Source of the DNA: a virus
Lineage: Duplodnaviria; Caudoviricetes
Length of the DNA stretch: 64,000 nt
IMG/VR virus record: IMGVR_UViG_3300013103_000006
Coordinates: 10,927 to 74,926 of that record
Direction: 5' to 3' (one strand)
Made by a program: the position numbers and the translations under genes. This document shows positions 1-64,000 of the stretch, in pieces (position 1 is the stretch's first letter; each line of letters opens with the position of its first letter). The notes beneath the pieces are model-generated. The model ran no database searches. It saw only the letters and a program-made list of their open reading frames with translations, and had not been told where the DNA came from.

Positions 1-1
1 G

Positions 2-352
2 ATACTACATTCTCTCTTTGCAGAGAAATGTCATTACAAAAATTCATCAGAAGCTAAGATTCTATTAGATATTCTCTTCTCCCGCTTTGACATTCATAGC
101 GAGATTATAAAGCTGGATGCTTATACACTGCTAAATCTCTATGCTGAATCAGATATGGTTAACTCTACAAAAAATCCTGATATTCTTGCAGGTGCAGTAT
201 TTAAGGAGGTATTAGACCATCATAAATATAAGTATAATGTAGATGAGCTAGCTGATGTTTTGAATGTAGAGCCAGTGAAAATCTATCAGGAACATGAGAA
301 AGTTAAATGGTTTGCTCAGGATTATTATTGGAGAGATGTAAATGGTAGCTGA
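2..352 (+). CDS. 5'-truncated ORF, TFB/TFIIB-like cyclin-fold repeat
   Basis: Frame is open from base 2 (the track shows only 155..352). KNPDILAGAVF...NVDELADVLNVEPVKI resembles the GxxPxxxAxAxLY...TxxExAxVxxVxxxT(I/V) pattern of the TFB cyclin repeat. Confidence 0.5.
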   Translation: MLHSLFAEKCHYKNSSEAKILLDILFSRFDIHSEIIKLDAYTLLNLYAESDMVNSTKNPDILAGAVFKEVLDHHKYKYNVDELADVLNVEPVKIYQEHEKVKWFAQDYYWRDVNGS

Positions 353-590
353 ATTCATAACTGGTTTAATAATCCTGTTAGTTACGGCTATCATATATCC
401 TCTAGTAGTAGCAATCTATAAAGGAGTTCTCCCTATATCTATAGGTATTCTACTTTCACTTGCTGTTATAACATCTGGACTTCTCATTGGCTTTTATCTC
501 TCCATAGAAATGATACCAGCATTCTTAATAGGTGTATTCTTTGCAGAAATACTAATTTTGTTAGGAATCCCTATCCTTTATAGGGAGTGA
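342..590 (+). CDS. Small membrane protein (about 3 TM)
   Basis: Almost entirely hydrophobic; overlaps the upstream stop; GGAGA upstream. Confidence 0.7.
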   Translation: MVAEFITGLIILLVTAIIYPLVVAIYKGVLPISIGILLSLAVITSGLLIGFYLSIEMIPAFLIGVFFAEILILLGIPILYRE

Positions 591-630
591 TGTTTTAGAC
601 TAGCTATATTAGCTAGAAAGGAGGTAAAAT

Positions 631-1254
631 ATGGCAAAAATATTAACAGCAAAAGATTTTAAAGAGTATCTGAACAAGGTGCCAAGAAACTTTATTCAGA
701 AGGAAGAAGATGGAGAGCTAGAAGTGAAATTTCTAGGACATATTCAGGCTGTGGAACCAGGTGATACTGATTTATCTGGAAGAGTATGGAATCCTCAAGC
801 TGAATGGACAAAACATGAAATAGAAGCAGAAATAAATGGTAGGAAAGTCATATACAGTCTTGGTGGGGAAAGGTCACCACTGCTACTCAGGATATTCGAG
901 ATAGCGGTAGACAATGATATATCACCAGAGGATATTCCAGGCACAAGATGGAAGATTAGTAGACAAGGAAATACTTGGAATGTTGTCTATCTAGGTAAGG
1001 ACAATCAATCAGCAGATAGCTCTAGCATTATCGAGGCTATCAAAGAAGTAATCAGTGCTATTAAGGAAGCATCTCCGGAGTATTTCAAAAACCCAGTGTC
1101 TACGGATGAGTTTGTAACCGCTATAACAATAAAATCATACGCTACTGGCAACAAACTGGAGAAGGAGAAGGTTAGAGCAGTTTTAGATGATTTAGTGAAT
1201 GCCAAAGTGATAGAGTATACCACAGAAGACAAATCAGAGGTCAAGGTATTATGA
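631..1254 (+). CDS. Putative ssDNA-binding protein (beta-rich N-domain plus C-terminal winged helix)
   Basis: Strong AAGGAGGT RBS. Ser-rich linker, then a wHTH-like tail (VRAVLDDLVNAKVIEY). Directly upstream of the DHH and RadB-like genes. Confidence 0.45.
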   Translation: MAKILTAKDFKEYLNKVPRNFIQKEEDGELEVKFLGHIQAVEPGDTDLSGRVWNPQAEWTKHEIEAEINGRKVIYSLGGERSPLLLRIFEIAVDNDISPEDIPGTRWKISRQGNTWNVVYLGKDNQSADSSSIIEAIKEVISAIKEASPEYFKNPVSTDEFVTAITIKSYATGNKLEKEKVRAVLDDLVNAKVIEYTTEDKSEVKVL

Positions 1255-2144
1255 AGATACACTGTCACGACGATGCTGATGGGCTTACATCCGCCCTCTT
1301 TACTTCTTTTGCTATTAATCCAGAGAAGATTTTAGTGAAGACTAAATTTGGGGATATAAGCGATTGGTCTAAGGGAGACTACATGGTTGATATGAGACCA
1401 GAAAGTCCTGATATAGAGGGAGTTGTTATAGACCATCACCTAGATCATCCTGACGAAAGAAATTATACGCTGATATGGGATGATGTCCCTGCTACTATGA
1501 TAGCTTTTAATACTTTTAAAGAACATATCCCAAAAACTCAATACTGGAAAGCTGTAATAGGTTTAGGTGGTGATGCAGCTCTTCATCTCTTAACCAGCGA
1601 AATAATAGAATCTGACCCCCAACTTAGAATGAATGTTAAGACATCTATTTCCTCTAAATGGGATGTCAATGTTCATTACTATCCATTGTATCGAATGCTA
1701 TCATCTGATATCAATGCTCTGCTTAGGATAAGAAAAATTAATGAAGCATTACAGTTAATGATTCTATCGGAGAGACCTTTAGATATTCATGAGAATGAAG
1801 ATGTAATATCAGCTAAATCGATACTCAAGGATGAGGTTAAGAGAGTGCTTAATTCCTGTGAGGTTTATTCAATTAAGGAGGTTAATGTAGCGGTTATTAA
1901 TACTGAGTTTAAGCTGACTGGATACATTGCTACGATCTTAGATAAATCTGGAGCATCTACAACCATAGTCATTAATAAGAATGATAGAAGCGTATCTGTT
2001 AGAGGAGATTTAGCTTTATATCTGAAAGAGAAGCTCAACTCTCTCAACTACATTGAGTTTAGCGGTCATCCAGGATTCATGGGTGGCCATATAGGCGGTG
2101 GTAATGTCTATAAACTCTTGGATGATTTAACTCAAGCACTATGA
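1251..2144 (+). CDS. DHH phosphoesterase/exonuclease (RecJ/GAN-like)
   Basis: HDDADG, VDM and IDHH motifs; C-terminal GHxxxxGG (DHHA1-like). Confidence 0.85.
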   Translation: MKIHCHDDADGLTSALFTSFAINPEKILVKTKFGDISDWSKGDYMVDMRPESPDIEGVVIDHHLDHPDERNYTLIWDDVPATMIAFNTFKEHIPKTQYWKAVIGLGGDAALHLLTSEIIESDPQLRMNVKTSISSKWDVNVHYYPLYRMLSSDINALLRIRKINEALQLMILSERPLDIHENEDVISAKSILKDEVKRVLNSCEVYSIKEVNVAVINTEFKLTGYIATILDKSGASTTIVINKNDRSVSVRGDLALYLKEKLNSLNYIEFSGHPGFMGGHIGGGNVYKLLDDLTQAL

Positions 2145-3193
2145 GAATTATAGAACAGTCTTTAGACAATGATCATATTGCAAGATTCATCATAGAGGGT
2201 GATAGTGGTAAGGAGTATTGTGTAGAGTTAGATGGTGATACTGGAGCTACTCTATGTGACTGTCCTAGGCATGTGTATAAAAAAGAAGTTTGTAAGCACA
2301 TCAAGTTTATTCTATCCAATCTGGATAGGATTGATTTTAAGAAGCTGATGGAGGTTAGAAGTATGAAGATGTTAAAAAGTGGCTGTACAACTATTGATAC
2401 TCTATTAGGCGGTGGTTTTCCTTATGGAATGGTTACTTCAGTGACATCAGAGCCAAATATTGGAAAGACAAAACTAGGATTACAGCTGGCTCTGGCTAAT
2501 ATCAAAGAGACAGGAAAGAAATCCATCATCATAGAGACAGAAGGTGAAGCAATCGATGACCAGAAGGCTATCCTAAAGAGATTTGCTCCCAGATACGGTC
2601 TAGATAATTTCATGGATAAGATAGTCTACTACCAGCCTCTTGGTGATACTAAGGAATTCGGAATTCAAAAACTCATGAGGCTGTTTGGTTATGATTTAAA
2701 ACTGGATATGTCTAATGGCGGTAAATTCTCTACATCATTCGCTCAGATTAAGCCACAGCTTAATGAGAAACTACTATCTGAGTCATCATTCATACTCATT
2801 GATTCCATTACTACTCCTATTAAAGAGAGTGTTGGCTCTGAAACTCAGAATCTACCAGCTAGAGCAGCAATCATCCAGAGACTTTATGGGAAACTTTATC
2901 AGTTTGCTAAAACATACAATCTAGCTATAGTAGTGAACCATCACACATCTACAAATCCTGTTATGCCATTCGGTAAAGACTTAGGGAAGATGTATGGAGG
3001 CTCTCCTGTCCTGTATAACTCAAAATATGCTATACAGCTATTGCCATCAACCTCAAAAATCAAGAAGGATAAATTCCAAGGCTTCGAATTAGAAGCTAGG
3101 AGAGTAAGGCTCATAAGACATCCGTTCAATGTAGCTGATGGTCAGCTGTTTGATATTAGATTAAAGAAAGACTTTGGGTTTGTTGATTTATGA
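2141..3193 (+). CDS. SWIM Zn finger fused to RadA/RadB-like RecA-fold ATPase
   Basis: CDCP...CKH SWIM motif; SGCTTIDTLLGGG, Walker A variant SEPNIGKT, Walker B ILIDS. Confidence 0.85.
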   Translation: MRIIEQSLDNDHIARFIIEGDSGKEYCVELDGDTGATLCDCPRHVYKKEVCKHIKFILSNLDRIDFKKLMEVRSMKMLKSGCTTIDTLLGGGFPYGMVTSVTSEPNIGKTKLGLQLALANIKETGKKSIIIETEGEAIDDQKAILKRFAPRYGLDNFMDKIVYYQPLGDTKEFGIQKLMRLFGYDLKLDMSNGGKFSTSFAQIKPQLNEKLLSESSFILIDSITTPIKESVGSETQNLPARAAIIQRLYGKLYQFAKTYNLAIVVNHHTSTNPVMPFGKDLGKMYGGSPVLYNSKYAIQLLPSTSKIKKDKFQGFELEARRVRLIRHPFNVADGQLFDIRLKKDFGFVDL

Positions 3194-3462
3194 GCGATAG
3201 AATCTATAACCATCCGGATATCAGCGATTTGTATCACTCATTAAAGTTATTCACGGATATTAAAAGCATAACCATCGAGAGAGTTCCAGTATTTCCTGGA
3301 GGTCGCATGGAAATCCTCTTAGAAGAGGGACGAGCAACTTATGCATACAGTTTAGAGCCACTCTCACTTATATTAGTATCTTATGTATCTAATAATGACT
3401 CACTTAATATTGAAGACCTAACCAATAAGTTGGAGATGTGTTTCAAACTTCTTTATCTATAG
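3190..3462 (+). CDS. Hypothetical protein
   Basis: ATGA-coupled to neighbours; no motif recognised. Confidence 0.6.
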   Translation: MSDRIYNHPDISDLYHSLKLFTDIKSITIERVPVFPGGRMEILLEEGRATYAYSLEPLSLILVSYVSNNDSLNIEDLTNKLEMCFKLLYL

Positions 3463-4148
3463 CCATGGAAATTATAGCTGATGTAAGAGAGCCTGATTCA
3501 ATTGTAAAGAGATTACATGTGCCTTATAAAAAACAATTTCTTCAAGTTGGTGATTATGTTATTGGGGATGTTGTAATAGAAAGAAAATCTCATGACCTAA
3601 TACCCTCCCTCACGTCAAAACGAATTTTCAACCAGCTGTCAAATTTAGCTCAAGCTCCACATCCAATCTTAGTAATTGAGAATACTAATCTCTGGCGTGA
3701 TATGTACTTCAATGAAAACAAACATATTCACAAAAGTCTTTATGGGTTTCTCTTCACAGTTGCAGTTAAATTTAAGATACCCGTTATAAAAGTGGATTCA
3801 AGAGAAGAGTTTATAGAGCTATTGGAATCCATTTATTATGCTGTTAACAAAGAAGGAACCTCTAGTAGACCAATCTTTGTTCAGAGAAAACCTACTACTC
3901 TAGGAGAGATTCAGGAAAACATGCTAGCTCAGATTCCAGGAATATCCATAAAGAAAGCTCAAAATCTTTTGGAGAAATTCAATGGAATCCTAGGGGTTGT
4001 ATTAGCCACAGAGAAAGATCTAGTTGAGACTTCTGGTATTGGTAAGAAATTAGCAAAACAAATTGTTGAGGTATGGAATTATGACTATAAAAGAGAGAAA
4101 GAAAAAAATAGAGGAGCAAATAAAACAAAGGCAGGAAGAAATCAATAA
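3438..4148 (+). CDS. ERCC4/XPF-type structure-specific endonuclease with C-terminal HhH2 (likely start 3465)
   Basis: ADVRE, GDY and VIERKS motifs; IPGISIKKA and GIGKKLA helix-hairpin-helix pair. Confidence 0.9.
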   Translation: MFQTSLSIAMEIIADVREPDSIVKRLHVPYKKQFLQVGDYVIGDVVIERKSHDLIPSLTSKRIFNQLSNLAQAPHPILVIENTNLWRDMYFNENKHIHKSLYGFLFTVAVKFKIPVIKVDSREEFIELLESIYYAVNKEGTSSRPIFVQRKPTTLGEIQENMLAQIPGISIKKAQNLLEKFNGILGVVLATEKDLVETSGIGKKLAKQIVEVWNYDYKREKEKNRGANKTKAGRNQ

Positions 4149-4341
4149 TCTTGTTGAGGAATATAACAGACTTCAGGAATTAGAGTTTGAAGAGTCAGAG
4201 GAATACATAAAGATAGTATGCCTTGGATGCTCTGGTAGAGGCTATATTAAAGATAATAAAGAACTAAGAAGCTGCCAGTATTGCAAAGGCAAAGGATATC
4301 TCTGGGCTAAGAAATGGAGTGGTCAAAATGGTATTAATTAG
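4063..4341 (+). CDS. Coiled coil plus DnaJ-type Zn finger protein
   Basis: CLGCSGRG and CQYCKGKG (CxxCxGxG twice). Confidence 0.7.
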   Translation: MLRYGIMTIKERKKKIEEQIKQRQEEINNLVEEYNRLQELEFEESEEYIKIVCLGCSGRGYIKDNKELRSCQYCKGKGYLWAKKWSGQNGIN

Positions 4342-5350
4342 CTGTTTAGAGCTATTTGGTGGAATAGGAGGATTCTCTTATGGAATTGAAAAAGCAATCG
4401 GAAAAGAAAGTTATAAACTTGCAGGATACTATGACATCGACAAGTATGCTACAGCAGTCTTCAACTACAACTTCAAAACAGAATATCATCCAACTGACAT
4501 TAGACAAGCATCAACAGATAACATTCCAAGACATAATCTCCTCTGTGCAGGATTTCCTTGTCAAGCATTCAGCATTGCTGGAAAGAGGAGAGGTTTCGAA
4601 GATACCAGAGGCACACTGTTTTTTGAGATTGCAAGAATACTTGAAGCTAAAAAACCTTCGTATTTTATCCTCGAAAACGTCAGAGGTTTACTCAGTCACC
4701 AAAAAGGGCAAACTTATAAAGTCATCCTTGAAGTCTTGGAAGACTTGGGGTATGAATATCAATGGATGGTTCTTAACAGCAGATTTTTTGGAGTTCCCCA
4801 GAACAGGGAGAGAGTGTTCATTATCGGAAATCTTAGAGGAAAACCCAGACCAGAAATATTACCTTTCAGAGAAGATGCAGAAGAGAATAAGAGAGTTCAT
4901 TCAAAAGAAGCTGCGAGATGCTTAGATGCAAATATGTACAAAGGAATAATGCCAAGAGAGTATTTCGAAAGATGTAGAAGAAATATTATTGTTCACTCCC
5001 TACAGCCAAGGAGTCCAAACAGACCTTCTCTCAAATATAGTCATGGAGGAAGTGGGCATTTAATGAGATATGATGAAATAACATATTGCCTAGATGTTGG
5101 TAATACTCAGGCTATTGAGATAGCGTCAAAGACAGTTAGAAGACTAACCCCCGTAGAGTGTGAGAGACTACAAGGCTTCCCTGATAACTGGACAAAGTAT
5201 GGAAAATTCTATAATGAGAAAAAGAAGACTTGGGAGATAAGAGAAATCTCGGATACTCAGCGGTATAAGATGCTTGGAAATGCCGTAACAACTAAGGTTA
5301 TAACTGCAATTATAAGCCGGCTTTATAAATTCATGGAGGAAAGAGAATGA
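4319..5350 (+). CDS. dcm: C5-cytosine DNA methyltransferase
   Basis: ELFGGIGG (I), GFPCQ (IV), ENV (VI), QNRERV (VIII), RRLTPVECERLQGFP (IX), GNAV (X). No cognate restriction enzyme adjacent. Confidence 0.95.
   Translation: MVKMVLISCLELFGGIGGFSYGIEKAIGKESYKLAGYYDIDKYATAVFNYNFKTEYHPTDIRQASTDNIPRHNLLCAGFPCQAFSIAGKRRGFEDTRGTLFFEIARILEAKKPSYFILENVRGLLSHQKGQTYKVILEVLEDLGYEYQWMVLNSRFFGVPQNRERVFIIGNLRGKPRPEILPFREDAEENKRVHSKEAARCLDANMYKGIMPREYFERCRRNIIVHSLQPRSPNRPSLKYSHGGSGHLMRYDEITYCLDVGNTQAIEIASKTVRRLTPVECERLQGFPDNWTKYGKFYNEKKKTWEIREISDTQRYKMLGNAVTTKVITAIISRLYKFMEERE
4380..4925 (+). CDS. Overlapping alternative-frame ORF inside the methylase (EcoHK31I beta-like)
   Basis: 181 open codons; AGGAGG 8 nt upstream (4366-4371); WGM..NG.FLT..EFP..G.ECSLSEILE..KYYLS segment. 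Confidence 0.55.
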   Translation: MELKKQSEKKVINLQDTMTSTSMLQQSSTTTSKQNIIQLTLDKHQQITFQDIISSVQDFLVKHSALLERGEVSKIPEAHCFLRLQEYLKLKNLRILSSKTSEVYSVTKKGKLIKSSLKSWKTWGMNINGWFLTADFLEFPRTGRECSLSEILEENPDQKYYLSEKMQKRIREFIQKKLRDA

Positions 5351-5580
5351 GGAAGAGCCTTTATATCTGCGATAGATGCGGAGAGGAAATATCAATTCCA
5401 ACATGCTCTATCAAAGTAGAAGCAACTGGCTTCTTCTCGGGCGAGATACTTCTAGATGAGGAGTATCATCTTTGCTCATCATGCCTTGATGAAGTCAAGA
5501 GTCAGCTTAAGAAACGAGAGTCAATCTCTAATTTTTTGAGGCAATTAGGTGATAAAGATGGCATCAGTGAATCCATTTAA
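5347..5580 (+). CDS. Small Zn-finger protein
   Basis: CDRC...HLCSSC; ATGA overlap with the methylase stop. Confidence 0.7.
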   Translation: MRKSLYICDRCGEEISIPTCSIKVEATGFFSGEILLDEEYHLCSSCLDEVKSQLKKRESISNFLRQLGDKDGISESI

Positions 5581-6223
5581 AATGACTAAGGCAGAACTTC
5601 AAAAATTTCTAACTGGAAGATGTAAGCACTACCATTTTTACTATGAGCACCCCGCCTGCTTCATAAAAGAGATGGGTTATCCAGTCAGGAGGGGCTTCCT
5701 AGATATTGAAACTTCTAATCTAGATGCTGATTTTGGTATTTTGCTATCATACGCTATCAAAGTAGAGGATAAGAGAAAGATATACGGCAGGCATATAACC
5801 AAAGAGGAATTAAGAAGTAATACACTAGATAAGCAATTGGTTAAGGAATGTATTAAAGACATGATGAGATTTGATGAACTAGTATCCTACTATGGTACTC
5901 GGTTTGACTTGAAATTCCTACGTTCTAGAGCTTTATATTGGGGACTGGATTTCCCAGAATATGGATATATTAAGCATAAGGATTGCTACTATATGGTTAG
6001 AAATAGACTCAAACTTCATAGGAATAGATTAGAGGATGCTTGCAGACTACTTGGTATTAAAGGAAAGACACATCTCGATGGAAAGATATGGGTACAAGCT
6101 CTTACTGGAGATGAAAAGGCTTTAAAATACATCTTTGACCATAATAAGAAAGATGTTATAATTCTAGAAAAATTATTTAAGAGGCTAGAGGTCTATGTCA
6201 GACCGACGAACAGGAGTATCTAG
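5549..6223 (+). CDS. DnaQ/RNase H-fold 3'-5' exonuclease
   Basis: DEDD-type motifs LDIET, YYGTRFD, HNKKDV. Confidence 0.85.
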   Translation: MIKMASVNPFKMTKAELQKFLTGRCKHYHFYYEHPACFIKEMGYPVRRGFLDIETSNLDADFGILLSYAIKVEDKRKIYGRHITKEELRSNTLDKQLVKECIKDMMRFDELVSYYGTRFDLKFLRSRALYWGLDFPEYGYIKHKDCYYMVRNRLKLHRNRLEDACRLLGIKGKTHLDGKIWVQALTGDEKALKYIFDHNKKDVIILEKLFKRLEVYVRPTNRSI

Positions 6224-7112
6224 TTTCATAGATGAATTCTATGGAGGCTATAGATACTTCGGTTACTGGAATCAAGTCAGAGTTTATAGTAAGAAGGAGG
6301 TATTGAAGTTAATATCAGAGCATGCTGGTCTTGATAATTGTGGCTTATCTATATCAACCTTCATAGATGGTATGCCATTCCTTCTATTTGTTCCATTTGA
6401 CTTTGACTCATTGGAAGATAATTTAGAAAATGCCTACAATGAAGCAAACAGAGTCTATGATTTCTTCAAGTCATCTGGCTTTCAAACTTCCTTGAATTTC
6501 AGTGGTAATAGAGGATTTCATGTTCTTGTTAAAACCAAACCCGATATCTACTCATCACGTCAACTAAGGAAGTTTCATGATATTATAGCGAGACTCTTGA
6601 GACTCAAATTTGTAGACAGACAGCTCTTTGGTGATATTAGAAGACTCATACGTATTCCAGGAACCCTTCATCCTAAAACCGGCTTACTAGCATTCACTAT
6701 TAAGTCTTGCAAAGGACAGCCTCTAGACTTACATAAATTCATTACAAATGGTTTGCCTGATGCTGAAGTGAGGGTGAATAGCAAAATTAAAGTCAGACAC
6801 CCATATCCCTGTGTTGAGGAAATTATTAGGAATGACCCAGAACCACCACAACTCATTAGATTCACGTATGTCATTCATCGATTATCTGAAGGCTATACAA
6901 CAAAGGAAATCTTAGAGGAAATTAGAAGCTTTGGATGGGTTGATTTCAATGAACGCATTACTCTTTATCAGATTAAGCATATAGCTAATGGAGGCTACTA
7001 TCCACTATCATGTGAGAGTATTAAACAATTAGGGTATTGCTTAAAGGATTGTCCATATAAAGATAAGGAGAATCTAAGACAGAAATGGCTTAATTATATT
7101 AGGAGGAAATAA
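6195..7112 (+). CDS. Archaeo-eukaryotic primase, PriS catalytic domain fused to PriL Fe-S domain
   Basis: FDFD, FSGNRGFH, RLIRIPGTLH; C-terminal PC...C..I...GYC..C. Confidence 0.88.
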   Translation: MSDRRTGVSSFIDEFYGGYRYFGYWNQVRVYSKKEVLKLISEHAGLDNCGLSISTFIDGMPFLLFVPFDFDSLEDNLENAYNEANRVYDFFKSSGFQTSLNFSGNRGFHVLVKTKPDIYSSRQLRKFHDIIARLLRLKFVDRQLFGDIRRLIRIPGTLHPKTGLLAFTIKSCKGQPLDLHKFITNGLPDAEVRVNSKIKVRHPYPCVEEIIRNDPEPPQLIRFTYVIHRLSEGYTTKEILEEIRSFGWVDFNERITLYQIKHIANGGYYPLSCESIKQLGYCLKDCPYKDKENLRQKWLNYIRRK

Positions 7113-7113
7113 A

Positions 7114-7248
7114 ATGGTGAAATGTGAATACTGTCTAAATTTCGATGGTGAATACTGCACATTTTATAATAAGCCAATAGAAAACCCTAAGAAAGATAGA
7201 AAATGCTCCAAATATATTGATATCGGTTGTGTTGGAACGATGTTTTAA
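7114..7248 (+). CDS. 44-aa Cys-rich protein missed by the ORF track
   Basis: Translated by hand: MVKCEYCLNFDGEYCTFYNKPIENPKKDRKCSKYIDIGCVGTMF; AGGAGG upstream; fills the gap. Confidence 0.65.
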   Translation: MVKCEYCLNFDGEYCTFYNKPIENPKKDRKCSKYIDIGCVGTMF

Positions 7249-7528
7249 AGGTGATATAATGGATACATCATCTATCTTGATATCAATAGTGTCCACAGCA
7301 ATAATCCTGATAGCAATCTTTCTCTTTTATAGAAGACTATATAGAGAGGAGCAATATCATTTTGAGTTCAATCCTGATATAGATGAAGAGGCAACTCTTG
7401 AAGAACTAGAAACTCTGGTTGGATTTCTTAATAATGCATTACGTGAATCAAATTTGGGAGTTAAGCTAGTAATTGTACCCGATAACGAGGAGGAGCAGGA
7501 AAATGATAATAGAATCGCATACACTTAA
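7217..7528 (+). CDS. Single-pass membrane protein (likely start 7259)
   Basis: N-terminal TM, acidic tail; AAGGTGA RBS before ATG 7259. Confidence 0.65.
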   Translation: MISVVLERCFKGDIMDTSSILISIVSTAIILIAIFLFYRRLYREEQYHFEFNPDIDEEATLEELETLVGFLNNALRESNLGVKLVIVPDNEEEQENDNRIAYT

Positions 7529-9818
7529 AGACTGTGACTGCTTATTCAAATTCGTAGAGAGCGAATATATAGCTACATTCAAAGCTAAAGACCTAGCAGA
7601 AGATTTCAAGAGGAAGCAAATTCAAATCTACACAGGATGGTATGAATTCAAGAAAGGAGATTTAACTCCAACTATATTCTTAATCGGAAGAGCTAAGAAT
7701 TATGGCAAATTTAAAATGAAAATATTAGGATTCCGACCTTACTGCTATTCTATTGATTCAAACGGTTGTCACAGAAGCATATATGGAGATAAGCTAGAAA
7801 AGATTGAAATTGAAGGATTACCTCCTGAATACATTAAGCGTTTGAGAGTCCAAGCAGAGAAACAAGGTGTTAAAATACCATTTGAAGCAGATATTCCTTT
7901 TGTAAGACGCTTCATGATTGATGCTATTGATTTACTTAAGGCTAAGGAGCCAATCAAACCAAGAATAGTCATTATAGACGTTGAAACTGCATATCCAATT
8001 TCCAAGGAGCTAATATCGTTCAGCATAAATGACTTGGGTTTAGGTATACTCTATCATAATAATAAATTCATGTCAGAATCTCAATATGAGCTAGCTCTGG
8101 ATTTATATGAAAAAATTGTAAATGCTGATGTGATTACTGGATGGAATGTATCTTTTGATATCGAAGTATTAGAATCCCTTATTAAAGAAATCGACAAATC
8201 GTTAACTGATTTAGAAGCTGGTAAAAGTATAAATGATGATATCCTATCAGCTCTTATAAAATTTAAGTATGTTCAGTATGATGGTAAGAAACTTAATATC
8301 GTTAAGAGAATTCCAGAAACTAAAATCAGTCATCTCTGTGCAGTCTTGGATATGAGAGAGCTTGTTAAGAAGTTATGGAGGAAGGAACTATCTAGTTGGT
8401 CTTTATTAACCGCTGGTATGGAACTCAGTGGTTTACTGAAGTGTCAGATTGATAAGAAGCCTCATGAGATGGATGCAGATGAATTATTAGAATATAATAC
8501 AGTTGATGTTATTATTCCAGAGGAGATTGAGGCTCTATTATCTCCTATTGAGTATCACTCCGTATTAGCTTGGAGTATTAACGCTCTATTAGAAGACACA
8601 ATTATTACATCAACAGTAAATGACATTATTATTCTAGAGGTCTATAATAAACATGGCATTGTCTTACCATCTAGGAATTATAGCAGGAAGAAATCCGGAT
8701 ATAAAGCAGCAGAACCATTCGGTAAGAAAGGAGTATACAGAGATGTATTAGCATTCGATTTATCTGCTGCGTATCCGTCTATAGTATTGGCTCTCAATGC
8801 ATCTCCTGAAACTAAAGACCCTAAGGGCTCTATAATAGCTCCCAACGGAGTGAGATTTAATACCAATAAATCCTATTTCGTAGAAGCTCTTAAAGAACTT
8901 CTGGAGATGCGTAAACAAATAAAAGCTAAACTTAAGGCTGCTAAATCCAATGTTGAACAACATAGATTGAATCTAATGCAGTTAGCTCTTAAGACCCAAG
9001 CAGCTGCCTTCAGTCATGGTATATTCGGGTATGAACATTCAAGGCTATTCGATGAAGAGTTAGCGGATGCTATTACCGCAACAGCTAGAAATATTATTAA
9101 TCTAGCTAAGGAAAAATTGGAATCTCTTGGTCTTAATGTAATCTATGCTCATACTGATAGTATTTATTTTGTTGGTAATCCAGACGCGATAAGTGACTTA
9201 GAAGAGTTACTTAATGCTATAGTGGAAAAATATATTAAGGAGCATGGATATTTATATACCCCAAGATTTGAATTTAAGGGTTATTATCCAAGAGCATATA
9301 TTCACTCAGCAGCTAGAAATGTGTTGGAGGACGAGAATGGAGAATGGCATGTCACAGGTATGAATCTTGTTAGGTCCGATGCTCCTCAATACGTTAAGAA
9401 TTTGGAGAAATCAATAATCAAGATGCTCTTGGATGGCAAATCTAAAGATGAAATTCTAGCATGGCTATCGGATCATCTATCAAGAATCAAAGAGGCTAGA
9501 CCATCTGAGTTAGGATTAGCTAAACCTCTGAAGAAGCCTCTAGAGAAATATAAAGTGAAGTCATATCATATTAAGGCATTAATAAATGCTAAAGAAGAGT
9601 ATGGTTTAGAAGTCAAAGAGGGAGAGAAATTTTATGTCTTGCCAGTTAAGAAACTTAAATCTACTGGTAAGCCAGGAGTAATAGCATTTATGAATGATGA
9701 GTTTCCAGAAGGATATGAAATCGATTATGAAGCCTATCTAAAGAGTAATGTCTATAATAAGATTGCTAAGATGTTAGATGTTGATGATGTTCAAAACCTC
9801 TTGGAGGTTAGAATATGA
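7473..9818 (+). CDS. polB: Family B DNA polymerase (likely start 7503)
   Basis: ExoI DVET, ExoII GWNVSFD, ExoIII YNTVD; FDLSAAYPS, KTQAAAFSHG, YAHTDS. Confidence 0.93.
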   Translation: MYPITRRSRKMIIESHTLKDCDCLFKFVESEYIATFKAKDLAEDFKRKQIQIYTGWYEFKKGDLTPTIFLIGRAKNYGKFKMKILGFRPYCYSIDSNGCHRSIYGDKLEKIEIEGLPPEYIKRLRVQAEKQGVKIPFEADIPFVRRFMIDAIDLLKAKEPIKPRIVIIDVETAYPISKELISFSINDLGLGILYHNNKFMSESQYELALDLYEKIVNADVITGWNVSFDIEVLESLIKEIDKSLTDLEAGKSINDDILSALIKFKYVQYDGKKLNIVKRIPETKISHLCAVLDMRELVKKLWRKELSSWSLLTAGMELSGLLKCQIDKKPHEMDADELLEYNTVDVIIPEEIEALLSPIEYHSVLAWSINALLEDTIITSTVNDIIILEVYNKHGIVLPSRNYSRKKSGYKAAEPFGKKGVYRDVLAFDLSAAYPSIVLALNASPETKDPKGSIIAPNGVRFNTNKSYFVEALKELLEMRKQIKAKLKAAKSNVEQHRLNLMQLALKTQAAAFSHGIFGYEHSRLFDEELADAITATARNIINLAKEKLESLGLNVIYAHTDSIYFVGNPDAISDLEELLNAIVEKYIKEHGYLYTPRFEFKGYYPRAYIHSAARNVLEDENGEWHVTGMNLVRSDAPQYVKNLEKSIIKMLLDGKSKDEILAWLSDHLSRIKEARPSELGLAKPLKKPLEKYKVKSYHIKALINAKEEYGLEVKEGEKFYVLPVKKLKSTGKPGVIAFMNDEFPEGYEIDYEAYLKSNVYNKIAKMLDVDDVQNLLEVRI

Positions 9819-10330
9819 AGACTAGTAAGAAGATGTCTGTAGATGAAGCTGTATTAAGAAGAGGTGATTTAAGCAAGACTCCTGAAGCATTTATAGATGA
9901 AATCAAGAAGCTTCAAGACGAACGTTTTACAGATTTGAGGTCTCTTGTATTCGGTTGGGTTCCTCAGCCTGATGGTTCAAAGAAGCTCATGTCGAAGCTT
10001 CCAAACGGCAAGGTAGTCTTCGTAGATAGGAAAGAAAAAGTTGAGGTAAAACCCGGAAGGCCATATATTTGTTTAGTATATGAGCGTGAACGAGAGGCAT
10101 TTGCAAAAGTCTTATGTGAGGAGGAAATGCCAGTAGTTTGGGTTTTACCAAATAAACTAGTGACATTTAGATACAGAAAGGGCAATAAATTTCATGTAAT
10201 TATGACAAAAGGCCAGACGTATCCTGAGCGTATGATGGAAGCTCTTAAGAGATTGGAATCAGAAGGGTTCCCAGAAGTTAAAATTATCTTCAGGGAGAAT
10301 GAACGGAGGCTTGCTCATAATGTCGTCTAG
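9815..10330 (+). CDS. Hypothetical protein
   Basis: Coupled to PolB; beta-rich, no firm motif. Confidence 0.6.
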   Translation: MKTSKKMSVDEAVLRRGDLSKTPEAFIDEIKKLQDERFTDLRSLVFGWVPQPDGSKKLMSKLPNGKVVFVDRKEKVEVKPGRPYICLVYEREREAFAKVLCEEEMPVVWVLPNKLVTFRYRKGNKFHVIMTKGQTYPERMMEALKRLESEGFPEVKIIFRENERRLAHNVV

Positions 10331-10490
10331 ATGTTATTATTGTAAAAACGATACTGTATTCTTTATCTGGACATCCTCAAGAATATTCCCTCGGAAGAAA
10401 TTAGCTAATGACAAAATTGAGTATAAGATTTTAACCGAGGGTGTTCCTGTTTGTATGAAGTGCTGGAATGAAATTAAAAATAGGAGATAA
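10299..10490 (+). CDS. Small Zn-finger protein
   Basis: CYYC...CMKC; GGAGG upstream of internal ATG. Confidence 0.6.
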   Translation: MNGGLLIMSSRCYYCKNDTVFFIWTSSRIFPRKKLANDKIEYKILTEGVPVCMKCWNEIKNRR

Positions 10491-11460
10491 TCAAGACATG
10501 AAGATTGGGATTCAATGTAGCTCATATACTACAGCTAGGTGTGGTATCCGAACGTATTCTGTTAGACTAAATGAGGCACTAAAGAAAAAAGGAATAGATA
10601 GTCATATTTTCATAGAAAAGCCTCATAAGGATGTTGATGCGATATTAATCCAATATGAGCCGGGAATATTACCACCACAAAAACTTAACTATTTTGTCAG
10701 GAAATTTATTGAGCCGCTTGTGATTGTTACAGCTCATCATTCAAGAGACATAGACCAATTCTATCCTATTCTGGATGGTGTTGTGTTTCACGATGAGTCA
10801 CAGATAATTGGTGAGCCATGGGAAGGTCTTTATACTATCATCCCACACCCAGCATTGGTGTTTCCGAGATTAGATAAGAAGAAAGTCCGAAAAGAGCTAA
10901 AGCTTCCAGTAGATAAAACTATAATAGGAACAGCTGGATTCATAACAGGAACTGGAAAAAAGCTCCCTGTAATACTTGAATCACTTCTTCCAAAGATTGA
11001 TGATTCAATGTTTATATACTTCATCACTTCATTCTGGAAAGCTGGAGATTTAGGAAGACTCAGACAAATTCAAGAAATAGTAAAACGTAGTGGTAAGGCT
11101 AATCAGTTCAGAATAGATACAGATTTCCTATCAGAGAAAGAGCTGAATAAGCGTATGCAAGCTTGTGATTTACTATTCTCTTGGAATGACACCTCTATAA
11201 ACGATAAAGGGTCACAGTCAGGTATAGCTGCTGATATGTATGGCTCATACACTAAGCTAATAGTCAAGGATTCTCCACATTATAATTTCATAAAAAAACA
11301 AGATAAAGTCCTAGTAGGAAGACTGGATGTGGATGATTTCACTGAGGATGTCATTAATGCGGTAAAGAAAGAAGATTTGACTGACGTTCCTGACCCAAGT
11401 TGGTTGTCGTGGGATAAAATGGTAGATAGATATATTGAATTTATTGAGGAGTTATCATGA
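10468..11460 (+). CDS. GT-B fold glycosyltransferase (GT4-like)
   Basis: CGIRTYS..L N-terminus, IIGTAGF, DFLSEKEL...MQACD. Confidence 0.8.
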   Translation: MKLKIGDNQDMKIGIQCSSYTTARCGIRTYSVRLNEALKKKGIDSHIFIEKPHKDVDAILIQYEPGILPPQKLNYFVRKFIEPLVIVTAHHSRDIDQFYPILDGVVFHDESQIIGEPWEGLYTIIPHPALVFPRLDKKKVRKELKLPVDKTIIGTAGFITGTGKKLPVILESLLPKIDDSMFIYFITSFWKAGDLGRLRQIQEIVKRSGKANQFRIDTDFLSEKELNKRMQACDLLFSWNDTSINDKGSQSGIAADMYGSYTKLIVKDSPHYNFIKKQDKVLVGRLDVDDFTEDVINAVKKEDLTDVPDPSWLSWDKMVDRYIEFIEELS

Positions 11461-13766
11461 GTGGTGAAAGAGTTCTAATAATATCAGATAAACTTGATGC
11501 TCCTACAGGCTTTGGCGTAAATGCTTCAAATATAGCTTGGTGTCTAGCAAAGGAATATGATGTTCATATTTTAGGAATTCAAGCTACTAGAGATGTCAAA
11601 GTTCTTTTAGATTTTGCAGGCGAAGAAAGAGAGGTGATACAGCATAAGAATTTCCCAAGAACACCAGATGTTAATACGGAGTTTGGTCAGAGGTCTCTTC
11701 CTAAACTATTAAAAGAACTTCAACCAGATTTATTACTAACCATTAATGATATTCAGATGGTTCAGCACGTTCCAAAGACGTTATTTCCAACACAAATTAA
11801 TGTAACTGCATTGGATATGCCTTCAAGAAGGTTAAGAAGCAAAGAAGAAATCCTTACTGAGATAGAAGCTAAGATTGAGGAATTCAGGGAGAGATACCCA
11901 CCAATCACCAAATGGTTAATGTATGCTCCAATGGATGGAGATCCACCTATCCCTCAGTGGCTCAATGTGTACTATGCAGCAGATGAAGTTGTTGCTATGT
12001 CAAAATACGGTAAGCGAATATTTAAAGACTATTTTGATTTGGATGTAGACTATATCTGGCATGCTATTGACACCGATACGTTCACACCTGAAGAAAAACC
12101 TGAATCACTTCAAGGATATTTTGTTGTAGGTGACTATAATAGGAATCAGCCCAGAAAGCAACCATTAAGACTCATAGAAGCATTTGCTAAATTTGCTAAG
12201 GATAAAGATGATGTAAGACTTTGGATGCAAATGTCATGGACTGACCCCTATGGTTGGCCTTTAGAATATTTCATTAGGCATGTGTATAATATCAGCGATA
12301 AAACCATCTGGCCATTTAATCCGGATGACTTGAAGAGGGGAGATATCGCCAGAATAGTTGGTTCATTTGATATTCATGTTTCACCTCATGCCGGAGAGGG
12401 ATTTGGCTTAACCATGGGAGAGGCTCTTTCAGCTGGAGTGCCGACTATTGCAACTGACTACACCTGCTATTCTGATGACACTACTGTGCTAACACCGACA
12501 GGTGAAAAGCGTTTTGATGAGTTGTGTGTAGGTGATCTCGTCTATTCATTAAATGAGGAGACTGAGGAATTGGAAGCGAAGCCGATTACCCACATAGAAG
12601 CGAAGGATTGGGATGGAGAGATGATTCATTTTAGCTCGAGATATATAGATCTTCTAGTGACACCTGATCACAAAATGGTAGTGAAGAAAAGAAGCACGAA
12701 GGGAAAATATACCAATTGGCAACATATAGAAGCTAAGGACATGCTGAATAAAAGCTCGTATAAATTTCCCTTAAAGGCGAAATATAATGTTACAGCTAGT
12801 CAGCCGGATATCAGTGATGATTTATTAACTCTTATTGGGTGGTATATCTCCGAGGGCTTCATACAAAGAGATTATAGATGTAAAACTGAAACTATTATTG
12901 GCATCTGCGAGCCAGAAGGGAGTAAATACAGGGAAGAAATTATAAACACAATTAAAAAACTAGGTTATAAGCCTACAAAAACAAAGAATCAAATAACTTT
13001 TCATGCGAAAGATTTAGTTCCATTATTAAAAGAGTGTGGTACCAGAGCTGAAAACAAAAGAATACCTAGAAAATATCTAAATCTAAGCAAAGACAAGCTT
13101 CAAGTGCTATTCAATGCACTGATGAAAGGAGACGGAAGCAAATTTGGAGTGTATAATGAATTCAGGAACTACACAACTGTGTCAAAAGAACTTGCGACTA
13201 ATATAATTGAATTATGTATTAAACTAGGTTATGGAGCGAAATACAGAATAGAAGAGCCACAAAAATCAGTGATATATAAAGGAACTAATAAAGAAAGGAT
13301 TATAAAAGGGAACTTCCCGGTCTATAGAGTATCGATAAGATATAAGCTACTGGAGGGATTCTACAGAAATGGAAAGGGATTACAAAAAACTACTGTAGAG
13401 CATTATAAGGGTAAGGTATGGTGTGTCGAGGTTGCTGATAATCATAATCTACTAGTCGGTAGAAATGGCAAATTTGTATTTTGTGGCAACACCAGTAAAG
13501 AGCTAATAGTAGATGGTGAACCAACTCCAAGAGGAATCCTTGTTCCGCCAGCTACTCTCTATTGGGATAAACTTGATGTAGCGGCAGTCAGAAGAGCATT
13601 AATCGATATAGATAAGCTAGTTGATGCTATGAACTTTTATTACTATAACAGGGATGAGCTAGAAAAGCATGGGAAAAATGCTAGAGATTGGGCGATAAAG
13701 AATTTAGATATCCGACGAATAGAAAAGCAATGGCTCAGGAAAGTCAAGGAGGTACTCAATAAATGA
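11457..13766 (+). CDS. GT4 glycosyltransferase interrupted by an intein
   Basis: TGFG, HAIDT, RNQPRK, EGFGL...EALSAGVPTIATD. Confidence 0.9.
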   Translation: MSGERVLIISDKLDAPTGFGVNASNIAWCLAKEYDVHILGIQATRDVKVLLDFAGEEREVIQHKNFPRTPDVNTEFGQRSLPKLLKELQPDLLLTINDIQMVQHVPKTLFPTQINVTALDMPSRRLRSKEEILTEIEAKIEEFRERYPPITKWLMYAPMDGDPPIPQWLNVYYAADEVVAMSKYGKRIFKDYFDLDVDYIWHAIDTDTFTPEEKPESLQGYFVVGDYNRNQPRKQPLRLIEAFAKFAKDKDDVRLWMQMSWTDPYGWPLEYFIRHVYNISDKTIWPFNPDDLKRGDIARIVGSFDIHVSPHAGEGFGLTMGEALSAGVPTIATDYTCYSDDTTVLTPTGEKRFDELCVGDLVYSLNEETEELEAKPITHIEAKDWDGEMIHFSSRYIDLLVTPDHKMVVKKRSTKGKYTNWQHIEAKDMLNKSSYKFPLKAKYNVTASQPDISDDLLTLIGWYISEGFIQRDYRCKTETIIGICEPEGSKYREEIINTIKKLGYKPTKTKNQITFHAKDLVPLLKECGTRAENKRIPRKYLNLSKDKLQVLFNALMKGDGSKFGVYNEFRNYTTVSKELATNIIELCIKLGYGAKYRIEEPQKSVIYKGTNKERIIKGNFPVYRVSIRYKLLEGFYRNGKGLQKTTVEHYKGKVWCVEVADNHNLLVGRNGKFVFCGNTSKELIVDGEPTPRGILVPPATLYWDKLDVAAVRRALIDIDKLVDAMNFYYYNRDELEKHGKNARDWAIKNLDIRRIEKQWLRKVKEVLNK
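12465..13490 (+). mobile_element. Intein (342 aa) with LAGLIDADG endonuclease
   Basis: DYT|CYSDDT...VTPDH...FVFCGN|TSK; LIGWYISEG and LMKGDG motifs. Confidence 0.93.
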
Positions 13767-14077
13767 TTTTCTTCAATCCATTCTCTGAGGATATAGATGA
13801 TTTCATCAGGAGGGTCTTTGGAGCTGCTAGTAGAGACACATCTATATATAAATCAGAGGATGGTAAGTATCTTTATATCACCGTGAATATACCAGATATT
13901 AAAGATGTCGCTAACATAAATTATTTTAATGGAGTGATTCATATTGACTACACAACTATCTGGGGTGATGAGAGGTATAGAGCTATCTCAATAGATTTGC
14001 CAGTCAAGGAAATTAAAGAATACACAGTTAGAAATGGCGTACTAGACATAGAGGTGGAGCTACATGAATATATCTAA
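13763..14077 (+). CDS. Small heat-shock (Hsp20/alpha-crystallin-like) protein
   Basis: FNPF..IDDFIRRVF, VNIPDI, YTVRNGVLDIEV. Confidence 0.75.
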   Translation: MIFFNPFSEDIDDFIRRVFGAASRDTSIYKSEDGKYLYITVNIPDIKDVANINYFNGVIHIDYTTIWGDERYRAISIDLPVKEIKEYTVRNGVLDIEVELHEYI

Positions 14078-14501
14078 ATTTAATTCAAAAGTCTTAGCAA
14101 GAGCAAAAGAAATTATTCAAGAACAAATAGCGAAGGCTGAAGAACAAGGCGACAATCAGTTTCTTAATAAGGTATATGATTATGACCCAAGTATTCCAGA
14201 TTATCCAATTTACTATATACCAGAGGATACGGATAAATTGATTAAATGGATAGCTGTAAGGCATCTCAGAGTCAATAAGGATATAGGCTATAATGCTCTT
14301 GTTCAAGCCTACGAGGAAATCTACGGGAAGAAGCAAGACATGCCAGTATGCAAATTCTGTGGAAAACCAATTCCAATGAATGAAAGAGGTAGAAAAAGAA
14401 GATTCTGTTCTGATGTTTGTAGGGCTAAATATAATCGACAATTAAGGCGTAAATGGAATCAGAAGCCAAAGAGGTCAGTGAGGAGAAAACGTGGTTCTTA
14501 G
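14064..14501 (+). CDS. Protein with C-terminal treble-clef Zn finger, possible DNA-binding regulator
   Basis: CKFCGKPI...RRFCSDVCRAKYNR; basic tail. Confidence 0.7.
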   Translation: MNISKFNSKVLARAKEIIQEQIAKAEEQGDNQFLNKVYDYDPSIPDYPIYYIPEDTDKLIKWIAVRHLRVNKDIGYNALVQAYEEIYGKKQDMPVCKFCGKPIPMNERGRKRRFCSDVCRAKYNRQLRRKWNQKPKRSVRRKRGS

Positions 14502-14595
14502 CTAGTGATATTGTTGCATTTATAGACACATAAATGATAGATTGTGATTGTATATATTGTGGTTATATACATGATATGACTTATGGAATACCAAG

Positions 14596-14653
14596 GTGTT
14601 ACGAAATGCAGTTTACGAATAGTAAACCATTCGGAAGTCGAATTTCGTAACAC
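14596..14653. promoter_or_regulatory. Inverted-repeat element, copy 1
   Basis: GTGTTACGAAAT-N34-ATTTCGTAACAC with inner CGAAT-N8-ATTCG; intergenic, 18 nt before ATG 14672. Confidence 0.85.
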
Positions 14654-14671
14654 GTTAATGGGTGTCATGGT

Positions 14672-15175
14672 ATGATATTCGTAACAGCAGACCATCATTT
14701 CGGACATAAGAACATCATTAAATACTGCGATAGACCATTCAGAGACATTGGGAAAATGAATAAAGCCTTTATACGAAAATGGAACTATACAGTAGGCACA
14801 GATGATACTGTATACTATCTTGGTGATTTTGCACTTACTCCTGTATGGTATGCTCAGAATATCATGGATAAATTGAATGGCTATAAGATTCTCATAAGAG
14901 GGAATCATGATGGTAGCGTTACTAGAATGAAAAGAATTGGATTCCATGAAGTCTATAATGAACCATATCTGTTTGATAAGAACAAATGCATCTTTTTCAG
15001 TCATAATCCAATAGCTAATTCATTTAATGTTAATGTAGGAGTTGATGTATGGGATTATGCTCCGGTAGAATTAAATAAAGCTTTATCTTTAGTTCCAGAT
15101 TATATTTGGAGAAGACATAGAGTGGTGCTATGTGGGCATGTTCATAACAACTGGGTAACGAGGTTCTTAAAATGA
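14672..15175 (+). CDS. Calcineurin-like metallophosphoesterase
   Basis: ADHH, LGDF, GNHD, SH and GHVH motifs. Confidence 0.9.
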   Translation: MIFVTADHHFGHKNIIKYCDRPFRDIGKMNKAFIRKWNYTVGTDDTVYYLGDFALTPVWYAQNIMDKLNGYKILIRGNHDGSVTRMKRIGFHEVYNEPYLFDKNKCIFFSHNPIANSFNVNVGVDVWDYAPVELNKALSLVPDYIWRRHRVVLCGHVHNNWVTRFLK

Positions 15176-15600
15176 ATTGGCTATTCATTCCTATATTTAT
15201 ATTCTGCTGGGTTGTATCATTTCTGTTACATGAGTTAGGTCAAGCTCTCGAAGCCCTCAGACAGGGAAAGAATACAGCAACGATTAAAATATCTAAGAAG
15301 CCTCCATTTATGTATACTCTAGCTGGATATCTACCATATCGTCCACTCTATCTATTAGCTGGAGGAGGATTCGCCGGCACAGTCATGCTCTTGGTTGGTT
15401 TGATTTCATTTATGCTTGGATGCTTTTTGTTTACTGCAGCATTCTTAACTATGGTTATAGTACAGTACCTCTATGCTATCTTTGAAGTATTGTTCATCGA
15501 TATTTTATCAGAACGAGCTTATAACACCTATAGGTTTATTCTATATGGAATGTTAGTTGTGATATCAATTGCTATCTGCAGTATTAGCGGATTAATATGA
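15172..15600 (+). CDS. Membrane protein, degenerate M50 peptidase-like
   Basis: About 4 TM; LLHELGQA (HExxH with second His replaced by Gln), LAGG. Confidence 0.5.
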   Translation: MNWLFIPIFIFCWVVSFLLHELGQALEALRQGKNTATIKISKKPPFMYTLAGYLPYRPLYLLAGGGFAGTVMLLVGLISFMLGCFLFTAAFLTMVIVQYLYAIFEVLFIDILSERAYNTYRFILYGMLVVISIAICSISGLI

Positions 15601-16112
15601 ATGATATACTACTTGCCGGAATATCAGTTCTACATATCGCTCTTTTAATCTTCATGATAGTCAAAACCAAAAACTGGTTTGATAAACTGGATAATCACGT
15701 AGAGGCAATGGATAGACACATTTCATACATTGACTCTCATGTTAAGTCTCTAAGTAGAATAGGAGACAAATATGTATATCTACTTAATTTCTATGCTCTA
15801 GATATTCCTGATTTAAAAATCTATCTGCTTCATGACAAGAAATTCTCAGAGGATGAATTCAGAAGCATGATTCATGAGGCAGTCAAATCTATTGTGAGGA
15901 AAACAAAATCAAGATATGTAGCATTGATTTATAAATACCATGATATTGTTACATATCTAAAGAATAACTTTGGCTTCGAGGAAATCTCTCCTATCATAAA
16001 CTGGGAGATAATCGGAGATGCTAATATCTTGGAAGATAATCAAAGAGTCATGCAATATGATAAGAACTATAAATATTTAAGAGAGTTTTTGAAGGAGGTG
16101 AATAATGAATAA
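15597..16112 (+). CDS. Hypothetical protein with N-terminal TM
   Basis: Coupled ORF; TM then coiled segment. Confidence 0.6.
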   Translation: MNDILLAGISVLHIALLIFMIVKTKNWFDKLDNHVEAMDRHISYIDSHVKSLSRIGDKYVYLLNFYALDIPDLKIYLLHDKKFSEDEFRSMIHEAVKSIVRKTKSRYVALIYKYHDIVTYLKNNFGFEEISPIINWEIIGDANILEDNQRVMQYDKNYKYLREFLKEVNNE

Positions 16113-16407
16113 ACAATATTTCCTACCTATATTCTCTATAGTGTTAGCTATCTTAATGAGCATCAAACTCTTAAAAATGGATGTTGGTATCCTGTCCATT
16201 ATATGCTATATCGCTGAGGTACTAGGGATTACTTTGTTAATTCTTTTCGGGTTGTTTTTGATGATTGCGTCAAGAGCTTTCTCCAAACTTGATACTCTAC
16301 TTAATTCACTTAATCAGAAGTCCTTTGATGACTGGTTCAAGGAATTCGGTAAGATTGAAATCCGATTCGGCGATGGAAATGAGGATTCAACTATTAAATC
16401 TGATTAG
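16105..16407 (+). CDS. Hypothetical membrane protein
   Basis: GGAGGTGA RBS; 2 TM. Confidence 0.65.
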   Translation: MNKQYFLPIFSIVLAILMSIKLLKMDVGILSIICYIAEVLGITLLILFGLFLMIASRAFSKLDTLLNSLNQKSFDDWFKEFGKIEIRFGDGNEDSTIKSD

Positions 16408-16543
16408 AAGAGCAATTGGATATTCGATGATTTGTATCAGTGGCTACTTCCTCAGTAACACAGAGTTCTTTGATGTCTCCAACTTAAATTTCTGGATTGG
16501 TGAATGTTTGTTGTTCTTTGGTATAATAAGCGTAGAATGGTGA
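16265..16543 (+). CDS. Small membrane protein (true start probably at MEMRIQ, further downstream)
   Basis: Hydrophobic C-half fills the gap to 16548. Confidence 0.45.
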   Translation: MRQELSPNLILYLIHLIRSPLMTGSRNSVRLKSDSAMEMRIQLLNLIRRAIGYSMICISGYFLSNTEFFDVSNLNFWIGECLLFFGIISVEW

Positions 16544-16547
16544 GATT

Positions 16548-16898
16548 ATGAATGCATTTCCAATCACTCTCAAAGTGGATGGAAAGACTCCAGCTGATGT
16601 TACGGAAATATTAATTTTTGAAAATCGACCTCATAACATAGTCTATGCATCTTATGTCATAGAGCCAGATGATAAGTTTGGTCAACTATATGTAAAATGT
16701 TCTAATGGCTCAGAATACACAATATCAGCTAGCGGGAAAGTAGATATACATCATGGCAAATGGAGAGTGGTGTCAGAATATAATACACCATTATCAACTA
16801 AAATCTATTATAATAACCAAGAGATAACTGGTGTGAAAAGCATATTCTGGAAAAGTGATGCAAATCTTGATTTGAATGACTTGGAAATTAGTGTATAG
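16548..16898 (+). CDS. Hypothetical protein
   Basis: GGTGAG upstream; no motif. Confidence 0.6.
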   Translation: MNAFPITLKVDGKTPADVTEILIFENRPHNIVYASYVIEPDDKFGQLYVKCSNGSEYTISASGKVDIHHGKWRVVSEYNTPLSTKIYYNNQEITGVKSIFWKSDANLDLNDLEISV

Positions 16899-16924
16899 TT
16901 AGCAAGCTAACTGGAGGAGATGAA

Positions 16925-17815
16925 ATGATATTAATCCTTTGGGATTCTCTCAGAATCGATGCAACTGAACCACTAAAGGGAATATTTAAGGAAGAATCTT
17001 GGTCATCATTTCGGTCTGTAGCAGGATTTACAGCTCCTGTGGTTGCTTCTGTAATTACAGGTAAGACCCCTGAGGAACTAGGTATGAGTAGGGATGTCTC
17101 TGACTTCTGGAAGCCTTTAAATCCTGAAAAAATAGATGATATCCTATTTGACCATTTTGATTCCTACATAAGCCTTGGTAGATTAATAGGCCCAGAAACC
17201 GCATGCTGTCCTCTACCACCATCTAGAAGAGGAAAGTATAAATTCATGCCTCCAATCAAATGGAACGCAGTCTCGAATTGGGATATTGATATATTCAGGT
17301 ATGTTGGTATAAAGTGGAGTATGGCTACAAAGAAATGGTGGGATTTAATATACTGGCATTCCTTTGTAACCCATGGCCCTTGGTCTATATATGACTCTAT
17401 GGGAACTAAAGAGAGCCCAGAGGTAAGAAATTGTGATAGACTCATGCAAAGATTAGCTAGAAGCGATAAGAAAGCTTTATGGGATTGGTATATGAAAGGG
17501 GTTTACTATGCAGCAGAAACCCTTAGAGCTATAAATGATATTTGTGGTGGGATGGAAACTATAATCTGTTTTGCTGATCACGGTGAGGCATTAGGAGAAG
17601 AAGTTAATGGAGAACCTATAACTGGACATTTCCCTGGAATGCATAACCATCCTGTCTTGGGAACCGTGCCAATCTGGATCAATAAGAAGGAGAAGATACC
17701 TAATGATATTTCTCATGTCACTCTTAAAGATTGGGTAGTCAAAATGTATAAGAAATATGAGCTAGATAATTCAGAATATCAGGAATGGAAGGAGAGGAAA
17801 ATTAAATGCAAGTAA
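16925..17815 (+). CDS. Alkaline-phosphatase/sulfatase superfamily enzyme with Thr nucleophile
   Basis: ILWDSLRID, FTAPVVASVITG, FADHGE, TVPIWI. Confidence 0.8.
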   Translation: MILILWDSLRIDATEPLKGIFKEESWSSFRSVAGFTAPVVASVITGKTPEELGMSRDVSDFWKPLNPEKIDDILFDHFDSYISLGRLIGPETACCPLPPSRRGKYKFMPPIKWNAVSNWDIDIFRYVGIKWSMATKKWWDLIYWHSFVTHGPWSIYDSMGTKESPEVRNCDRLMQRLARSDKKALWDWYMKGVYYAAETLRAINDICGGMETIICFADHGEALGEEVNGEPITGHFPGMHNHPVLGTVPIWINKKEKIPNDISHVTLKDWVVKMYKKYELDNSEYQEWKERKIKCK

Positions 17816-17985
17816 AGCGAATCAATGAAAATCATATAGAAATATTATTCGAGGATGAAGGAGAAAGTAAGGTATTCAGGGAGGCTCTCAGATGGAATGA
17901 CAAATATACATTGAAATCTATAATCTGTGAATTAAAAGGATACAGCATACCAGATGAAGAGATTAATGGCGAGGATTGGATATGA
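17806..17985 (+). CDS. 59-aa hypothetical protein missed by the ORF track
   Basis: Translated by hand: MQVKRINENHIEILFEDEG...GEDWI; fills the gap and ends on an ATGA overlap. Confidence 0.6.
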   Translation: MQVKRINENHIEILFEDEGESKVFREALRWNDKYTLKSIICELKGYSIPDEEINGEDWI

Positions 17986-18377
17986 AAAAATTAGATTTCA
18001 TTACTTTCTCAAGCTGGATTCTGATATTAGGAAGCTACATCCTAGCGGGAGGTCTAGGTAGTGTTATCGCTCTCTCGATATTCGGAAATAAGATACTTTG
18101 GCCAGAAATTATATTGGCTACTATAGGAACCATTCTATATACATATAAAGGAATCTCTTATTTAGCAGATGATATCTTCTGGCAGAGTTCTATATCAGCG
18201 TTAGACGGCAGTGTTTCTCTCTGGCTCCATGATAGAGGTAACTCTCTTAACTATTTTAACATCTCGAAGAAAAAATTTGCTGCTATACTTTATCTCTTCG
18301 ATAAAGAAGCATATGAGGTTACAAGTGAGGATTTGGAAAAGATAGAATGTATTAAACAACTGTTCAATAAGTTATAA
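17976..18377 (+). CDS. Hypothetical membrane protein
   Basis: 2 TM segments. Confidence 0.6.
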   Translation: MDMKKLDFITFSSWILILGSYILAGGLGSVIALSIFGNKILWPEIILATIGTILYTYKGISYLADDIFWQSSISALDGSVSLWLHDRGNSLNYFNISKKKFAAILYLFDKEAYEVTSEDLEKIECIKQLFNKL

Positions 18378-18386
18378 GGCGATGAT

Positions 18387-18683
18387 ATGACATCTTGGAT
18401 TTGGACAGATTCATCTACAACTAATAAATGGAAAGATTTAACCCAATCTTGGTCATGTGGAGACACTGTTTATAAATACTACATAACTGGTTCATCAACT
18501 TTAGATCCTGAGGTTATAGTTGCTCCTTATTTAGACAAGAAATATAAATATATCTGCAAGGATAATGTGGAGATAACACTCACAGTCAGAGAGAAAATCA
18601 TCATAGAGGGCATTCTTGGTAAATCAATTGAGGAGTGTACAAAAGAGGATATTGAAACAGCACGGTCATTAATAAAATTATAA
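18387..18683 (+). CDS. Hypothetical protein
   Basis: Co-oriented ORF, no motif. Confidence 0.55.
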   Translation: MTSWIWTDSSTTNKWKDLTQSWSCGDTVYKYYITGSSTLDPEVIVAPYLDKKYKYICKDNVEITLTVREKIIIEGILGKSIEECTKEDIETARSLIKL

Positions 18684-18721
18684 ATGTTTAGCTATATTGT
18701 CTTAAAAAAGGAGGTGAGTAT

Positions 18722-19156
18722 ATGGGAGTGGATGTTGATATTTGGGTAAAGGAAGAAGACCTAAAAAGAATGATTAAAAATGAATTTCTGTGGCATTTCT
18801 TGCCTCTAGTTAAACTTGGCTTCATGAGATGGTATAGATTTGAATGGATGTTTGGATTAGATGATGCTAATTTCTACTATGACAGAGAAGTGACATCTAA
18901 AGATTTGCTTAAACACTTAGCCTCCAATCCAAATGTTGGAAAAAATACAGAGGAAGATGAAGAGACACCCAAGCTTGATAGAGAGTTATGGGCAGAAATA
19001 TTATCGGAATATGATATAGTATTTTGTCCTGATGACCATGATTTCGATAAAGAAGGCTATATCGATCTCATGAAATATTATCGTAATATAGAGCATGAAG
19101 TGGATAGAAATTTTGAGAAATATGCCAATGATGCATATGCGAGTAAAGGTGACTGA
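18722..19156 (+). CDS. Hypothetical acidic protein
   Basis: AAGGAGGTGA RBS. Confidence 0.7.
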   Translation: MGVDVDIWVKEEDLKRMIKNEFLWHFLPLVKLGFMRWYRFEWMFGLDDANFYYDREVTSKDLLKHLASNPNVGKNTEEDEETPKLDRELWAEILSEYDIVFCPDDHDFDKEGYIDLMKYYRNIEHEVDRNFEKYANDAYASKGD

Positions 19157-19433
19157 TGAATACGCTATAATTCGTTACAATAATGGTGAGGATATATGGA
19201 ATGCATTCCAAATGATTAGAGAATTTACACCCAGATTAAAACACTTTACAGTGAGCGATAGCAAAAAACACATAGTCATTCGCTTCTCTTCCTTCGATGA
19301 AAAACAGAAATTCTTAGATACTGTGAAGAAATATGATGATAGGATTTCTTCATTATATGTAGATGGAAGAAGAATTAAGTTGATTAAGGATGGGAGGTTG
19401 ATTATAAGTGAAAATACCAGAAGAAACGCTTAA
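19095..19433 (+). CDS. Hypothetical protein
   Basis: Overlaps both neighbours; real start probably downstream of the track start. Confidence 0.5.
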   Translation: MKWIEILRNMPMMHMRVKVTDEYAIIRYNNGEDIWNAFQMIREFTPRLKHFTVSDSKKHIVIRFSSFDEKQKFLDTVKKYDDRISSLYVDGRRIKLIKDGRLIISENTRRNA

Positions 19434-21255
19434 ATTCTTTGATGGAGAAAAGATTAGAGCTAGAGTGTTTCTTGATAAATACGCATTGCGAGATAAAAGA
19501 GATAATTTATTGGAATGTACTCCAAAGGAAATGTGGAAACGAGTAGCGAGTGCTATAGCATCTGTTGAGAATGAATTTGAAAAATGGAGAAAGGAATTTC
19601 TATGGGCTCTCACTGATTTCAAATTTGTTCCTGGAGGAAGAATAAATTTCGGAGCTGGAAATAATACCGTTAGAAATTCTCTTACTAACTGTTATGTCAT
19701 ACCGATTGAAGATGATTCTATAGAAGGTATATTTGAAGCTATGAAGAAGCAAGCGAGAACTTATTCTTATGGTGGAGGGGTTGGAATAGATATTTCGGCA
19801 TTAAGACCAAGAGGAGCGAAGGTAAATAATACAGCTAAATATTCCACAGGAGCAGCTTCTTTCATGGATATCTTCTCTGAGGTCACTGGCACCATAGGAC
19901 AGTATAATAGACGAGGAGCACTGCTCTTGACTATTGATATTCAGCATCCTGATGTTGAAGAGTTTATAGAAGCTAAATCTGATCCAGAAAGAAGAAATGT
20001 TAGGTTTGCTAATGTTTCGGTCAAGATTAGAAATGCATTTTTAGAAGCTGTCGTGAAGGATAGAGATTGGCTTCTTTGGTATCCTGATGTAACTGATATA
20101 CGATATTCCTCTGAAGCCATAAGAGTCAAGGACATCTATGAGTGCTTCGAGCATCCAGAGGAAACATTCTTTCATGTAGATGGAGAAGAATTTATAAGAG
20201 TTAAGAAAGTTTATAAGATAGTTAAGGCTAAAGAACTATGGGAAAAGATAGTAAAATATGCATGGGCTACTGCAGAGCCAGGAATATTATATTGGGACAC
20301 AGTCAAGAGGTATTCTAACTCAGAATATTTCCAGCCAATAATAACTTGTAATCCTTGTTCTGAGTTGCCCTTGCCAGCATATGGAAATTGTTGCTTGGGT
20401 CATATAAATTTATCAAAGATAGTTATTAATCCATATAAAAATCCAAAAATTAATTGGAAACTCTTAGAACGTTTAGTGCAAATTGGAGTTAGATTCCTAG
20501 ATGACGTTATAACTTATTCTGTTGGTAAACATCCTCTACCTGAGCAGAATAAAGTAGCTGAGGAAGGTAGGCGTATAGGCTTAGGCATAACTGGATTAGC
20601 AGATTTCCTGATGAGAATGAAGCTAAGATATGATTCTAATGAAGCATTAGAGCTTGTAGATAAAGTTATGGATTTCATTAAAAACAAAGCATATATAACA
20701 TCAGCCCAGTTAGCAAGAGAGAAAAATCCATTTCCGAAATTTAAATTAAATGAAATCATGAAATCAGAATTTATTAAGAATTTATCAGAGGAAGTCAAAG
20801 AGGAAATTAGAAAATATGGCTTGAGGAACATAACTATTCTAACGGTAGCTCCAGTCGGAACCGGTTCTATCCTAGCAGGAACCACATCTGGCATTGAGCC
20901 ACTTTTTGCAAAGAAATATCTTAGGAGATCGGAGAGCTTAAAAGAGAAAAAATTCTATCTACATGACCACTCTCTGAGGGAGCTAATTAAATTATATGGA
21001 ATAGATAATCTTCCAGACTATGTAGTTAGTGCTTATGAGATAGACCCATTTAAGAGAGTTAAGATGCAAGCTATTGTTCAAAGACATGTCGATTCGTCTA
21101 TATCATCTACAGTGAATTTGCCAAAAGACTTTCCTGCAGAGAAGCTCAACGACCTGTTTTTATATGGCTGGAAGGAAGGACTAAAGGGCTTAACTATCTA
21201 TAGAGAAGGAAGTAGAGAAGGAATATTAATATCAATGGATAAAGGAGGTGAATAA
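19408..21255 (+). CDS. nrdJ: Class II (B12-dependent) ribonucleotide reductase
   Basis: PGGRI, NC, GGGVG, NPCSE, IGLGITGLAD, APVGT, GIEP, GLKGLTIYR. GTG start; no ATP cone. Confidence 0.92.
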   Translation: MKIPEETLKFFDGEKIRARVFLDKYALRDKRDNLLECTPKEMWKRVASAIASVENEFEKWRKEFLWALTDFKFVPGGRINFGAGNNTVRNSLTNCYVIPIEDDSIEGIFEAMKKQARTYSYGGGVGIDISALRPRGAKVNNTAKYSTGAASFMDIFSEVTGTIGQYNRRGALLLTIDIQHPDVEEFIEAKSDPERRNVRFANVSVKIRNAFLEAVVKDRDWLLWYPDVTDIRYSSEAIRVKDIYECFEHPEETFFHVDGEEFIRVKKVYKIVKAKELWEKIVKYAWATAEPGILYWDTVKRYSNSEYFQPIITCNPCSELPLPAYGNCCLGHINLSKIVINPYKNPKINWKLLERLVQIGVRFLDDVITYSVGKHPLPEQNKVAEEGRRIGLGITGLADFLMRMKLRYDSNEALELVDKVMDFIKNKAYITSAQLAREKNPFPKFKLNEIMKSEFIKNLSEEVKEEIRKYGLRNITILTVAPVGTGSILAGTTSGIEPLFAKKYLRRSESLKEKKFYLHDHSLRELIKLYGIDNLPDYVVSAYEIDPFKRVKMQAIVQRHVDSSISSTVNLPKDFPAEKLNDLFLYGWKEGLKGLTIYREGSREGILISMDKGGE

Positions 21256-21906
21256 TTGGCATTATTTGATTTATTTAAGAAGAAGGATTTAATAGAGATT
21301 TCAATGGAAGATTTGGAAAGAGTTGCTAAAGAAACAGCTCAAGCTTGGGAGGATGTCATAAGAGAAACTACTAAATCATATCTCGAACAATTTAAACAAG
21401 AAGTGAAAAAATATATCGATAAGAAGCTAGCATCATGCAAGAAAAAGAAGAAACCGAGTAGAAGATTTGAAGTTGTTCGTGATGAGTATAGAAAGCATCC
21501 AAATAAAGAAATTAAACTACCAACCAGAGCTACAGCTAACTCAGCTGGATATGACTTTTATTCTAATGAAACTATTATGATTCCGCCAGGCTCTTATCAT
21601 GTCTTCTGGACAGATGTTAAAGTAAAATTAGAGAAAGATGAGTTTCTCATGATAGTTCCTCGCTCATCAGTTGCTACCCAAAAGAACCTGATATTAGCGA
21701 ATTCAGTTGGAATCATAGACGCTGATTATTATAATAATCCCGATAATGATGGTAATATTGGCATATGGTTGATTAACACGTCTAATAACCAGACTGCAAC
21801 TATAAAAGAAGGAGAAAGAATAGCTCAAGGAATAATTTTGAAATATTTTGCCTCTGATAAAACCCAAGGTAAAAGAGGTGGAGGTTTTGGCTCTACGGGT
21901 AGGTAA
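21256..21906 (+). CDS. dut: Trimeric dUTPase with N-terminal helical extension
   Basis: SAGYD, PRSS, GIIDADY, ERIAQ, RGGGFGSTG; TTG start after GGAGGTGA. Confidence 0.93.
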   Translation: MALFDLFKKKDLIEISMEDLERVAKETAQAWEDVIRETTKSYLEQFKQEVKKYIDKKLASCKKKKKPSRRFEVVRDEYRKHPNKEIKLPTRATANSAGYDFYSNETIMIPPGSYHVFWTDVKVKLEKDEFLMIVPRSSVATQKNLILANSVGIIDADYYNNPDNDGNIGIWLINTSNNQTATIKEGERIAQGIILKYFASDKTQGKRGGGFGSTGR

Positions 21907-22516
21907 TTCTAAAGGATACTTCAATTTGACTGAGCTAATAATATCTAGTAACTGGAATACTCTAATAGTCTTGGATTCTTGTTCATATAAACTATTCAAA
22001 CAGGAGTGCACTCTTAATGGACTTCTCTATAGAGCACAGAGTAAAGGTCATGACACCACTACGTTCTATGAAAGCCTGCCATCTCTGAAATATGTGACTC
22101 TATATTCTGCTAATGAACAGTTATGTAAAAACCGAGCTATAAAGAGAAAATTTAAGGAGGTAATACCGAGTAAGAATTCTTATATCTGGGATAATCTTTT
22201 AGAGGCTCAGTCTATAGATGAGCGTATCATTATTCAAACTTTGCTTCCAAGACTACCAAATCAAGGAGAATATGCTGATTTATGGTTTAAATTAAAGGAA
22301 AAGCATAAGCTAGACACCACAAAATTCTATGATATTATTGAAAAGCAAAATATAAAAACAAACGACGTATTAGCCTCTAATTTACGAGTAGCACTTCAAG
22401 CGATAGGGAAAAATATAGATAAATTAGAAAGACCAGTAGTTATAACGTCTAGTCATGGTTATCCTTCTAAGCAAGAGGAGGATATTCATATTGTCCCTTG
22501 GTTTATTGTTGATTAA
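21848..22516 (+). CDS. Degenerate alkaline-phosphatase-fold protein
   Basis: WNTLIVLDSCSY, SKGHDT, VVITSSHG resemble LIVLDACRYD / SxGxxT / ITADHG with metal ligands lost. Confidence 0.5.
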   Translation: MPLIKPKVKEVEVLALRVGNSKGYFNLTELIISSNWNTLIVLDSCSYKLFKQECTLNGLLYRAQSKGHDTTTFYESLPSLKYVTLYSANEQLCKNRAIKRKFKEVIPSKNSYIWDNLLEAQSIDERIIIQTLLPRLPNQGEYADLWFKLKEKHKLDTTKFYDIIEKQNIKTNDVLASNLRVALQAIGKNIDKLERPVVITSSHGYPSKQEEDIHIVPWFIVD

Positions 22517-22531
22517 AATACGTGATGCTTC

Positions 22532-22723
22532 ATGCTATGCCCTAAATGTCATTCTCAAACTACTGTTGAAAAAACTATCACTAAACAAGATAGAGTATTT
22601 AGATACAGGAGATGTAAGACATGTGGATATGGATTTACTACTATCGAAGAAATATCAAATGGACAGGATTTCAAGTTCATACTAAGACGCATAAAGAGTA
22701 TCGTTGATCAGGTGGATGTATGA
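22532..22723 (+). CDS. NrdR N-terminal-like Zn ribbon protein
   Basis: MLCPKC...T.V...RYRRCKTCGYGFTTIE; no ATP cone. Confidence 0.75.
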   Translation: MLCPKCHSQTTVEKTITKQDRVFRYRRCKTCGYGFTTIEEISNGQDFKFILRRIKSIVDQVDV

Positions 22724-23832
22724 AGCCATCGACATCTATCATTATCAAGACTAACAGGAAAGAGAGAGATACTTCATTTACTCAGTGGAAGAAAAAACTA
22801 TCTCAGGGAAAGATTCAACAATCATTGCTATGGGAGGATAAGGATCAGGTATTCGAAAATAATATCATGAAGTCAAGGAGTTTCATAGAACCAACCCTTC
22901 GGTCTTTAACCGAACAAGAATATGATGATTTTGAAGTTGTCTTAGTTTATAGAGGCATTAGTCATAAGACTCTTGAGCTCGCAAATAGCTACCGGCATTA
23001 CCTCAATTTAAAGATAGTACCAGAGAAGCATTCAATATGGCATGAACTTGGAGATGAATATTGCACTATATCAAATGCAATCAATACAGGAATCATATAT
23101 GCTGATGGAGAGCTGTTGATATCAACAGATGACTGTTCTATATTTCCACCTAAGTTAGTAGGAGAGATGGCTAATCTGTATTTTAAGAAGATGAAATACA
23201 GCATACCGCCATACATTAAATACTCGCTCTATAACCCTGCAAAATCCAATCTTGTTCAGGAAGTTAAAATCTCTGCTAATAAGCTAGATGGATATACAAA
23301 AATGAAAGATAAATGGGAGATTCATGAATGGGATGATAATGCAGGGTTATTGAAGGAAACTACTCTATATAACAAGAAACCAGGTGATATCTTCTATCCA
23401 ACATATGGCTATTGCTTCTCAGTTAGCCTAGAAGAAGCTCTCTATATTAATGGATTCGATGAGACGTATGATGGAGCAATGCATGGAGAAGACGGTGATT
23501 TTGGAGAAAGACTATCAGTCGTTAGTCCCTATAAAAGAGTAGTGACAGAAAATAAAATCTATTTCTTTGGACACAAATACTCTAATGTCAAGAACTATAA
23601 ACTAGTAAGAGATAATAGAAAATTTAAAGAGTTTATTGGTCAGAGGCCATATCCTCCTGATAAGATAGTTGCCAATATTTGGAGACCTACTCAGGAGCAA
23701 CTGAATGCTTATAGGGAATGGCATCTTAAGATGTATGGTCAACTAGACCCGAACTGGGATAAATGCAAGAATGTACCACTCTTTAGACTAAAATCTTTAC
23801 GTAAACGGCTAAGAACCATTGGAAAATTGTGA
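22720..23832 (+). CDS. GT2/GT7-like (GT-A fold) glycosyltransferase
   Basis: FEVVLV, NAINTG, STDDC, INGFDE...HGED. Confidence 0.85.
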   Translation: MKPSTSIIIKTNRKERDTSFTQWKKKLSQGKIQQSLLWEDKDQVFENNIMKSRSFIEPTLRSLTEQEYDDFEVVLVYRGISHKTLELANSYRHYLNLKIVPEKHSIWHELGDEYCTISNAINTGIIYADGELLISTDDCSIFPPKLVGEMANLYFKKMKYSIPPYIKYSLYNPAKSNLVQEVKISANKLDGYTKMKDKWEIHEWDDNAGLLKETTLYNKKPGDIFYPTYGYCFSVSLEEALYINGFDETYDGAMHGEDGDFGERLSVVSPYKRVVTENKIYFFGHKYSNVKNYKLVRDNRKFKEFIGQRPYPPDKIVANIWRPTQEQLNAYREWHLKMYGQLDPNWDKCKNVPLFRLKSLRKRLRTIGKL

Positions 23833-23856
23833 TAGTCATAGACCTGTTTCTATGTT

Positions 23857-23898
23857 CCATATTTGGAAAGCTATTTATAAATCAAATTCCAAATATGG
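23857..23898 (+). promoter_or_regulatory. TATA box flanked by a perfect 12-bp inverted repeat
   Basis: CCATATTTGGAA-N18 (contains TTTATAAA at 23874-23881)-TTCCAAATATGG. Confidence 0.7.
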
Positions 23899-23905
23899 TA
23901 AAAAA

Positions 23906-23962
23906 TGTTACGAAATTAAAGGCCACTGGTATTATACCATTCGAAGGCTTAATTTCGTAACA
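23906..23962. promoter_or_regulatory. Inverted-repeat element, copy 2
   Basis: TGTTACGAAAT-N35-ATTTCGTAACA; intergenic, upstream of ATG 23989. Confidence 0.85.
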
Positions 23963-23988
23963 CCTTTAGATTCTCTAGGAGGAAGAGT

Positions 23989-24711
23989 ATGTTAGAGCAT
24001 CTTGATATCCAAAATATTGGAGATTTAAGAATAATATTTAGGCCAAACTCTAATGATAGAAAAATAATAAGAGAAATTCTTATGGCAGACTCTTATTTCC
24101 TGAAAAAATTCAAAACAAATGAGAATATAAGAGTCATAGATATCGGCTCTCATATAGGAATCTTCTCGTTAGGTATAAAGAAACACTGCCCTAACGCTAA
24201 TGTAATAGGCTATGAGCTGGATGAAGAAAACTATATCCTCTCTTTAATAAACAACGGGCTAAATAATCTGGATATCAAATTTTATAATCTAGCTGTCACC
24301 CCGTCGAACATCAAACCAGTATCAAGACTCTATCATAATCATAGAAATAAAGGTTCTTATTGTCTCTTATATAACGGTGAAGCACAAACGAATGTAAATA
24401 CCATAGAGATAGATAGAATATTGAAAGATAAATGTGATATTTTAAAGATGGATATAGAAGGTGGTGAGTTTCCGATTCTAGAAAATATAGATTTAGAATG
24501 GCTGGCAAATCAAGTAAATTATTTTATGATAGAATTCCATGATGATTTTGAATCTAAGACAAAATACAAGCCCTTGAAATATAAATCGAGTGTAGACGCT
24601 ATCAATGATTTAATCAAACATTTCAAAATTCTGGCTTATAATAAATATACTGATTTACTCTCTGTTTTGGTATTTAAGTCTAGACGATATAGGAATGAGG
24701 AAAATGAGTGA
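23989..24711 (+). CDS. FkbM-family methyltransferase
   Basis: VIDIGSHIG, GYE, ILKMDIEGGE. Confidence 0.88.
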   Translation: MLEHLDIQNIGDLRIIFRPNSNDRKIIREILMADSYFLKKFKTNENIRVIDIGSHIGIFSLGIKKHCPNANVIGYELDEENYILSLINNGLNNLDIKFYNLAVTPSNIKPVSRLYHNHRNKGSYCLLYNGEAQTNVNTIEIDRILKDKCDILKMDIEGGEFPILENIDLEWLANQVNYFMIEFHDDFESKTKYKPLKYKSSVDAINDLIKHFKILAYNKYTDLLSVLVFKSRRYRNEENE

Positions 24712-24994
24712 AGGTAAGACTATTAAAGATGCTACAAAAGAATTTTATGAATCCACTTTATTCAAGTATATTAAGAATCAGATTGGCGAAGAGAAAGCAT
24801 ATGATTTAGCTAGCTGGCTAGTTCATTATGCTATGATTACATCGACACTCATTGCAGCAAAAGACATAACTCTTGACCATGCACTGCTTATACTTCATGG
24901 TGAAAAGCTCTCTTTGATTACCAAAGCTCTTAGCACTGTACACAAGAAACTCTCGAAATCAAATGATGAAAAGTGGGATAGATATATTTGGTAG
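24695..24994 (+). CDS. Hypothetical helical protein
   Basis: Fills the gap in the operon. Confidence 0.6.
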   Translation: MRKMSEGKTIKDATKEFYESTLFKYIKNQIGEEKAYDLASWLVHYAMITSTLIAAKDITLDHALLILHGEKLSLITKALSTVHKKLSKSNDEKWDRYIW

Positions 24995-25658
24995 TCATAT
25001 GAATGACAAACAGTTTGTTTTGGGTATAGGCACAGGTAGATGTGGAACTAAATCTCTAGCTGTATTACTAGATGCTCAGAAAGATGTAACTGTTTATCAC
25101 GAGCTAGCAGACAGAAGTACTATAAGGCATTATGGAGATAAAATATTGCCATGGATTCCAGACTATAACAAAGCGATTCTTAGACTAGATAGTCTGAGGA
25201 GGATTCCTGGTAGAGTGGTAGGTGATGTAGCATTCTATTATCTGAACTATATCTACTTCTTCAAGGAGCATCTGCCAAACCTAAAGATAATAGTGATGGA
25301 AAGAGAAAAGGATAAAGTAGTTTCTTCTTATATAGCTAAGACTCCCGGTAGGAATCACTGGTGCTCATATGAATCTGAATGCTGGAAATCAGGGAGATAC
25401 CATGAGGACAGATGGGATAAGGCTTATCCTAAAATAGATTATGCAAAGACAAAAGAAGAGGCTATAGGTATTTACTGGGAGCTCTATAAAAAGAGAGTGG
25501 ATGCTCTAGAACTAGAATTCAAAGATGATATAATTCGCATCAACGTTAACGATCTTAATAAAGAGACTACTCAAGAAAAGCTTTTTAATTTCATTGGATT
25601 AGATAATTGGAAACATATCTGTGTTCATGTTAACTGGATATTAACAAGGCCATCATGA
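24963..25658 (+). CDS. PAPS-dependent sulfotransferase-fold protein (likely start 24999)
   Basis: GIGTGRCGTKSL (5'-PSB loop), HE, IIVMERE...VVSSY (3'-PB-like). Confidence 0.8.
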   Translation: MMKSGIDIFGSHMNDKQFVLGIGTGRCGTKSLAVLLDAQKDVTVYHELADRSTIRHYGDKILPWIPDYNKAILRLDSLRRIPGRVVGDVAFYYLNYIYFFKEHLPNLKIIVMEREKDKVVSSYIAKTPGRNHWCSYESECWKSGRYHEDRWDKAYPKIDYAKTKEEAIGIYWELYKKRVDALELEFKDDIIRINVNDLNKETTQEKLFNFIGLDNWKHICVHVNWILTRPS

Positions 25659-26341
25659 AAATTGTTTATACACTATCTGATGTGAATAATTTAAAACAAT
25701 ATCTTGGTATATCACTAAGAAGCTTATCGAGATTTGTTAAAAACAAAGATATAATTATAATAATCACCCCACCATATGGAAACTTAGAAGAAGAGTTTAA
25801 TCAGTATGAGCTAATTAAAAGACCAAATTTAATCAGAAAGTATCCATATGCTAATAAAATATACTGTTGTGAGATTGAAGAGAAAGAATTAATGTATCTT
25901 GATGTAGATACAATTATCAATAAAAATATACTAGAGCTACTAAATGGAGATTTTGATGTTTTCTGTAGAATAGGAAGCAAATCAAAAGAGTATACAAAAG
26001 GAGATTATCCGGCTCTGCTAAAACAACTTAATCTCAGGTTTACTCCTATGTATAACACAGGATTCATTATATTTAAAAACTACACTCATAATTTAATATT
26101 AAAAGACTGGAAGAAGTATACTGAGAATCTAAGGAAAGGAATATGGCATATTAGACACTCCTATGTTCATGAGCAGTTTGCTTTTTCTATGTCGGTGTCA
26201 AATAAAACGGTAAAGGAAATGACAGGAAAAGAGCATTACTTCATGTGGAAGCCTGATTCCGCAAATAGATTTGATTCATATGTCATTCACTATGGTCATT
26301 TGAAAAATAAAATGATAGATGATATTAAGAGGATAGTATGA
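25655..26341 (+). CDS. GT-A glycosyltransferase, GT8-like
   Basis: YLDVD (DxD), YNTGF, HEQ, final HY. Confidence 0.75.
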   Translation: MKIVYTLSDVNNLKQYLGISLRSLSRFVKNKDIIIIITPPYGNLEEEFNQYELIKRPNLIRKYPYANKIYCCEIEEKELMYLDVDTIINKNILELLNGDFDVFCRIGSKSKEYTKGDYPALLKQLNLRFTPMYNTGFIIFKNYTHNLILKDWKKYTENLRKGIWHIRHSYVHEQFAFSMSVSNKTVKEMTGKEHYFMWKPDSANRFDSYVIHYGHLKNKMIDDIKRIV

Positions 26342-26883
26342 AAGAATTTTGGAATAAACGATATAAGAGTAATCCAGAGAAAGGAAGTGGGCCAGGAAGT
26401 AGAGGAGAGTATGCTTTGAAGAAACAAGAAATAGTGAGAAATATCATCAAAGAAAAGGAAATAAAATCAGTGTTAGATTTAGGTTGTGGCGACTTATACT
26501 GGATAAAAGATTTGAATATTCAACACTATACAGGAGTTGACTACTCTGATGTTATTATTGAGAGAAATAAACAACTAAAACCTGAATGGAACTTTATGGT
26601 CTTTGATTTCTCGAAAGAGGATTTAGATTTAAAAGCAGACCTAGTCCTACTCATTGATGTTTTGATTCATCAAAGAGAAAAGAAGTCATATTTACAGGTT
26701 TGGAAAAATACATTAAATAATGCTAAAAGAGTTATCCTTGTATCTAGCTGGGAGAAAGAGCCAGTCTCTCACTATGAAAATATATTCTTTCACGAGACTA
26801 TTCATGATTTATTAAAGGATTTTGATTATAAGATACTCTATAAATATAGAGAAAGCGCGTTAGCAATTGTCAATCTAAAATAA
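26338..26883 (+). CDS. Class I SAM-dependent methyltransferase
   Basis: SGPGS, VLDLGCGD, YTGVD. Confidence 0.88.
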   Translation: MKEFWNKRYKSNPEKGSGPGSRGEYALKKQEIVRNIIKEKEIKSVLDLGCGDLYWIKDLNIQHYTGVDYSDVIIERNKQLKPEWNFMVFDFSKEDLDLKADLVLLIDVLIHQREKKSYLQVWKNTLNNAKRVILVSSWEKEPVSHYENIFFHETIHDLLKDFDYKILYKYRESALAIVNLK

Positions 26884-28312
26884 ATCCTTCAATTTTAACG
26901 AAATATTCATTAGAATCTGTTATTCTTTCTGTGTAGTTTCTAACTCCTATAGTTATAGAATCTTCCATATTAGCAAGTTGATATCCGGTTTTTGGAGTGA
27001 TAGTTAGAGTGTTATAGCCAAATGAAGTGTCATAATAATGAGGTCTACCAAGAATTTGATACATCTCTGCTACCGCTCCTGGCCTAATATGGCTTCTTAA
27101 AAGATTTCTTTGACTCTGGTTAAGCCATGTTTCTATTACCACAGAATAATCATTTCTATCCCAACGAGAACACCAACAATCGAAGGATATATTTGTTTGA
27201 CTTGGATTATTAACAGCTACAGCTGTGTTCCCGCCAATTTCATCATCAAGAGAATTAAATAATTTATACCACAGTATTAAAGAATCAGGAGTATAATTTG
27301 GATCTAAATAATCAGCTTTTACTTCTGCAGCGGTAAGTGCTTTATTGAATATCTTTACATTAGCTATAGTTCCATACGGAACCGTTGTGTAGAAATTTTT
27401 TCCGATTGTGATTTTGCCACTAGCATCTATTACACTTCCTGAAGTATCTTCATCGATGAATTCGCCATTCAAATAAAGCGTTCTAGTGGTGGAATTAGCT
27501 TCCCATACCCCGACTACATGGTACCATGAATTAAAATTACCCGAACCTAATAACAAAGCATTTCCATCTAAGAAAAGTTTTATTTTAAAAGTAGTAGTAG
27601 TTGAATCTTTAAGATGAATACCAAGGTCAAACGATTTCCCAACCAATTGCCAGCTAGCCCACGCTGGATCGTGAGAATTATATAAGGGTTTAACCCAACA
27701 AGAGAGCGTAATGCCATGAGAAGTTAAATCCAAATCTACTGAATCTGAGGATTCAAGATATTCCGTTCCTCCAGTAAAATAATAAGCTGCATTTGGAATA
27801 GAGACTGTCATATCGCCAGGAGTCAAATCCCCATCAACCTCAAAGGTCATATCTGCGGAAGTTGGAGAGCCCCAAGAACCTGATGAATACAATAACCAAG
27901 CACCACCAGAATAGTTACCGGATGAAGACTTCATATAGAAGCTTACTTGATTAGAGGAATCAGCAGGAGAAGAAGGTGTGATTACAATCGCATATTGGGT
28001 AGAGGGCTGGAGGCGGATAGATGGGAGATTAAACGTATACCAAGAATAGTCAGTAGGAAGAGAGGCAGAGGAAAAAGTCTGAGATGTTAGGACTGTTCCT
28101 GTAGGTTTACCGTCATCATCGACGGTCTCAATTGATATTGTTATATCTCCGGGACTGCCATATCTAGCAACTCTAAACTTTACTGCTCTTAATATCCATC
28201 TTGTATTAAGACCTATCGCACCGATAGTAAATGTCTGAGCAAATTTCCAGTCTGTGGTGCTAAGCCCTTTATGCCCATCATATTCATAATAGTATTCTAT
28301 CACCTGAGTCAT
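26870..28312 (-). CDS. Virion adhesin: beta-sandwich plus LamG plus C-terminal distal-tail-like domain
   Basis: LamG signatures (ITLSCWVK, WYHVVGV, LYLNG, IFNKALT); C-terminal ~100 aa paralogous to 28309..28635. Confidence 0.75.
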   Translation of the reverse strand: MTQVIEYYYEYDGHKGLSTTDWKFAQTFTIGAIGLNTRWILRAVKFRVARYGSPGDITISIETVDDDGKPTGTVLTSQTFSSASLPTDYSWYTFNLPSIRLQPSTQYAIVITPSSPADSSNQVSFYMKSSSGNYSGGAWLLYSSGSWGSPTSADMTFEVDGDLTPGDMTVSIPNAAYYFTGGTEYLESSDSVDLDLTSHGITLSCWVKPLYNSHDPAWASWQLVGKSFDLGIHLKDSTTTTFKIKLFLDGNALLLGSGNFNSWYHVVGVWEANSTTRTLYLNGEFIDEDTSGSVIDASGKITIGKNFYTTVPYGTIANVKIFNKALTAAEVKADYLDPNYTPDSLILWYKLFNSLDDEIGGNTAVAVNNPSQTNISFDCWCSRWDRNDYSVVIETWLNQSQRNLLRSHIRPGAVAEMYQILGRPHYYDTSFGYNTLTITPKTGYQLANMEDSITIGVRNYTERITDSNEYFVKIEGFILD

Positions 28313-28635
28313 AATTTAATACCTCTGATTTTTATCTTGAACGTATCAGGAGTTAATAGGGTTTCAGAATAATTTTTAACAGCTATTTTCGTTCTAGGTC
28401 TAAGACTATATAAGCCGGAGCCAGACACTGGAGTTAAAAATATTGTATTACCAGATGAATATGTAGTATCAACAAATTTAGGCTCACCAAGAATATCATA
28501 TTGTTTTGCAACAGCTCCTGGAGTAATATTATCGAGTAAATTATCTCGACTGTCCTTATCTGTAATGAATTCAACTATAACCTCATGTTCTTCTTCATCC
28601 CAACGAGAGCATTTGACATATGCTATAGTACTCAT
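28309..28635 (-). CDS. Small tail protein, possible distal-tail component
   Basis: CSRWD, PGAVA...ILG.P...DT, I.VKNYSE shared with the neighbour's C-terminus. Confidence 0.55.
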   Translation of the reverse strand: MSTIAYVKCSRWDEEEHEVIVEFITDKDSRDNLLDNITPGAVAKQYDILGEPKFVDTTYSSGNTIFLTPVSGSGLYSLRPRTKIAVKNYSETLLTPDTFKIKIRGIKL

Positions 28636-30014
28636 TTCTCTATCACCATATTATATCCTTTGAATATAGTCATAGATGCAGTAGTAAATGACTTATCATC
28701 TCCGGTGTCTTCTGTTGTTCCATCTACTTCCTGAGCTCTCGCTCGAAAATGATAAGTCGTGCTAGGAGAAAGGCCTGTAAGACTATAGGAAAAAGTACCA
28801 GTTGAAGTTAGCGTTTGGGTTGGTGTAGAGTTTCCATACGATGTAGTTAATCCCCACTCAAACCAAACATTAACCTGGGATACGCCTTCCATCTTATCTA
28901 AAGACCCGTTAAGAGTAGCATATGTCTTGCCGATGTTTGTAGCCTCTAGAGTAGATACTGCAATATTAGCGGTAGTAACTTGAGTCCAATCACCAAAACT
29001 ATCCCAAGTTGGCTCGGTTGATGAATATTTAGCTATGAAAACCCATGGTGTATATAATTCAATATGCGATAAAGAGCCTCTATAACCTCCATAACCTATA
29101 CAATAATCAGGTGAACCATGATACGCCCATGAATATCCTGGAGATCGTGTATCATGCGTTTCTTCACCATAATAATTATATGCTCCAGTTGTAGAGGGAA
29201 CATTTGATAAGGTATCAGAAGCGAGAGTTGAGGAATAATCATTAGAATATAAATTAGCGGTAATTTCGCTGGAAGTTACACAAATCTCATTTTTAAACCA
29301 TGTAGAGGTTGTGAATGTAACTGTATGATAGGAAGAAGAATAACCAGTTCCGGATACTCTTGAAGCAACCTTCCATGCAAATTTAGTTGAAGATGCACCA
29401 ACATCAGTATCGCAGCACCAAACAGTGTATATACCATTATTTGGTGATGCATTTGTTGTATCTGCTGCTGTGCCTTGAAGACCTTCGCTTCCATAATTAC
29501 CATAATCCCAAGTATTAATTCTGACCTTAAAGATTTGTCTATAAGGTATTGAAACATTAGATATACTACGATAGCGCCCCCAACCATATTTACCATCCGT
29601 TCGTTGAACTGATGTATAAGATGATGTATAATCTGTATCCCATGATTCAAAGAAAATAAATGTATCACTGCCAGAAGAATACTGACTAGCAGCTGAATTA
29701 CCTATAAACATGTATATTGTATCGGAGCCATCAGAAGGTAATTTCACCCAAATAATCGCCTGAGTGGCATCATATTCTTCTATCCACTGAGATAATTGAG
29801 TTGCTGTAGAAGGATTATTAGTCGTACCAAACCTAATATCATCTGGAAAGTTTTCACAGTGATTATCACAATAAACCTCACCATTAGATGGGTTATCAGT
29901 GCCAGTTCCGGAGTAAACAGTCAGCTTCATTTGATAGTTCGCACTGACATTAGCTGAATCTGTAATGTCCAGTTGTTTATAATATGCCCATCCAGTGCTA
30001 GGATTAAGAGCCAT
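28632..30014 (-). CDS. DUF2341-type virion protein with C-terminal FN3 domain
   Basis: W.YYKQL.I...NF.DDIRF...WIE...IWVKLP; GLSPSTTYHFRARA; Ser/Thr-rich. Confidence 0.78.
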   Translation of the reverse strand: MALNPSTGWAYYKQLDITDSANVSANYQMKLTVYSGTGTDNPSNGEVYCDNHCENFPDDIRFGTTNNPSTATQLSQWIEEYDATQAIIWVKLPSDGSDTIYMFIGNSAASQYSSGSDTFIFFESWDTDYTSSYTSVQRTDGKYGWGRYRSISNVSIPYRQIFKVRINTWDYGNYGSEGLQGTAADTTNASPNNGIYTVWCCDTDVGASSTKFAWKVASRVSGTGYSSSYHTVTFTTSTWFKNEICVTSSEITANLYSNDYSSTLASDTLSNVPSTTGAYNYYGEETHDTRSPGYSWAYHGSPDYCIGYGGYRGSLSHIELYTPWVFIAKYSSTEPTWDSFGDWTQVTTANIAVSTLEATNIGKTYATLNGSLDKMEGVSQVNVWFEWGLTTSYGNSTPTQTLTSTGTFSYSLTGLSPSTTYHFRARAQEVDGTTEDTGDDKSFTTASMTIFKGYNMVIEK

Positions 30015-30046
30015 AATTATTTCATATCTCTGTGAGTGACATCAAG

Positions 30047-30103
30047 TGTTACGAAATACACATTGACTAATATAATACTATTCGAACCCTTCATTTCGTA
30101 ACA
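30047..30103. promoter_or_regulatory. Inverted-repeat element, copy 3
   Basis: TGTTACGAAAT-N35-ATTTCGTAACA; intergenic, upstream of the minus-strand ATG at 30014. Confidence 0.85.
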
Positions 30104-30213
30104 GCCTAGGAGAGATATAACAAATTTGATATACAGTGCCTCTCTCCTTGTCAAAGGTCAAAATCTTTACAGAAATGCCTATGTTTGGTCTAAAATCGGT
30201 ATGTGTCAGTGAC

Positions 30214-32973
30214 TTAATCACCAGTCTCCACCTTCCTTTTGAGTCTTTCCACCTCTGCTACTATGTCATAAGGATGCTCACCATAATTCAGTGTTGTAAG
30301 GAATCCATTCCTGTCTATAGATTGAGTATATGAAGCTAAAGGTAAGTCTTCTGATATCCCTAATCTAGCTGAGGAGAAAGTGAATGGTCTGGTGATGTCT
30401 ATATTAGTTCTGCCTTTTATGACTAATCTACCAGTCTTAGAACCAGAAGCGTATTTGGAAAGATAAGCATCAGCATAAGCTTGAGCATCCTCAAGAGTAG
30501 TGATTGATGACTCAGTTACCTTCTTGAAGTGCCTACCATGTTTAGATATCGATAATGGATTTTCTTTATAGTAGGATATGTTGCCTCCACCAAAGCCTAA
30601 TTTAAATGCCATAGAACCTGATGGTATACTTGAATCATCATAGTAATCCTTCCAAGTGACTCCACCATCATCTGAATACATTATCTTGCCATACTCATAC
30701 TGACTTGATGGACTCCAGTAGTATTCCCAGTATTTACCAGAGCCTGATGGATGAGAAATGACTATCCAGTAATAGTTGTTAGGAGTCAATTTTAATTTAG
30801 GAGATGTGTAATTTTGCCAAGCAGACCAAGAAGGTTGGTATGGGACGTCACTAGCCGAGAATGAAATGTCATCTGACCATTCTAATTTACTTCCTGATAA
30901 AGGAGTATTTTCTGCATCAATATAATAACCAGTAATTTTTAAGTAATTTAGACGGGGAGTATTTGGATAATAGCTTCCACTTCCATACCATGGCTTCATG
31001 TATATTTTAATCCTCAGAGAGCTTCCTGGATAAACCTTAGTTCTCTCAGAGCTTAATTTAGTCCAGTGAGCTCCATCATCTGCAGATGCAGATATAGTTA
31101 TTTTATCGAGTCTGTCTCCGGTTATAGCGTCTATTTTAAGATAATCAATCTTAGAAGATAAGTATATCGGAGAATTGGATTCCATGCTACCAGATATTGT
31201 TATTTTATGGAAACACTGAACCTTGGTTTCATATGCCCTTAATTTATAATACCAAGGAGCATGCAATCCATAAATTTTGATTCTGTATTTTTTAATATCT
31301 GTAAAGTATCTCGGCTGGGAATCGGCATAATAAGGCCCTGGTGAAAAACTACTACCATTGAATATTTCCGTATTCGTTTCTCGGGCATGATACCATCCAT
31401 TAGTATACTGCCCTGAAATATACCAGTAATCCATATAAACTGAATCTGATGTACTAGTGTCGGCTTTATCCCATATGCCATATACACAAACCGCAGAAGA
31501 AAATTTATATTCATCTATACTCCAAGGAGCATCAGTTAGTAAATCACCTTCAGCGTATGTATTCTCATCATGGTCGTACATATAAGATTGATTTTCCCAG
31601 CTCGTTGATCCATCTATCTGTATAGCTCTGGATGGGTATACATAGAATAATTCATTTGAACCAGAGATTCTAAGCCGACTATTTTCCACTATTAGATTAT
31701 TGTAATTGAAATTGCTCTCGTAATCAGTGAAATCACTCTCATAGGCTACAAGAGATGCTAACGAATCAGAATCAGCTGTTCTGATATAGTGTTTGTTAAT
31801 TTTTGGAGTATAGCTACCATCAGATGTAAACCAATACCTAATGAAGACATTATCACTCTGGGAACTAAATTCCCACCACTGTCCTGATTTTATTGGAATG
31901 AATGTAGAGCCACTGTCATTGGTACCTGATATGCTGATGTCATCGTAATGCTCCATATCATCTAAATCAACTTGAATGTATTTTGCAGGAGACTGAATCA
32001 AAACTGTTCTGACAGAACCAGAAGTATAATATCCTGAGCCAGAAGGTTCTAATTGAAGATAACTACTGTCAACCGTCATGTTGTATTCTCCTTTTGTAGA
32101 TAGCTTTGACTCATCTGTGAAGTCATCTTCAAAGACTTCATCTGCAGACTGCCAAATCTCAAAATTGAGAGTGGTAGGTTGGTTATCGCCTTCTGTTCTA
32201 CCAAGATATAGTTTGACTCCTCCTAGTCTATCTTTAGTAGCTTTAAATCTTTGAGCTATTAAGACTCCTGATGGTATTACTTTAGATTTACTATGTCTTG
32301 GCTGAGAGACTACATCGGAATATCCAGAGCCACCAATAACTAAAATAGCATTAACTAACTTGTCATCACCAGTTTCATATGGTGTCATCTTGATGATATC
32401 AGAATCTTTAATAGTGAACTGAGGAGTATTATCCTCTGGTTTATAGTACACAAAGGAATCAGATTCATCTACATAGAATTTATAGCCGTCTAGTTTAGCT
32501 AATTTAGCAATTGCATCTCCAACGACATAATCTGTAAAATCAATTTCAGCTATATATGTTCCTGAATTAGCATAGAGAGCTGGAGGAGTTATCGGAGTAT
32601 TATCAGCTATGAGTCTAGAAACTATATAGTGGGAGTATGTGTCCTCAAATGTACCTGATGACACTCTATATCGCCACAAATCGTAAGTCTTGCCTACACA
32701 CTGAATATCAAATACTTTGGTACCAGCGAGACTCTTTCTAACTCTACTAACGTATCCTGAGAACTCAAGAGAACCAGAAATATAAATATGAGCAGTAGAA
32801 TTAATCCTTATTACATCCTCTTGAGATGGCTCTAAATCTACTATTCTAATCTGAGCATCCTTATAATATGCATTATCAGAGTCATTAATAACCACTCTGT
32901 CAATTACATTTGAATCATGAGTAAGAGTTAATGCATCTGTATTTCCAGAATTAAATATGATTTTAAAGTTCAT
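30214..32973 (-). CDS. Tail hub/Tal-like protein with large inserted beta domains
   Basis: Follows the tape measure gene; hub-like N-terminus (FSGYV...QCVG..YDL; LAKLDGYKFYVD) and C-terminus (DAQAYADAYL). Confidence 0.7.
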   Translation of the reverse strand: MNFKIIFNSGNTDALTLTHDSNVIDRVVINDSDNAYYKDAQIRIVDLEPSQEDVIRINSTAHIYISGSLEFSGYVSRVRKSLAGTKVFDIQCVGKTYDLWRYRVSSGTFEDTYSHYIVSRLIADNTPITPPALYANSGTYIAEIDFTDYVVGDAIAKLAKLDGYKFYVDESDSFVYYKPEDNTPQFTIKDSDIIKMTPYETGDDKLVNAILVIGGSGYSDVVSQPRHSKSKVIPSGVLIAQRFKATKDRLGGVKLYLGRTEGDNQPTTLNFEIWQSADEVFEDDFTDESKLSTKGEYNMTVDSSYLQLEPSGSGYYTSGSVRTVLIQSPAKYIQVDLDDMEHYDDISISGTNDSGSTFIPIKSGQWWEFSSQSDNVFIRYWFTSDGSYTPKINKHYIRTADSDSLASLVAYESDFTDYESNFNYNNLIVENSRLRISGSNELFYVYPSRAIQIDGSTSWENQSYMYDHDENTYAEGDLLTDAPWSIDEYKFSSAVCVYGIWDKADTSTSDSVYMDYWYISGQYTNGWYHARETNTEIFNGSSFSPGPYYADSQPRYFTDIKKYRIKIYGLHAPWYYKLRAYETKVQCFHKITISGSMESNSPIYLSSKIDYLKIDAITGDRLDKITISASADDGAHWTKLSSERTKVYPGSSLRIKIYMKPWYGSGSYYPNTPRLNYLKITGYYIDAENTPLSGSKLEWSDDISFSASDVPYQPSWSAWQNYTSPKLKLTPNNYYWIVISHPSGSGKYWEYYWSPSSQYEYGKIMYSDDGGVTWKDYYDDSSIPSGSMAFKLGFGGGNISYYKENPLSISKHGRHFKKVTESSITTLEDAQAYADAYLSKYASGSKTGRLVIKGRTNIDITRPFTFSSARLGISEDLPLASYTQSIDRNGFLTTLNYGEHPYDIVAEVERLKRKVETGD

Positions 32974-35900
32974 AGCTACCAGCCACTCTAGCCTTCATTC
33001 TCAATTTATCTACAAAGTCATCCCAATTAGCCACATGCTCTATGGTTATTGGGCCCATAATATTGAATTCCTCAGTGTTTGTCGTATAAGTGACCGATGT
33101 GCTACCTCCATAAACCCCTCCATATTGAGCTGTTAATTCTGGCAGGTATTCTGGCAGATATCTAGATAGTAGAGCTCTTGCTATAGTTGGTTTTGTAAGT
33201 GGGAGTACAAGCTCTGGACCTTTCTCACCCATGAGAGCAATAGTAGGCTTCGATACTAATCCACCAAACTGGAAGTATCTTAGTACTGAACGCTTGACTG
33301 CTTCTGGAACATTCCAGCGATTAAGCTGTTCCTCCACTGCTTCTCTTACACTACCTCCAGTTCTGCCTCTACCCCCTCCAGTACGAACGACTCTGATTGG
33401 GATTTCTATAGCTGGTATCTCAGTGGTATTAATAGCATCGCGAATAGCATCGAGAGTATTTTGCACTGTGGATATTAATAAACTGCTATCGGGAGCCATA
33501 GCATTAGTGATAGCGTCCCCAACAGGCATCATGTTTGTCTGAACTACTCCCGCAGTTGTTATGCCTACTTCAGCTGTAGAGGAAGTCACAGCGGATGAAA
33601 GCAAGGGAGTGATTAGTCCTATAACAGTTTGGAAGAATGAAGTGGCGAAATTTTCTCCAGTTTTAGCACCACTTTCTTCAGCAACTCCAGATGCTTCCTC
33701 TGTAGCGGAAGATAAAGCTTTCTCCAAATCCTCTTTGGTAATAAGTACTGGTGGAAGATAAATTCCAGATGGTAATTCTTTTGGCTTTGGTATTTTGATG
33801 AGAGTTTTTAGACCTCTAACTGCCTCTATAAAATCATCAATTCCACTTGCATATCCTCTCCATTTCTCTATTTCTTCGTCATATAGGGGAATAACTGTTC
33901 CCTGAAGGAATCTCACAAGATGATTTTCCTTTCCAAATCGTTTTTCTAATGCTGTGGAGATATTTTCTAAGAAATCTCTAATGTTCTCTAGTTTATTAAC
34001 ATATTCAGCTGGATGTAATTTAAGATACATAACTTCAAGCTCTTTTTCGAAATCTTGAATATATCCAATAGCCTCACCGAATGCCTCTTTAACAGCTGTT
34101 GTGAACTCAGTGAAGTCCTCAGCACCAGGTATTAAATCAAGTATCTTTTTCCCAGACATGACATCGTATAATTTCAGATATTCTCCTCCAAGAGTACCAA
34201 GCGTTAATGCAGCTACAGCTTGCTCATCAGTTAAATTCGACCATGATATTGTTTGATCATCTAGAATGTCTCGTATGCTTTGTAATACTTCGCTAGCATC
34301 GTCTCCAAACCAAGCAAGTATACCTAGGCGTCTGGCAGCCTCCATAAACTTCTCGGAGATGGTCGAAAATTCTTCATCAGATAAACTTTCCCATAAATTC
34401 CATATGCTTGTAGCTATGGAGTCTATAGAGTTACGAACATCAGTTGTAGCTTCATCTAAATCGCCTTCAGCAACTCTAATTTGAGAGGAAAGCTGTAACC
34501 ATTCATAAAACGCATCAGCTACCTCTTGAGAAGCTAATCCGGCATCAACTAAAGAAGAAACATATGCAGAAAGAACATCTCTAATATTATTAACTGCAGT
34601 TTCATAAGCAAATAAGGCATTTAGATAATCCTCTATTATGGCTTGATCAGCTGGAGATATAAAGGCCGGCATTTCAGGAATTGCTTCTCCAGCTTCCATC
34701 GCAGCTAAGGCTGTCTGCAACCACAAATCAATTTGTCTTTGTTGATCTGGAGTTAATTTATCCAAAACCGATGCGTATTTCACCTGTGCACGCATCACAT
34801 CACCATAAGACTTCTCAAGATTAACTCTTGCATCTATAAGCTCATCTGTAAGTAAACCTTCTTTAGCAAGGGCATCCCATATTGATTTTAACCGACGAGG
34901 CTCATCCTTTCTAAGCTTATATAATTTCTCTTCGGCTTCTAGGACTCGCAATTCAGCTTCAGCAAGATGTCTTAATCGTTCCTCCATAATTTTATCAATA
35001 TTATTCCTGATATTATTAAGTGCGTTAATCTTGGCTGTTAGAACTGACATTTGTTCAAGGACATCTATGTATTCATAATAGTATTCAATCACTCTGCTAA
35101 CTGCCTCAGCGACAGCTCGCTCTTCAGGAATCATTTCATCCAGCAATTTTGCCCTTTCATTCTCAATTTCCCCGAGCTTTGAAGAAATTGTAGCCAAATC
35201 GCTTGATATCTCCTTCTGCCTCTTCATGGCTTCTATAAGTTTTCCGAAAGCAGCGGATGCCTCCTCGGAGTTTGCTCCGAATTCAGCTACAGCCTCATTA
35301 TATTCATTCTGATATTTCTCTATATCTAGAATCAGCTTTTTATTCTCCTCTTCAAGTTTATTTTGTTCTCTCCTCGTTTTGATATAATTCTCTTCAGTAG
35401 TCATATAGCTCGATAGATTATCAGTAGCACTAGCAGTTATTTTAGTAATCTCCCCAATTATTGACGCGGCTTTGCTCTGAAGTTCACTATAGCTAGAAGT
35501 TAAATTCATTAATTTTTCATATATCTCAGTTGTAAGTTCGCCTTCCTCTTTTAATTCATTTACTGCACTTCGGATATCACGAATAGATTCTGCAACATCT
35601 GTCATTCTTTGCACTACATTCCGAAGCTCATAGAATTTATCGATTAACGAAGAAGCGGCTTCCTTAGCTTTTGCTATGTCAGTCTTCATTCCCAGTACTT
35701 TTTCACCGATTTCCATGAAAGCATGCCTTAGTGGTTTCCAAAATACCGAAAAAAGAATTTGTAAAGCAGCTAGTAGAGCGAAAATGGGATATAATTCCTT
35801 TTTAAATCCTTTCCATGCTGTCTTGGCTAGTCCGATAACTATCAATAAAGAGCTTAATAAGCTTAGCGTAATTTTAAGATATACATTCGTACTCTCCAAG

Positions 35901-37630
35901 CTATTTGCTAAGGCAGAGAAAACCATGAGGGCAGTGCCAAATGAGCCGAATAATATGAGGGTCTTTTTTAATTCATTTGTGAAAAGAGATATAAGATAAA
36001 GTAATCCTGAAAGCTGAATCGCACTTGTAGCAATCCAATCTGGCATAACGTCTCCAAGCGTCATAGAGGCTAGAGTAATCGCTGTCATTATAGCTGGAAG
36101 CCCACCAAGCAGAATTTTCATTCGTTCCATGGAAACATTAGCTCCACTTATTTTTCTAACCATATAGGTTGTTGCCTTTGGAACTCCCATTAAAGCAAGC
36201 CTAAATTGCTCGGTTACGGAAGTACCCTTTTTCATATGAATGATAAACTCTCTAAGTGGTGTTTTTAATCCTCGTAATGCTAATGCAACCAGTAGTGTCG
36301 TGCCATAGAATGTACCAAATATCGCAATGATGTATTTCAACACTCCTCCAGTGCCTCTGAATAAACCTCCGAAAAAGTTAATGGCTTTCGTAAAGAATTT
36401 TATCGCTGGCAAAATACCAGATTTTATAATATCCACTATATTAACTAAAACAGGCTCGAATTCTTTACCGATATCAATATATAAATTCTTAATAGCGGAT
36501 GCAAGGCTGGTTAAGCTCCCCCAAAGAGTTCTGATTTGTCTTTCAGCAAGAGCTTCAGTTAATCCCTGAGTCATTGCTAGCTCGGATGCAAAATAAGCTA
36601 TATTATCAGCTGCATTAACTAGAGTAATTGCAGCAGCAGCTGTCTCCGCTCTGAACATAGCAGAAGCTTCAGCTGCGCCAAAACCAGCAGCCTTAAGAGT
36701 ATAGAGAATTTCAGTTATGGAATGCAATCTTGGATCTAAATCAGCAAGAGTTAAACCAAGACCTTCTATTACTTTCTTTCCTTCCTCGGTTGGCTTAATC
36801 AATCTGTTGAGAATCATGTTTAGTCTTCTGCCAGCTTGAGCTCCTTCATAACCAGCATTTACTAAGGAAGCTAATGCTGCTACAGTATCTTCTAATGGAA
36901 CACCCAATGCTCCTGCAATTTGACCAGAGTATTTAAGGGCTTCAGACAGCCTATCTGCAGTCATGAAAGATGATGAAATAGCACCGGTGAATGTATCCAC
37001 AACCCGACTGGCATCATCAAATGAAAGATTGAATTGCTTTAGAGTCTTGATTACTGTCTCCATTGCCTTATCTAAGTCTATACCTTGAGCAGCAGCGTAG
37101 TTCAATACAGGAATTAATTGTTTGTCAGTAACCTCAAATACATCATAGCCTGCTGAGGCGACGGAGTAATAAGCCTTAGCGACATCAAGAGCAGAATAGA
37201 TAGTTTTAGTAGCCATTAGCTTACTCATTTTCTCAATATGCTTAACAGCATCATCGAATGATTCACCAAGATATCCAGATACTCCTGCAGCTAATCCAAC
37301 CGCCTTAGTGAATTCAGATGTTAAGTCGATAGCTTCTTGCATAGCTCGAATAGACCGCATTACAATCTGAACACCAATGGTGAAAGATAGATAGTTCTGA
37401 ATGTGAGTGGAAAATGCCTTAAATCTTTCCTCCCAATACTTAAGACTTTTCTTTACTCCTTTATCATCTATGGCCATCTTAGGAGCTATCACTGTCTTTT
37501 TAAGAGTGGCACCTAGTCTTTTAGCTACTCCTTTAATGTCCTTTTCAGCTGTCTTTAAATCTACCGGTAGTTTCTTAACGTCAACGGTTAATTCGAATCG
37601 AATTTTACCGGCATTAATATCTCCAGGCAT
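32963..37630 (-). CDS. Tail tape measure protein
   Basis: 1555 aa, Ala-rich helical, TP901-type N-domain, central TM cluster, FGG.V..PT.A.MGE.GPE C-terminus. Confidence 0.95.
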   Translation of the reverse strand: MPGDINAGKIRFELTVDVKKLPVDLKTAEKDIKGVAKRLGATLKKTVIAPKMAIDDKGVKKSLKYWEERFKAFSTHIQNYLSFTIGVQIVMRSIRAMQEAIDLTSEFTKAVGLAAGVSGYLGESFDDAVKHIEKMSKLMATKTIYSALDVAKAYYSVASAGYDVFEVTDKQLIPVLNYAAAQGIDLDKAMETVIKTLKQFNLSFDDASRVVDTFTGAISSSFMTADRLSEALKYSGQIAGALGVPLEDTVAALASLVNAGYEGAQAGRRLNMILNRLIKPTEEGKKVIEGLGLTLADLDPRLHSITEILYTLKAAGFGAAEASAMFRAETAAAAITLVNAADNIAYFASELAMTQGLTEALAERQIRTLWGSLTSLASAIKNLYIDIGKEFEPVLVNIVDIIKSGILPAIKFFTKAINFFGGLFRGTGGVLKYIIAIFGTFYGTTLLVALALRGLKTPLREFIIHMKKGTSVTEQFRLALMGVPKATTYMVRKISGANVSMERMKILLGGLPAIMTAITLASMTLGDVMPDWIATSAIQLSGLLYLISLFTNELKKTLILFGSFGTALMVFSALANSLESTNVYLKITLSLLSSLLIVIGLAKTAWKGFKKELYPIFALLAALQILFSVFWKPLRHAFMEIGEKVLGMKTDIAKAKEAASSLIDKFYELRNVVQRMTDVAESIRDIRSAVNELKEEGELTTEIYEKLMNLTSSYSELQSKAASIIGEITKITASATDNLSSYMTTEENYIKTRREQNKLEEENKKLILDIEKYQNEYNEAVAEFGANSEEASAAFGKLIEAMKRQKEISSDLATISSKLGEIENERAKLLDEMIPEERAVAEAVSRVIEYYYEYIDVLEQMSVLTAKINALNNIRNNIDKIMEERLRHLAEAELRVLEAEEKLYKLRKDEPRRLKSIWDALAKEGLLTDELIDARVNLEKSYGDVMRAQVKYASVLDKLTPDQQRQIDLWLQTALAAMEAGEAIPEMPAFISPADQAIIEDYLNALFAYETAVNNIRDVLSAYVSSLVDAGLASQEVADAFYEWLQLSSQIRVAEGDLDEATTDVRNSIDSIATSIWNLWESLSDEEFSTISEKFMEAARRLGILAWFGDDASEVLQSIRDILDDQTISWSNLTDEQAVAALTLGTLGGEYLKLYDVMSGKKILDLIPGAEDFTEFTTAVKEAFGEAIGYIQDFEKELEVMYLKLHPAEYVNKLENIRDFLENISTALEKRFGKENHLVRFLQGTVIPLYDEEIEKWRGYASGIDDFIEAVRGLKTLIKIPKPKELPSGIYLPPVLITKEDLEKALSSATEEASGVAEESGAKTGENFATSFFQTVIGLITPLLSSAVTSSTAEVGITTAGVVQTNMMPVGDAITNAMAPDSSLLISTVQNTLDAIRDAINTTEIPAIEIPIRVVRTGGGRGRTGGSVREAVEEQLNRWNVPEAVKRSVLRYFQFGGLVSKPTIALMGEKGPELVLPLTKPTIARALLSRYLPEYLPELTAQYGGVYGGSTSVTYTTNTEEFNIMGPITIEHVANWDDFVDKLRMKARVAGSYEL

Positions 37631-37830
37631 TATCTTCTTCTAATATTTCTCAACTTTTGTTCAGCTTCTTTATGAGCATCATATTCCTTCTTCCATCTAT
37701 AAAGAATAGCATTCTCAAGAAAAGCTATGCCAGCTGGGTCTTTCATCCGGAGTTCACCAATCTCCTTCGGTGTTTTATTTAGAACCTTACATAACTCAAA
37801 CTCCAGCTGACCTAAACCAGATTCAACGAA
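37630..37830 (-). CDS. Frameshift extension (gpT-like) of the tail assembly chaperone
   Basis: +1 frame from TTC at 37830 is open for 66 codons (FVESGLGQLEFELCKVL...NIRRR) and ends in TAATG overlapping the tape measure start. Confidence 0.85.
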   Translation of the reverse strand, partial: FVESGLGQLEFELCKVLNKTPKEIGELRMKDPAGIAFLENAILYRWKKEYDAHKEAEQKLRNIRRR

Positions 37831-37834
37831 AGGA
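37823..37834 (-). other. +1 ribosomal frameshift site TCC TTT CGT TGA
   Basis: Last codons of the chaperone ORF. Confidence 0.8.
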
Positions 37835-38335
37835 TTTCATCTCTTCAGGACTTATGCTTGTTATTTCTTGAGCCTTTGCTATGACTGCATTAAGGAAATT
37901 CTGAAGAGCATTCCAAGTAGCTATTTTAGACCAGAATTCCTCGTTTAGCTTCTTGTCGATACAGAGTTTAGCAGCTATTTTAGGAAGCTCAGCATAAGCT
38001 TGTTCTAGTTTCTCAGCCTCCTCTTTAGTCATGGTGTCCATGTTATAAGCGGATGTAGCAGCTACAATCTTTATAAGCCGTATCATCTCATCATGAGTTG
38101 GTCTTCGAGCTAATACCATGCGTTTAGTCTCAGGAGATGTCTCAAAAACAACCTTGAGAATATCCTCTCTAAAATCACGCTCTAATTTCTCTCTTGTAGC
38201 TATCTTTTCTATAACATCCTCCATTTCTTTCTTTTTTGTCTTAGCCAATTGCTCTTCGAATTGCTTCCATTGTTCAGGAGTGATACCTTTTCCCTTCTTT
38301 TTCTCCTCAGCCATATATAACCTCCATATACTCAA
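37823..38335 (-). CDS. Tail assembly chaperone (gpG-like)
   Basis: Lies between tail tube and tape measure genes; charged, helical. Confidence 0.85.
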   Translation of the reverse strand: MSIWRLYMAEEKKKGKGITPEQWKQFEEQLAKTKKKEMEDVIEKIATREKLERDFREDILKVVFETSPETKRMVLARRPTHDEMIRLIKIVAATSAYNMDTMTKEEAEKLEQAYAELPKIAAKLCIDKKLNEEFWSKIATWNALQNFLNAVIAKAQEITSISPEEMKSFR

Positions 38336-38339
38336 AGCT

Positions 38340-38415
38340 CAACGAATAACAGATTAACAGAACTAACAGATTAACTGAAGAACAGAAAAGAACATTACGA
38401 CATAAAAATTATTTA
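38340..38415 (-). terminator. T-rich intergenic tract after the tail tube genes
   Basis: Minus strand reads TTTTCTGTTCTTCAGTTAATCTGTTAGTTCTGTTAATCTGTTATT; AACAGATTAAC occurs twice. Confidence 0.4.
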
Positions 38416-38416
38416 A

Positions 38417-38860
38417 TTAGGCGGATATCTTGACTCCTCCACCTGCCAAGTTGGTCTTTGATACCTGATGCGGATTCATTACGATGAAGTCAATAGAGCC
38501 CTTAGTTACAGTGCCAGCATCTCCCATGGATATCTCGAATCCTGTTATCATGCCTGAAGTGAAGTAGAAATGTAGGGATTTATCACCAGCAGAGCCAGAT
38601 ATAATAACATTAGTTCCATTGATTAGATGCTCGAGAAGAACACCAGCTGCATTGTTATCTAGCTTAATCGCTGTAAGAGAGCCCTCAACGGATAGGAAGC
38701 CTGCTCGGACATCATTTCCTTTCTCACCAACTAACGGAGTCTCAATGGTATCTCTTGTGAGAGTAATTCTGAAATCTGATAAACCAATGGTAGAATGAGA
38801 TTTACCTCCAATTGTTATTTTTGCATCTTCACCAGTATAGGTTTCAGGTGTTGCTCCCAT
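38417..38860 (-). CDS. Tail tube protein, paralog 2
   Basis: 147 aa; GLSDF....RDT.E.PLVG..G shared with paralog 1. Confidence 0.75.
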   Translation of the reverse strand: MGATPETYTGEDAKITIGGKSHSTIGLSDFRITLTRDTIETPLVGEKGNDVRAGFLSVEGSLTAIKLDNNAAGVLLEHLINGTNVIISGSAGDKSLHFYFTSGMITGFEISMGDAGTVTKGSIDFIVMNPHQVSKTNLAGGGVKISA

Positions 38861-38872
38861 ATTATCACCTCA

Positions 38873-39316
38873 TTATGCACTTACATGGCCATTGCTATAG
38901 CTTGCGTTATAGGCATCAACGACGACAAAGTCGATGGAAGCTTCCGTAATGGTGGAAGCATCTCCGAATGTTATCTCATAAGAAGTGACCTGACAAGATG
39001 GGAAATACCAAGAGAGACCATCACTTGCAGTGCTACCAGATACTATCAGGTATGTATCGGGGTCTACTAGATTATCAAGAACATCAGAATTACCAGAAGC
39101 AGCAAATCTGCAATTTGTTAGTGAACCTTCAATTGTCAGCTTACCAGCCTTTCTATAGTTACCCTCTTGACCAACCAGCGGTTGCTCGACAGTATCTCTG
39201 GAGAATCTAAGAGTAAAGTCACTAAGACCCCATAGACTTACTCCTTTATTTGGTAGGTCGGATGAGGAAGTAGAGAGGAATACCTTAGCACTCCTTCCAG
39301 TAACTATACCAGCCAT
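38873..39316 (-). CDS. Tail tube protein, paralog 1
   Basis: 147 aa; same motifs; upstream of chaperone and tape measure. Confidence 0.75.
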   Translation of the reverse strand: MAGIVTGRSAKVFLSTSSSDLPNKGVSLWGLSDFTLRFSRDTVEQPLVGQEGNYRKAGKLTIEGSLTNCRFAASGNSDVLDNLVDPDTYLIVSGSTASDGLSWYFPSCQVTSYEITFGDASTITEASIDFVVVDAYNASYSNGHVSA

Positions 39317-39358
39317 GTTATCACTCTATATTGAACATACCAAACAAACATCTGGATG

Positions 39359-40006
39359 CTATTTCGATTTCTTAATTACCCATCTAGCCCCATAAATAGT
39401 CCCATGGTTATCATAACCAGAAATATCGTGGCAGACATCACCTTCATGCTCATTCATCGGTAAATGCAGTACTAAGCCGGTGTCATCTATCTCCTCCCCA
39501 TTGTAGAGTCTGGTTATTTCTTCTGCGTTTAGTTCCCTGTTGTATATTCTTATGTCATCTATTATTCCTTTGAATGAAAGTGTTTGTATCGATGATAAAC
39601 CTATCAAAAGATTATCCGTTACTGTTTTTCTTGTTGTTGCGGTTCCTGCTGTTGTTAATGTTTGTTTTTCTCCATTGATATATATTTTATCAAACATGTA
39701 TACTATATGTGTCCATTTATTCTTTTGTATTGCATTTTCTGCGGCATAATATTTATATGATGATCCATCTCCCCATATCATTTGTGGTTTAAGTTCTGTT
39801 GATAATCTGGTCATATAGTTATTATTACACCATGATGTTGCTTCAGCTTTTGCCACTATTAAAATTGGTGTATTTGTTATCTTTTGTGTTTTAATCCATA
39901 CTGATATAGTTATTTCATCTGTTATATCTAAACTACTATCATTTCCACAATCAACATAGTCATCTATTCCATCAAAGTATAGTCCACCTGTTCTATTTAC
40001 CGCCAC
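39359..40006 (-). CDS. LamG/concanavalin-like domain protein
   Basis: LYFDG.DDYV, ITISVWIK, WTHIV, GIIDDIRIYNREL. Confidence 0.9.
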   Translation of the reverse strand: MAVNRTGGLYFDGIDDYVDCGNDSSLDITDEITISVWIKTQKITNTPILIVAKAEATSWCNNNYMTRLSTELKPQMIWGDGSSYKYYAAENAIQKNKWTHIVYMFDKIYINGEKQTLTTAGTATTRKTVTDNLLIGLSSIQTLSFKGIIDDIRIYNRELNAEEITRLYNGEEIDDTGLVLHLPMNEHEGDVCHDISGYDNHGTIYGARWVIKKSK

Positions 40007-40253
40007 CGGTTTTTCCCTCCTCTACTGATTTCAAGGATGGGTAGAGGTCATAGTATCCTTTGATATGCTCTGTTTTACCTTCTTCATCTTTTTTATCTAC
40101 CCCATACAGGTATTCCTCTGCTATCTTCTGTTTCTCTGTGTCTGTTGTATCTTCTTTCACACAGATCTCATGTTTTATTCCATTCTCTGTGAAGTAGATG
40201 ACGCTATACCCTGCTTGGTTTGGATGTGGTTTAACGTTTATCTCAAATGGCAT
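39993..40253 (-). CDS. Hypothetical protein
   Basis: Coupled ORF. Confidence 0.6.
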   Translation of the reverse strand: MPFEINVKPHPNQAGYSVIYFTENGIKHEICVKEDTTDTEKQKIAEEYLYGVDKKDEEGKTEHIKGYYDLYPSLKSVEEGKTGGGK

Positions 40254-40756
40254 CAGCTTTTCACCTCCATAGCAGCGGAGAAGGTGAAACTAGGAGAGGT
40301 TCCACCTATAACCCAGCGTAACCGCACATACCGGTACGGCAAATCAGTCAACTCCTTCCAGACAGTAGTGACGCTACTGATAGTAGAAGGATTCCAGATA
40401 GTATTATATTTACCACTAAGAGTGTCCTTCCCTTCAAGATAGAAATCTATAGTTGGGCTAGTGCCACTAACAGCAGTAACATCAATACAAACAGCAGCAC
40501 ACATTACATGGCTAATATCAATATCACCTGAATTTCCACTGGATGTCTCTGCTTTACTGGAATGAAGAGTAATATTCTCCTGCCAATGACTTTGGGGTTC
40601 AACTGGAACCATAATGTCACTGTCCGTAATCTTGAGATATTCAATATTTCCAAGAATTCTTCCAGATTCATCTACTGCTATGAGACGAATTATTGAATTA
40701 TCGCTATCGTATCCTGCTATCATTCTCGTAGATGTATGAGTAGTTAAATCACTCAT
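40253..40756 (-). CDS. Hypothetical beta-sandwich virion protein
   Basis: YRYVRLRWVI; AAGAGGT RBS. Confidence 0.6.
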   Translation of the reverse strand: MSDLTTHTSTRMIAGYDSDNSIIRLIAVDESGRILGNIEYLKITDSDIMVPVEPQSHWQENITLHSSKAETSSGNSGDIDISHVMCAAVCIDVTAVSGTSPTIDFYLEGKDTLSGKYNTIWNPSTISSVTTVWKELTDLPYRYVRLRWVIGGTSPSFTFSAAMEVKS

Positions 40757-40789
40757 ACCTTATACCTCTTTATACTCACATTAACTACA

Positions 40790-42106
40790 CTATGGTTTAT
40801 AAACAGCTTTCCAGTAAACCGTTCTATCAGCACTGACAGCGGAGTCAACAACGATATCAAAAGTTGTAGAACCAACATTCTGGACGTAGGCATCCTTGAC
40901 CTCACTATGGGTACCAGTAAGCTGTATCTCAGTGGGAGTACCAGCCAAGCCGTGAGTGACAGTTACAGAAGTACTACCGTTGGAGATGGTAGCAGTGCCA
41001 GAGTTTTCGAGTTTGAAAATATTTGTGACATTTTCATAAACATTATTATTAACTACAATCCCTGGAGAAGTAGAAGCGTTAGTGCCTAGACTAACCGAAT
41101 TTGAAATCGTATACCCGCTATCCCCTCTTAAAATATTATTAGTAAATATAATATGGCTATAAGATAAACTTGATGGTGGATCGAGTTTCAAACAACTTTG
41201 TAAATTTGTTGATGTTACTTGTATGTAATTACCTATTATAATTTGACTATCTGCCCATCCATAAAAAGCCGAAGTAGTTGGATTATCAATTTGGTTGGCG
41301 ACTATAAGGTTCCCTGCAGCCCACTTCCAATATATACCATATGAATAGGATGTAGCAGGTACTTTTGATATGTGATTCTGAATGATGATATTTGTCCCAT
41401 ATTCAAGATATATCCCTGTATCGCACCCTTGAATAAGATTATGTGCAATATAATTATCTGATGCAAGAGAACCTATATATATGCCGTAAGGAGAGCCTGA
41501 ATTTTCTCTACCCATAATCTTATTTTCTAGGATTTCGATTTCATAATGGTGGATAGATGAGTGACTGACATATATACCAGCTTGCGTAAAAGCAATTATG
41601 AAACAATTTTTAACAGTATTTTTTTCTCCTCCTTTACTAATATATACGCCGTATTGAGCTTTAGAATTACAGTCTAAACCCAATGATTCAATATGCAACC
41701 CTCTTATATATGATTTTGTTGCTTTGAAAATAGCTTCGATGTTAGATGCCGCCGAAAGAAAGGTACCTTTTTTGTCACTTAAATCTGATTTTATGCTTGC
41801 TTTCTCACCACAGATATATATACCATTATAAGGTATTTCAATGGTAGACGAAATGTCATATACGCCTTTTTTAATAAAAATTAATCCTCCCGAATCACAG
41901 TTGTTTATAGTGTCCTGTATTACAGTCGCTGCATCAGTACCACTGAAGTCTACTTTACCTGTGTCGCCATTCTTAGCATAGATGGTATCACCGTCTTTGA
42001 AGATTATATAGGATGCTGGATATCCAAGATGTTGAATAGTTGAATCATCGAAATTAAACACACCATCATATTTATGCACACCATAACCATATTCATGTCG
42101 AACCAT
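40790..42106 (-). CDS. Right-handed beta-helix (pectate-lyase-like) fibre/spike
   Basis: Repeated GIY/N.I..N turns; C-terminal TVTHGL..TP domain. Confidence 0.8.
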   Translation of the reverse strand: MVRHEYGYGVHKYDGVFNFDDSTIQHLGYPASYIIFKDGDTIYAKNGDTGKVDFSGTDAATVIQDTINNCDSGGLIFIKKGVYDISSTIEIPYNGIYICGEKASIKSDLSDKKGTFLSAASNIEAIFKATKSYIRGLHIESLGLDCNSKAQYGVYISKGGEKNTVKNCFIIAFTQAGIYVSHSSIHHYEIEILENKIMGRENSGSPYGIYIGSLASDNYIAHNLIQGCDTGIYLEYGTNIIIQNHISKVPATSYSYGIYWKWAAGNLIVANQIDNPTTSAFYGWADSQIIIGNYIQVTSTNLQSCLKLDPPSSLSYSHIIFTNNILRGDSGYTISNSVSLGTNASTSPGIVVNNNVYENVTNIFKLENSGTATISNGSTSVTVTHGLAGTPTEIQLTGTHSEVKDAYVQNVGSTTFDIVVDSAVSADRTVYWKAVYKP

Positions 42107-42117
42107 CTTTCCTCAAA

Positions 42118-42516
42118 TTATCTTTCAAACACATAAACATAACTAAATCGGAGAATCTTCCTATGAGCCTTAAGAGCAACCTCCCAAGTGTCTACTTCTG
42201 ATGTCTTAGAATAACCATTAGCCATTAGTTCTTTAGTGACGATATCAGCAATCTCAGTAGCTTCTTTAACACTCTTTCTAGATAGTATGTCAATTTGAAA
42301 TGAGATATTGATTTCATGTAATTTCTGACCATCAGGAGCAGTACCGTATCCGAGATATCCAACATCAGATTCTCCTATAGTGGTTATGGCTATAAGTGGA
42401 AAGGAAGTAGCTGCTTCTATCCAGCCAACTCTTATATTATTGCTAGATACATAATTAGATAAATCAGCAGAAGCAACCAAGATATCTCTTGTTTGTTTGA
42501 GTAAACTATAGCTCAT
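42118..42516 (-). CDS. Tail terminator
   Basis: FPLIAI, FQIDILS, position in the neck module. Confidence 0.7.
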   Translation of the reverse strand: MSYSLLKQTRDILVASADLSNYVSSNNIRVGWIEAATSFPLIAITTIGESDVGYLGYGTAPDGQKLHEINISFQIDILSRKSVKEATEIADIVTKELMANGYSKTSEVDTWEVALKAHRKILRFSYVYVFER

Positions 42517-43055
42517 GTTCCAGCAGGAGTTATATGGGACTTCATATAGGAAGCAATCACATCAACAGTCTTTCGTCTATCATCAGAAGTTGGGAAGCCA
42601 TTCAGAGCACTGCCTAAAAAACCTTTATGTCTCTGCTGGCCTCTTACGAAAGGAACCTTCTTAACAGTTCCATCAAGACTGTCAAAATATAGATAATCAC
42701 CTTCTGTTGGCTTGATTACTCCAAATGTTCCGTATTCCTGAGCAGCAGCATGCTTGGATTCATTAGTAACACCTATCTTTATCTTTGTGCCTTCAAACTT
42801 AGGTTGCTCAATTCTCCATCCTTCAAGTATGGATATATCTCTCCATCTCTCTGGATGTTTATAGACTTCATAGTTTCTATCTGGAGAAGGAATAGAGACA
42901 TATCCTCCAGCTATAAGATTTTCATTAGCTCTTATAGTTACAGATTCAGCTGCATATTCAAGACCTTCCATAGCCGCAAGAATAGCTACTTGTCTAATCT
43001 GATTCAGCTTTCTCTTGAATTGTGCTTCATTCTTCCATTTAACATTTACAACCAT
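42513..43055 (-). CDS. HK97 gp10-like tail-completion protein
   Basis: HAAAQEYGT...FL..A pattern. Confidence 0.75.
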   Translation of the reverse strand: MVVNVKWKNEAQFKRKLNQIRQVAILAAMEGLEYAAESVTIRANENLIAGGYVSIPSPDRNYEVYKHPERWRDISILEGWRIEQPKFEGTKIKIGVTNESKHAAAQEYGTFGVIKPTEGDYLYFDSLDGTVKKVPFVRGQQRHKGFLGSALNGFPTSDDRRKTVDVIASYMKSHITPAGT

Positions 43056-43360
43056 GATACTATCAACTTCTTATATGTGTGTTCAGAGTCATATAACACT
43101 TCATTGACGAGATACATTTGATTTTCATAGCTTATTCTATCTCCTGGTTTGATGCTTTCTGAATAATCAACATAAATCTTACCAGCTAGATTTTCATATC
43201 TGCCACCATAGTATGCTACATCTTCATCTGAAGCTGGAATGAATCTAGCGTCTATCGAGCCCGAAGTTGTGTAGGAAGCTACCCATTCGCCAAGCTCATT
43301 CTGAGATGAAGTAAGAGTATATTTATATATTGTATGCTCAAGCATTGATTCGAAAGTCAT
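43046..43360 (-). CDS. Head closure (stopper) protein
   Basis: QNELGE, IKPGDRI....Y.V. Confidence 0.75.
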   Translation of the reverse strand: MTFESMLEHTIYKYTLTSSQNELGEWVASYTTSGSIDARFIPASDEDVAYYGGRYENLAGKIYVDYSESIKPGDRISYENQMYLVNEVLYDSEHTYKKLIVSWL

Positions 43361-43362
43361 GG

Positions 43363-43767
43363 CTAAATATCAAATCCTAAAACACGGTCTACGACATAAT
43401 AGTAATCTGATTTGGACTTTAAAATGTCAAGAGCCATTTTTCTGAATTCAAGCCAAGAATTATAAGATTTGGAGTATCTAGATGCAGTTTGATATGAATA
43501 ATCACCTAATTTTTCACTTACAAGAACATCATACTTTTTAGCCAAGACAGGATTCTGAACGACCTGAGAGGCAACTAAGAGTAATGCTGGAATCCTAGCT
43601 GTATCTTTAGTTGGCATATTTCCATTAAAGAAGACATCCTTAATATAAGTCTCAACAGCTTCAATTTTAGCTAGTAGCTCATCATCTGATATATCATCAC
43701 TCGATAAGGAGGGAGTGAAGAAGCTTCTAACTTCTGATACAGTCACTAATTGAGGAGTATATGTCAT
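43363..43767 (-). CDS. Head-tail adaptor
   Basis: TVSEVR, SEKLGDYSY. Confidence 0.75.
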   Translation of the reverse strand: MTYTPQLVTVSEVRSFFTPSLSSDDISDDELLAKIEAVETYIKDVFFNGNMPTKDTARIPALLLVASQVVQNPVLAKKYDVLVSEKLGDYSYQTASRYSKSYNSWLEFRKMALDILKSKSDYYYVVDRVLGFDI

Positions 43768-43768
43768 A

Positions 43769-44011
43769 TTATCTACCCGGCAATTCTCTTATATCAATCC
43801 ATTTAGGTTGACGTATATTCCAATTTTGAGGGAATGGATACTGCTGAACAAGATAGGTCCAAGGATTGGTTTTGCCGCCACCATCAGGAAATGAAACCTC
43901 AAGTTCCTCTAATTCATCGTCTGTAAAGACAGTTCTATCTCTAAGTGCTTCTCTTCTCAATTCTTCAATTGATTCTCGCATCCATTTTTGTTGACCTAAT
44001 CCATTAATCAT
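43769..44011 (-). CDS. Hypothetical protein
   Basis: Between capsid and adaptor genes. Confidence 0.55.
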   Translation of the reverse strand: MINGLGQQKWMRESIEELRREALRDRTVFTDDELEELEVSFPDGGGKTNPWTYLVQQYPFPQNWNIRQPKWIDIRELPGR

Positions 44012-44063
44012 AATAATCCTTATTAGTTAATGATGATTAATAAACAGATAAACATAAATAGAA

Positions 44064-44085
44064 GGGAGGGCAGAAAGCCCATCCC
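44064..44085 (-). terminator. Hairpin followed by T-rich tract after the capsid gene
   Basis: GGGA-T-GGGC TTTCT GCCC-TCCC then TTCTATTTATGTTT. Confidence 0.6.
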
Positions 44086-44109
44086 ATCTACTAAACATCA
44101 TTTTTATGA

Positions 44110-45084
44110 TTACTTTGCTAGTATTCTAACTCCTGCGTCGTCTCTGAGCAAACCAACACCGAATCTCATTTTGACTATTATGCCCTCAAGGTCGTGAATT
44201 GGATCATCATATCTCTCGACTGTTATGTCGTCCCTCATGGCTATGATTGCAGTGTTCTGTGAATCAAGTACAAGAGCATTGTAGTGACCAGAGGCATCGG
44301 TGCCATCCCAAGACTGAGTCACGTCATCAGATGTAGAGACTGATAGGGTGTATGGCTTTAGTCCTAGTAGTCTGGTTCCGATGCTACCTTCTCTTAGACC
44401 AGCCTCAGTACCAGCGTATGATACATAGACTAAATTGGAATCAGATAGCAGATATGCCTCAGCTGATGGATGTGTAATGAGTGTATCGGGTATCCAGTTC
44501 TTCTCTTTGACTCGTCCAATTGCTGTTGCGATATCAGTTACCGCAAGATGAGTTCCTGCTGGATCGACATCGGTGCATCCATCAAGCTCAGATAGAAGTT
44601 TGTCTAGTACTCTCTGGTTTAGAGTGTTCTCCATTACGTAACCAGCCCATTTTAGCTGATGCTCGACTACATTGAATAAGCCATCGTCAATCATCTCTTT
44701 GGTTATGAGACCTCTAAGGCCGTATTTCTCAACCTCAACGTCAACCTTTGAATAGGATGCTTCATCGATTGGGAATGCACCGCCCTCAGCAACTTTAGAA
44801 GCATATGCTCCAGAAGAACCAAGAACGAATCTTACTTTATATGAATCAGTCTTCTGGATTGGGAATACGTCTCTTACACAACGTGCTGGCTGTGCCCCCT
44901 CATAAATTTTCTTTATGACCTCTTCCTGTAAGAGAGTAGTTTCGTTGATATCCTCAGCCTGAAGTAGTGTCTTTACAGCCTTCTCACCGACAATCTTTTT
45001 AAATCTCTCGGAGTTTAGCATTCTCTTTCTCTCAGAGTTCCCAGCGAATGCATACTCCATTAGTTTTACGAACTTAGATTCCAT
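44110..45084 (-). CDS. Major capsid protein, HK97 fold
   Basis: 324 aa; VEKYGLRGLITKEMIDD, D.EGI.V.MRFG; follows scaffold and decoration genes. Confidence 0.9.
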   Translation of the reverse strand: MESKFVKLMEYAFAGNSERKRMLNSERFKKIVGEKAVKTLLQAEDINETTLLQEEVIKKIYEGAQPARCVRDVFPIQKTDSYKVRFVLGSSGAYASKVAEGGAFPIDEASYSKVDVEVEKYGLRGLITKEMIDDGLFNVVEHQLKWAGYVMENTLNQRVLDKLLSELDGCTDVDPAGTHLAVTDIATAIGRVKEKNWIPDTLITHPSAEAYLLSDSNLVYVSYAGTEAGLREGSIGTRLLGLKPYTLSVSTSDDVTQSWDGTDASGHYNALVLDSQNTAIIAMRDDITVERYDDPIHDLEGIIVKMRFGVGLLRDDAGVRILAK

Positions 45085-45143
45085 TTTAACATTAAGCCTA
45101 TATCAAACATACAACATAAAGACAAATAAACAGGAAGATAGAA

Positions 45144-45521
45144 TCAAACTAGTAAAACTTTACCTGTACCTGGTAGAGAAGATGGAGCCTCTAATAGTAT
45201 AGCCATGACTCGCCCAGTTCCATTGGTATCAAGCCATCCTTTGTTATACTTGAGGGTAGTTCCGACTGTATCAGAGCCAGAGCCTGATATTCTAGCTTTT
45301 ACAATGTTGCCAGGACCCCATATCATTACCATGTCTCCGTCGGAAGCATCAGTAGCAGCAATACCAATACCGTTTGCTGAGGACGACGCTGGGACATAAA
45401 CCTTCATGGAATCTACTGGAACTACAGCCTGACCTGCAGATATAGAGCCAGAAGCAGTGAAGGAATACATCCCACCCTCTGGCTGAATCTCAATTGGCTG
45501 AGTTGGAGATGTAAATGCCAT
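45144..45521 (-). CDS. Capsid decoration/cement protein
   Basis: A.G.I.AGQAV...GIA..DA..G.......G pattern. Confidence 0.75.
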   Translation of the reverse strand: MAFTSPTQPIEIQPEGGMYSFTASGSISAGQAVVPVDSMKVYVPASSSANGIGIAATDASDGDMVMIWGPGNIVKARISGSGSDTVGTTLKYNKGWLDTNGTGRVMAILLEAPSSLPGTGKVLLV

Positions 45522-45570
45522 ATTTTCTCATCACCTATATCTATAAGACATAAAGACCTTAAATTTCACA

Positions 45571-46269
45571 TTATTCAATGAGTTTCACTTCGCCTCTAGA
45601 AATAATAACAGTTGGGGAATCGTCACTGTCATCTTCAGGGGTTTCGTCAGATTTCTCTATGATAGTTTTCTCCTCTCCGCTAGCAGTTTCTAAAGCCTTT
45701 AATCTCTCATCAAGAGCTTTAAGTACATCGTCTTTCGCTTTAGTGGCAACACTGAGCTCCTCAATGGTCTTAGAGGCATTAGATAATTCAGATATCTTCT
45801 CCCAAAGAGCATCGATTGCATTAACCACCATTTCTGGCCACTCAGCTTTTGCTGGATATGGATATTTTGTCGGGTAGGGATAGCTAGTTGGCATTGGATA
45901 TGGATATGGGTAACCCGCTCTACGCACATTTGCTAGCATCTCAAGAACTGCATCCAGCTCCCCCTTTATCTTTTCATCCTTGACTTTTTTCTTAATCTTT
46001 TCTACCGCATTTGTTATCGCTCCTATCAAGCCCCCATTAGCCTTTTCTTCCTCCTCTGATTTCTTTTCTTCCTCCTCTTCTTCCTCCTCTTCCCCTGGCT
46101 CCTCGCATTTACTCTCTTCCTCTTTCTTCTCAACAAGAGTAGAAACTACCTTTTCAAGGGCTTCAAGTTTACGTTCGAGAGCTTCTAGTTTAAGTTCAAC
46201 GGAATTATCTTCGTTGCTCTCTTCGATGGTTTCTACCTCTGTTGGCTCAACATCCTCATATTCTGTCAT
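45571..46269 (-). CDS. Scaffolding protein
   Basis: Very acidic coiled coil with poly-E and YPYP repeats, between protease and capsid genes. Confidence 0.75.
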   Translation of the reverse strand: MTEYEDVEPTEVETIEESNEDNSVELKLEALERKLEALEKVVSTLVEKKEEESKCEEPGEEEEEEEEEKKSEEEEKANGGLIGAITNAVEKIKKKVKDEKIKGELDAVLEMLANVRRAGYPYPYPMPTSYPYPTKYPYPAKAEWPEMVVNAIDALWEKISELSNASKTIEELSVATKAKDDVLKALDERLKALETASGEEKTIIEKSDETPEDDSDDSPTVIISRGEVKLIE

Positions 46270-46275
46270 ATACCT

Positions 46276-47208
46276 CTATGCTATGTCTTCACATTTATTA
46301 CATTTAGACAAGATTATAAAACCTGATTTTGGATTAACAGGAAGTTTACAAACAGATACCTCAAATATATTTAACTTATCTATTACATTATGGCAAACTT
46401 TCCCATCGCAAACATATTTAGAAGATAACACTTCAGCTGCTATTGAAAAGCCATTATATTCACCTGATAAAATCTTTTCCCACACCTCATTAGCAATCTT
46501 CAAATCACTTCTTATTTCTGCAACTATGAACAATCCTTTATCGTCGACGTGAGTTGTGAATCCGTTATATTCAGGCAATATCTTTCCTATTTGGATATTC
46601 CTATGAACCACCATTAGGTTAGCATAAGATGGATCAGATAATAACGTTTGAATTCCCTCTTTAAGAGCCTCTAGAGTAATCAAATCATTCGATTTATCAG
46701 GAATAGCCACATTAGCATAACCTGCTATTATTCTCTTGCCTCCTTCTTTTTCAGCTTTACTTACTATCTTGAGATTGCCATACATTTTGAATGGATGGGA
46801 CATCTGAATTGTTTTAGGTGGGTTTATTCGTTCAACTTTAAGAGCATACAGAGGAATATAAGAGGTATAAGGTTTGGTGGATTTGTAGTGTAATTGAAGA
46901 TATAAAGGAGTATCGTCATATGGTATGCCAAATTCCCCAGCCATTTGTCTGAATAATCTAAAGTCAATCGCCTCCCTAATTTCTGGAGGTAAACTAGCTC
47001 CTTCAATGACTAAATCTATATCATTACCCTCTCCATGAACGACAGTAGAACCAACTAGAGATATAAACGGTTTCATGATATAAAAGTCTTTAAATTTAGA
47101 TAATATGTCATCAAGCTTAAATCTCTTGCCTGTCAATCTACCAGATGGTGGGACTTGAGCAAGTTCTCCTTTTCTAGTGAGCTTAATTATTTCAGGTAAG
47201 TCCATCAT
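46276..47208 (-). CDS. Pol-beta-type nucleotidyltransferase fused to HK97-type prohead protease
   Basis: N-half LVGSTV...NDIDLVI; C-half IIAGYA, VVH, GFSIA, EVSVC..PVNP. Confidence 0.8.
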   Translation of the reverse strand: MMDLPEIIKLTRKGELAQVPPSGRLTGKRFKLDDILSKFKDFYIMKPFISLVGSTVVHGEGNDIDLVIEGASLPPEIREAIDFRLFRQMAGEFGIPYDDTPLYLQLHYKSTKPYTSYIPLYALKVERINPPKTIQMSHPFKMYGNLKIVSKAEKEGGKRIIAGYANVAIPDKSNDLITLEALKEGIQTLLSDPSYANLMVVHRNIQIGKILPEYNGFTTHVDDKGLFIVAEIRSDLKIANEVWEKILSGEYNGFSIAAEVLSSKYVCDGKVCHNVIDKLNIFEVSVCKLPVNPKSGFIILSKCNKCEDIA

Positions 47209-47444
47209 GCTATCATCAGGAAATACTTTACTAAGAGGAATACAAGACCAAACAAGACAGCTCCAACAAACCAGAATAACAGTTTGAATTTACCATCAAG
47301 ATAAGCCAGTTCCCTTGATAATTCAGTTGTGATTGATTCTAGTCGCTCTATACGCTTTAATAGCTCGTCATCATTTTTATTTAGACTCTTCAGTGTGGAG
47401 ATAATCTCCCCAAGCATTAGTCTCAGGTCTTCCATAAGTATCAA
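47205..47444 (-). CDS. Coiled coil plus C-terminal TM protein
   Basis: Heptads followed by LLFWFVGAVLFGLVFLL. Confidence 0.65.
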   Translation of the reverse strand: MILMEDLRLMLGEIISTLKSLNKNDDELLKRIERLESITTELSRELAYLDGKFKLLFWFVGAVLFGLVFLLVKYFLMIA

Positions 47445-47527
47445 CGACCAAATATCTTCTCAAATATTTCCTCTATTAGTTTAATCTGTCTATCAACGCC
47501 ATTCATAAAACTGAAGGTATATTAACA

Positions 47528-49741
47528 TTAACATTTCAGAGATTGCTTGAATTTCTTAATAGATTCTGCTCTATAAGCTTCTCTACCAAATTTCTCAAGC
47601 TTCCCAGCAGGAATTGGCCAATAGTGTCCTGTATCAGCATGCATAATAGAATCCATTGGATAAGGGTCATCTATTGCTTTCCAAACCCACCATCTTTTAT
47701 CCTTTCCAGCCTTGAATGCTCTGATTATGAACCTGCCATTAAACAGCTCTTTGTTTTTATTAGGAAGTGATTCTGATGGATAAGAGAAGTATTCATGGTT
47801 GTCCTCACGCTGAACTCCAGCTTTAACAGAGCCAAGCCATATAGCACACATGTATGCCCATTTATATGGTGTAGAGTTTTTAACTAAATGATTTAAGACT
47901 ACAAAATTATGATCATCGGCAACAGCGATATCGTAGATATGAATTGAACCTCCATGTTCTTTCTCTGTTCTTAGAACAGGAATATAGTAGTATCTATCAT
48001 CCTCATCTACTAATCTAGGCTTCTTCTCTCGTTTAAGTGGCCAGCTTATATTATATATTTTATATCGAGAGTCCTTCATATAGCTTTTTATAGACGGCAA
48101 CTCGCCTAATGTAAGTAGAAGCAAGAAGATTTGACCAGCGAGTCTTCTAGATTCTGTAGCATACTGAATTCTCCTATGATTTACATAGCCATCACTTTGG
48201 ATGAGACCATCTAGGAGCTTACATTTCAAAGCATCAGGAAGATAGTAAATCCATTGAGGAAGAATCTTATGCTTTCTACCTCCGTAGTGAACATAACAAT
48301 TATTACAAAGCCAATGAGCAAGACCACGATCTATAAATCTTAGCGATATATAATTTCCGTTCGGATTAACTATCCTTGTAACATGAGAAATTCCGAATAT
48401 TGATTTCACCAAAAATTCAAGGCAATCTGCTTCATCTTCGTTAGCACAGTCAAGAGATATCTGACCTTTGTCGTGGTTTAATACCGACCCGTCGCCAGCA
48501 AAGAAACCTAAGAAGAACATGAAATCTTCCTCGACAGCTATTTTCTTCTCGTATCCTGGCTCGATAGTGAGTATAATCTCCCTTGGGTATTCTTTCTCTT
48601 CTAGGTGAGGCTTAGGCAATAACAATTTATCGTTTTGGGTTATTGTTTCTGATTCTTTCAAACCATCTTTAGTATAAATATTGTGATGATAATATATAGT
48701 TTTGAAGCCAAACATAGGTGTTAGAGAAAATCGGTTATGAACAATTCCTCTATCCCAGATTTTTAGGATTGGTCGGAATCTACCGCATCCAGTATAAACT
48801 AAATCTCCTTCTTTGAGCTCATCGACAAATTTATAGCCTTCAGGAGTCAACACTAAATCATGAGCAGCGACACATCCAACCTCTCCAGGAGGAATCATAT
48901 AAGACTTATCAAATAAGACATATTGCTTGATTAATTTAGCATCTTCTCTTGTAAGTATTGGTTCTTTCTTCTCAGCTTTAACCACACGTTCTGGCTCTTC
49001 TCCGCTGGGCTTGACTATAGCGAGCCCTTTACTCACATTACCTGTTTTCTCGTCTGTTCTTCCAATAATAGTATCAAAGTAATCTTTGACGTGATCCTGA
49101 GTAATCACCCATTGAACGAATGCGTTTTTAAATTTAAGCCTCCAGTCCAAATGTATGCTATGACCATCTACTAAATCCTCAAATGATATCTTGCCTAATT
49201 TATATTTTTTGACATCATCTGGTTCTAGTCCTCTTATATGCATCTGAGCCCAAGCTCTATCTGCTTCATCATAGTTGACATAACATATCTTTGGAAGAGG
49301 TTTCATCTCTTGTCTGAGTTCCTTATAGATATCTTCTGGAATTCTGTGTTTCTCAACCCAAGAGCAAACATCTTCTTTTGTGATAGCTTTCTTTAGATGT
49401 CGTTTCCATGTATTTGGGAATTCAGTAGAATGATATAACTCTGTTTCATCATAGATAGTAAGTGGCTGGAGATTATTAATTGAATTCTGAAGTTTTACGG
49501 TGCCATCATCATGCTCAACCAAATATAACTCTTTACTCAGTGCATTTGTGAGCGTCTTTGCTTTTGTTTCTAGTTCGTTGATTCGCTCTTTATAGGAAAG
49601 AATCTCATTCTTAAATTCTTCTTCGGTTTTCTTTAGCTCATTCTCTTTAGACTTAAGAGCTGACTCTAATTCTTTGATTTTATTTTCAAGTTCAGCTTTA
49701 CGCTTATTATATTCAGTAAGTAATTCAGTCTTTAAATCCAT
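47528..49741 (-). CDS. Coiled coil plus LigD-type 3'-phosphoesterase domain, interrupted by an intein
   Basis: QMH.RG...HLDWRL...QW and IWLG...LFNGRFIIR match the LigD PE layout (QxH...HYDxRL...SW...IWDxG...LxG). Confidence 0.7.
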   Translation of the reverse strand: MDLKTELLTEYNKRKAELENKIKELESALKSKENELKKTEEEFKNEILSYKERINELETKAKTLTNALSKELYLVEHDDGTVKLQNSINNLQPLTIYDETELYHSTEFPNTWKRHLKKAITKEDVCSWVEKHRIPEDIYKELRQEMKPLPKICYVNYDEADRAWAQMHIRGLEPDDVKKYKLGKISFEDLVDGHSIHLDWRLKFKNAFVQWVITQDHVKDYFDTIIGRTDEKTGNVSKGLAIVKPSGEEPERVVKAEKKEPILTREDAKLIKQYVLFDKSYMIPPGEVGCVAAHDLVLTPEGYKFVDELKEGDLVYTGCGRFRPILKIWDRGIVHNRFSLTPMFGFKTIYYHHNIYTKDGLKESETITQNDKLLLPKPHLEEKEYPREIILTIEPGYEKKIAVEEDFMFFLGFFAGDGSVLNHDKGQISLDCANEDEADCLEFLVKSIFGISHVTRIVNPNGNYISLRFIDRGLAHWLCNNCYVHYGGRKHKILPQWIYYLPDALKCKLLDGLIQSDGYVNHRRIQYATESRRLAGQIFLLLLTLGELPSIKSYMKDSRYKIYNISWPLKREKKPRLVDEDDRYYYIPVLRTEKEHGGSIHIYDIAVADDHNFVVLNHLVKNSTPYKWAYMCAIWLGSVKAGVQREDNHEYFSYPSESLPNKNKELFNGRFIIRAFKAGKDKRWWVWKAIDDPYPMDSIMHADTGHYWPIPAGKLEKFGREAYRAESIKKFKQSLKC
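47876..48874 (-). mobile_element. Intein (333 aa) with LAGLIDADG endonuclease
   Basis: EVG|CVAAHD...IYDIAV..DHNF...VKN|STP; LGFFAGDG and LIQSDG. Confidence 0.92.
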
Positions 49742-52700
49742 TTGTTAATTCCTCAAGCTTCTCATCAGGCAGCATCTTAACACACAGCTTAATTACATCA
49801 TCAAGTTTATCATTAATAGTTGAATCATTAGATGCTAATTTTATACGCTCTAAATCTGTTATGATAGCTGACAATGACCTCTCTATATGCTTTATGTCGT
49901 CGTGAATATTATTCTCATTAATTGAATTCTTCAAGTCAGTGACAGCAAGCCTAATCATTTCTTTCAGATTATTAACTTCACTATTAATATGCTTCTTTCT
50001 TTCGAATGTTGATTCTTCAATCAATGAGCTAAGTTTCTCATCTAATTCAGACATCTGCTTTTGTAACTTCTTAATCCACTGAAGGAATGTGGATGTTCCG
50101 ACCCCTCCACCACCACCAGTTTGCCAAGAGCCAGAGCCGTGTTTAGTCGTTAGGTAATTGTCTATCTCCTCTGGAGTGGTACCAGACCAACTTCCACTTC
50201 CGTGAGTAGAAGATAATTGAGCGTCTATATCTTGAGCTGGCTGGCCCGAAAGAGAAGTAAGAGTTCGGGAAGAATAATTCCAAATATCAGAAGGCGTGCT
50301 ACCTGTCCAAGCACCTGAACCATGACTAAGTGATAGCTTATCATCAATATCTTGAGCTGGTTGACCAGCAAGAGATGTGAGCGTTCTGTTTGAATAACTC
50401 CAAACATCAGCAGGAGAAGTGCCTTCCCAACTGCCTGAACCGTGAGTAGAGGAAAGTTTATCATCAATGTCCTGTGCTGGTTGGCCTGATAGTGAGGTTA
50501 ATGTTCTAGTTGCATAAGACCAGACATCGGCCGGGCTTGTGCCTTCCCAGCCACCGTTTCCATGTGTTCCGCTTAACTGTGTGTCCACCTGGCTTGGAAT
50601 GTTTGCAACCTCCGAGTGTGTTGAATACCAGTCGTCTTCATTTAAAACATTCACAATAACAGAGTCCTTGGTGACATAGTTTTCAACATAACACTCAATT
50701 ATGTAAAGCCCAGATTCTGTAGGCGTCCAGTCATAGTAATAATATCTTGTGCTACCGATTTTCGTCATGTCCGCTCCCGTCACTACGGATGTCCCATCCT
50801 GCTTGTATATGTTTATCCTAACCGTGTGCGGATTCTCCGCCTCCATCGAGTATATTATCCTCTCCGTTGCGTTCACTTTGATATGCTTGTATCTCGGCGT
50901 CACTATTCCCGTGTGCTCAGTCAGTAGCCTTCCTATTGTCGAAGTCTCGGACAGGGCCGTGATTGCCTGACTCCAGATTTCGAGTGAAGTTATGACTGGG
51001 AACACAGCAGGTGGGTTCGCGGGTTGCCCATTTATCCAAACCTCGTGACTCCTGTAGTCTACGCTCTCTGGCCACGAGTAACTGTCATCATCGATGTAGA
51101 CATAGGGATTCGTCCCGTCCGATTTCACCTTGATGTGAATCGTAGCGTTCCCGTCCGATGTCGGAGTCCCTACCACTATGAAGGGTATCCATTGGTCGGC
51201 GTAGGAACTTCCAGGATGCGTCCACTTGGCGGTAGGTTCTGAAGTGTAGTCGATTCCCAAACCCGAAAGGTAAATTTCAGGAGCGGAGACATCTGTTCCA
51301 GCGAAATAGTTTGAACTCACATAAATGTATCCCAGATAATACACGGGCTTGTTGGTCTTGCAACCAGTCAGAGTAATCGTGTAGGAATCGAAGTCCTCGC
51401 CAGAGACCTGTGGCTCCAATCGTAAGGCATAGTTATACCCTCCTGCGGAACGGTAAGTGGCGTCGTCCGCTCCGGTATAGTTTCCAGTCCTATGAACTGC
51501 TCCATACTTGTAAATGATCCAGTCGTTATTTTCAATTCCATTTCTCTTTGTAAATCTTATCCTTGTTGCATCCAACCAGTCTTCTCTATAAACAGTATAC
51601 ACTTCAGTGGTTATGTTTGTATACACTATATTGTGATACCAGTCTGTGCAACCATCGTCTATGTCAATCTGGAAAAGAGTAAAAGCGTTTTCAATCGTGA
51701 TATCATGGATGTAATTGTTCTGCGAAATTATATCACCAGCATAGTAGAAGCAACCTTGAAGTGTCTGAGTGGTTGCTGAACTGTTGCTGTCATAGTAAAT
51801 GTTTTTCATCTCTACATTGTAAATCTCGTTGTCACTGCTTCCAGAAAGAAAAATACCATACCTTGTATTGAAGATTGTCCCGTTGTACGCTATGTTTTTG
51901 GATGAAAGATAGAAGTAAAGCCCAAACTGTCCCTGTATCCAGAAGTCAGAGAGTGTGTTCTCGTTTGACTGGGAAAACTGAACTGTATAGTACTCGACAA
52001 TTCCAACAACTTCAGTGATTGTAAATCCTTTGCTTTTGTAAAGAATGTAACTGCCTTCTCCCCAACTCCAGGAGGAAGTTTTACTGTCACAAATTGCAAC
52101 TTTTTCCAGATGTCCGTTTCTTCTACTTCTTATATAAAAATACTTACAATTATCCACCAATACTCCCTTCAAAATGTCTGTATGTGGGTATTCTGAAATG
52201 GGGATTTTTGGATTAAACCCTTCAAAGTAGGCAGGATAACGCATATAAGAATATCTAACCCAATACGCTCTCCACCATCTCATGTAATAAATGTATGTAT
52301 CTGCACGAGAATCTGTAGAAGAAATTTCATCACCATGAATTAAAACATTTCTCCGTACCAACAGAACCCTACCACCAGCATCCCTCGGGTAAGATAAATT
52401 AGATGTAAGAGTGATCGTCGTTTCATCATTTCCCGCATCGTAAGACAAAGCAGAAATTTCATAATATTTATGATCCCGGGAATAATCATTGTAATGTCTC
52501 GTCGCAGAATACTTTGCTCCTCCAATTCTTATCCTGTCTCCAACTTTCCACTCAGCTGTAACATCTCCTTCCACAACAATTTGATTGCTACCAGCAGACG
52601 CATCGTACTTCAAAACAGCATACCATTTCTCAATGGGAGATCCGTAATGCTCAATTTTCATCCAAGAGGAACGGTAAGCATATATCCCCGCTCTTCTGCT

Positions 52701-53576
52701 CGTCCCTTCGCAATTGAAAAACCAGTTGACAGTTTTATCAGCTGGAATTGGATTTTCTTCACTATCGCCAATCTGCCAAGCAACTCTGTCCCCACCAGAT
52801 ACATACATTCTCCCTTTTATTTCAACTGTAATATCAGAAGTTATGCTTGAGGGAACATACAATCTCCCTATTGAAGTTATCCACAAACTCCCTTTGTTGT
52901 TGTAACTATCTAGCCTATCTTTTGAAGGTGAAGTAGGTATGGTCACGTAACCAACAGTCCAGTCCTGATCTATCACCAGCTCGTCAGTAATAACAAAAAT
53001 GTCTGATGATGTCGGAGTACCAGTTGTGTCTGAGTAAATTATTCTGAAAGCATAGTTACTGACATCTGATTGCCATGAACTCCAAGATGTATTTTTGCTG
53101 AGCAACAAGTAAAGACTAGAACCATTCAATCGATAAATTTTAAACCTGTATTGATAAGAAGTATTCAAAGGATAGGAAGTGTCAAATCTAACATCAATTA
53201 TGTATTTTCCATATTGCTTTACAGCACCGGCGTTGACATCGTTCGGGAAGTTAATTGTTTTGCTTCTGACAGTGTTCCAAGTAGAACCTCCATCTGTTGA
53301 TTCCTGCAATTCTATCACAATATCATCGTTATAATCCCTTGAACTTGATCCGGCATGCACTGCCAGAATAACCCCTTTAAGATTGACAGCATTGGCAGGA
53401 GTGAATTTGATATAAAGAGGTTTAGATGATGACCTTATTTCCACATACCCTTTATTACTCCCTTTCTGATTGAATGGCCAGAGATAATTTACATCCCACT
53501 CAATATTGTCCCCTCTATACCAAGTCATTGAAGAAAGATCGCCGCTATTTGCCTGCACCCATAGCGTCATATTCAT
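49725..53576 (-). CDS. Large virion protein: beta-helix, 40-aa repeats, C-terminal coiled coil
   Basis: 1283 aa, aromatic/Ser/Thr/Asn-rich with beta-helix-like turns. Confidence 0.7.
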   Translation of the reverse strand: MNMTLWVQANSGDLSSMTWYRGDNIEWDVNYLWPFNQKGSNKGYVEIRSSSKPLYIKFTPANAVNLKGVILAVHAGSSSRDYNDDIVIELQESTDGGSTWNTVRSKTINFPNDVNAGAVKQYGKYIIDVRFDTSYPLNTSYQYRFKIYRLNGSSLYLLLSKNTSWSSWQSDVSNYAFRIIYSDTTGTPTSSDIFVITDELVIDQDWTVGYVTIPTSPSKDRLDSYNNKGSLWITSIGRLYVPSSITSDITVEIKGRMYVSGGDRVAWQIGDSEENPIPADKTVNWFFNCEGTSRRAGIYAYRSSWMKIEHYGSPIEKWYAVLKYDASAGSNQIVVEGDVTAEWKVGDRIRIGGAKYSATRHYNDYSRDHKYYEISALSYDAGNDETTITLTSNLSYPRDAGGRVLLVRRNVLIHGDEISSTDSRADTYIYYMRWWRAYWVRYSYMRYPAYFEGFNPKIPISEYPHTDILKGVLVDNCKYFYIRSRRNGHLEKVAICDSKTSSWSWGEGSYILYKSKGFTITEVVGIVEYYTVQFSQSNENTLSDFWIQGQFGLYFYLSSKNIAYNGTIFNTRYGIFLSGSSDNEIYNVEMKNIYYDSNSSATTQTLQGCFYYAGDIISQNNYIHDITIENAFTLFQIDIDDGCTDWYHNIVYTNITTEVYTVYREDWLDATRIRFTKRNGIENNDWIIYKYGAVHRTGNYTGADDATYRSAGGYNYALRLEPQVSGEDFDSYTITLTGCKTNKPVYYLGYIYVSSNYFAGTDVSAPEIYLSGLGIDYTSEPTAKWTHPGSSYADQWIPFIVVGTPTSDGNATIHIKVKSDGTNPYVYIDDDSYSWPESVDYRSHEVWINGQPANPPAVFPVITSLEIWSQAITALSETSTIGRLLTEHTGIVTPRYKHIKVNATERIIYSMEAENPHTVRINIYKQDGTSVVTGADMTKIGSTRYYYYDWTPTESGLYIIECYVENYVTKDSVIVNVLNEDDWYSTHSEVANIPSQVDTQLSGTHGNGGWEGTSPADVWSYATRTLTSLSGQPAQDIDDKLSSTHGSGSWEGTSPADVWSYSNRTLTSLAGQPAQDIDDKLSLSHGSGAWTGSTPSDIWNYSSRTLTSLSGQPAQDIDAQLSSTHGSGSWSGTTPEEIDNYLTTKHGSGSWQTGGGGGVGTSTFLQWIKKLQKQMSELDEKLSSLIEESTFERKKHINSEVNNLKEMIRLAVTDLKNSINENNIHDDIKHIERSLSAIITDLERIKLASNDSTINDKLDDVIKLCVKMLPDEKLEELTNGFKD
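50115..50590 (-). repeat. Three full plus one partial ~120-bp coding tandem repeats
   Basis: HGSGSWEGTSPADVWSY..RTLTSL.GQPAQDID.KLS unit. Confidence 0.9.
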
Positions 53577-53739
53577 CGAGCTCCTGATACAAATCTTCTA
53601 GGGTTCTTAACATCTCGTCACGTTCACGCTCTAATTCCAGTATCTGCTGGCTTATCATCTCAATATTTCTTTCAGTTTCCTGAATAGTCATAAGTAAATT
53701 ATCTAATTCTGATGATTCTGGCATAATTACCATCTTCAT
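53545..53739 (-). CDS. Small acidic coiled-coil protein
   Basis: Overlaps both neighbours. Confidence 0.55.
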   Translation of the reverse strand: MKMVIMPESSELDNLLMTIQETERNIEMISQQILELERERDEMLRTLEDLYQELDEYDAMGAGK

Positions 53740-56700
53740 CTTTCATAATAGAAACATCTGATTCCTTAATATGTCTCAGCTCCTCAAGTGGAATACGCTG
53801 GGGCTCAAATGATGATAATTTATCAATGACATTGATTCCATCAGTTACATGCTTCTCAGGAATAGGCTCTAACACTCTACCAATATAGAATGAATACCTA
53901 GGATACTCTGGGAATTTGTCATTATCAAACTTCAAGACTTCTTCAGCAGCTATTCTAAGAATATCGCCGATTTTAACAGGAACTTTCTCTTTAGCATTGT
54001 CAGATTTACCCATCTTAGTTACAAATATAACCCCTTTATCGTCTAAATAATCCAGACAATCCTTTCCATTAGCAATAACTTTCCCATTCTTGAATGCATA
54101 TACTTTACCATACCAATCCTTAGTTGTCATGGAAAGATATGCTTTAGCATAATCTCTTGGGGTATCGTATCCTAGATAGTAATTATAAACATTTTTCGTG
54201 CCCTTAACTTTCTTTTTATCGATTACCCTTAAATCAATTTCGGAATAAAATTTGCACTTAGCCCAAGAGTGGTTCTGAGGATACTCATAAATGCCATCTA
54301 AACATTTAATCATCACGCCCTCTGCACAAAATTTCGGCCTTCCACTCTTAGCATGTCTTAGATATTCAGCTATTTTCGGAATAATGGAGGCTTGAGAGCC
54401 ATTGATTATAAAGCCATCGGCTTTAGCTGGAAATTTAGTTGATATTCTCTCTATCCAGATGTGTTTAGTTTCTTTAAGTCGAGATAGATATTCAAGCCTT
54501 TCATGAAGGGGTTGGTCTCGTATATCAAGGCCATCATAGAATAATACATCGAACACTGCTATAATAGCATAATCTTCCAGTTCCTTGCCTGACATATTAG
54601 AGTTAAGTATAGAGTTAGCATCGGTTCTATGAAGCATCTCTTTCTTATTGGGATGTAATGCTAAGAATTCAGCATCGAGTATAGTGTTATCTGGGAATGA
54701 TTTCTCCATTTCTTTTATTATAGCCGGGATTCTTTTTGAGACGTTAGGACTTTTCTCTTTGAGATTTTCAGGGTCGACAAAAGCAAATCCTTGCCCATTT
54801 ATTTTTCCTACAGTCATTCTAAGCCCATCCCATTTACAATCAACTAAAAGCTTCTTTTCATCCCAACCAATTGCTTTAATATTGTCCTCAATTTCATTAA
54901 GATACATTCTATAATAAGGCTTAGCTTTAGAATAGTATCCTGGTTTAAGAGATGTTTTTTCTATAGCCTCAATTTCGAAGGTATCATGATTAAGCTTAAT
55001 AAGAACATCTTTCAGTTCGTATGCCGACTGAATTACACTGGTTTCATCAACAAAGCAATTGTGAATAGCCTCTAGAGAAGCAACACCATTCACAGAATTT
55101 GTTATGTCTTTATGAATTAAACCAGAATAATCAAACCATAAAGGATTAAGCTCATAGGAAACATCACAGATTTGGCTGTGTCTTAGAGGACATTGCTTAG
55201 TAAGAATAGATATATATGGTAATCTTTTCTCAAAAATAGAAAGATTATACTTAATTGCATCGCCAGAATATATTTGCTTGAGGGTATATTTAGCTATAGA
55301 TTTCTTGATTATAGATTTACGTTTCTTATCCCATTCTCTAGCTTCATTGATGTTTTTTGGTGGTTTAGATTTCATATATGGTTTGGATTTCTCATAACAT
55401 TTCCAGAATGATGATTTCTTAGCTTTAGCTGCACTCTTACCATAGTATTCCTCATATAGTTTTGGTTTGGATGGTGGGATAATCGGAAAGTAAACAGAGC
55501 GAAGAGCATCAACAATTTTAGCAAAATACCTAAATACATCAGTCAAAGTCCAGTCGCCCCATTCTTTACCTGCAGACAATCTGGGGTAACCACTATTTCC
55601 AAGATAACGTAAATCAGCTATTAATTCCTTCCAATGCTCTTTAGGATTTTTTATATCATAATCTACTCCTTCACTACGAAACTCATCGAGATGAAGTTTC
55701 TGAGTGATATAATATTGTTCAATATCTTTGACAAATGTCTGAATGCCTACAGGTAATTTAAGTCGCTTTTTCTCTCTAAATGGATGATATTCCTTTACTC
55801 TATAGGCGTATATAGGCAGTTGCCAGTTCCATTTCTCAAATTCTTGCTTTGATACCAGATGTTCTGGAGCAAATCTGAGGAATTTCTCGTCAGTATCAAT
55901 CGTAAATGGCTCAGACAGAATTATATTACCATAGGCGTATTCATTATCGCATAATACAAATTCTTTATTGGTGATATCAAATTTTCTTTGCTTTAAGACT
56001 ATAGATTTAGCACCTATATCAATAAGGCCAGCATGTGGCTTAACAAGATATAGACCATCCGTCTTCATAATCGATAGCTCTCTGAGATTGAACTCTAGTG
56101 TATCGCCATCCTTAAGGAGCCGACCATTGAATTTAGCTAACTCTGATTCAACTTTCCTCTTATGTCTAAGCAAAGAGCTTCTGTAATTGGTCAAATATAT
56201 GGCTTTTGGTTTTAATTCATCAGCTATCTCCATTAGTTCTTTAAAGGTAGCTTTATGATCTTTGGATTTCGGCTTTTCGTATTCACCAACTCCAATAATC
56301 CAGATTGTTCCTTGCATTAATTCCTTTTCATCTTTCCCTAATTTCTGAAACTCCGGGATTATAACTATAGCTTTCTTTCCGGAACCAAGTTTAAAACCGG
56401 ATGCAGGTTTTCCTACCATTTCTGGAATTGACATAAATTTAATCGGAAGGCCACTAAGTTTAAGCGGTCTTACTACAGAACGAATATTTTTCTTAAAATC
56501 TGGCAGATACAATCTCAAATCTGAGGCGATTGATTCTAGAGCATATACTGGAGTCTTTGGGAATTTTTTGAGATATCGCTCAAGATATAGCCAGTGATCC
56601 TCATCTGGTGATGATACTAATATAAAATCAACTGGCTCATCGAATTTAACAGCGGGGTCAATCCAAATTCGTTTATTTTTTCTTTCGATTAATAGAGAAA

Positions 56701-56761
56701 AATGTTTCTTACCTTTAAGGCCGTAAGAAGCCCAATTACCCAGTGCTGTTATCTTTAGCAT
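53699..56761 (-). CDS. Multidomain protein: MBL-fold, ASCH/PUA-like, helical domain, ATP-dependent ligase with OB fold
   Basis: Ligase motifs CKWDGLR, LDAEF, FDVL, EGVMIK, WAKCK. N-terminal MBL-like (IWIDP, VSSPDEDH, IYLTN, DGDTL); ASCH-like GLYLVKPHAGLI..G.K. Confidence 0.85.
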   Translation of the reverse strand: MLKITALGNWASYGLKGKKHFSLLIERKNKRIWIDPAVKFDEPVDFILVSSPDEDHWLYLERYLKKFPKTPVYALESIASDLRLYLPDFKKNIRSVVRPLKLSGLPIKFMSIPEMVGKPASGFKLGSGKKAIVIIPEFQKLGKDEKELMQGTIWIIGVGEYEKPKSKDHKATFKELMEIADELKPKAIYLTNYRSSLLRHKRKVESELAKFNGRLLKDGDTLEFNLRELSIMKTDGLYLVKPHAGLIDIGAKSIVLKQRKFDITNKEFVLCDNEYAYGNIILSEPFTIDTDEKFLRFAPEHLVSKQEFEKWNWQLPIYAYRVKEYHPFREKKRLKLPVGIQTFVKDIEQYYITQKLHLDEFRSEGVDYDIKNPKEHWKELIADLRYLGNSGYPRLSAGKEWGDWTLTDVFRYFAKIVDALRSVYFPIIPPSKPKLYEEYYGKSAAKAKKSSFWKCYEKSKPYMKSKPPKNINEAREWDKKRKSIIKKSIAKYTLKQIYSGDAIKYNLSIFEKRLPYISILTKQCPLRHSQICDVSYELNPLWFDYSGLIHKDITNSVNGVASLEAIHNCFVDETSVIQSAYELKDVLIKLNHDTFEIEAIEKTSLKPGYYSKAKPYYRMYLNEIEDNIKAIGWDEKKLLVDCKWDGLRMTVGKINGQGFAFVDPENLKEKSPNVSKRIPAIIKEMEKSFPDNTILDAEFLALHPNKKEMLHRTDANSILNSNMSGKELEDYAIIAVFDVLFYDGLDIRDQPLHERLEYLSRLKETKHIWIERISTKFPAKADGFIINGSQASIIPKIAEYLRHAKSGRPKFCAEGVMIKCLDGIYEYPQNHSWAKCKFYSEIDLRVIDKKKVKGTKNVYNYYLGYDTPRDYAKAYLSMTTKDWYGKVYAFKNGKVIANGKDCLDYLDDKGVIFVTKMGKSDNAKEKVPVKIGDILRIAAEEVLKFDNDKFPEYPRYSFYIGRVLEPIPEKHVTDGINVIDKLSSFEPQRIPLEELRHIKESDVSIMKDEDGNYARIIRIR

Positions 56762-57098
56762 ATCTATAATCTGGCAGACTCTTAGGATTTACATTAACAT
56801 GAGTGATTTCACAATGAAAGTGTTCTTCATAGTGGTCTTTTGGCTTTCTAAGATAAACTCCCTGACCGAATAGTCTTCTAGCGTGATATAACATATAGCC
56901 CCATTCTGTTTTCGATAATGATGGAATATGTTCAGTAGCTACAGCAATTGGTTTCCCATTAAATGGAGAATCAATGATGATTAAAGTTCGAGAATCAAGA
57001 ATATCAAGAGGTGGGTAGTATAGCTTAGTGTTGAATTTTTTATTTTTAATCATTTCACAGAATGGGCAACCTTCCACGAATATTTTTTCATCCCTCAT
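56736..57098 (-). CDS. HIT-like protein (degenerate)
   Basis: N-terminal CPFC, central EH..L, C-terminal HFHCE. Confidence 0.4.
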   Translation of the reverse strand: MRDEKIFVEGCPFCEMIKNKKFNTKLYYPPLDILDSRTLIIIDSPFNGKPIAVATEHIPSLSKTEWGYMLYHARRLFGQGVYLRKPKDHYEEHFHCEITHVNVNPKSLPDYRYAKDNSTG

Positions 57099-57580
57099 CG
57101 AATTTTAGACTCCTGACAAGCTGGATTAGTCACGACAGCACAACCGAAAAATTCAGCTTCTGTCACTCTTATGGCTTTCTCTTTGTAATCCCATTCGTCA
57201 GTCGTTATAACTTCGGCAGATAGATGATTTATTAAGCCGTTATCGATTAAAGAAATTGTATCTCTTGCTACAAAAGTATAAGGAAAGATATACAAATCAG
57301 CTTTGACAGCATTATCCTCCCAGCGAGGGTTTTCAACATAACCAATTCGATGAACTACTGAAGTGGAGTGATCGATGTTCAGATATCGAGTAGACCAGTT
57401 AGAGGCGTATTTGGATAATATATCTTCTGGCCATATTACCCAATCATTTGTTGAGCTATCTGCATATTTGCCGGGAGTTAAAATAACTGCTCCTCTATAA
57501 ATTCGAGCGTTTGTCGATTTTGATATCTCTCGAGAAGCATACTTAAATTCAATGTTGAAAAAACGCTTACGCTTCGTCAT
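57095..57580 (-). CDS. Second prohead-protease-like protein (assemblin fold)
   Basis: LNIDH, HLSAE, AVVTNPA; immediately after portal. Confidence 0.7.
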   Translation of the reverse strand: MTKRKRFFNIEFKYASREISKSTNARIYRGAVILTPGKYADSSTNDWVIWPEDILSKYASNWSTRYLNIDHSTSVVHRIGYVENPRWEDNAVKADLYIFPYTFVARDTISLIDNGLINHLSAEVITTDEWDYKEKAIRVTEAEFFGCAVVTNPACQESKIR

Positions 57581-59831
57581 TTAGCTCCTCCTCATCGATT
57601 GGCTCAAACCCAAACATGCTTCGTATTTCATTAATAGTAAATGGGAATGGCTTATCTCTAAAGCCTCTTAGTAAATTACCTAGCCACTTAGCCTTCATTG
57701 CTTCATCCTCATCAGTTACCGAACGCCAGACGATATTCAATTTGGATGAATCAAGTCCTTCACCTTCAAGAAGAGGCTTGAATATCTCGTTGAGAAGGAA
57801 AGTCTTTAGTCTGAGCTGAAATGCTTTTATCATTCTCTCATATAGAAGAGCCTTAACGTAAGCTACAGCTTCTGTTGAATTACCAACAACTGATACTTTG
57901 CCATTGTGTCTGGTTAATATTAAGCCATTCGGAACTGTTACGCAATAAACCCATCCTGAATAATCTTCAAGAGCTAAAGTCGAAGGGTGATGTGAAGTAG
58001 TTTTAATACAAACCTCAGGTGTGAGATTATGCTCATTTCTCGTAACGACGTATTGTAAATGTCTCGTTGTGCCGACTCGTTCGCCATTAATTATGACTGG
58101 TTGATTTATTCTGTCTCTGGTATAGACTGTTGATCCATATCCCATCTTTAAAAGAATCTCTTGAACATCATCGGCGAGATGTTTTGATGATGTAAAAAAG
58201 TTTTTCCCACTACCATCACCAAACATTAAGGCATCATAAAGAACTTTAAGACGTTTGGGTGGTAAATTCTTTATCCAGTCTGGGATATACCTCTCGTATG
58301 ATTTACCAAATTGATGGAGATATACAGCTAGTTGCTTATCGAATATTCTAATAGAATCGTCATATCTCGAGTATTTGAATCCTAAGCGTTTAACTACTGA
58401 TTCTATTATGTCTAATCCATTCTGAGAACATTGTTTAATTTTTACTTCATATCCTTCCTTCGAATCAGCAACAGTACTACCTTCAGATAGGAAGTAACCA
58501 AAGAATTCCAACCAATCATCAATATCAAATCGTTTCTCAGAGTATTCCCCAACTTTTATCTTCGAATTATGCCATCTGTCGCCTACATATTTCTCTACTG
58601 CAGGAAGAACGAACTCTTCGAGGTCTTGACCCTCCCAGTTAAAACCACCAACCATAAGCTCGAATCGTGATGGTAATGAATCAGCAGTTACCACCTCGAA
58701 ATCCTTGTGATGTTGTCGTCGAATATACATCCTATGATCGCCAGTGCATTTTATATCGTATGTTTGACCTTTAAAATGATATATTGGTTCATTAATATAA
58801 TATCTCCAATTCTTTAGATTTTTCTGGAATTCAAGTTCATTCTTATCTGCATTATAGGTTAAAATTTCATCGCCCTCCGAAACTTCTGTTATCGGAACAA
58901 AGCCCTTACCTTTAACGAAAATTTCCATATCTGGTGTTAGGGGGCCTTTACCCAAACCTAATGCCTCTTCTGGGCACATCAAACCAGTTACTAGCTGAGA
59001 CTGGAAGTAATTGAAGTATTCCTCAACTCCCTTAATGCCTTTTTCATCTATTGTGTCTATTTTAACTGTCCATGGCACTATAATTTCTGTCTTTTCAGTT
59101 ATGTTCTTTAGTTCGGATTTAATTTTATCAATAACTTTCTCTGGAATGGGAGCATCAATTTTTTCGTTACCAACAGTAATAATGTATCTTGGCATGCCAT
59201 GACGAATAATAGCTGAAGCAATTGCAGTATCAGTTCGAACTTTACGTTTAAGAGTATCAATAGAAGGAGTAATTAGAGAAACGCCATAGGGAGTTGAAGG
59301 ATCAGGGAAGAATCTAAAATGAGCAATATATTTAGGTTCAATGATATCGCCTTTGCGTCCGTTAATAGTCTGTCTATACCCCGTGATTCTTCCGTACTTA
59401 TCCCAGATAATTTCCATAGTAATTGGATTAATCACCTTAAGATTAACCAGCTTTTTACCTGACTTGTTGAATATTTTCTCTATAAATGCATCTCCGAATA
59501 CAAGGCAAAATGTGACTGCATTTAATAGAATCTCATCAAGATTAGTTCTGTTCCGAAATTCCTCGACAACCATCTTGATTCTGTCATCATCTGTTAGAAT
59601 ATCATATCCGGCCATAACTGTATTCCACGCTGTATAATTAATAGAAGCAAATACAGTACCCTCACCTATATAATATTTCCAGAGATTCTCAAGTTGAGCA
59701 GAGTTTCTTTCTGTAGATGATGAGAATAAAGAAGCTAACTCACCATCATTAGAAGCTACTATAGTTCTTGGATTACCCTCATCATCGAGAAAATACGAAT
59801 TAGGTTTAAACAAACGTCTGAATAAACTCAT
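57567..59831 (-). CDS. Portal protein interrupted by an intein
   Basis: FGDAFIE, FRF...YGVS, LGLG.G|STEA...ERMI..FQ; follows terminase. Confidence 0.9.
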   Translation of the reverse strand: MSLFRRLFKPNSYFLDDEGNPRTIVASNDGELASLFSSSTERNSAQLENLWKYYIGEGTVFASINYTAWNTVMAGYDILTDDDRIKMVVEEFRNRTNLDEILLNAVTFCLVFGDAFIEKIFNKSGKKLVNLKVINPITMEIIWDKYGRITGYRQTINGRKGDIIEPKYIAHFRFFPDPSTPYGVSLITPSIDTLKRKVRTDTAIASAIIRHGMPRYIITVGNEKIDAPIPEKVIDKIKSELKNITEKTEIIVPWTVKIDTIDEKGIKGVEEYFNYFQSQLVTGLMCPEEALGLGKGPLTPDMEIFVKGKGFVPITEVSEGDEILTYNADKNELEFQKNLKNWRYYINEPIYHFKGQTYDIKCTGDHRMYIRRQHHKDFEVVTADSLPSRFELMVGGFNWEGQDLEEFVLPAVEKYVGDRWHNSKIKVGEYSEKRFDIDDWLEFFGYFLSEGSTVADSKEGYEVKIKQCSQNGLDIIESVVKRLGFKYSRYDDSIRIFDKQLAVYLHQFGKSYERYIPDWIKNLPPKRLKVLYDALMFGDGSGKNFFTSSKHLADDVQEILLKMGYGSTVYTRDRINQPVIINGERVGTTRHLQYVVTRNEHNLTPEVCIKTTSHHPSTLALEDYSGWVYCVTVPNGLILTRHNGKVSVVGNSTEAVAYVKALLYERMIKAFQLRLKTFLLNEIFKPLLEGEGLDSSKLNIVWRSVTDEDEAMKAKWLGNLLRGFRDKPFPFTINEIRSMFGFEPIDEEELNDEA
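57879..58943 (-). mobile_element. Intein (355 aa) with LAGLIDADG endonuclease and N-terminal Pro
   Basis: GKG|PLTPDME...CTGDH...VYCVTVPNG...VVGN|STE; FGYFLSEG and LMFGDG. Confidence 0.9.
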
Positions 59832-60070
59832 TCTATTCTCATTATAATATCAATTAACGATACATGACGGTCGTTAAATTCTTCTGAAGAAAGTTTAACC
59901 TCAACTTTTGCTTCAGGATTATATCGTCTAACAATCTCCTCGACATCCACAGCTTTCTTAATATGTCTGCCTCTTGCGGATATATGAATTTCGTTGCTCT
60001 TTTGAAGAGCCGTAAGACAGGCAGTAACGTACACTCCGATATTCTTATCGCCTATAAATATTCGCTCCAT
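59828..60070 (-). CDS. albA: Alba (Sso10b-family) nucleic-acid-binding protein
   Basis: IFIG.K....YV.A.L, I.ARGR.I.KAVDV.EI, VS.I.I. Confidence 0.85.
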   Translation of the reverse strand: MERIFIGDKNIGVYVTACLTALQKSNEIHISARGRHIKKAVDVEEIVRRYNPEAKVEVKLSSEEFNDRHVSLIDIIMRIE

Positions 60071-60080
60071 ATTTCACCTC

Positions 60081-61433
60081 CTAAATTTTTTGCACTTGGA
60101 AGGCTTTATTTAGATTTAGTATTGAGAACATCTCATCCCAATTATAAGATTTTTCTCGGGATGCTTGAATTGCAAAAGACAAGGCATCAACAGTATCATC
60201 ATGAGCGGCTCTAGGAAATAAAATCAATTCATCAACTAACTCAGGATATTTTTCCGAGAGATAAACTCGTCCTGTCTCGAATAGAACGGAGAGCTGCTCA
60301 ACACGAGATACTTTATCTTTCGATGTTTTAATCTCCACGATTGGTAGTGTAGTCTCTCTCTTCAATTCATCTGTAAATAGCTTTTGCATAGCATTTGATT
60401 CAACACCAATCCTAATCGGATTCCATTTGGCTGCAGATGCTTTAATCAAATCGAACTGCCTGAACAAAGTTGCTTTGGTTCTAACCATATCAACCACATA
60501 GATGTCGCCGGATTCAGATATTCCAATAGTAATAATAACAAAATAATCTCCACCCGCAGACATATCAACTCCTTGGAAGTATCGAAGATTTGGCGGGGTT
60601 TCATCGAAGTATTTAATCCAATCATATTTAATAAATGCATCATCACGAGCGACAATCTCATTTTGATATTGCATAGCAAATCGAGTATGACCTATGTGCT
60701 TTCTGATTTCACAAAGAGTTTCATATGAGAATCTCTCCGGCCAAAGAACCTCTTTCTTTTCATCGGATATAATAGCTTTATAGATTTTATGTTTGAATAG
60801 GTCTTTTTTCATTAACCAAGAATGCAAATCTCCCTCATGCCACCGAGTGCCTACATCGATGATTTTGCCATTTGGCAGTAGCATTGGAAAGAGAGTTGTA
60901 GAGAACCACTCTTCTAATTCCTTTCTCCTGTGTTCAGTTCTAGAGTTTTGGTAATCAACCACATCGTCAAGGATTATCAAATCATAATGGCCACTAATCA
61001 TTTTAGAATCAACTCCTAATGCCGTAAGAGTTGGCTCTTTATGGGCTAAACCAGTTACTCCCCATCGCTTAACCCTTATCTGAAAACGGGACCATTCGCC
61101 TGTTCCTTTTTGTTCACCAAATATTTCGATGAGCTTAGAGTTATTTTCTAAATGATGTTGAATAAATGACATCATCTCATTTGCTTTGTTCTGGTTTATT
61201 GTAACGATTAATATTCGAATATTGGGGTTCCTTACAATACGCCAAGTGATATATCCACCAATAATGGTCGTCTTACCATGACCTCTCGGAGCTAACAAAA
61301 CCAAGAAGTCATATTTCTCAAAGGCATCTAGCCATTCTTCATGAAATTCCTTAACTTCAACACCGATGATATCTTCAAGGAATGCCTTAACATCATTTGC
61401 ATAATAGAGTAATTGTTTGTATTCCTGAAGCAT
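60081..61433 (-). CDS. terL: Terminase large subunit
   Basis: APRGHGKT, IILDD, GTRWH..D, GVD, HDD.VDA. Confidence 0.95.
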   Translation of the reverse strand: MLQEYKQLLYYANDVKAFLEDIIGVEVKEFHEEWLDAFEKYDFLVLLAPRGHGKTTIIGGYITWRIVRNPNIRILIVTINQNKANEMMSFIQHHLENNSKLIEIFGEQKGTGEWSRFQIRVKRWGVTGLAHKEPTLTALGVDSKMISGHYDLIILDDVVDYQNSRTEHRRKELEEWFSTTLFPMLLPNGKIIDVGTRWHEGDLHSWLMKKDLFKHKIYKAIISDEKKEVLWPERFSYETLCEIRKHIGHTRFAMQYQNEIVARDDAFIKYDWIKYFDETPPNLRYFQGVDMSAGGDYFVIITIGISESGDIYVVDMVRTKATLFRQFDLIKASAAKWNPIRIGVESNAMQKLFTDELKRETTLPIVEIKTSKDKVSRVEQLSVLFETGRVYLSEKYPELVDELILFPRAAHDDTVDALSFAIQASREKSYNWDEMFSILNLNKAFQVQKI

Positions 61434-61496
61434 GTTAAATCAATGGAAAGAGATTACATCAATACATATTTACTATTTAGAGTGGTTCTAGATAGC

Positions 61497-61607
61497 TTAT
61501 ATGTTAAAGACTGGTGCGATGACTTTGAGGAATCCTACAACTGCAAGCAGTATAACTATAGCCTCACCGAATCTTGCTACCAATCCTTCCCAAGTTATTC
61601 CTTCCAT
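61497..61607 (-). CDS. 36-aa single-TM protein missed by the ORF track
   Basis: Translated by hand: MEGITWEGLVARFGEAIVILLAVVGFLKVIAPVFNI; GGGAGGT RBS. Confidence 0.6.
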   Translation of the reverse strand: MEGITWEGLVARFGEAIVILLAVVGFLKVIAPVFNI

Positions 61608-61691
61608 ACGACCTCCCTTTTACTTAAATATCTATTAATTCGAACAGATAACATCGTCTTCCTCACCACCTCCACCAACCGTCATGAAGCC

Positions 61692-61895
61692 TCAATCTCC
61701 TCTGTGTTTTAAATAATTTTGCACCGCAATGAGAATGGAGAGTAGAAGACCTGTCCAGAATGCATACTCAGGCGGGAATTCAGTCATTTGCAAAAAATCA
61801 ATTGTATAAGCTAATGCAGAGATGCCAAGAGTATAACCAAGTCCTATAAGAAACTTCTTTGCTGTTATCTTCCAATCATATCCATTCTCTGTCAT
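61692..61895 (-). CDS. Small 2-TM protein, holin-like
   Basis: Two TM segments, basic tail. Confidence 0.6.
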   Translation of the reverse strand: MTENGYDWKITAKKFLIGLGYTLGISALAYTIDFLQMTEFPPEYAFWTGLLLSILIAVQNYLKHRGD

Positions 61896-62458
61896 TATAA
61901 TTCCTCCTGAATTTGTTTTGCTACCTTAGCTCTACATTCAGGACATAGAATATTTGAGAAAGAGAGTAGCATATTTCTTACGTTTATTTCCTTCTTTACA
62001 TCTATTTGAATAATAGGTTTGAATTCTTTCTCTGCATACTGAATCAAAGAGACTAAAGAGCGTCTTATCATCTCAATATCATTTCGTTGCTCTCTAATAT
62101 ATTCAATTAAAGATTCGTAATCTTTATTTGCTTTCGCTTCATCTATTAATTCATCTAAGAGTTTATCACGCTCTTCCATTTTACTAATAAGAGCTCTCAT
62201 CTTTTTCCTGAATTCCTCATAGATTTCTTTGACAACAGCTTCCTCTCCTTTATCTTCAATCTTTTCTTGAATTTTTGCTCTCGCTTTAGCTTCAAAGTAT
62301 CTTGCTATAGACATTCGAGAGATATTCTTTAACTCCGGATATCTATTGCCATATTGATTTGAAATATAGCGAGCTATTTCAGCATCTGATTTCCCTTCAT
62401 CTTTCATTAATTCAACTATAGACTGAAGTCCGTATTTCACAATTTTATTCACGTTCAT
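61895..62458 (-). CDS. Putative terminase small subunit
   Basis: N-terminal HTH-like segment, coiled coil, C-terminal CPEC; upstream of terL; GAGGTGA RBS. Confidence 0.55.
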   Translation of the reverse strand: MNVNKIVKYGLQSIVELMKDEGKSDAEIARYISNQYGNRYPELKNISRMSIARYFEAKARAKIQEKIEDKGEEAVVKEIYEEFRKKMRALISKMEERDKLLDELIDEAKANKDYESLIEYIREQRNDIEMIRRSLVSLIQYAEKEFKPIIQIDVKKEINVRNMLLSFSNILCPECRAKVAKQIQEEL

Positions 62459-62477
62459 ATCATCACCTCAATGAAAA

Positions 62478-62559
62478 GGGAGAAGCCCACCACCCAGCCT
62501 TGACAGCTGGGCCCCGTCACTAGCTTTCGACGCACCCTGCTAATTTCACACCTCTCCCC
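62478..62559 (-). ncRNA. Candidate structured leader RNA of the late operon
   Basis: GC-rich island; 8-bp closing stem GGGAGAGG/CUUCUCCC, CCCAGC/GCUGGG hairpin, followed by UUUU. Confidence 0.5.
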
Positions 62560-62593
62560 ATATATATATATTGACAAAAAATTTTGTTCATCC

Positions 62594-62608
62594 TTTATAT
62601 ACTTTTCG
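62594..62608 (-). promoter_or_regulatory. Archaeal BRE-TATA promoter
   Basis: CGAAAAG TATATAAA on the minus strand. Confidence 0.7.
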
Positions 62609-63187
62609 GAAAGAGTCTATATCTGGGAAAGGCTTTAAATACTCAATTCCAAATGTAGATAAAAAGTTGTAAAATCATGCTAGCCTTTGTCATATGTCAT
62701 GAAAGCATTATGTCAAGAAGACAGAAACAATTTAATAAAGAAGTTTTCTCAGACTAGACAAAATCCTAGAATGTTTTATTAATAATTCTGACTGAATGTC
62801 TTAGATTAATTCAGTTATCCTGTTTCTACAGAGAAGAGGCATTTACGCTCTAGTATGGAATAACTCATTCCGTTCTAGTATGGTATTATAGCTAAGTCAA
62901 GCCAGAGATAAAAAAAATTTAAGATTTATTTATGTTTTCAAAAAAATAAAAGAATAGGGAAGAGGATTGCCCCGCTAACAGGATACTCTTTATTAAAGAG
63001 GATGTATTTATAAATAGTATGTCTAACTGTATTCATTGCCAACACCTAATAGAAGAAGTATGCTTTCATATACTCTTTCGCTATTTCGAAGAGATCATCG
63101 GTATTTAGAATAACTGTATGATCCCCCTGAGTAATTCTGATACTTCCAGTAGCGATATCTAGGTCTAATGAGGTGTTATTATTAATC

Positions 63188-63646
63188 CTAACTGTATTCA
63201 TCTATTGTTCCTCCTAACTTCTTTATCATTTCTTTAATAGCGTTGTATATCTCCGTTAACTCTTTTCCTGATACGCTAGATTTTGAAGATTTGGCTTTTC
63301 TAGAAGATTTTTGTTTTTGTTGCTTTTCTTTTTGAATCTTCTCCCTAGTCTTCCAAAGATCTTTTTGAATCCAACGATCACGATATTTTGTACAAAGAGT
63401 TTTAGATAACTCCTTGTACCCTAGTGATTCCGCAACATGAGATAGATGAGTTATGCGTTTCGCAAACCAGGATAATTGGTAATCATGGAATCGGTTTATT
63501 GTCCATGTTTGTAATCGTTTAGCTATCCCGAGGATAAGTTTTTGTCCATCAGTTTTTGATAACTTGTTTTCCCTGATCATTGTTGGGATATGTCGGTTAC
63601 CTCTAGCGTCCATATATTCATTAACTAACTTTTCTACATCTACCAT
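63188..63646 (-). CDS. Hypothetical basic protein
   Basis: GGGAGG RBS; Lys-rich tail. Confidence 0.65.
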   Translation of the reverse strand: MVDVEKLVNEYMDARGNRHIPTMIRENKLSKTDGQKLILGIAKRLQTWTINRFHDYQLSWFAKRITHLSHVAESLGYKELSKTLCTKYRDRWIQKDLWKTREKIQKEKQQKQKSSRKAKSSKSSVSGKELTEIYNAIKEMIKKLGGTIDEYS

Positions 63647-63673
63647 CCTTTTTTCCTCCCTAGATATCCTTGT

Positions 63674-63755
63674 TACCGGGCTTTTTCGGGCTTACGTCAC
63701 ACCGGATCCATAGGAATAAGCCCGGTACCGGGGAACCTCTCCGGATCCGGTATCC
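63674..63755. ncRNA. Candidate structured GC-rich element
   Basis: TACCGGGCTT...AAGCCCGGTA 10-bp inverted repeat, a second hairpin, and CCGG-rich palindromes. Confidence 0.4.
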
Positions 63756-63787
63756 ATCAACTACAATATAGTGTATATCATACATAG

Positions 63788-63802
63788 TATATAAACCTTT
63801 CG
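63788..63802 (-). promoter_or_regulatory. Archaeal BRE-TATA promoter
   Basis: CGAAAGG TTTATATA on the minus strand. Confidence 0.65.
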
Positions 63803-64000
63803 TTTTAGCTTGCACATTTTGTCGATGTGTCACTATGAGAATACATTCATTAATATAGAATTAGAGTTATCTATTTATGAATACTTCTATTTAAGTTTAA
63901 CGGTAGATTACTACTACTATATAAAGTTTACTACTCTTTAGAAGAGCCCTCTTTAGAAATGCGATTGCTCCTGTTAAACTGATTGACCTATTCAGAATAG

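Follow-up and report, generated by a model that had tools for sequence, protein, structure and literature searches.

What does a palindromic repeat of 57 base pairs do at the head of three gene blocks of a virus? The window analysed here, a stretch of 64,000 nucleotides, represents most of the ~70-75 kb genome of an archaeal tailed virus, about 11 kb lying outside it. The virus possesses archaeal-type replication genes and an Alba-domain protein whose nearest clusters belong to Thermoproteota, Nitrososphaerota and Bathyarchaeota, and judging by these clusters its host may be a non-methanogen. The canonical archaeal BRE/TATA promoter is present in this virus and in its relatives, and neither sigma-70 promoters nor hairpin terminators are enriched in the window virus. 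Two answers had been put forward in the initial annotation of this DNA: an operator acting as a regulon switch, or a recombination site for accessory cassettes.

The three copies located by that annotation, all intergenic (Table 1), were recovered by a pattern search of the window, which returned exactly three matches and none in 100 dinucleotide-preserving shuffles; no additional paired copy appeared in the window when one mismatch was allowed. The six arms of 11 nucleotides are all identical, with none expected by chance, and the arm occurs 6 times, more often than any other 11-mer of the window. The spacers, 34-35 bp long, diverge by 40-60% between copies. When they are aligned from the right arm, 13 of the 34 columns are invariant, against a maximum of 9 in 20,000 shuffles, and the pentamer ATTCG stands exactly 8 nucleotides before the right arm in all three copies; the common core described earlier is thus real. 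The centre of the element carries its own AT-rich box with BRE-like boxes on its flanks, and the coordinates bear out the symmetric layout attributed to copy 1 (arm-8-CGAAT-8-ATTCG-8-arm). Six identical arms around spacers in which 21 of 34 columns vary indicate that the arms are under a sequence-specific constraint and not one of mere pairing. Near copy 1, an extra right-arm-like 9-mer is able, along with the stretch 14667-84, to pair with the region of the left inner box (14613-30).

Table 1. Positions of the element, its surroundings and the candidate factors, counted from the first nucleotide of the window
Feature	Position	Strand	Description
Copy 1	14597-14652	undefined, symmetric	56 bp; arms 14597-14607 and 14642-14652
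Copy 1, inner boxes	14616-20; 14629-33		CGAAT; ATTCG; central box 14621-28
Copy 2	23906-23962	+	57 bp; arms 23906-16 and 23952-62, extendable to 14 bp
Copy 2, inner features	23939-43		ATTCG; central AT-rich box 23930-37
Copy 3	30047-30103	+ (core)	57 bp; arms 30047-57 and 30093-103
Copy 3, inner features	30080-84		ATTCG; central AT-rich box 30071-78
Right-arm-like 9-mer	14678-14686	+	in the first codons of the phosphoesterase gene, 26 nt past copy 1
TATA-like box, copy 1	14563-70	+	inside palindrome 14549-14571
TATA-like box, copy 2	23874-81	+	strong; preceded by a purine-rich BRE-like stretch
TATA-like boxes, copy 3	30134-27 and 30120-13	-	inside palindrome 30108-30148
Palindrome, copy 1	14549-14571	+	8-bp perfect inverted repeat, copy-specific; predicted start ~4 nt before copy 1
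Palindrome, copy 2	23857-23898	+	12-bp perfect inverted repeat, copy-specific; predicted start ~2 nt before copy 2
Palindrome, copy 3	30108-30148	-	8-bp perfect inverted repeat, copy-specific; predicted start ~1 nt before copy 3
Block after copy 1	14672-16898	+	metallophosphoesterase, small membrane and unknown proteins; mostly missing from relatives
Block after copy 2	23989-26883	+	FkbM methyltransferase, sulfotransferase, glycosyltransferase, SAM methyltransferase
Block after copy 3	26870-30014	-	DUF2341 protein, 108-aa protein, LamG-type protein
Candidate trans-factor 1	14064-14501	+	145 aa; C-terminal C4 Zn ribbon (DUF2116-like), basic tail
Candidate trans-factor 2	2-352	+	C-terminal 116 aa of a ~150-aa early protein
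Further candidate factor	22532-22723		NrdR-type Zn ribbon

The surroundings of the copies suggest that they lie close to promoters. The TATA-like boxes announced upstream are present at all three copies, the positions implied earlier being off by about one base; they begin 31-34 nucleotides before the element and are read toward the downstream gene, which places the predicted start sites, all of them deduced from AT-rich boxes in AT-rich DNA, 1-4 nucleotides before the element. It had also been claimed that each TATA is bracketed by a different inverted repeat, and perfect repeats indeed occur at the three positions. The window holds 85 perfect inverted repeats of this kind, of which ~0.08 would be expected per 60 nucleotides, so that their presence at three copies out of three is not due to chance. 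The proteins encoded behind copy 3 are likely tail fibre or receptor-binding proteins.

The exact element is absent from every public collection searched, no core-bearing copy was found in 2.9 million viral contigs, 241 million metagenome records and 185,579 species genomes, and the search for host copies gave none. The scan of relatives proposed in the initial annotation was carried out by profile searches of related IMG/VR viruses, which yielded seven probable homologous copies in three contigs, with the core in common with the window copies and with different arms; in a further relative, G3, none was found in the sampled 40 kb. The homology is probable on several grounds: a covariance model built from the relatives' copies alone recovers copy 2 (E 0.022), copy 1 and the relatives' copy G1-B have a 12-mer in common, and the alignment shows a hexamer-NN-T-rich box conserved across the family; the scores between the two types, this E-value and the sequence-only ones of 0.15-0.74, are weak, though top-ranked. 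The covariation check proposed at the same time also gave a result, since at three arm pairs both partners differ from one arm type to the other while the pair itself is kept. The element of the window appears to be the local version of a repeat family common to related viruses under different arms.

All seven relatives' copies are intergenic and they are found in both orientations. G1-D, G9-a and G2-b are syntenic in a divergent early control region, and G1-B and copy 2 are approximately syntenic, before the last plus-strand glycan genes; syntenic copies are retained between viruses whose proteins are only 50-70% identical. G1 copies A and B are directly followed, after the right arm, by a conserved leader with a ribosome-binding site and an ATG. 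G1-D and G9-a lie between divergent early promoters, at 140-290 nucleotides from them and not over a start site; in the whole family, 2 of the 10 copies (G1-C among them) are antisense to the neighbouring genes and 2-3 of the 10 stand between divergent promoters.

The model we prefer, to which we give slightly less than an even chance, makes the element a cassette that controls transcription at the DNA level and is bound by a virus-specific factor of dyad symmetry. Because the copies stand behind TATA-like boxes and the relatives seem to carry arms that differ but match each other, a virus-specific gene-control site appears as the most likely function. The element would make up one class of intergenic repeat, occupying those few gaps of the genome that bear promoters, and a sequence-specific dyad-symmetric factor, most likely encoded by the virus, would use it for the joint control of several transcription units: the phosphoesterase/membrane, glycan-modification and distal tail-fibre blocks. 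The host TBP, TFB and RNA polymerase would use the TATA-like box 31-34 nucleotides upstream of each copy, the palindrome would span about +2 to +58, and a dimer or tetramer would assemble on the identical arms and on the arm-like inner boxes situated 14 nucleotides from the arms. The bound dimer or tetramer would block or license the recruitment of the polymerase, like archaeal repressors that bind over the start site. The arms would carry the specificity, site and factor co-evolving; arms invariant within a genome and swapped as matching pairs between relatives are what such a co-evolution would produce. The repeats with their symmetry and placement, the probable homologues and the compensatory changes in the arms are observed; it is the start sites, the binding of a protein and the identity of the factor that we infer here. 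The operator of the initial annotation, preferred on these grounds, agrees with all the findings, its binding and start sites being predictions. The less conserved left arm of the relatives' copies, together with the lack of a clear TATA box 30 nucleotides upstream of them, fits poorly with a simple symmetric operator, and the distance between the arm centres, 45-46 bp, which is not a whole number of helical turns, also counts against this model, as do the weak scores behind the homology and the position of G1-D and G9-a away from any start site.

Compensatory arm changes around a conserved unpaired core are equally expected of a structured RNA. The palindrome could form the first ~57 nucleotides of each mRNA, or an intercistronic hairpin, where it would protect the mRNA from 5'-end-dependent decay, direct processing or serve as an RNA-protein site whose conserved loop is the part recognised. 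Predicted starts 1-4 nucleotides before the left arm would put the stem at the very 5' end, the hairpins are stable (z-scores -3.4 to -5.5), the arms covary across virus lineages while the loop core is kept, the virus carries an Alba-domain protein, and a small hairpin just downstream of copies 1 and 2 contains the ribosome-binding site or the start codon. G-T pairs also exceed A-C pairs in the relatives' stems (10 versus 6), in line with an RNA, but this excess is weak and comes mostly from one repeated position. The inner hairpins of copies 1 and 2 are in different registers and therefore give no sign of covariation. All six arms have the same sequence, whereas pairing alone would permit drift between the copies. 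Orientation bears on the question as well. The core of copy 3 is oriented like that of copy 2 (13 invariant columns together, 4 when copy 3 is flipped), yet both genes flanking copy 3 are on the minus strand, so that its transcript would carry the complement of the conserved core and no loop motif would be common to the three mRNAs. The opposition of core and gene orientation claimed earlier for copy 3 holds with respect to copy 2; copy 1 gives 13 columns in either orientation. A dyad-symmetric binder of DNA would be indifferent to both situations. Other members of the family are antisense to their flanking genes (G1-C) or lie between divergent promoters (G1-D and G9-a), and no Rfam family matched at gathering thresholds in the whole window. 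We consider a function in the RNA unlikely, with about one chance in five in its favour.

The AT-rich box at the centre, with its BRE-like flanks, opens a second reading at the DNA level, in which the element would itself be a complete promoter, as in the class I repeats of the halovirus HF2. The central box would be the TATA and the conserved hexamer two bases ahead of it the BRE, transcription would leave from the outer end of an arm, and the arms would be initiator-proximal and upstream motifs read by a virus factor; with identical arms and a central box, such a promoter would be able to fire either way. The usual archaeal distance between TATA and start is ~31 nucleotides, and the central boxes start precisely 31 nucleotides ahead of the base that ends the right arm, with the mirror-image arrangement at the left arm. 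The CGAAT boxes flanking the centre are BRE-like, the most conserved block of the family, taken on its other strand, agrees with the BRE end of these viruses' canonical promoter at 7 of 8 bases, and the leaders that follow the right arm in G1 copies A and B are placed as this reading would have them. In HF2, the 58-bp repeats hold BRE, TATA and start inside a conserved motif and some are active both ways (PMC8707807). Against it, the central boxes are weak as TATA in copy 1 and in the G1-type copies, and far better TATA boxes are found a short way upstream of the elements. In copies 2 and 3 the BRE that looks canonical points left, a direction that fits copy 3 and is antisense for copy 2, and in the common orientation of the family copy 3 and G1-C would fire against their flanking genes. 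A promoter contained in the element is accordingly improbable in our opinion, on a par with the RNA explanation.

The other answer of the initial annotation, a recombination site, belongs with the view that the element is selfish or recombinogenic DNA, either a miniature inverted-repeat element or an exchange site or hotspot for accessory cassettes. The elements do lie where synteny breaks: the relatives lack counterparts of the genes behind copies 1 and 2, their own genes abutting directly there, and the copy 2 block is absent from the relatives, in which other glycan genes occupy that place. Whole units are present in both orientations, and the termini of the element are TG...CA. But the likeness between copies ends within 1-4 nucleotides beyond the arms, none of the three copies has a target-site duplication, and identical arms around diverged spacers are the opposite of what a recent burst of transposition leaves; a MITE or REP-like repeat was rejected on the duplications, on the spacers and because no copies were found elsewhere. 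The 34-35 bp between the arms are unlike any core recombination site (6-8 bp), and no recombinase, integrase or transposase family was detected among the ~65 window proteins scanned, several small structural-module ORFs being outside the scan; the recombinase was already missing in the earlier reading of the window. Sites of the lox, FRT, dif, attC or res type were rejected on this spacing and on the window proteins scanned. Eleven identical bases are too few for an efficient homologous exchange, syntenic copies persist despite the divergence of the surrounding proteins, and the copies are not interchangeable junctions in the relatives, which leaves a cassette recombination site unsupported. 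Mobile or recombinogenic DNA is, to our mind, a very unlikely explanation.

If the element is an operator of the kind we prefer, its partner may be sought among three proteins (Table 1). The Zn-ribbon protein encoded directly upstream of copy 1 is specific to the window virus: it is almost an orphan among 5.8 billion proteins, and the search for a homologue in the relatives found none. The early protein at 2-352 is kept in G1 and G2, two of the relatives, with an identity of only 30-58%; it had been called TFB-like, and the structure model of its G1 orthologue, a single cyclin repeat closest to the first repeat of TFIIB/TFB, upholds that name. This early protein could be a single-repeat TFB-like initiation factor, the palindromic cassette being the promoter class that it switches on or off; four BRE-like CGAA(A/T) boxes around the central AT-rich box would form this class, and from one virus lineage to another the arms would co-evolve with the factor, which evolves fast. 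This variant, drawn from a structure model, is a long shot. Were it true, it would be the archaeal-virus counterpart of phage sigma factors or of promoter reprogramming of the MotA type.

To our knowledge, the gene regulation of archaeal tailed viruses is almost unexplored beyond a few haloviruses, and we know of no cultivated virus in the clade of the window virus. A sharply defined short cis-element, found at several transcription units and probably conserved in a whole clade of viruses, would give access to the temporal programme of a virus of this kind and supplies bait sites for its regulator. It predicts the co-regulation of phosphoesterase/membrane, glycan-modification and distal tail-fibre blocks, plausibly serving host-range or surface functions, and the replacement of the arms between lineages offers a natural specificity swap for testing the co-evolution of site and factor. 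Could the TFIIB-like early protein be the partner? If so, the element would reveal a new viral way to redirect the archaeal basal transcription machinery.

Among known systems, T4-type phages carry promoter-early stem-loop cassettes, which have been proposed to shuffle modules and would act through homologous recombination between longer stretches of identity, and the plasmid-prophage N15 has dispersed palindromic centromere sites that need a ParB-type protein. Like the element, these are short repeated units, palindromic or made of a promoter and a hairpin, which are dispersed or border accessory genes and affect expression; both systems, however, are bacterial, and no ParB-type protein was found in the window virus.

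The MsvR boxes of methanogens are TTCGTA-N4-TACGAA, generalised as TTCG-N7-9-CGAA (Isom et al. 2013, PMC3729527). Archaeal regulators of the MsvR type occupy boxes that cover the start site or the BRE/TATA, repressing by exclusion (PMC3729527). Each of the two hexamer half-sites occurs unchanged in the window-type arms, and MsvR promoters likewise have several boxes, partial direct repeats included, overlapping the start or the BRE/TATA. In the window, however, the half-sites are in reverse order and 40 nucleotides apart, and an MsvR regulon site was rejected because no TTCG-N7-9-CGAA unit exists in any copy; the likeness is a lead only.

The closest published analogue is found in HF2 and other haloferacalesviruses, which possess intergenic repeats of class I (58 bp) and class II (29 bp) (PMC8707807, Russ, Pfeiffer, Dyall-Smith 2021). 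The class I repeats are conserved in sequence and position within the genus and carry promoters, whose activity and start sites were measured (PMC8707807); those of the window element are predicted. The HF2 repeats are not palindromes, unlike the window element, whose ends are perfect inverted repeats that change as pairs; in the window virus a better TATA box stands apart from each repeat, a short way upstream, and no sequence relationship is detectable beyond a loose likeness of the HF2 start-site motif to the right arm of the relatives' copies. In both cases, an archaeal tailed virus carries a few repeats of ~57-58 bp in intergenic gaps, at the head of transcription units. Invariant stretches of bases alternate with variable stretches around an AT-rich box in the middle, with a conserved motif ~30 nucleotides downstream. 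The HF2 repeats are kept in relatives, partly at the same genome positions, as the window element probably is, and some of those of HF2 are bidirectional. For the HF2 repeats, binding by virus-encoded factors, Zn-finger proteins, has been proposed by their authors (PMC8707807).

The palindromic element of 56-57 bp, taken as two 11-nt arms separated by a gap of 30-40 nt, is matched exactly three times in the window and not once in 100 shuffles, and its arm, with six occurrences, is the commonest 11-mer of the window. Permitting one mismatch in the window scan adds only two look-alikes, both unpaired. In each of the three copies the inner ATTCG box stands exactly 8 nt from the right arm, and in copy 1 the mirror box is also present, which makes this copy symmetric. 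When the three spacers are anchored on the right, 13 of 34 columns are invariant, a value to be compared with a maximum of 9 in 20,000 shuffles. The count falls from 13 to 4 when copy 3 is flipped, copies 2 and 3 having a common core orientation, while copy 1 fits equally well in both. The initial annotation had described the copies, the boxes, the spacer, the TATA-like boxes and the palindromes, and it was right on all the points that we checked. No significance was found for self-palindromy of the spacer. A conserved inner hairpin was rejected, as copies 1 and 2 possess one each in different registers, and so was a small ORF within the element, the 14-codon ORF of copy 1 not being kept by the other copies. 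In copy 1 only, a possible alternative pairing (18 nt, 83%) links 14613-14630, the region of the left inner box, to 14667-14684, a stretch that contains the phosphoesterase start codon and repeats nine bases of the right arm.

Coordinates of the element, of its relatives in other viral contigs and of the TATA-like boxes
Feature	Position	Strand	Remark	Located by
Copy 1	14597-14652		symmetric	pattern search
Copy 2	23906-23962		core oriented as copy 3	pattern search
Copy 3	30047-30103		core oriented as copy 2	pattern search
G1-A	7611-7674	+		motif and profile searches
G1-B	29793-29856	+		motif and profile searches
G1-C	25742-25806	-		motif and profile searches
G1-D	68492-68555	+		motif and profile searches
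G2-a	15741-15803	+		motif and profile searches
G2-b	10896-10960	-		motif and profile searches
G9-a	4531-4594	-		motif and profile searches
TATA-like box, copy 1	14563-70		inside perfect palindrome 14549-71	
TATA-like box, copy 2	23874-81		inside perfect palindrome 23857-98	
TATA-like box, copy 3	30134-27	-	inside perfect palindrome 30108-48	

The window belongs to an uncultivated archaeal tailed virus. Its genes are read to the right as far as 26.9 kb and to the left after that point. The right-reading part encodes a family B DNA polymerase, an archaeo-eukaryotic primase, a RadA/KaiC-like ATPase and an ERCC4 nuclease, together with a C5 methylase, a ribonucleotide reductase, a dUTPase and a set of glycan enzymes; the left-reading part encodes the terminase, portal, major capsid, tape measure and tail proteins and an ATP-dependent ligase fusion. 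The closest relatives of the capsid protein are those of haloarchaeal tailed viruses, the closest terminase is that of ANMV-1, and the portal and the large terminase genes are separated by that of an Alba-domain protein (59828-60070 (-)), for which the nearest clusters consist of archaeal chromatin/RNA-binding Alba proteins. The BRE/TATA 15-mer of classical euryarchaeal form, CGAAAGGTTTATATA, is found exactly at 63802-63788 (-) and, when near-exact occurrences are counted, also at 62608-62594 (-), marking the early control region of this virus; it recurs in the early control regions of two related IMG/VR contigs, G1 (67.4-68.9 kb) and G2 (10.5-12.4 kb). The window has strong ribosome-binding sites, of the GGAGG type. 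A bacterial reading was rejected, for sigma-70-like sites are not enriched (74, with 74.4 expected) and shuffles contain more hairpin terminators than the window does. Some further observations concern these viruses as a whole. In G2, two promoters of the CGAAAGGTTTATATA type stand back to back, facing apart, as a perfect palindrome. A 12-13-mer, GATAAACTTGATG, occurs five times in the window (2300(-), 11488(+), 13567(+), 41164(+) and 49800(-)), far above chance frequency; every occurrence falls within a coding region, both strands are represented and the contexts are unrelated. Hint/intein signatures, of which one includes a LAGLIDADG domain, are present at 11457-13766, 47528-49741 and 57567-59831, in a glycosyltransferase, a head-module protein and the portal protein, which points to several inteins in a single virus.

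Terminase and capsid searches of IMG/VR delineated a small clade with 67-75% identity, represented by G1 (a 69 kb record, 98% complete), the fragments G2 (26 kb) and G3 (40 kb) and the 7 kb contig G9, in which the gene order is kept and protein identity is 30-80%. A scan of these relatives for window-type arms gave none; at their sites syntenic to copies 1-3 the genes abut without a gap, the genes directly after copies 1 and 2 lack a counterpart in G1, and the Zn-ribbon gene, copy 1 and the phosphoesterase gene look like an insertion as a unit in comparison with G3. A covariance model of the three window copies gave two weak matches in G1, both intergenic, which are palindromes of 56-68 nt with arms quite unlike those of the window, and one of which has a 12-mer of the core in common with copy 1. 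Of the family copies located subsequently (see the table), three were detected prior to joining the profile, with E-values of 0.003 to 0.09. Conversely, a model built from the seven relatives' copies alone recovers window copy 2 (17.4 bits, E 0.022 in 250 kb). Profiles of sequence only cross-detect weakly (E 0.15-0.74), their top matches falling nonetheless on the elements, which make up less than 0.5% of the DNA searched. The window elements and the relatives' copies are thus probably homologous, members of a small repeat family of an uncultivated archaeal virus clade.

In the alignment of the ten copies, a hexamer purine-C-N-purine-purine-T is conserved, followed after two bases by a T-rich or AT-rich box, and the ATTCG box is found in six. 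In the relatives, the two arms make up an inverted repeat of 11 bp that contains a single mismatch and is followed by a run of T (left) and a run of A (right); the right arm is near-invariant over three viruses, and the left arm has two forms, each pairing with overlapping parts of the right one. A covariation test had been suggested in the initial annotation, and when the two arm types are aligned on their common ACGA/TCGT, three pairs are changed on both sides with complementarity kept, while two more positions are paired in the window type only. Because the arm pairs change jointly and the arm type is constant among the copies of any one genome, both the inverted symmetry and, within a lineage, the arm sequence are under selection. 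In the relatives' stems, G-T pairs number 10 against 6 A-C pairs, an excess due mostly to one repeated position. A coding reading of the G1-type units was rejected, since similarity of their translations is confined to stretches of identical DNA and the changes show no synonymous bias; inverted type IIS sites (CGTCTC) in the relatives' arms were dropped as well, since the overhangs are incompatible and the site is lost in the window type.

In the wider collections, the exact element is absent from the 2.9 million viral contigs of IMG/VR, and GenBank phages gave no Megablast match to the region. The 20-base arm pattern hits 29 loci among 241 million JGI metagenome records, none with the core or with protein homology to the window; a scan for the core plus right arm yielded five matches, all due to chance, and one genome per prokaryote species (GTDB) yielded three bacterial singletons with different spacings. 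The palindromes returned by relaxed scans of these three collections were likewise attributed to chance, having neither the core nor window protein homology, and when IMG/VR was scanned for arms of the relatives' type, the pattern matched the known G1/G2 copies and three contigs of high GC, which were put down to chance. As the metagenome and species-genome scans contain no true copy, nothing points to a repeat carried by hosts or to a host regulon that uses this site, and the scan of relatives and hosts proposed at the outset uncovered, instead of the exact motif, probable homologues with other arms in the relatives.

All the family copies are intergenic. G1-A, G1-B and G2-a have the direction of the genes on either side, and in the first two the right arm is followed by a conserved leader of ~45 nt with a ribosome-binding site and ATG; G1-C is reversed as a whole unit between rightward genes, its leader decayed. 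G1-D, G9-a and G2-b are syntenic, between divergent early promoters, G2-b being inverted relative to the other two. G1-B and window copy 2 each precede the last rightward glycan genes ahead of the convergence point. A 43-aa double-CxxC Zn-ribbon ORF (L118:5558-5689 (+)) lies directly before G1-C.

The action of the element as a transcribed hairpin or leader would account for arms that covary around a conserved loop, and the perfect stem would fall at the extreme 5' end of the predicted transcripts. It leaves unexplained, however, that all the arms in a genome are identical in sequence, that the transcript of copy 3 would carry the core in complementary form, and that some units run antisense or sit between divergent promoters; Rfam gave no match. 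It explains less than a control site acting at the DNA level. The initial annotation had also considered a recombination site for cassettes, which is unsupported, and mobile DNA in general fits poorly: no target duplications were found, nor a recombinase among about 65 window proteins scanned, the arms are 34-35 bp apart, similarity stops at the arms, which are identical although the spacers have diverged, no copy was found outside the clade, and syntenic copies are kept between viruses with just 50-70% protein identity.

The reading we prefer, a DNA-level control site, would explain more than either of these, because of the dyad symmetry, the indifference to orientation, the invariance of the arms within a genome, their replacement in pairs between lineages and the position at predicted start sites. 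The operator or regulon switch first put forward is in this respect partly supported, by symmetry, orientation, arms and placement, and extended to a family; how it works we can only infer. In all three window copies a TATA-like box starts 31-34 nt upstream of the element, in the sense of the downstream gene, and perfect palindromes such as those enclosing these boxes number 85 per 64-kb window, or ~0.08 expected per 60 nt. In the geometry we favour, the flanking TATA box would fire and the palindrome would be the operator, at about +2 to +58, since the gaps contain no better TATA boxes than the flanking ones, whose spacing is right in all three copies. Alternatively, the central AT-rich box would fire and the arm ends would be the start sites. 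The 31-nt distance, the BRE-like boxes flanking the central box and the leaders of G1-A and G1-B fit this arrangement, but its direction would be wrong for copy 2 should the canonical-looking BRE set the direction. The 15-mer BRE/TATA consensus of these viruses is not present within three mismatches in any copy.

Two virus-encoded proteins are candidate factors for a DNA-level control site. The 145-aa protein adjoining copy 1 (14064-14501) contains a C4 Zn ribbon and a basic tail; it lacks a homologue in the relatives, has a single fragmentary match among 5.8 billion proteins and is lineage-specific, as are the window-type arms. The ORF 2-352 (+) covers the last part of an early protein of ~150 aa, which is conserved at 30-58% identity in G1 and G2 (orthologues at L117:8453-8908 and L124:1979-2443). 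Pfam and PDB sequence searches gave nothing for it, and the result came from fold comparison alone: the model of the G1 orthologue, a single cyclin repeat (mean pLDDT 78), gives its best superpositions with the first cyclin repeat of TFIIB, Brf2 and Pyrococcus TFB (Z 13-14, rmsd 2.2-2.8 A, about 100 residues aligned), the preference for TFIIB being slight as ordinary cyclins come next at Z about 12.3. This protein would be a virus-encoded mini-TFB-like protein. The 63-aa NrdR-type Zn ribbon of the window (22532-22723) is conserved in G1.

Among known systems, the methanogen regulator MsvR (PMC3729527) has hexamer half-sites that are found unaltered in the window arms, but in an order and at a spacing that are wrong for this protein. 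A close published precedent for the control site is provided by the class I repeats of halovirus HF2, seven intergenic repeats of 58 bp whose sequence and position are conserved within the genus, which contain a BRE, a TATA box and a start site within a conserved downstream motif, and to which virus-encoded factors, possibly Zn-finger proteins, are thought by their authors to bind (Russ, Pfeiffer, Dyall-Smith 2021, PMC8707807). By analogy, the element described here would be a new palindromic variant of the halovirus-type intergenic regulatory repeats.

Follow-up and report, generated by a model that had tools for sequence, protein, structure and literature searches.

A candidate DNA-mending enzyme module in the head operon of an uncultured archaeal tailed virus

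Enzymes that mend nucleic acid ends, and gene arrangements that couple enzymes to virus assembly, are known from several systems. T4 Pnkp/Rnl1 and bacterial Pnkp-Hen1 are RNA repair systems with a heal-then-seal logic. In the nested lambda C/Nu3 genes and the P2 gpO protease-scaffold fusion, protease and scaffold share a frame. LigD combines ligase (LIG), 3'-phosphoesterase (PE) and POL domains and is accompanied by Ku. The manganese and phosphate site of CkoPE and MbaPE consists of a Gln, two His, an Asp and an Arg (PMC3082917). Polyvalent proteins of phages and conjugative elements are large multidomain proteins with shuffled enzymatic domains, including DNA methylase and NAD/ADP-ribose-related payloads; their genes adjoin portal or head genes, and they have been suggested to accompany the DNA (Iyer, Burroughs, Anand, de Souza and Aravind 2017; PMC5512222). 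They are scarce in archaea, and RNA ligases are named only as not associated with them (PMC5512222). The ASFV virion packages ligase NP419L, Pol X O174L and AP endonuclease E296R, and these particle-borne enzymes are proposed to mend the viral DNA ahead of its replication (PMC12172490).

The locus described here comes from an uncultured archaeal tailed virus and resembles each of these systems in part. The window is the whole stretch analysed, 64,000 nt of IMG/VR record IMGVR_UViG_3300013103_000006 (positions 10,927 to 74,926). The cassette, named in a first-pass annotation as window 46276-57098, is on the minus strand and is bounded by the portal and scaffold genes (window ORF list). Like LigD, it couples a ligase to a PE and a nucleotide-adding domain, and these are fused in viral relatives. 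However, no Ku was found with the viral module, its nucleotide-adding domain is a G[GS]...DxD domain of ~140 aa and not an AEP, and its genes, which are viral, form part of the head operon and are linked to the prohead protease. Like the ASFV system, it combines an ATP-dependent ligase with a minimal Pol-beta-family enzyme and an enzyme that cleans ends, but ASFV is a eukaryotic nucleocytoplasmic virus with no homology in gene context, its end cleaner is an AP endonuclease and not a PE, and packaging was shown there by proteomics, whereas we infer it for the cassette. Compared with polyvalent proteins, the anchor of the viral module is an undescribed CORE-ASCH unit instead of MuF or portal, and its payload consists of ligase, PE and NTase, often joined to the prohead protease. 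No description of the module was found in the searchable literature. The features are as follows, in the direction of the genes.

57567-59831, minus: portal protein with LAGLIDADG intein, upstream cassette boundary (phrog_9232, PF06074, PF14528)
57095-57580, minus: stand-alone HK97-type protease-like S78b, 161 aa (PF04586, E 5e-5)
56736-57098, minus: HIT-fold-like small protein, 120 aa (profile of 8 orthologues, motifs)
53699-56761, minus: MBL-ASCH-CORE-ligase protein, 1020 aa (PF01068, PF12706, ASCH profile)
56075-56761, minus: degenerate metallo-beta-lactamase-fold (MBL) domain, residues 1-229 (PF12706)
55712-56068, minus: ASCH/PUA-like domain, residues 232-350 (27-sequence profile)
55262-55711, minus: CORE domain, fold unassigned, residues 351-500 (motif ADLRYLGNS...WGDW...)
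53702-54901, minus: ATP-dependent ligase, adenylation domain and C-terminal region, residues 621-1020 (PF01068)
53545-53739, minus: coiled-coil ORF, 64 aa, overlapping both neighbours, status uncertain (ORF list)
49725-53576, minus: parallel beta-helix protein, 1283 aa, with 40-aa tandem repeats and C-terminal coiled coil (TIGR03804, PF05048)
47528-49741, minus: PE protein, 737 aa including coiled coil and intein (homologue model, motifs)
49534-49741, minus: N-terminal coiled coil of the PE protein, residues 1 to ~70 (translation)
48875-49533, minus: PE N-extein, helical/hairpin region and first half of barrel (Q-x-H, H-x-D-x-R motifs)
47876-48874, minus: class-1 intein with LAGLIDADG homing endonuclease, 333 aa (Cys290...Asn622, +1 Ser)
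47531-47875, minus: PE C-extein, second barrel half and C-terminal helix (homologue alignment)
47205-47444, minus: conserved 79-aa ORF (o79) between PE and protease genes (positional homologues)
46276-47208, minus: NTase-like domain and S78 protease, 310 aa (motif, PF04586)
46789-47208, minus: small nucleotidyltransferase-like domain, residues 1-140 (hG[GS]x8-10DxD, then invariant Arg)
46279-46788, minus: HK97-type prohead serine protease, residues 141-310 (PF04586, phrog_80)
45571-46269, minus: scaffold protein (sequence)

The four ORFs named in the first-pass annotation are all found where it had placed them; it missed the PE intein, the beta-helix insertion, the second protease-like gene and the CORE domain. 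Its calls for the 1020-aa protein hold up. The ligase matches PF01068 (E 1.2e-16), TIGR00574 (E 1e-15) and Lig1/archaeal ligases in the PDB, and its motifs I, III, IIIa, IV and V (KWDG at 643, LDAEF, FDVLFYDG, EGVMIK and WAKCK) predict an intact enzyme, with no variation at K-x-D-G, E, D, EG and K across 21 sequences. The ASCH profile matches TTHA0113 (2dp9, 1wk2) over its full length (E 1.8e-5). The MBL fold is matched by PF12706 (E 4.9e-6; 26.7 bits vs a cut-off of 27), and motif comparison bears out the earlier caveat that it has lost His ligands. SSPDEDH stands in place of HxHxDH, and the motif-3 His, motif-4 Asp and motif-5 His are gone, whereas other MBL subfamilies retain all of them; by its motifs the window domain is catalytically degenerate. 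CORE shows the highest conservation within the family, with 44-74% identity among 30 diverse viral loci; it has no PDB or Atlas match and is also found in relatives that carry other payloads (NADAR, DprA-like, NUDIX and Dam).

Modelling confirmed the PE extein as a predicted divergent LigD-type 3'-phosphoesterase fold, in agreement with the earlier call of a LigD-type PE with a coiled coil. The model was made on an intein-less homologue, P0008, which is ~62% (N-extein) and ~72% (C-extein) identical to the window protein. The AF2 model has a pLDDT of 91.9, and its top Foldseek matches are the LigD PE structures 3p43, 3n9b and 3p4h (prob 0.99-1.00), with 2lj6 (prob 0.85) and 5dmp (prob 0.82) in lower rows. 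Against 3P4H the VIA Z was 9.2 (rmsd 2.5 A, 112/118 residues); the second VIA match had a Z of 7.5, and the next, an unrelated chain, 3.5. No sequence-profile match to Pfam or PDB PE entries was found. Q95, H97, H126, D128 and R130 are near-invariant in 37 sequences, and the viral Q-x-H...H-x-D-x-R corresponds to the Gln, two His, Asp and Arg of CkoPE and MbaPE (PMC3082917). The viral protein thus resembles LigD and stand-alone archaeal PE (3N9B, 3P43, 3P4H; PMC3082917) in barrel fold and motif, but it differs in a 28-aa insert that separates the two metal His, in additional inserts and in an extended N-terminus, and no counterparts of the His and Tyr that bind phosphate in canonical PE could be assigned in it. 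In the C-terminal half R241, D243, E246 and F248 are near-invariant, and the C-extein is 69-78% identical to the C-terminal parts of homologues. The coiled coil is present in only some homologues and yields only coiled-coil-type noise in Pfam and NCBIfam.

The PE intein matches PF14528 (E 4e-13), Hint_2 and intein_Cterm. Intein-less homologues are collinear over the junction, reading G-D-V-G-A-T at the site, and splicing would make the PE functional. Inteins occupy the PE, ligase and CORE domains of many relatives. Since inteins typically lodge at conserved sites of important proteins, their presence in these three domains is counted as a sign of selection.

It is quite unlikely that the cassette serves to repair RNA or modify RNA ends, for instance by restoring tRNAs or mRNAs after cleavage by host HEPN, PIN or type III CRISPR ribonucleases in the manner of T4 Pnkp/Rnl1 or bacterial Pnkp-Hen1. 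ASCH is a PUA-like domain and a proposed RNA binder, the canonical MBL of relatives resembles the cyclic phosphodiesterase PhnP (3g1p, E 5.7e-4), some relatives have a SAM methyltransferase inserted between NTase and ligase or carry NUDIX, and LigD PE takes off 3'-ribonucleotides as well as 3'-phosphates (PMC3082917). However, the ligase belongs to the DNA-ligase/LigD branch (PF01068, TIGR00574, TIGR02779) and not to Rnl or RtcB, its family and that of the phosphoesterase differ from those of the T4 and Pnkp-Hen1 systems, the window MBL lacks metal ligands, and no kinase domain for 5'-OH ends was seen. Several relatives have a Dam-type/D12-class DNA methylase fused to the CORE-ASCH unit, which sets the cassette apart from T4-type RNA repair. 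NADAR/DprA-like domains are also fused to this unit, and together with the methylases they favor DNA over RNA as the substrate.

The prohead protease carries an N-terminal domain that is weakly assigned as a Pol-beta-like nucleotidyltransferase. The motif behind this earlier call is invariant (G53, D63, D65 and R87 in 24 sequences with 17-46% identity), but the best meaningful PDB match is the MNT antitoxin 5yep (E 0.12, on the GS...DIDI motif), there is no Pfam match in the window, and PF01909 is unmatched in four relatives. The protease part of the call is supported by PF04586 (E 5e-9, 37 bits vs a cut-off of 21), phrog_80 (E 1e-11) and TIGR01543 (E 5.6e-9, 36.3 bits, under its 59-bit cut-off), and its His and Ser columns are conserved. 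The scaffold is in frame with the protease gene, with a single TAG, a GAGGT ribosome-binding site and an ATG between them. In relatives NTase, protease and scaffold form one ORF of 529-609 aa, with a conserved Met where the window scaffold ATG lies. This arrangement, with its internal scaffold-start Met, recalls lambda C/Nu3 and P2 gpO, but the cassette adds the NTase-like domain, and in the window the TAG parts protease from scaffold.

The 120-aa ORF, which runs 26 nt into the ligase gene, is weakly assigned as a HIT-fold protein. It has no Pfam match. The top three PDB matches of its eight-orthologue profile are HIT proteins, as the first-pass annotation had suggested (5uvm, 3l7x and 1y23), but at E values of only 0.03-0.19; the alignment spans CxxC...EH, and Atlas structure rows give TM 0.60-0.61 to clusters that are 100% PF01230. 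C11, C14, H57 and H93 are invariant, while the triad is reduced to H-F-H-C-E and keeps two of its three His. This incomplete triad, the loss of nearly all MBL metal ligands and the coiled coils that flank several cassette proteins would fit proteins with a mainly structural role, inside the capsid or in assembly, that keep their enzyme folds as relics (pseudoenzymes). Such a role is very improbable: the ligase motifs and the metal-binding motif of the PE are invariant or nearly so down to ~20-30% identity, the NTase G...DxD is invariant, and canonical MBL sites persist in other subfamilies.

The distribution of the cassette suggests that tailed viruses of archaea, and some of bacteria, share one conserved enzyme module whose domains are shuffled. 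The same gene order, TerL-Alba-portal-S78b-HIT-ligase-PE-o79-NT/protease(/scaffold)-o125-MCP, reappears in 11 related viral contigs, completely or as far as each contig extends, and the same domain set adjoins the portal in dozens of more distant contigs, so the arrangement is not due to chance. Over 40 IMG/VR contigs have the set just after the portal. Four additional loci, whose portal and capsid families are unrelated, also carry it in the head module just downstream of the portal; three of the four have it directly between portal and protease/MCP, and in L030 it follows an intervening head-morphogenesis gene. A survey of neighbourhoods found fusions in many domain orders: MBL-ASCH-CORE-LIG-PE (P0013, P0022, P0072), LIG-PE-NT-S78 (P0126, P0129), PE-S78 (P0123), NT-MBL-LIG-PE (P0034, P0035), NT-LIG-PE-CORE-ASCH-S78_2 (P0042, and P0044 without detected ASCH) and NT-S78-scaffold (at least 10 loci). 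Single polypeptides that join these domains to protease or scaffold support the earlier proposal that the enzymes cooperate and are linked to the head. The portal-adjacent position and the varied fusions argue that the cassette genes are one functional module tied to procapsid assembly.

The best explanation, with a probability of about one in two, is that the cassette encodes a DNA-mending enzyme kit that is loaded into the procapsid and acts on viral DNA at or after entry, possibly already inside the head. Its working parts would be the ligase, a divergent LigD-type manganese 3'-phosphoesterase and a minimal Pol-beta-like nucleotidyltransferase, with the HIT-fold protein, ASCH, the degenerate MBL fold and CORE as accessory parts. 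The kit probably rides in the virus head. The nucleotidyltransferase most likely enters the procapsid as the N-terminal part of the prohead protease, and the ligase, PE and others by association, since relatives fuse these enzymes covalently to protease or scaffold; they would then remain with the packaged genome. We infer this packaging, DNA as the substrate, the reaction order and the biological purpose. The PE would strip 3'-phosphates or 3'-blocking groups at nicks and breaks, the nucleotidyltransferase would add one or more nucleotides, the ligase would seal, and the HIT protein may remove 5'-AMP from aborted ligations. Against packaging, the window ligase and PE are not fused to protease or scaffold, and a stop codon separates NT-protease from scaffold.

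The virus may instead use the same enzymes only in the infected cell, where late healing and sealing of nicks and gaps would finish lagging-strand maturation or mend concatemers so that the terminase motor packages intact DNA, and fusions would merely place the enzymes at the assembly site. The cassette ligase is the only one found in the window, by a profile built from its own family that might miss a divergent ligase, and in four related records of 50-89 kb, and no second ligase is among the best 25 of 42 Pfam families listed for the window. Since the virus also encodes PolB, AEP primase and RNase H-like proteins, besides ERCC4 and Rad51-like proteins, this sole ligase may have no role beyond replication or DNA maturation in the cell, and in the window it and the PE are free proteins. 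Confinement to the cell is nevertheless unlikely. Prohead protease and scaffold work in the procapsid and bring with them any domain they are fused to; even in lineages whose portals and capsids are of unrelated families, the module belongs to the head operon instead of the replication module; and the CORE-ASCH payloads (Dam, NUDIX, NADAR) resemble conflict or entry functions, not replication.

The first-pass annotation had read the cassette as an NHEJ-like system delivered by the virion, which would rejoin double-strand cuts introduced by restriction or CRISPR, or circularise the incoming genome. In favor of this reading are the combination of ligase, PE and nucleotide-adding domain, as in LigD, the location in the head module with fusions to the protease, and companion payloads typical of anti-defence polyvalent proteins (PMC5512222). 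However, no Ku was found in four related viral records (E<=1), and none is among the best 25 of the 42 Pfam families listed for the window, so this is not NHEJ in the strict sense; the module also has no AEP polymerase domain. In bacterial NHEJ, joining of blunt or incompatible double-strand breaks is inefficient without an end-bridging factor. One close relative carries direct terminal repeats, with no sign of cohesive ends. The NHEJ-like reading is therefore improbable, and the Ku-less kit resembles single-strand-break repair or LigD more than NHEJ.

The cassette and its borders contain further genes. The portal matches phrog_9232 (E 8e-23), PF06074, PF14528 and Intein_splicing, and the intein-less portals of relatives (412-424 aa) align to it in two collinear blocks. 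S78b lies between the portal gene and the HIT ORF, directly after the portal in all group-A loci; its PF04586 score is 23.9 bits vs a cut-off of 21, and it aligns with the main protease at the His and Ser columns. The 79-aa ORF has no family match in Pfam and PHROG searches, and it has homologues at the same position in group-A relatives. The 64-aa ORF gives only coiled-coil noise in Pfam, and no homologue was detected in syntenic relatives. The beta-helix ORF, supported by TIGR03804 and a precomputed PF05048 match, is absent from all 11 syntenic relatives and by this comparison is an insertion specific to the window virus. Its gene contains 120-nt tandem repeats and has a GC content of 0.45, compared with ~0.36 for the window.

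The genes between the portal and the scaffold securely form one functional module, and the tie of this module to procapsid assembly is also secure. The window comes from an uncultured tailed virus of archaea. It covers 64 of the approximately 77 kb of its contig, and the head operon is arranged in it as follows.

60081-61433, minus strand, large terminase
59828-60070, minus strand, Alba
57567-59831, minus strand, portal with an intein
57095-57580, minus strand, second S78-like (HK97-type prohead protease-like) protein, 161 aa
56736-57098, minus strand, HIT-like ORF, 120 aa
53699-56761, minus strand, ligase protein, 1020 aa
53545-53739, minus strand, coiled-coil ORF, 64 aa
49725-53576, minus strand, beta-helix protein, 1283 aa
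47528-49741, minus strand, PE protein (LigD-type 3'-phosphoesterase), 737 aa
47205-47444, minus strand, 79-aa ORF, no family assignment, fixed head-operon position in relatives
46276-47208, minus strand, nucleotidyltransferase (NTase)-like/protease fusion, 310 aa
45571-46269, minus strand, scaffold
45144-45521, minus strand, 125-aa ORF, no family assignment, fixed head-operon position in relatives
44110-45084, minus strand, major capsid protein

Along with Alba, the window encodes PolB, an AEP primase, a Rad51-like protein, ribonucleotide reductase, and three intein-bearing genes. The three inteins fall within 64 kb (11448-13766, plus strand; 57567-59831, minus strand; 47876-48874, minus strand). 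Megablast found no match for the 18-kb region among GenBank phages. One DNA run, a marine metagenome that is probably the sample of origin, and no RNA run were listed as containing the stretch. Homologues of the ligase protein are present in Thermoplasmata, Thermofilaceae, Heimdallarchaeota, and Methanosuratincola bins and in Methanophagales virus PBV299.

The gene order is shared with relatives, and the enzymatic domains are fused to each other and to head proteins in many ways. Eleven IMG/VR contigs have the order terminase, Alba, portal, second protease-like protein, HIT, ligase, PE, 79-aa ORF, NTase/protease, 125-aa ORF, and capsid, either whole or over the part that they cover. The ligase protein is fused to the PE in three of them, and the NTase-protease forms one ORF of 529-609 aa with the scaffold in all nine relatives whose contigs extend to this region. 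Profiles of the window domains were searched against 151 proteins and 57 loci. The first-pass annotation had proposed a neighbourhood survey for fused versions; more than 30 architectures were found among homologues, many of them fused. Examples are MBL-ASCH-CORE-LIG-PE, NT-MBL-LIG-PE, LIG-PE-NT-S78, PE-S78, and NT-LIG-PE-CORE-ASCH-S78_2, where CORE is a conserved domain of the ligase protein, LIG is the ligase, NT is the NTase-like domain, and S78 is the prohead protease. A further architecture is ASCH-MBL-NT-LIG-CORE, which is followed directly by a protease-scaffold gene. CORE-ASCH also carries other payloads, namely Dam methylase, NUDIX, SAM methyltransferase, and NADAR plus a DprA-like domain. 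Domains fused to the prohead protease or scaffold would be delivered into the procapsid, because the protease and scaffold act there.

The module is also found beside head genes of other families. It lies downstream of the portal in all loci with readable flanks. PHROG scans were made of four loci (L012, L017, L018, and L030) whose head genes the window profiles had not recognised, and their portal and capsid families are unrelated to those of the window. In L012, L017, and L018 the module is directly between the portal and the protease/capsid, and in L030 a MuF-like head-morphogenesis gene lies between the portal and the module. Pfam and PHROG found no MuF domain in the window module. The protease fusions of other relatives stand where a MuF/portal packaging anchor would. 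The module resembles the polyvalent proteins (Iyer et al. 2017) in having multidomain proteins with shuffled enzymatic domains that are encoded beside portal and head genes. The 2017 paper reports that such proteins are scarce in archaea and describes no ligase or PE payloads (PMC5512222). A close relative, the IMG/VR contig L001 (89,379 bases), is classed as having direct terminal repeats, although its completeness by CheckV is 24%; its single ATP-dependent ligase is the one in the head module.

The 1020-aa protein contains an ATP-dependent ligase domain. This domain matches PF01068 (E 1.2e-16, 61 bits against a cut-off of 26), and its set of nucleotidyltransferase motifs is complete: motifs I, III, IIIa, IV, and V are KWDG, LDAEF, FDVLFYDG, EGVMIK, and WAKCK at residues 643, 695, 737, 814, and 833. 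The key residues are invariant across 21 diverse sequences. Approximately 185 residues follow motif V, and the phrog_114 alignment extends to residue 925; profile scans found no separate OB-domain family match for this C-terminal region. The ligase family argues against RNA repair, which had been put forward as an alternative role for the module, and so do the DNA methylase fusions in relatives. Such a role is unlikely.

The domains that precede the ligase are an MBL fold, an ASCH domain, and CORE. The N-terminal 229 residues have the MBL fold (PF12706, E 4.9e-6, 26.7 bits against a cut-off of 27), and the MBL domains of relatives reach 57 bits and match PhnP. Sixty homologous MBL domains were aligned and form two subfamilies. 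One retains HxHxDH and the later His, Asp, and His, while that of the window has SSPDEDH, GVGEY, and LTN in place of the metal-binding residues. Judged by these replacements, the window domain is almost certainly dead as a metallo-hydrolase. The ligand-less subfamily (window 56075-56761 and homologues) has conserved motifs of its own, P-E-[FL], G-V-G-[ED]-Y, and L-T-N-x-R, and their gain suggests that the domain may have acquired a new non-hydrolytic role rather than decayed. Residues 232-350 are an ASCH/PUA-like domain. A profile of 27 sequences matches TTHA0113 (2dp9, 1wk2), which is classed as an ASCH protein, nearly over its full length (E 1.8e-5, positions 5-119 of 129), and Pfam ASCH has no match to the window domain. 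The ligase and ASCH assignments of the first-pass annotation thus stand, as does its suspicion that the MBL had lost His ligands. CORE (residues 351-500, window 55262-55711) is better conserved than any other part of the family, with 44-74% identity across 30 loci and the motif ADLRYLGNS...WGDW...SxW..Y...KPP...EW. Loci were recovered by an alignment query; a single-sequence query returned none. No match to CORE was found in PDB sequences with a profile or in the ESM Atlas.

The PE protein has the fold of LigD phosphoesterases. It consists of an N-terminal coiled coil, a 404-aa extein, and a 333-aa class-1 intein. Neither PE extein has a Pfam match at E<=10, profiles of 6 and 37 sequences had no PE chain among their PDB sequence matches, and tblastn of a PE homologue against phages found no match. 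Since sequence profiles gave no PE match, the extein was placed by fold search. A HMMER search over 1.8 billion representatives yielded 88 PE relatives, 37 of which were used for AlphaFold2. For P0008, an intein-less homologue, the diverse alignment of 37 gave a confident model with a pLDDT of 91.9. The top Foldseek matches of this model are 3P43, 3N9B, and 3P4H (probability 0.99-1.00, target-normalised TM 0.46-0.70), with 2LJ6 (0.85) and 5DMP (0.82) lower in the list. VIA-align against 48,161 chains gave 3P4H a Z of 9.2 (rmsd 2.5 A, 112 of 118 residues) and 3N9B a Z of 7.5, and the next chain had 3.5. Both structure searches rank LigD phosphoesterases first, and the modelled fold is their eight-stranded beta-barrel, which bears out the earlier call of a LigD-type PE.

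The PE motifs probably correspond to the manganese/phosphate site of CkoPE and MbaPE. In CkoPE, Gln7, His9, His15, Asp17, and Arg19 include the Mn ligands (the two His and Asp) and a phosphate-binding Arg, and the same set of residues builds the site in both enzymes (PMC3082917). Of the 37 PE sequences, 34-35 have Q95-x-H97 and H126-x-D128-x-R130, as does the window protein, and the two His of the metal motif are separated by a 28-aa insert. CkoPE has a second phosphate-binding His and a Tyr, His51 and Tyr55 (PMC3082917). The sequence D-H-x-x-D-Y after strand 3 was considered for this pair and rejected, as its His is not conserved. H245, E246, and Y247 are conserved in the alignment, with no established equivalence to His51 and Tyr55. 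The LigD PE fold and motifs, found without recognition by sequence profiles, lead to the model-based conclusion that the window protein, with its N-terminal extension and several inserts, represents a branch of the PE superfamily that has diverged deeply.

The PE intein has LAGLIDADG endonuclease and Hint domains and extends from Cys290 to Asn622, followed by Ser. Its penultimate residue is Lys, where His is expected. Six intein-less homologues are collinear across the insertion site, which is within the nearly invariant motif G-x-V-G-[AS]-T. Inteins are present in many relatives: those of the PE occur at no fewer than three different sites, with two in one gene (L037), and the ligase and CORE are interrupted too.

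The 310-aa protein joins a likely nucleotidyltransferase to the prohead protease. The protease is the C-terminal 170 residues (PF04586, 37 bits against a cut-off of 21; phrog_80) and has the conserved His and Ser; the gene precedes those for the scaffold and major capsid protein. The N-terminal 140 residues have G[GS]-x8-10-D-x-D followed by an invariant Arg, and G53, D63, and D65 are invariant in 24 sequences with 17-46% identity. The alignment of these 24 has no third conserved acidic column. The best meaningful PDB profile match is weak (MNT 5yep, E 0.12), the domain has no Pfam match, and PF01909 (NTP_transf_2) was not found in four related records. The protease assignment of the first-pass annotation is confirmed by families, His and Ser columns, and gene order. 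Its Pol-beta nucleotidyltransferase keeps the hG[GS]x9-13DhD signature of that superfamily, and this sequence-based assignment is likely.

The NTase-protease and scaffold are in the same frame in the window, and between them (46260-46285, minus strand) are a TAG, a GAGGT ribosome-binding site, and an ATG. The relatives in which they are one ORF all have Met at the position of the scaffold ATG. By analogy with lambda C/Nu3, this suggests a nested internal scaffold start. Recoding of the TAG was considered and rejected: TAG ends 11 of the 61 genes, and the GAGGT and ATG come after it. The second protease-like protein (57095-57580) is stand-alone and directly follows the portal. It is conserved in more than 20 loci and retains the His and Ser columns.

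The ORF whose end runs 26 nt into the ligase gene is a candidate HIT protein. Its top three PDB profile matches are all HIT proteins, with weak E values of 0.03-0.19, and its Atlas neighbours have a TM of 0.60-0.61 to PF01230 clusters, with a model pLDDT of only 0.65. CxxC and two His are invariant. The sequence is H-F-H-C-E in the window and H-[FW]-H-A-Y in orthologues, so two of the three His of the H-phi-H-phi-H-phi-phi triad are present. The HIT call made earlier stays tentative: the profile matches lean towards it, and the full triad is missing.

An NHEJ-like system that counters restriction, as the first-pass annotation proposed, is unlikely. No Ku was found among the best 25 of the 42 Pfam families matched by the 52 other window ORFs, and a search of four related viral records for Ku PF02735 at E<=1 also found nothing. 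The module has no AEP-type polymerase linked to the ligase; the window's AEP primase sits in the replication module, and the relatives link the G[GS]...DxD domain instead. The module appears to be a set without Ku, similar to LigD and closer still to the eukaryotic single-strand-break repair set. In such a set, the PE would heal 3' ends, the NTase-like domain would add a nucleotide, the ligase would seal, and the HIT protein would possibly remove 5'-AMP.

We consider that a kit loaded into the capsid, which repairs nicks and blocked ends of the viral genome at or after entry, has a probability of about 0.5. It is favoured by the logic of the module, the procapsid link, and a functional precedent: the virions of ASFV contain a ligase, Pol X, and an AP endonuclease (PMC12172490). 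The main rival, that the enzymes act in the cell late in infection, is less likely, and several observations speak for it. The ligase is the only one found in the window and four related records with a profile of its own family, which could miss a divergent ligase. The virus encodes its own replication enzymes, neither the ligase nor the PE of the window is part of a head-protein fusion, and the protease ORF ends at a TAG before the scaffold begins. A broader form of the capsid-loaded kit is offered tentatively, at somewhat less than even odds. Archaeal and some bacterial tailed viruses would have an in-capsid, Ku-independent LigD analogue loaded via the prohead protease and scaffold, with a minimal Pol-beta-type NTase replacing the AEP polymerase and CORE-ASCH as a chassis for swappable payloads. 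It would repair breaks that virion DNA gains between infections or on entry. On this reading, virion-borne DNA repair would be a principle that ASFV and poxviruses have in common with archaeal Caudoviricetes.

Head-module sets of ligase, PE, and NTase were not found described in the literature, and the ANME-1 virome paper, the source of the PBV299 deposit, says nothing of that virus's ligase. New features of the window are the split architecture, the intein in the PE, the apparently dead MBL subfamily, a putative HIT-fold companion overlapping the ligase start, CORE as a common chassis, the second protease, and the beta-helix insertion. Should head loading prove true, prokaryotic viruses would have a widespread, hitherto undescribed means of carrying DNA repair along with their genome. 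It would bear on virion longevity in slow-growing sediment communities, on counter-defence, and on how large eukaryotic viruses came to package repair enzymes in their virions. The analysis also adds to the LigD phosphoesterase superfamily a predicted new branch that is deeply divergent, and it yields a ligase family some of whose members derive from thermophiles and may be useful in biotechnology. The highly conserved CORE may be a new capsid-targeting or nucleic-acid-binding module, and the protease fusions point to natural loading of capsid cargo.

None of the 11 syntenic relatives has the beta-helix gene, which here stands between those for the ligase and the PE. Its GC is also higher, 0.45 versus 0.36, suggesting that it was inserted recently. 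The protein is a parallel beta-helix with three to four tandem repeats of 40 aa (120 nt) and a C-terminal coiled coil. No match was found by tblastn against phages, and metagenomes contain unnamed homologues. Candidate roles are head fibre, depolymerase, and internal cargo.
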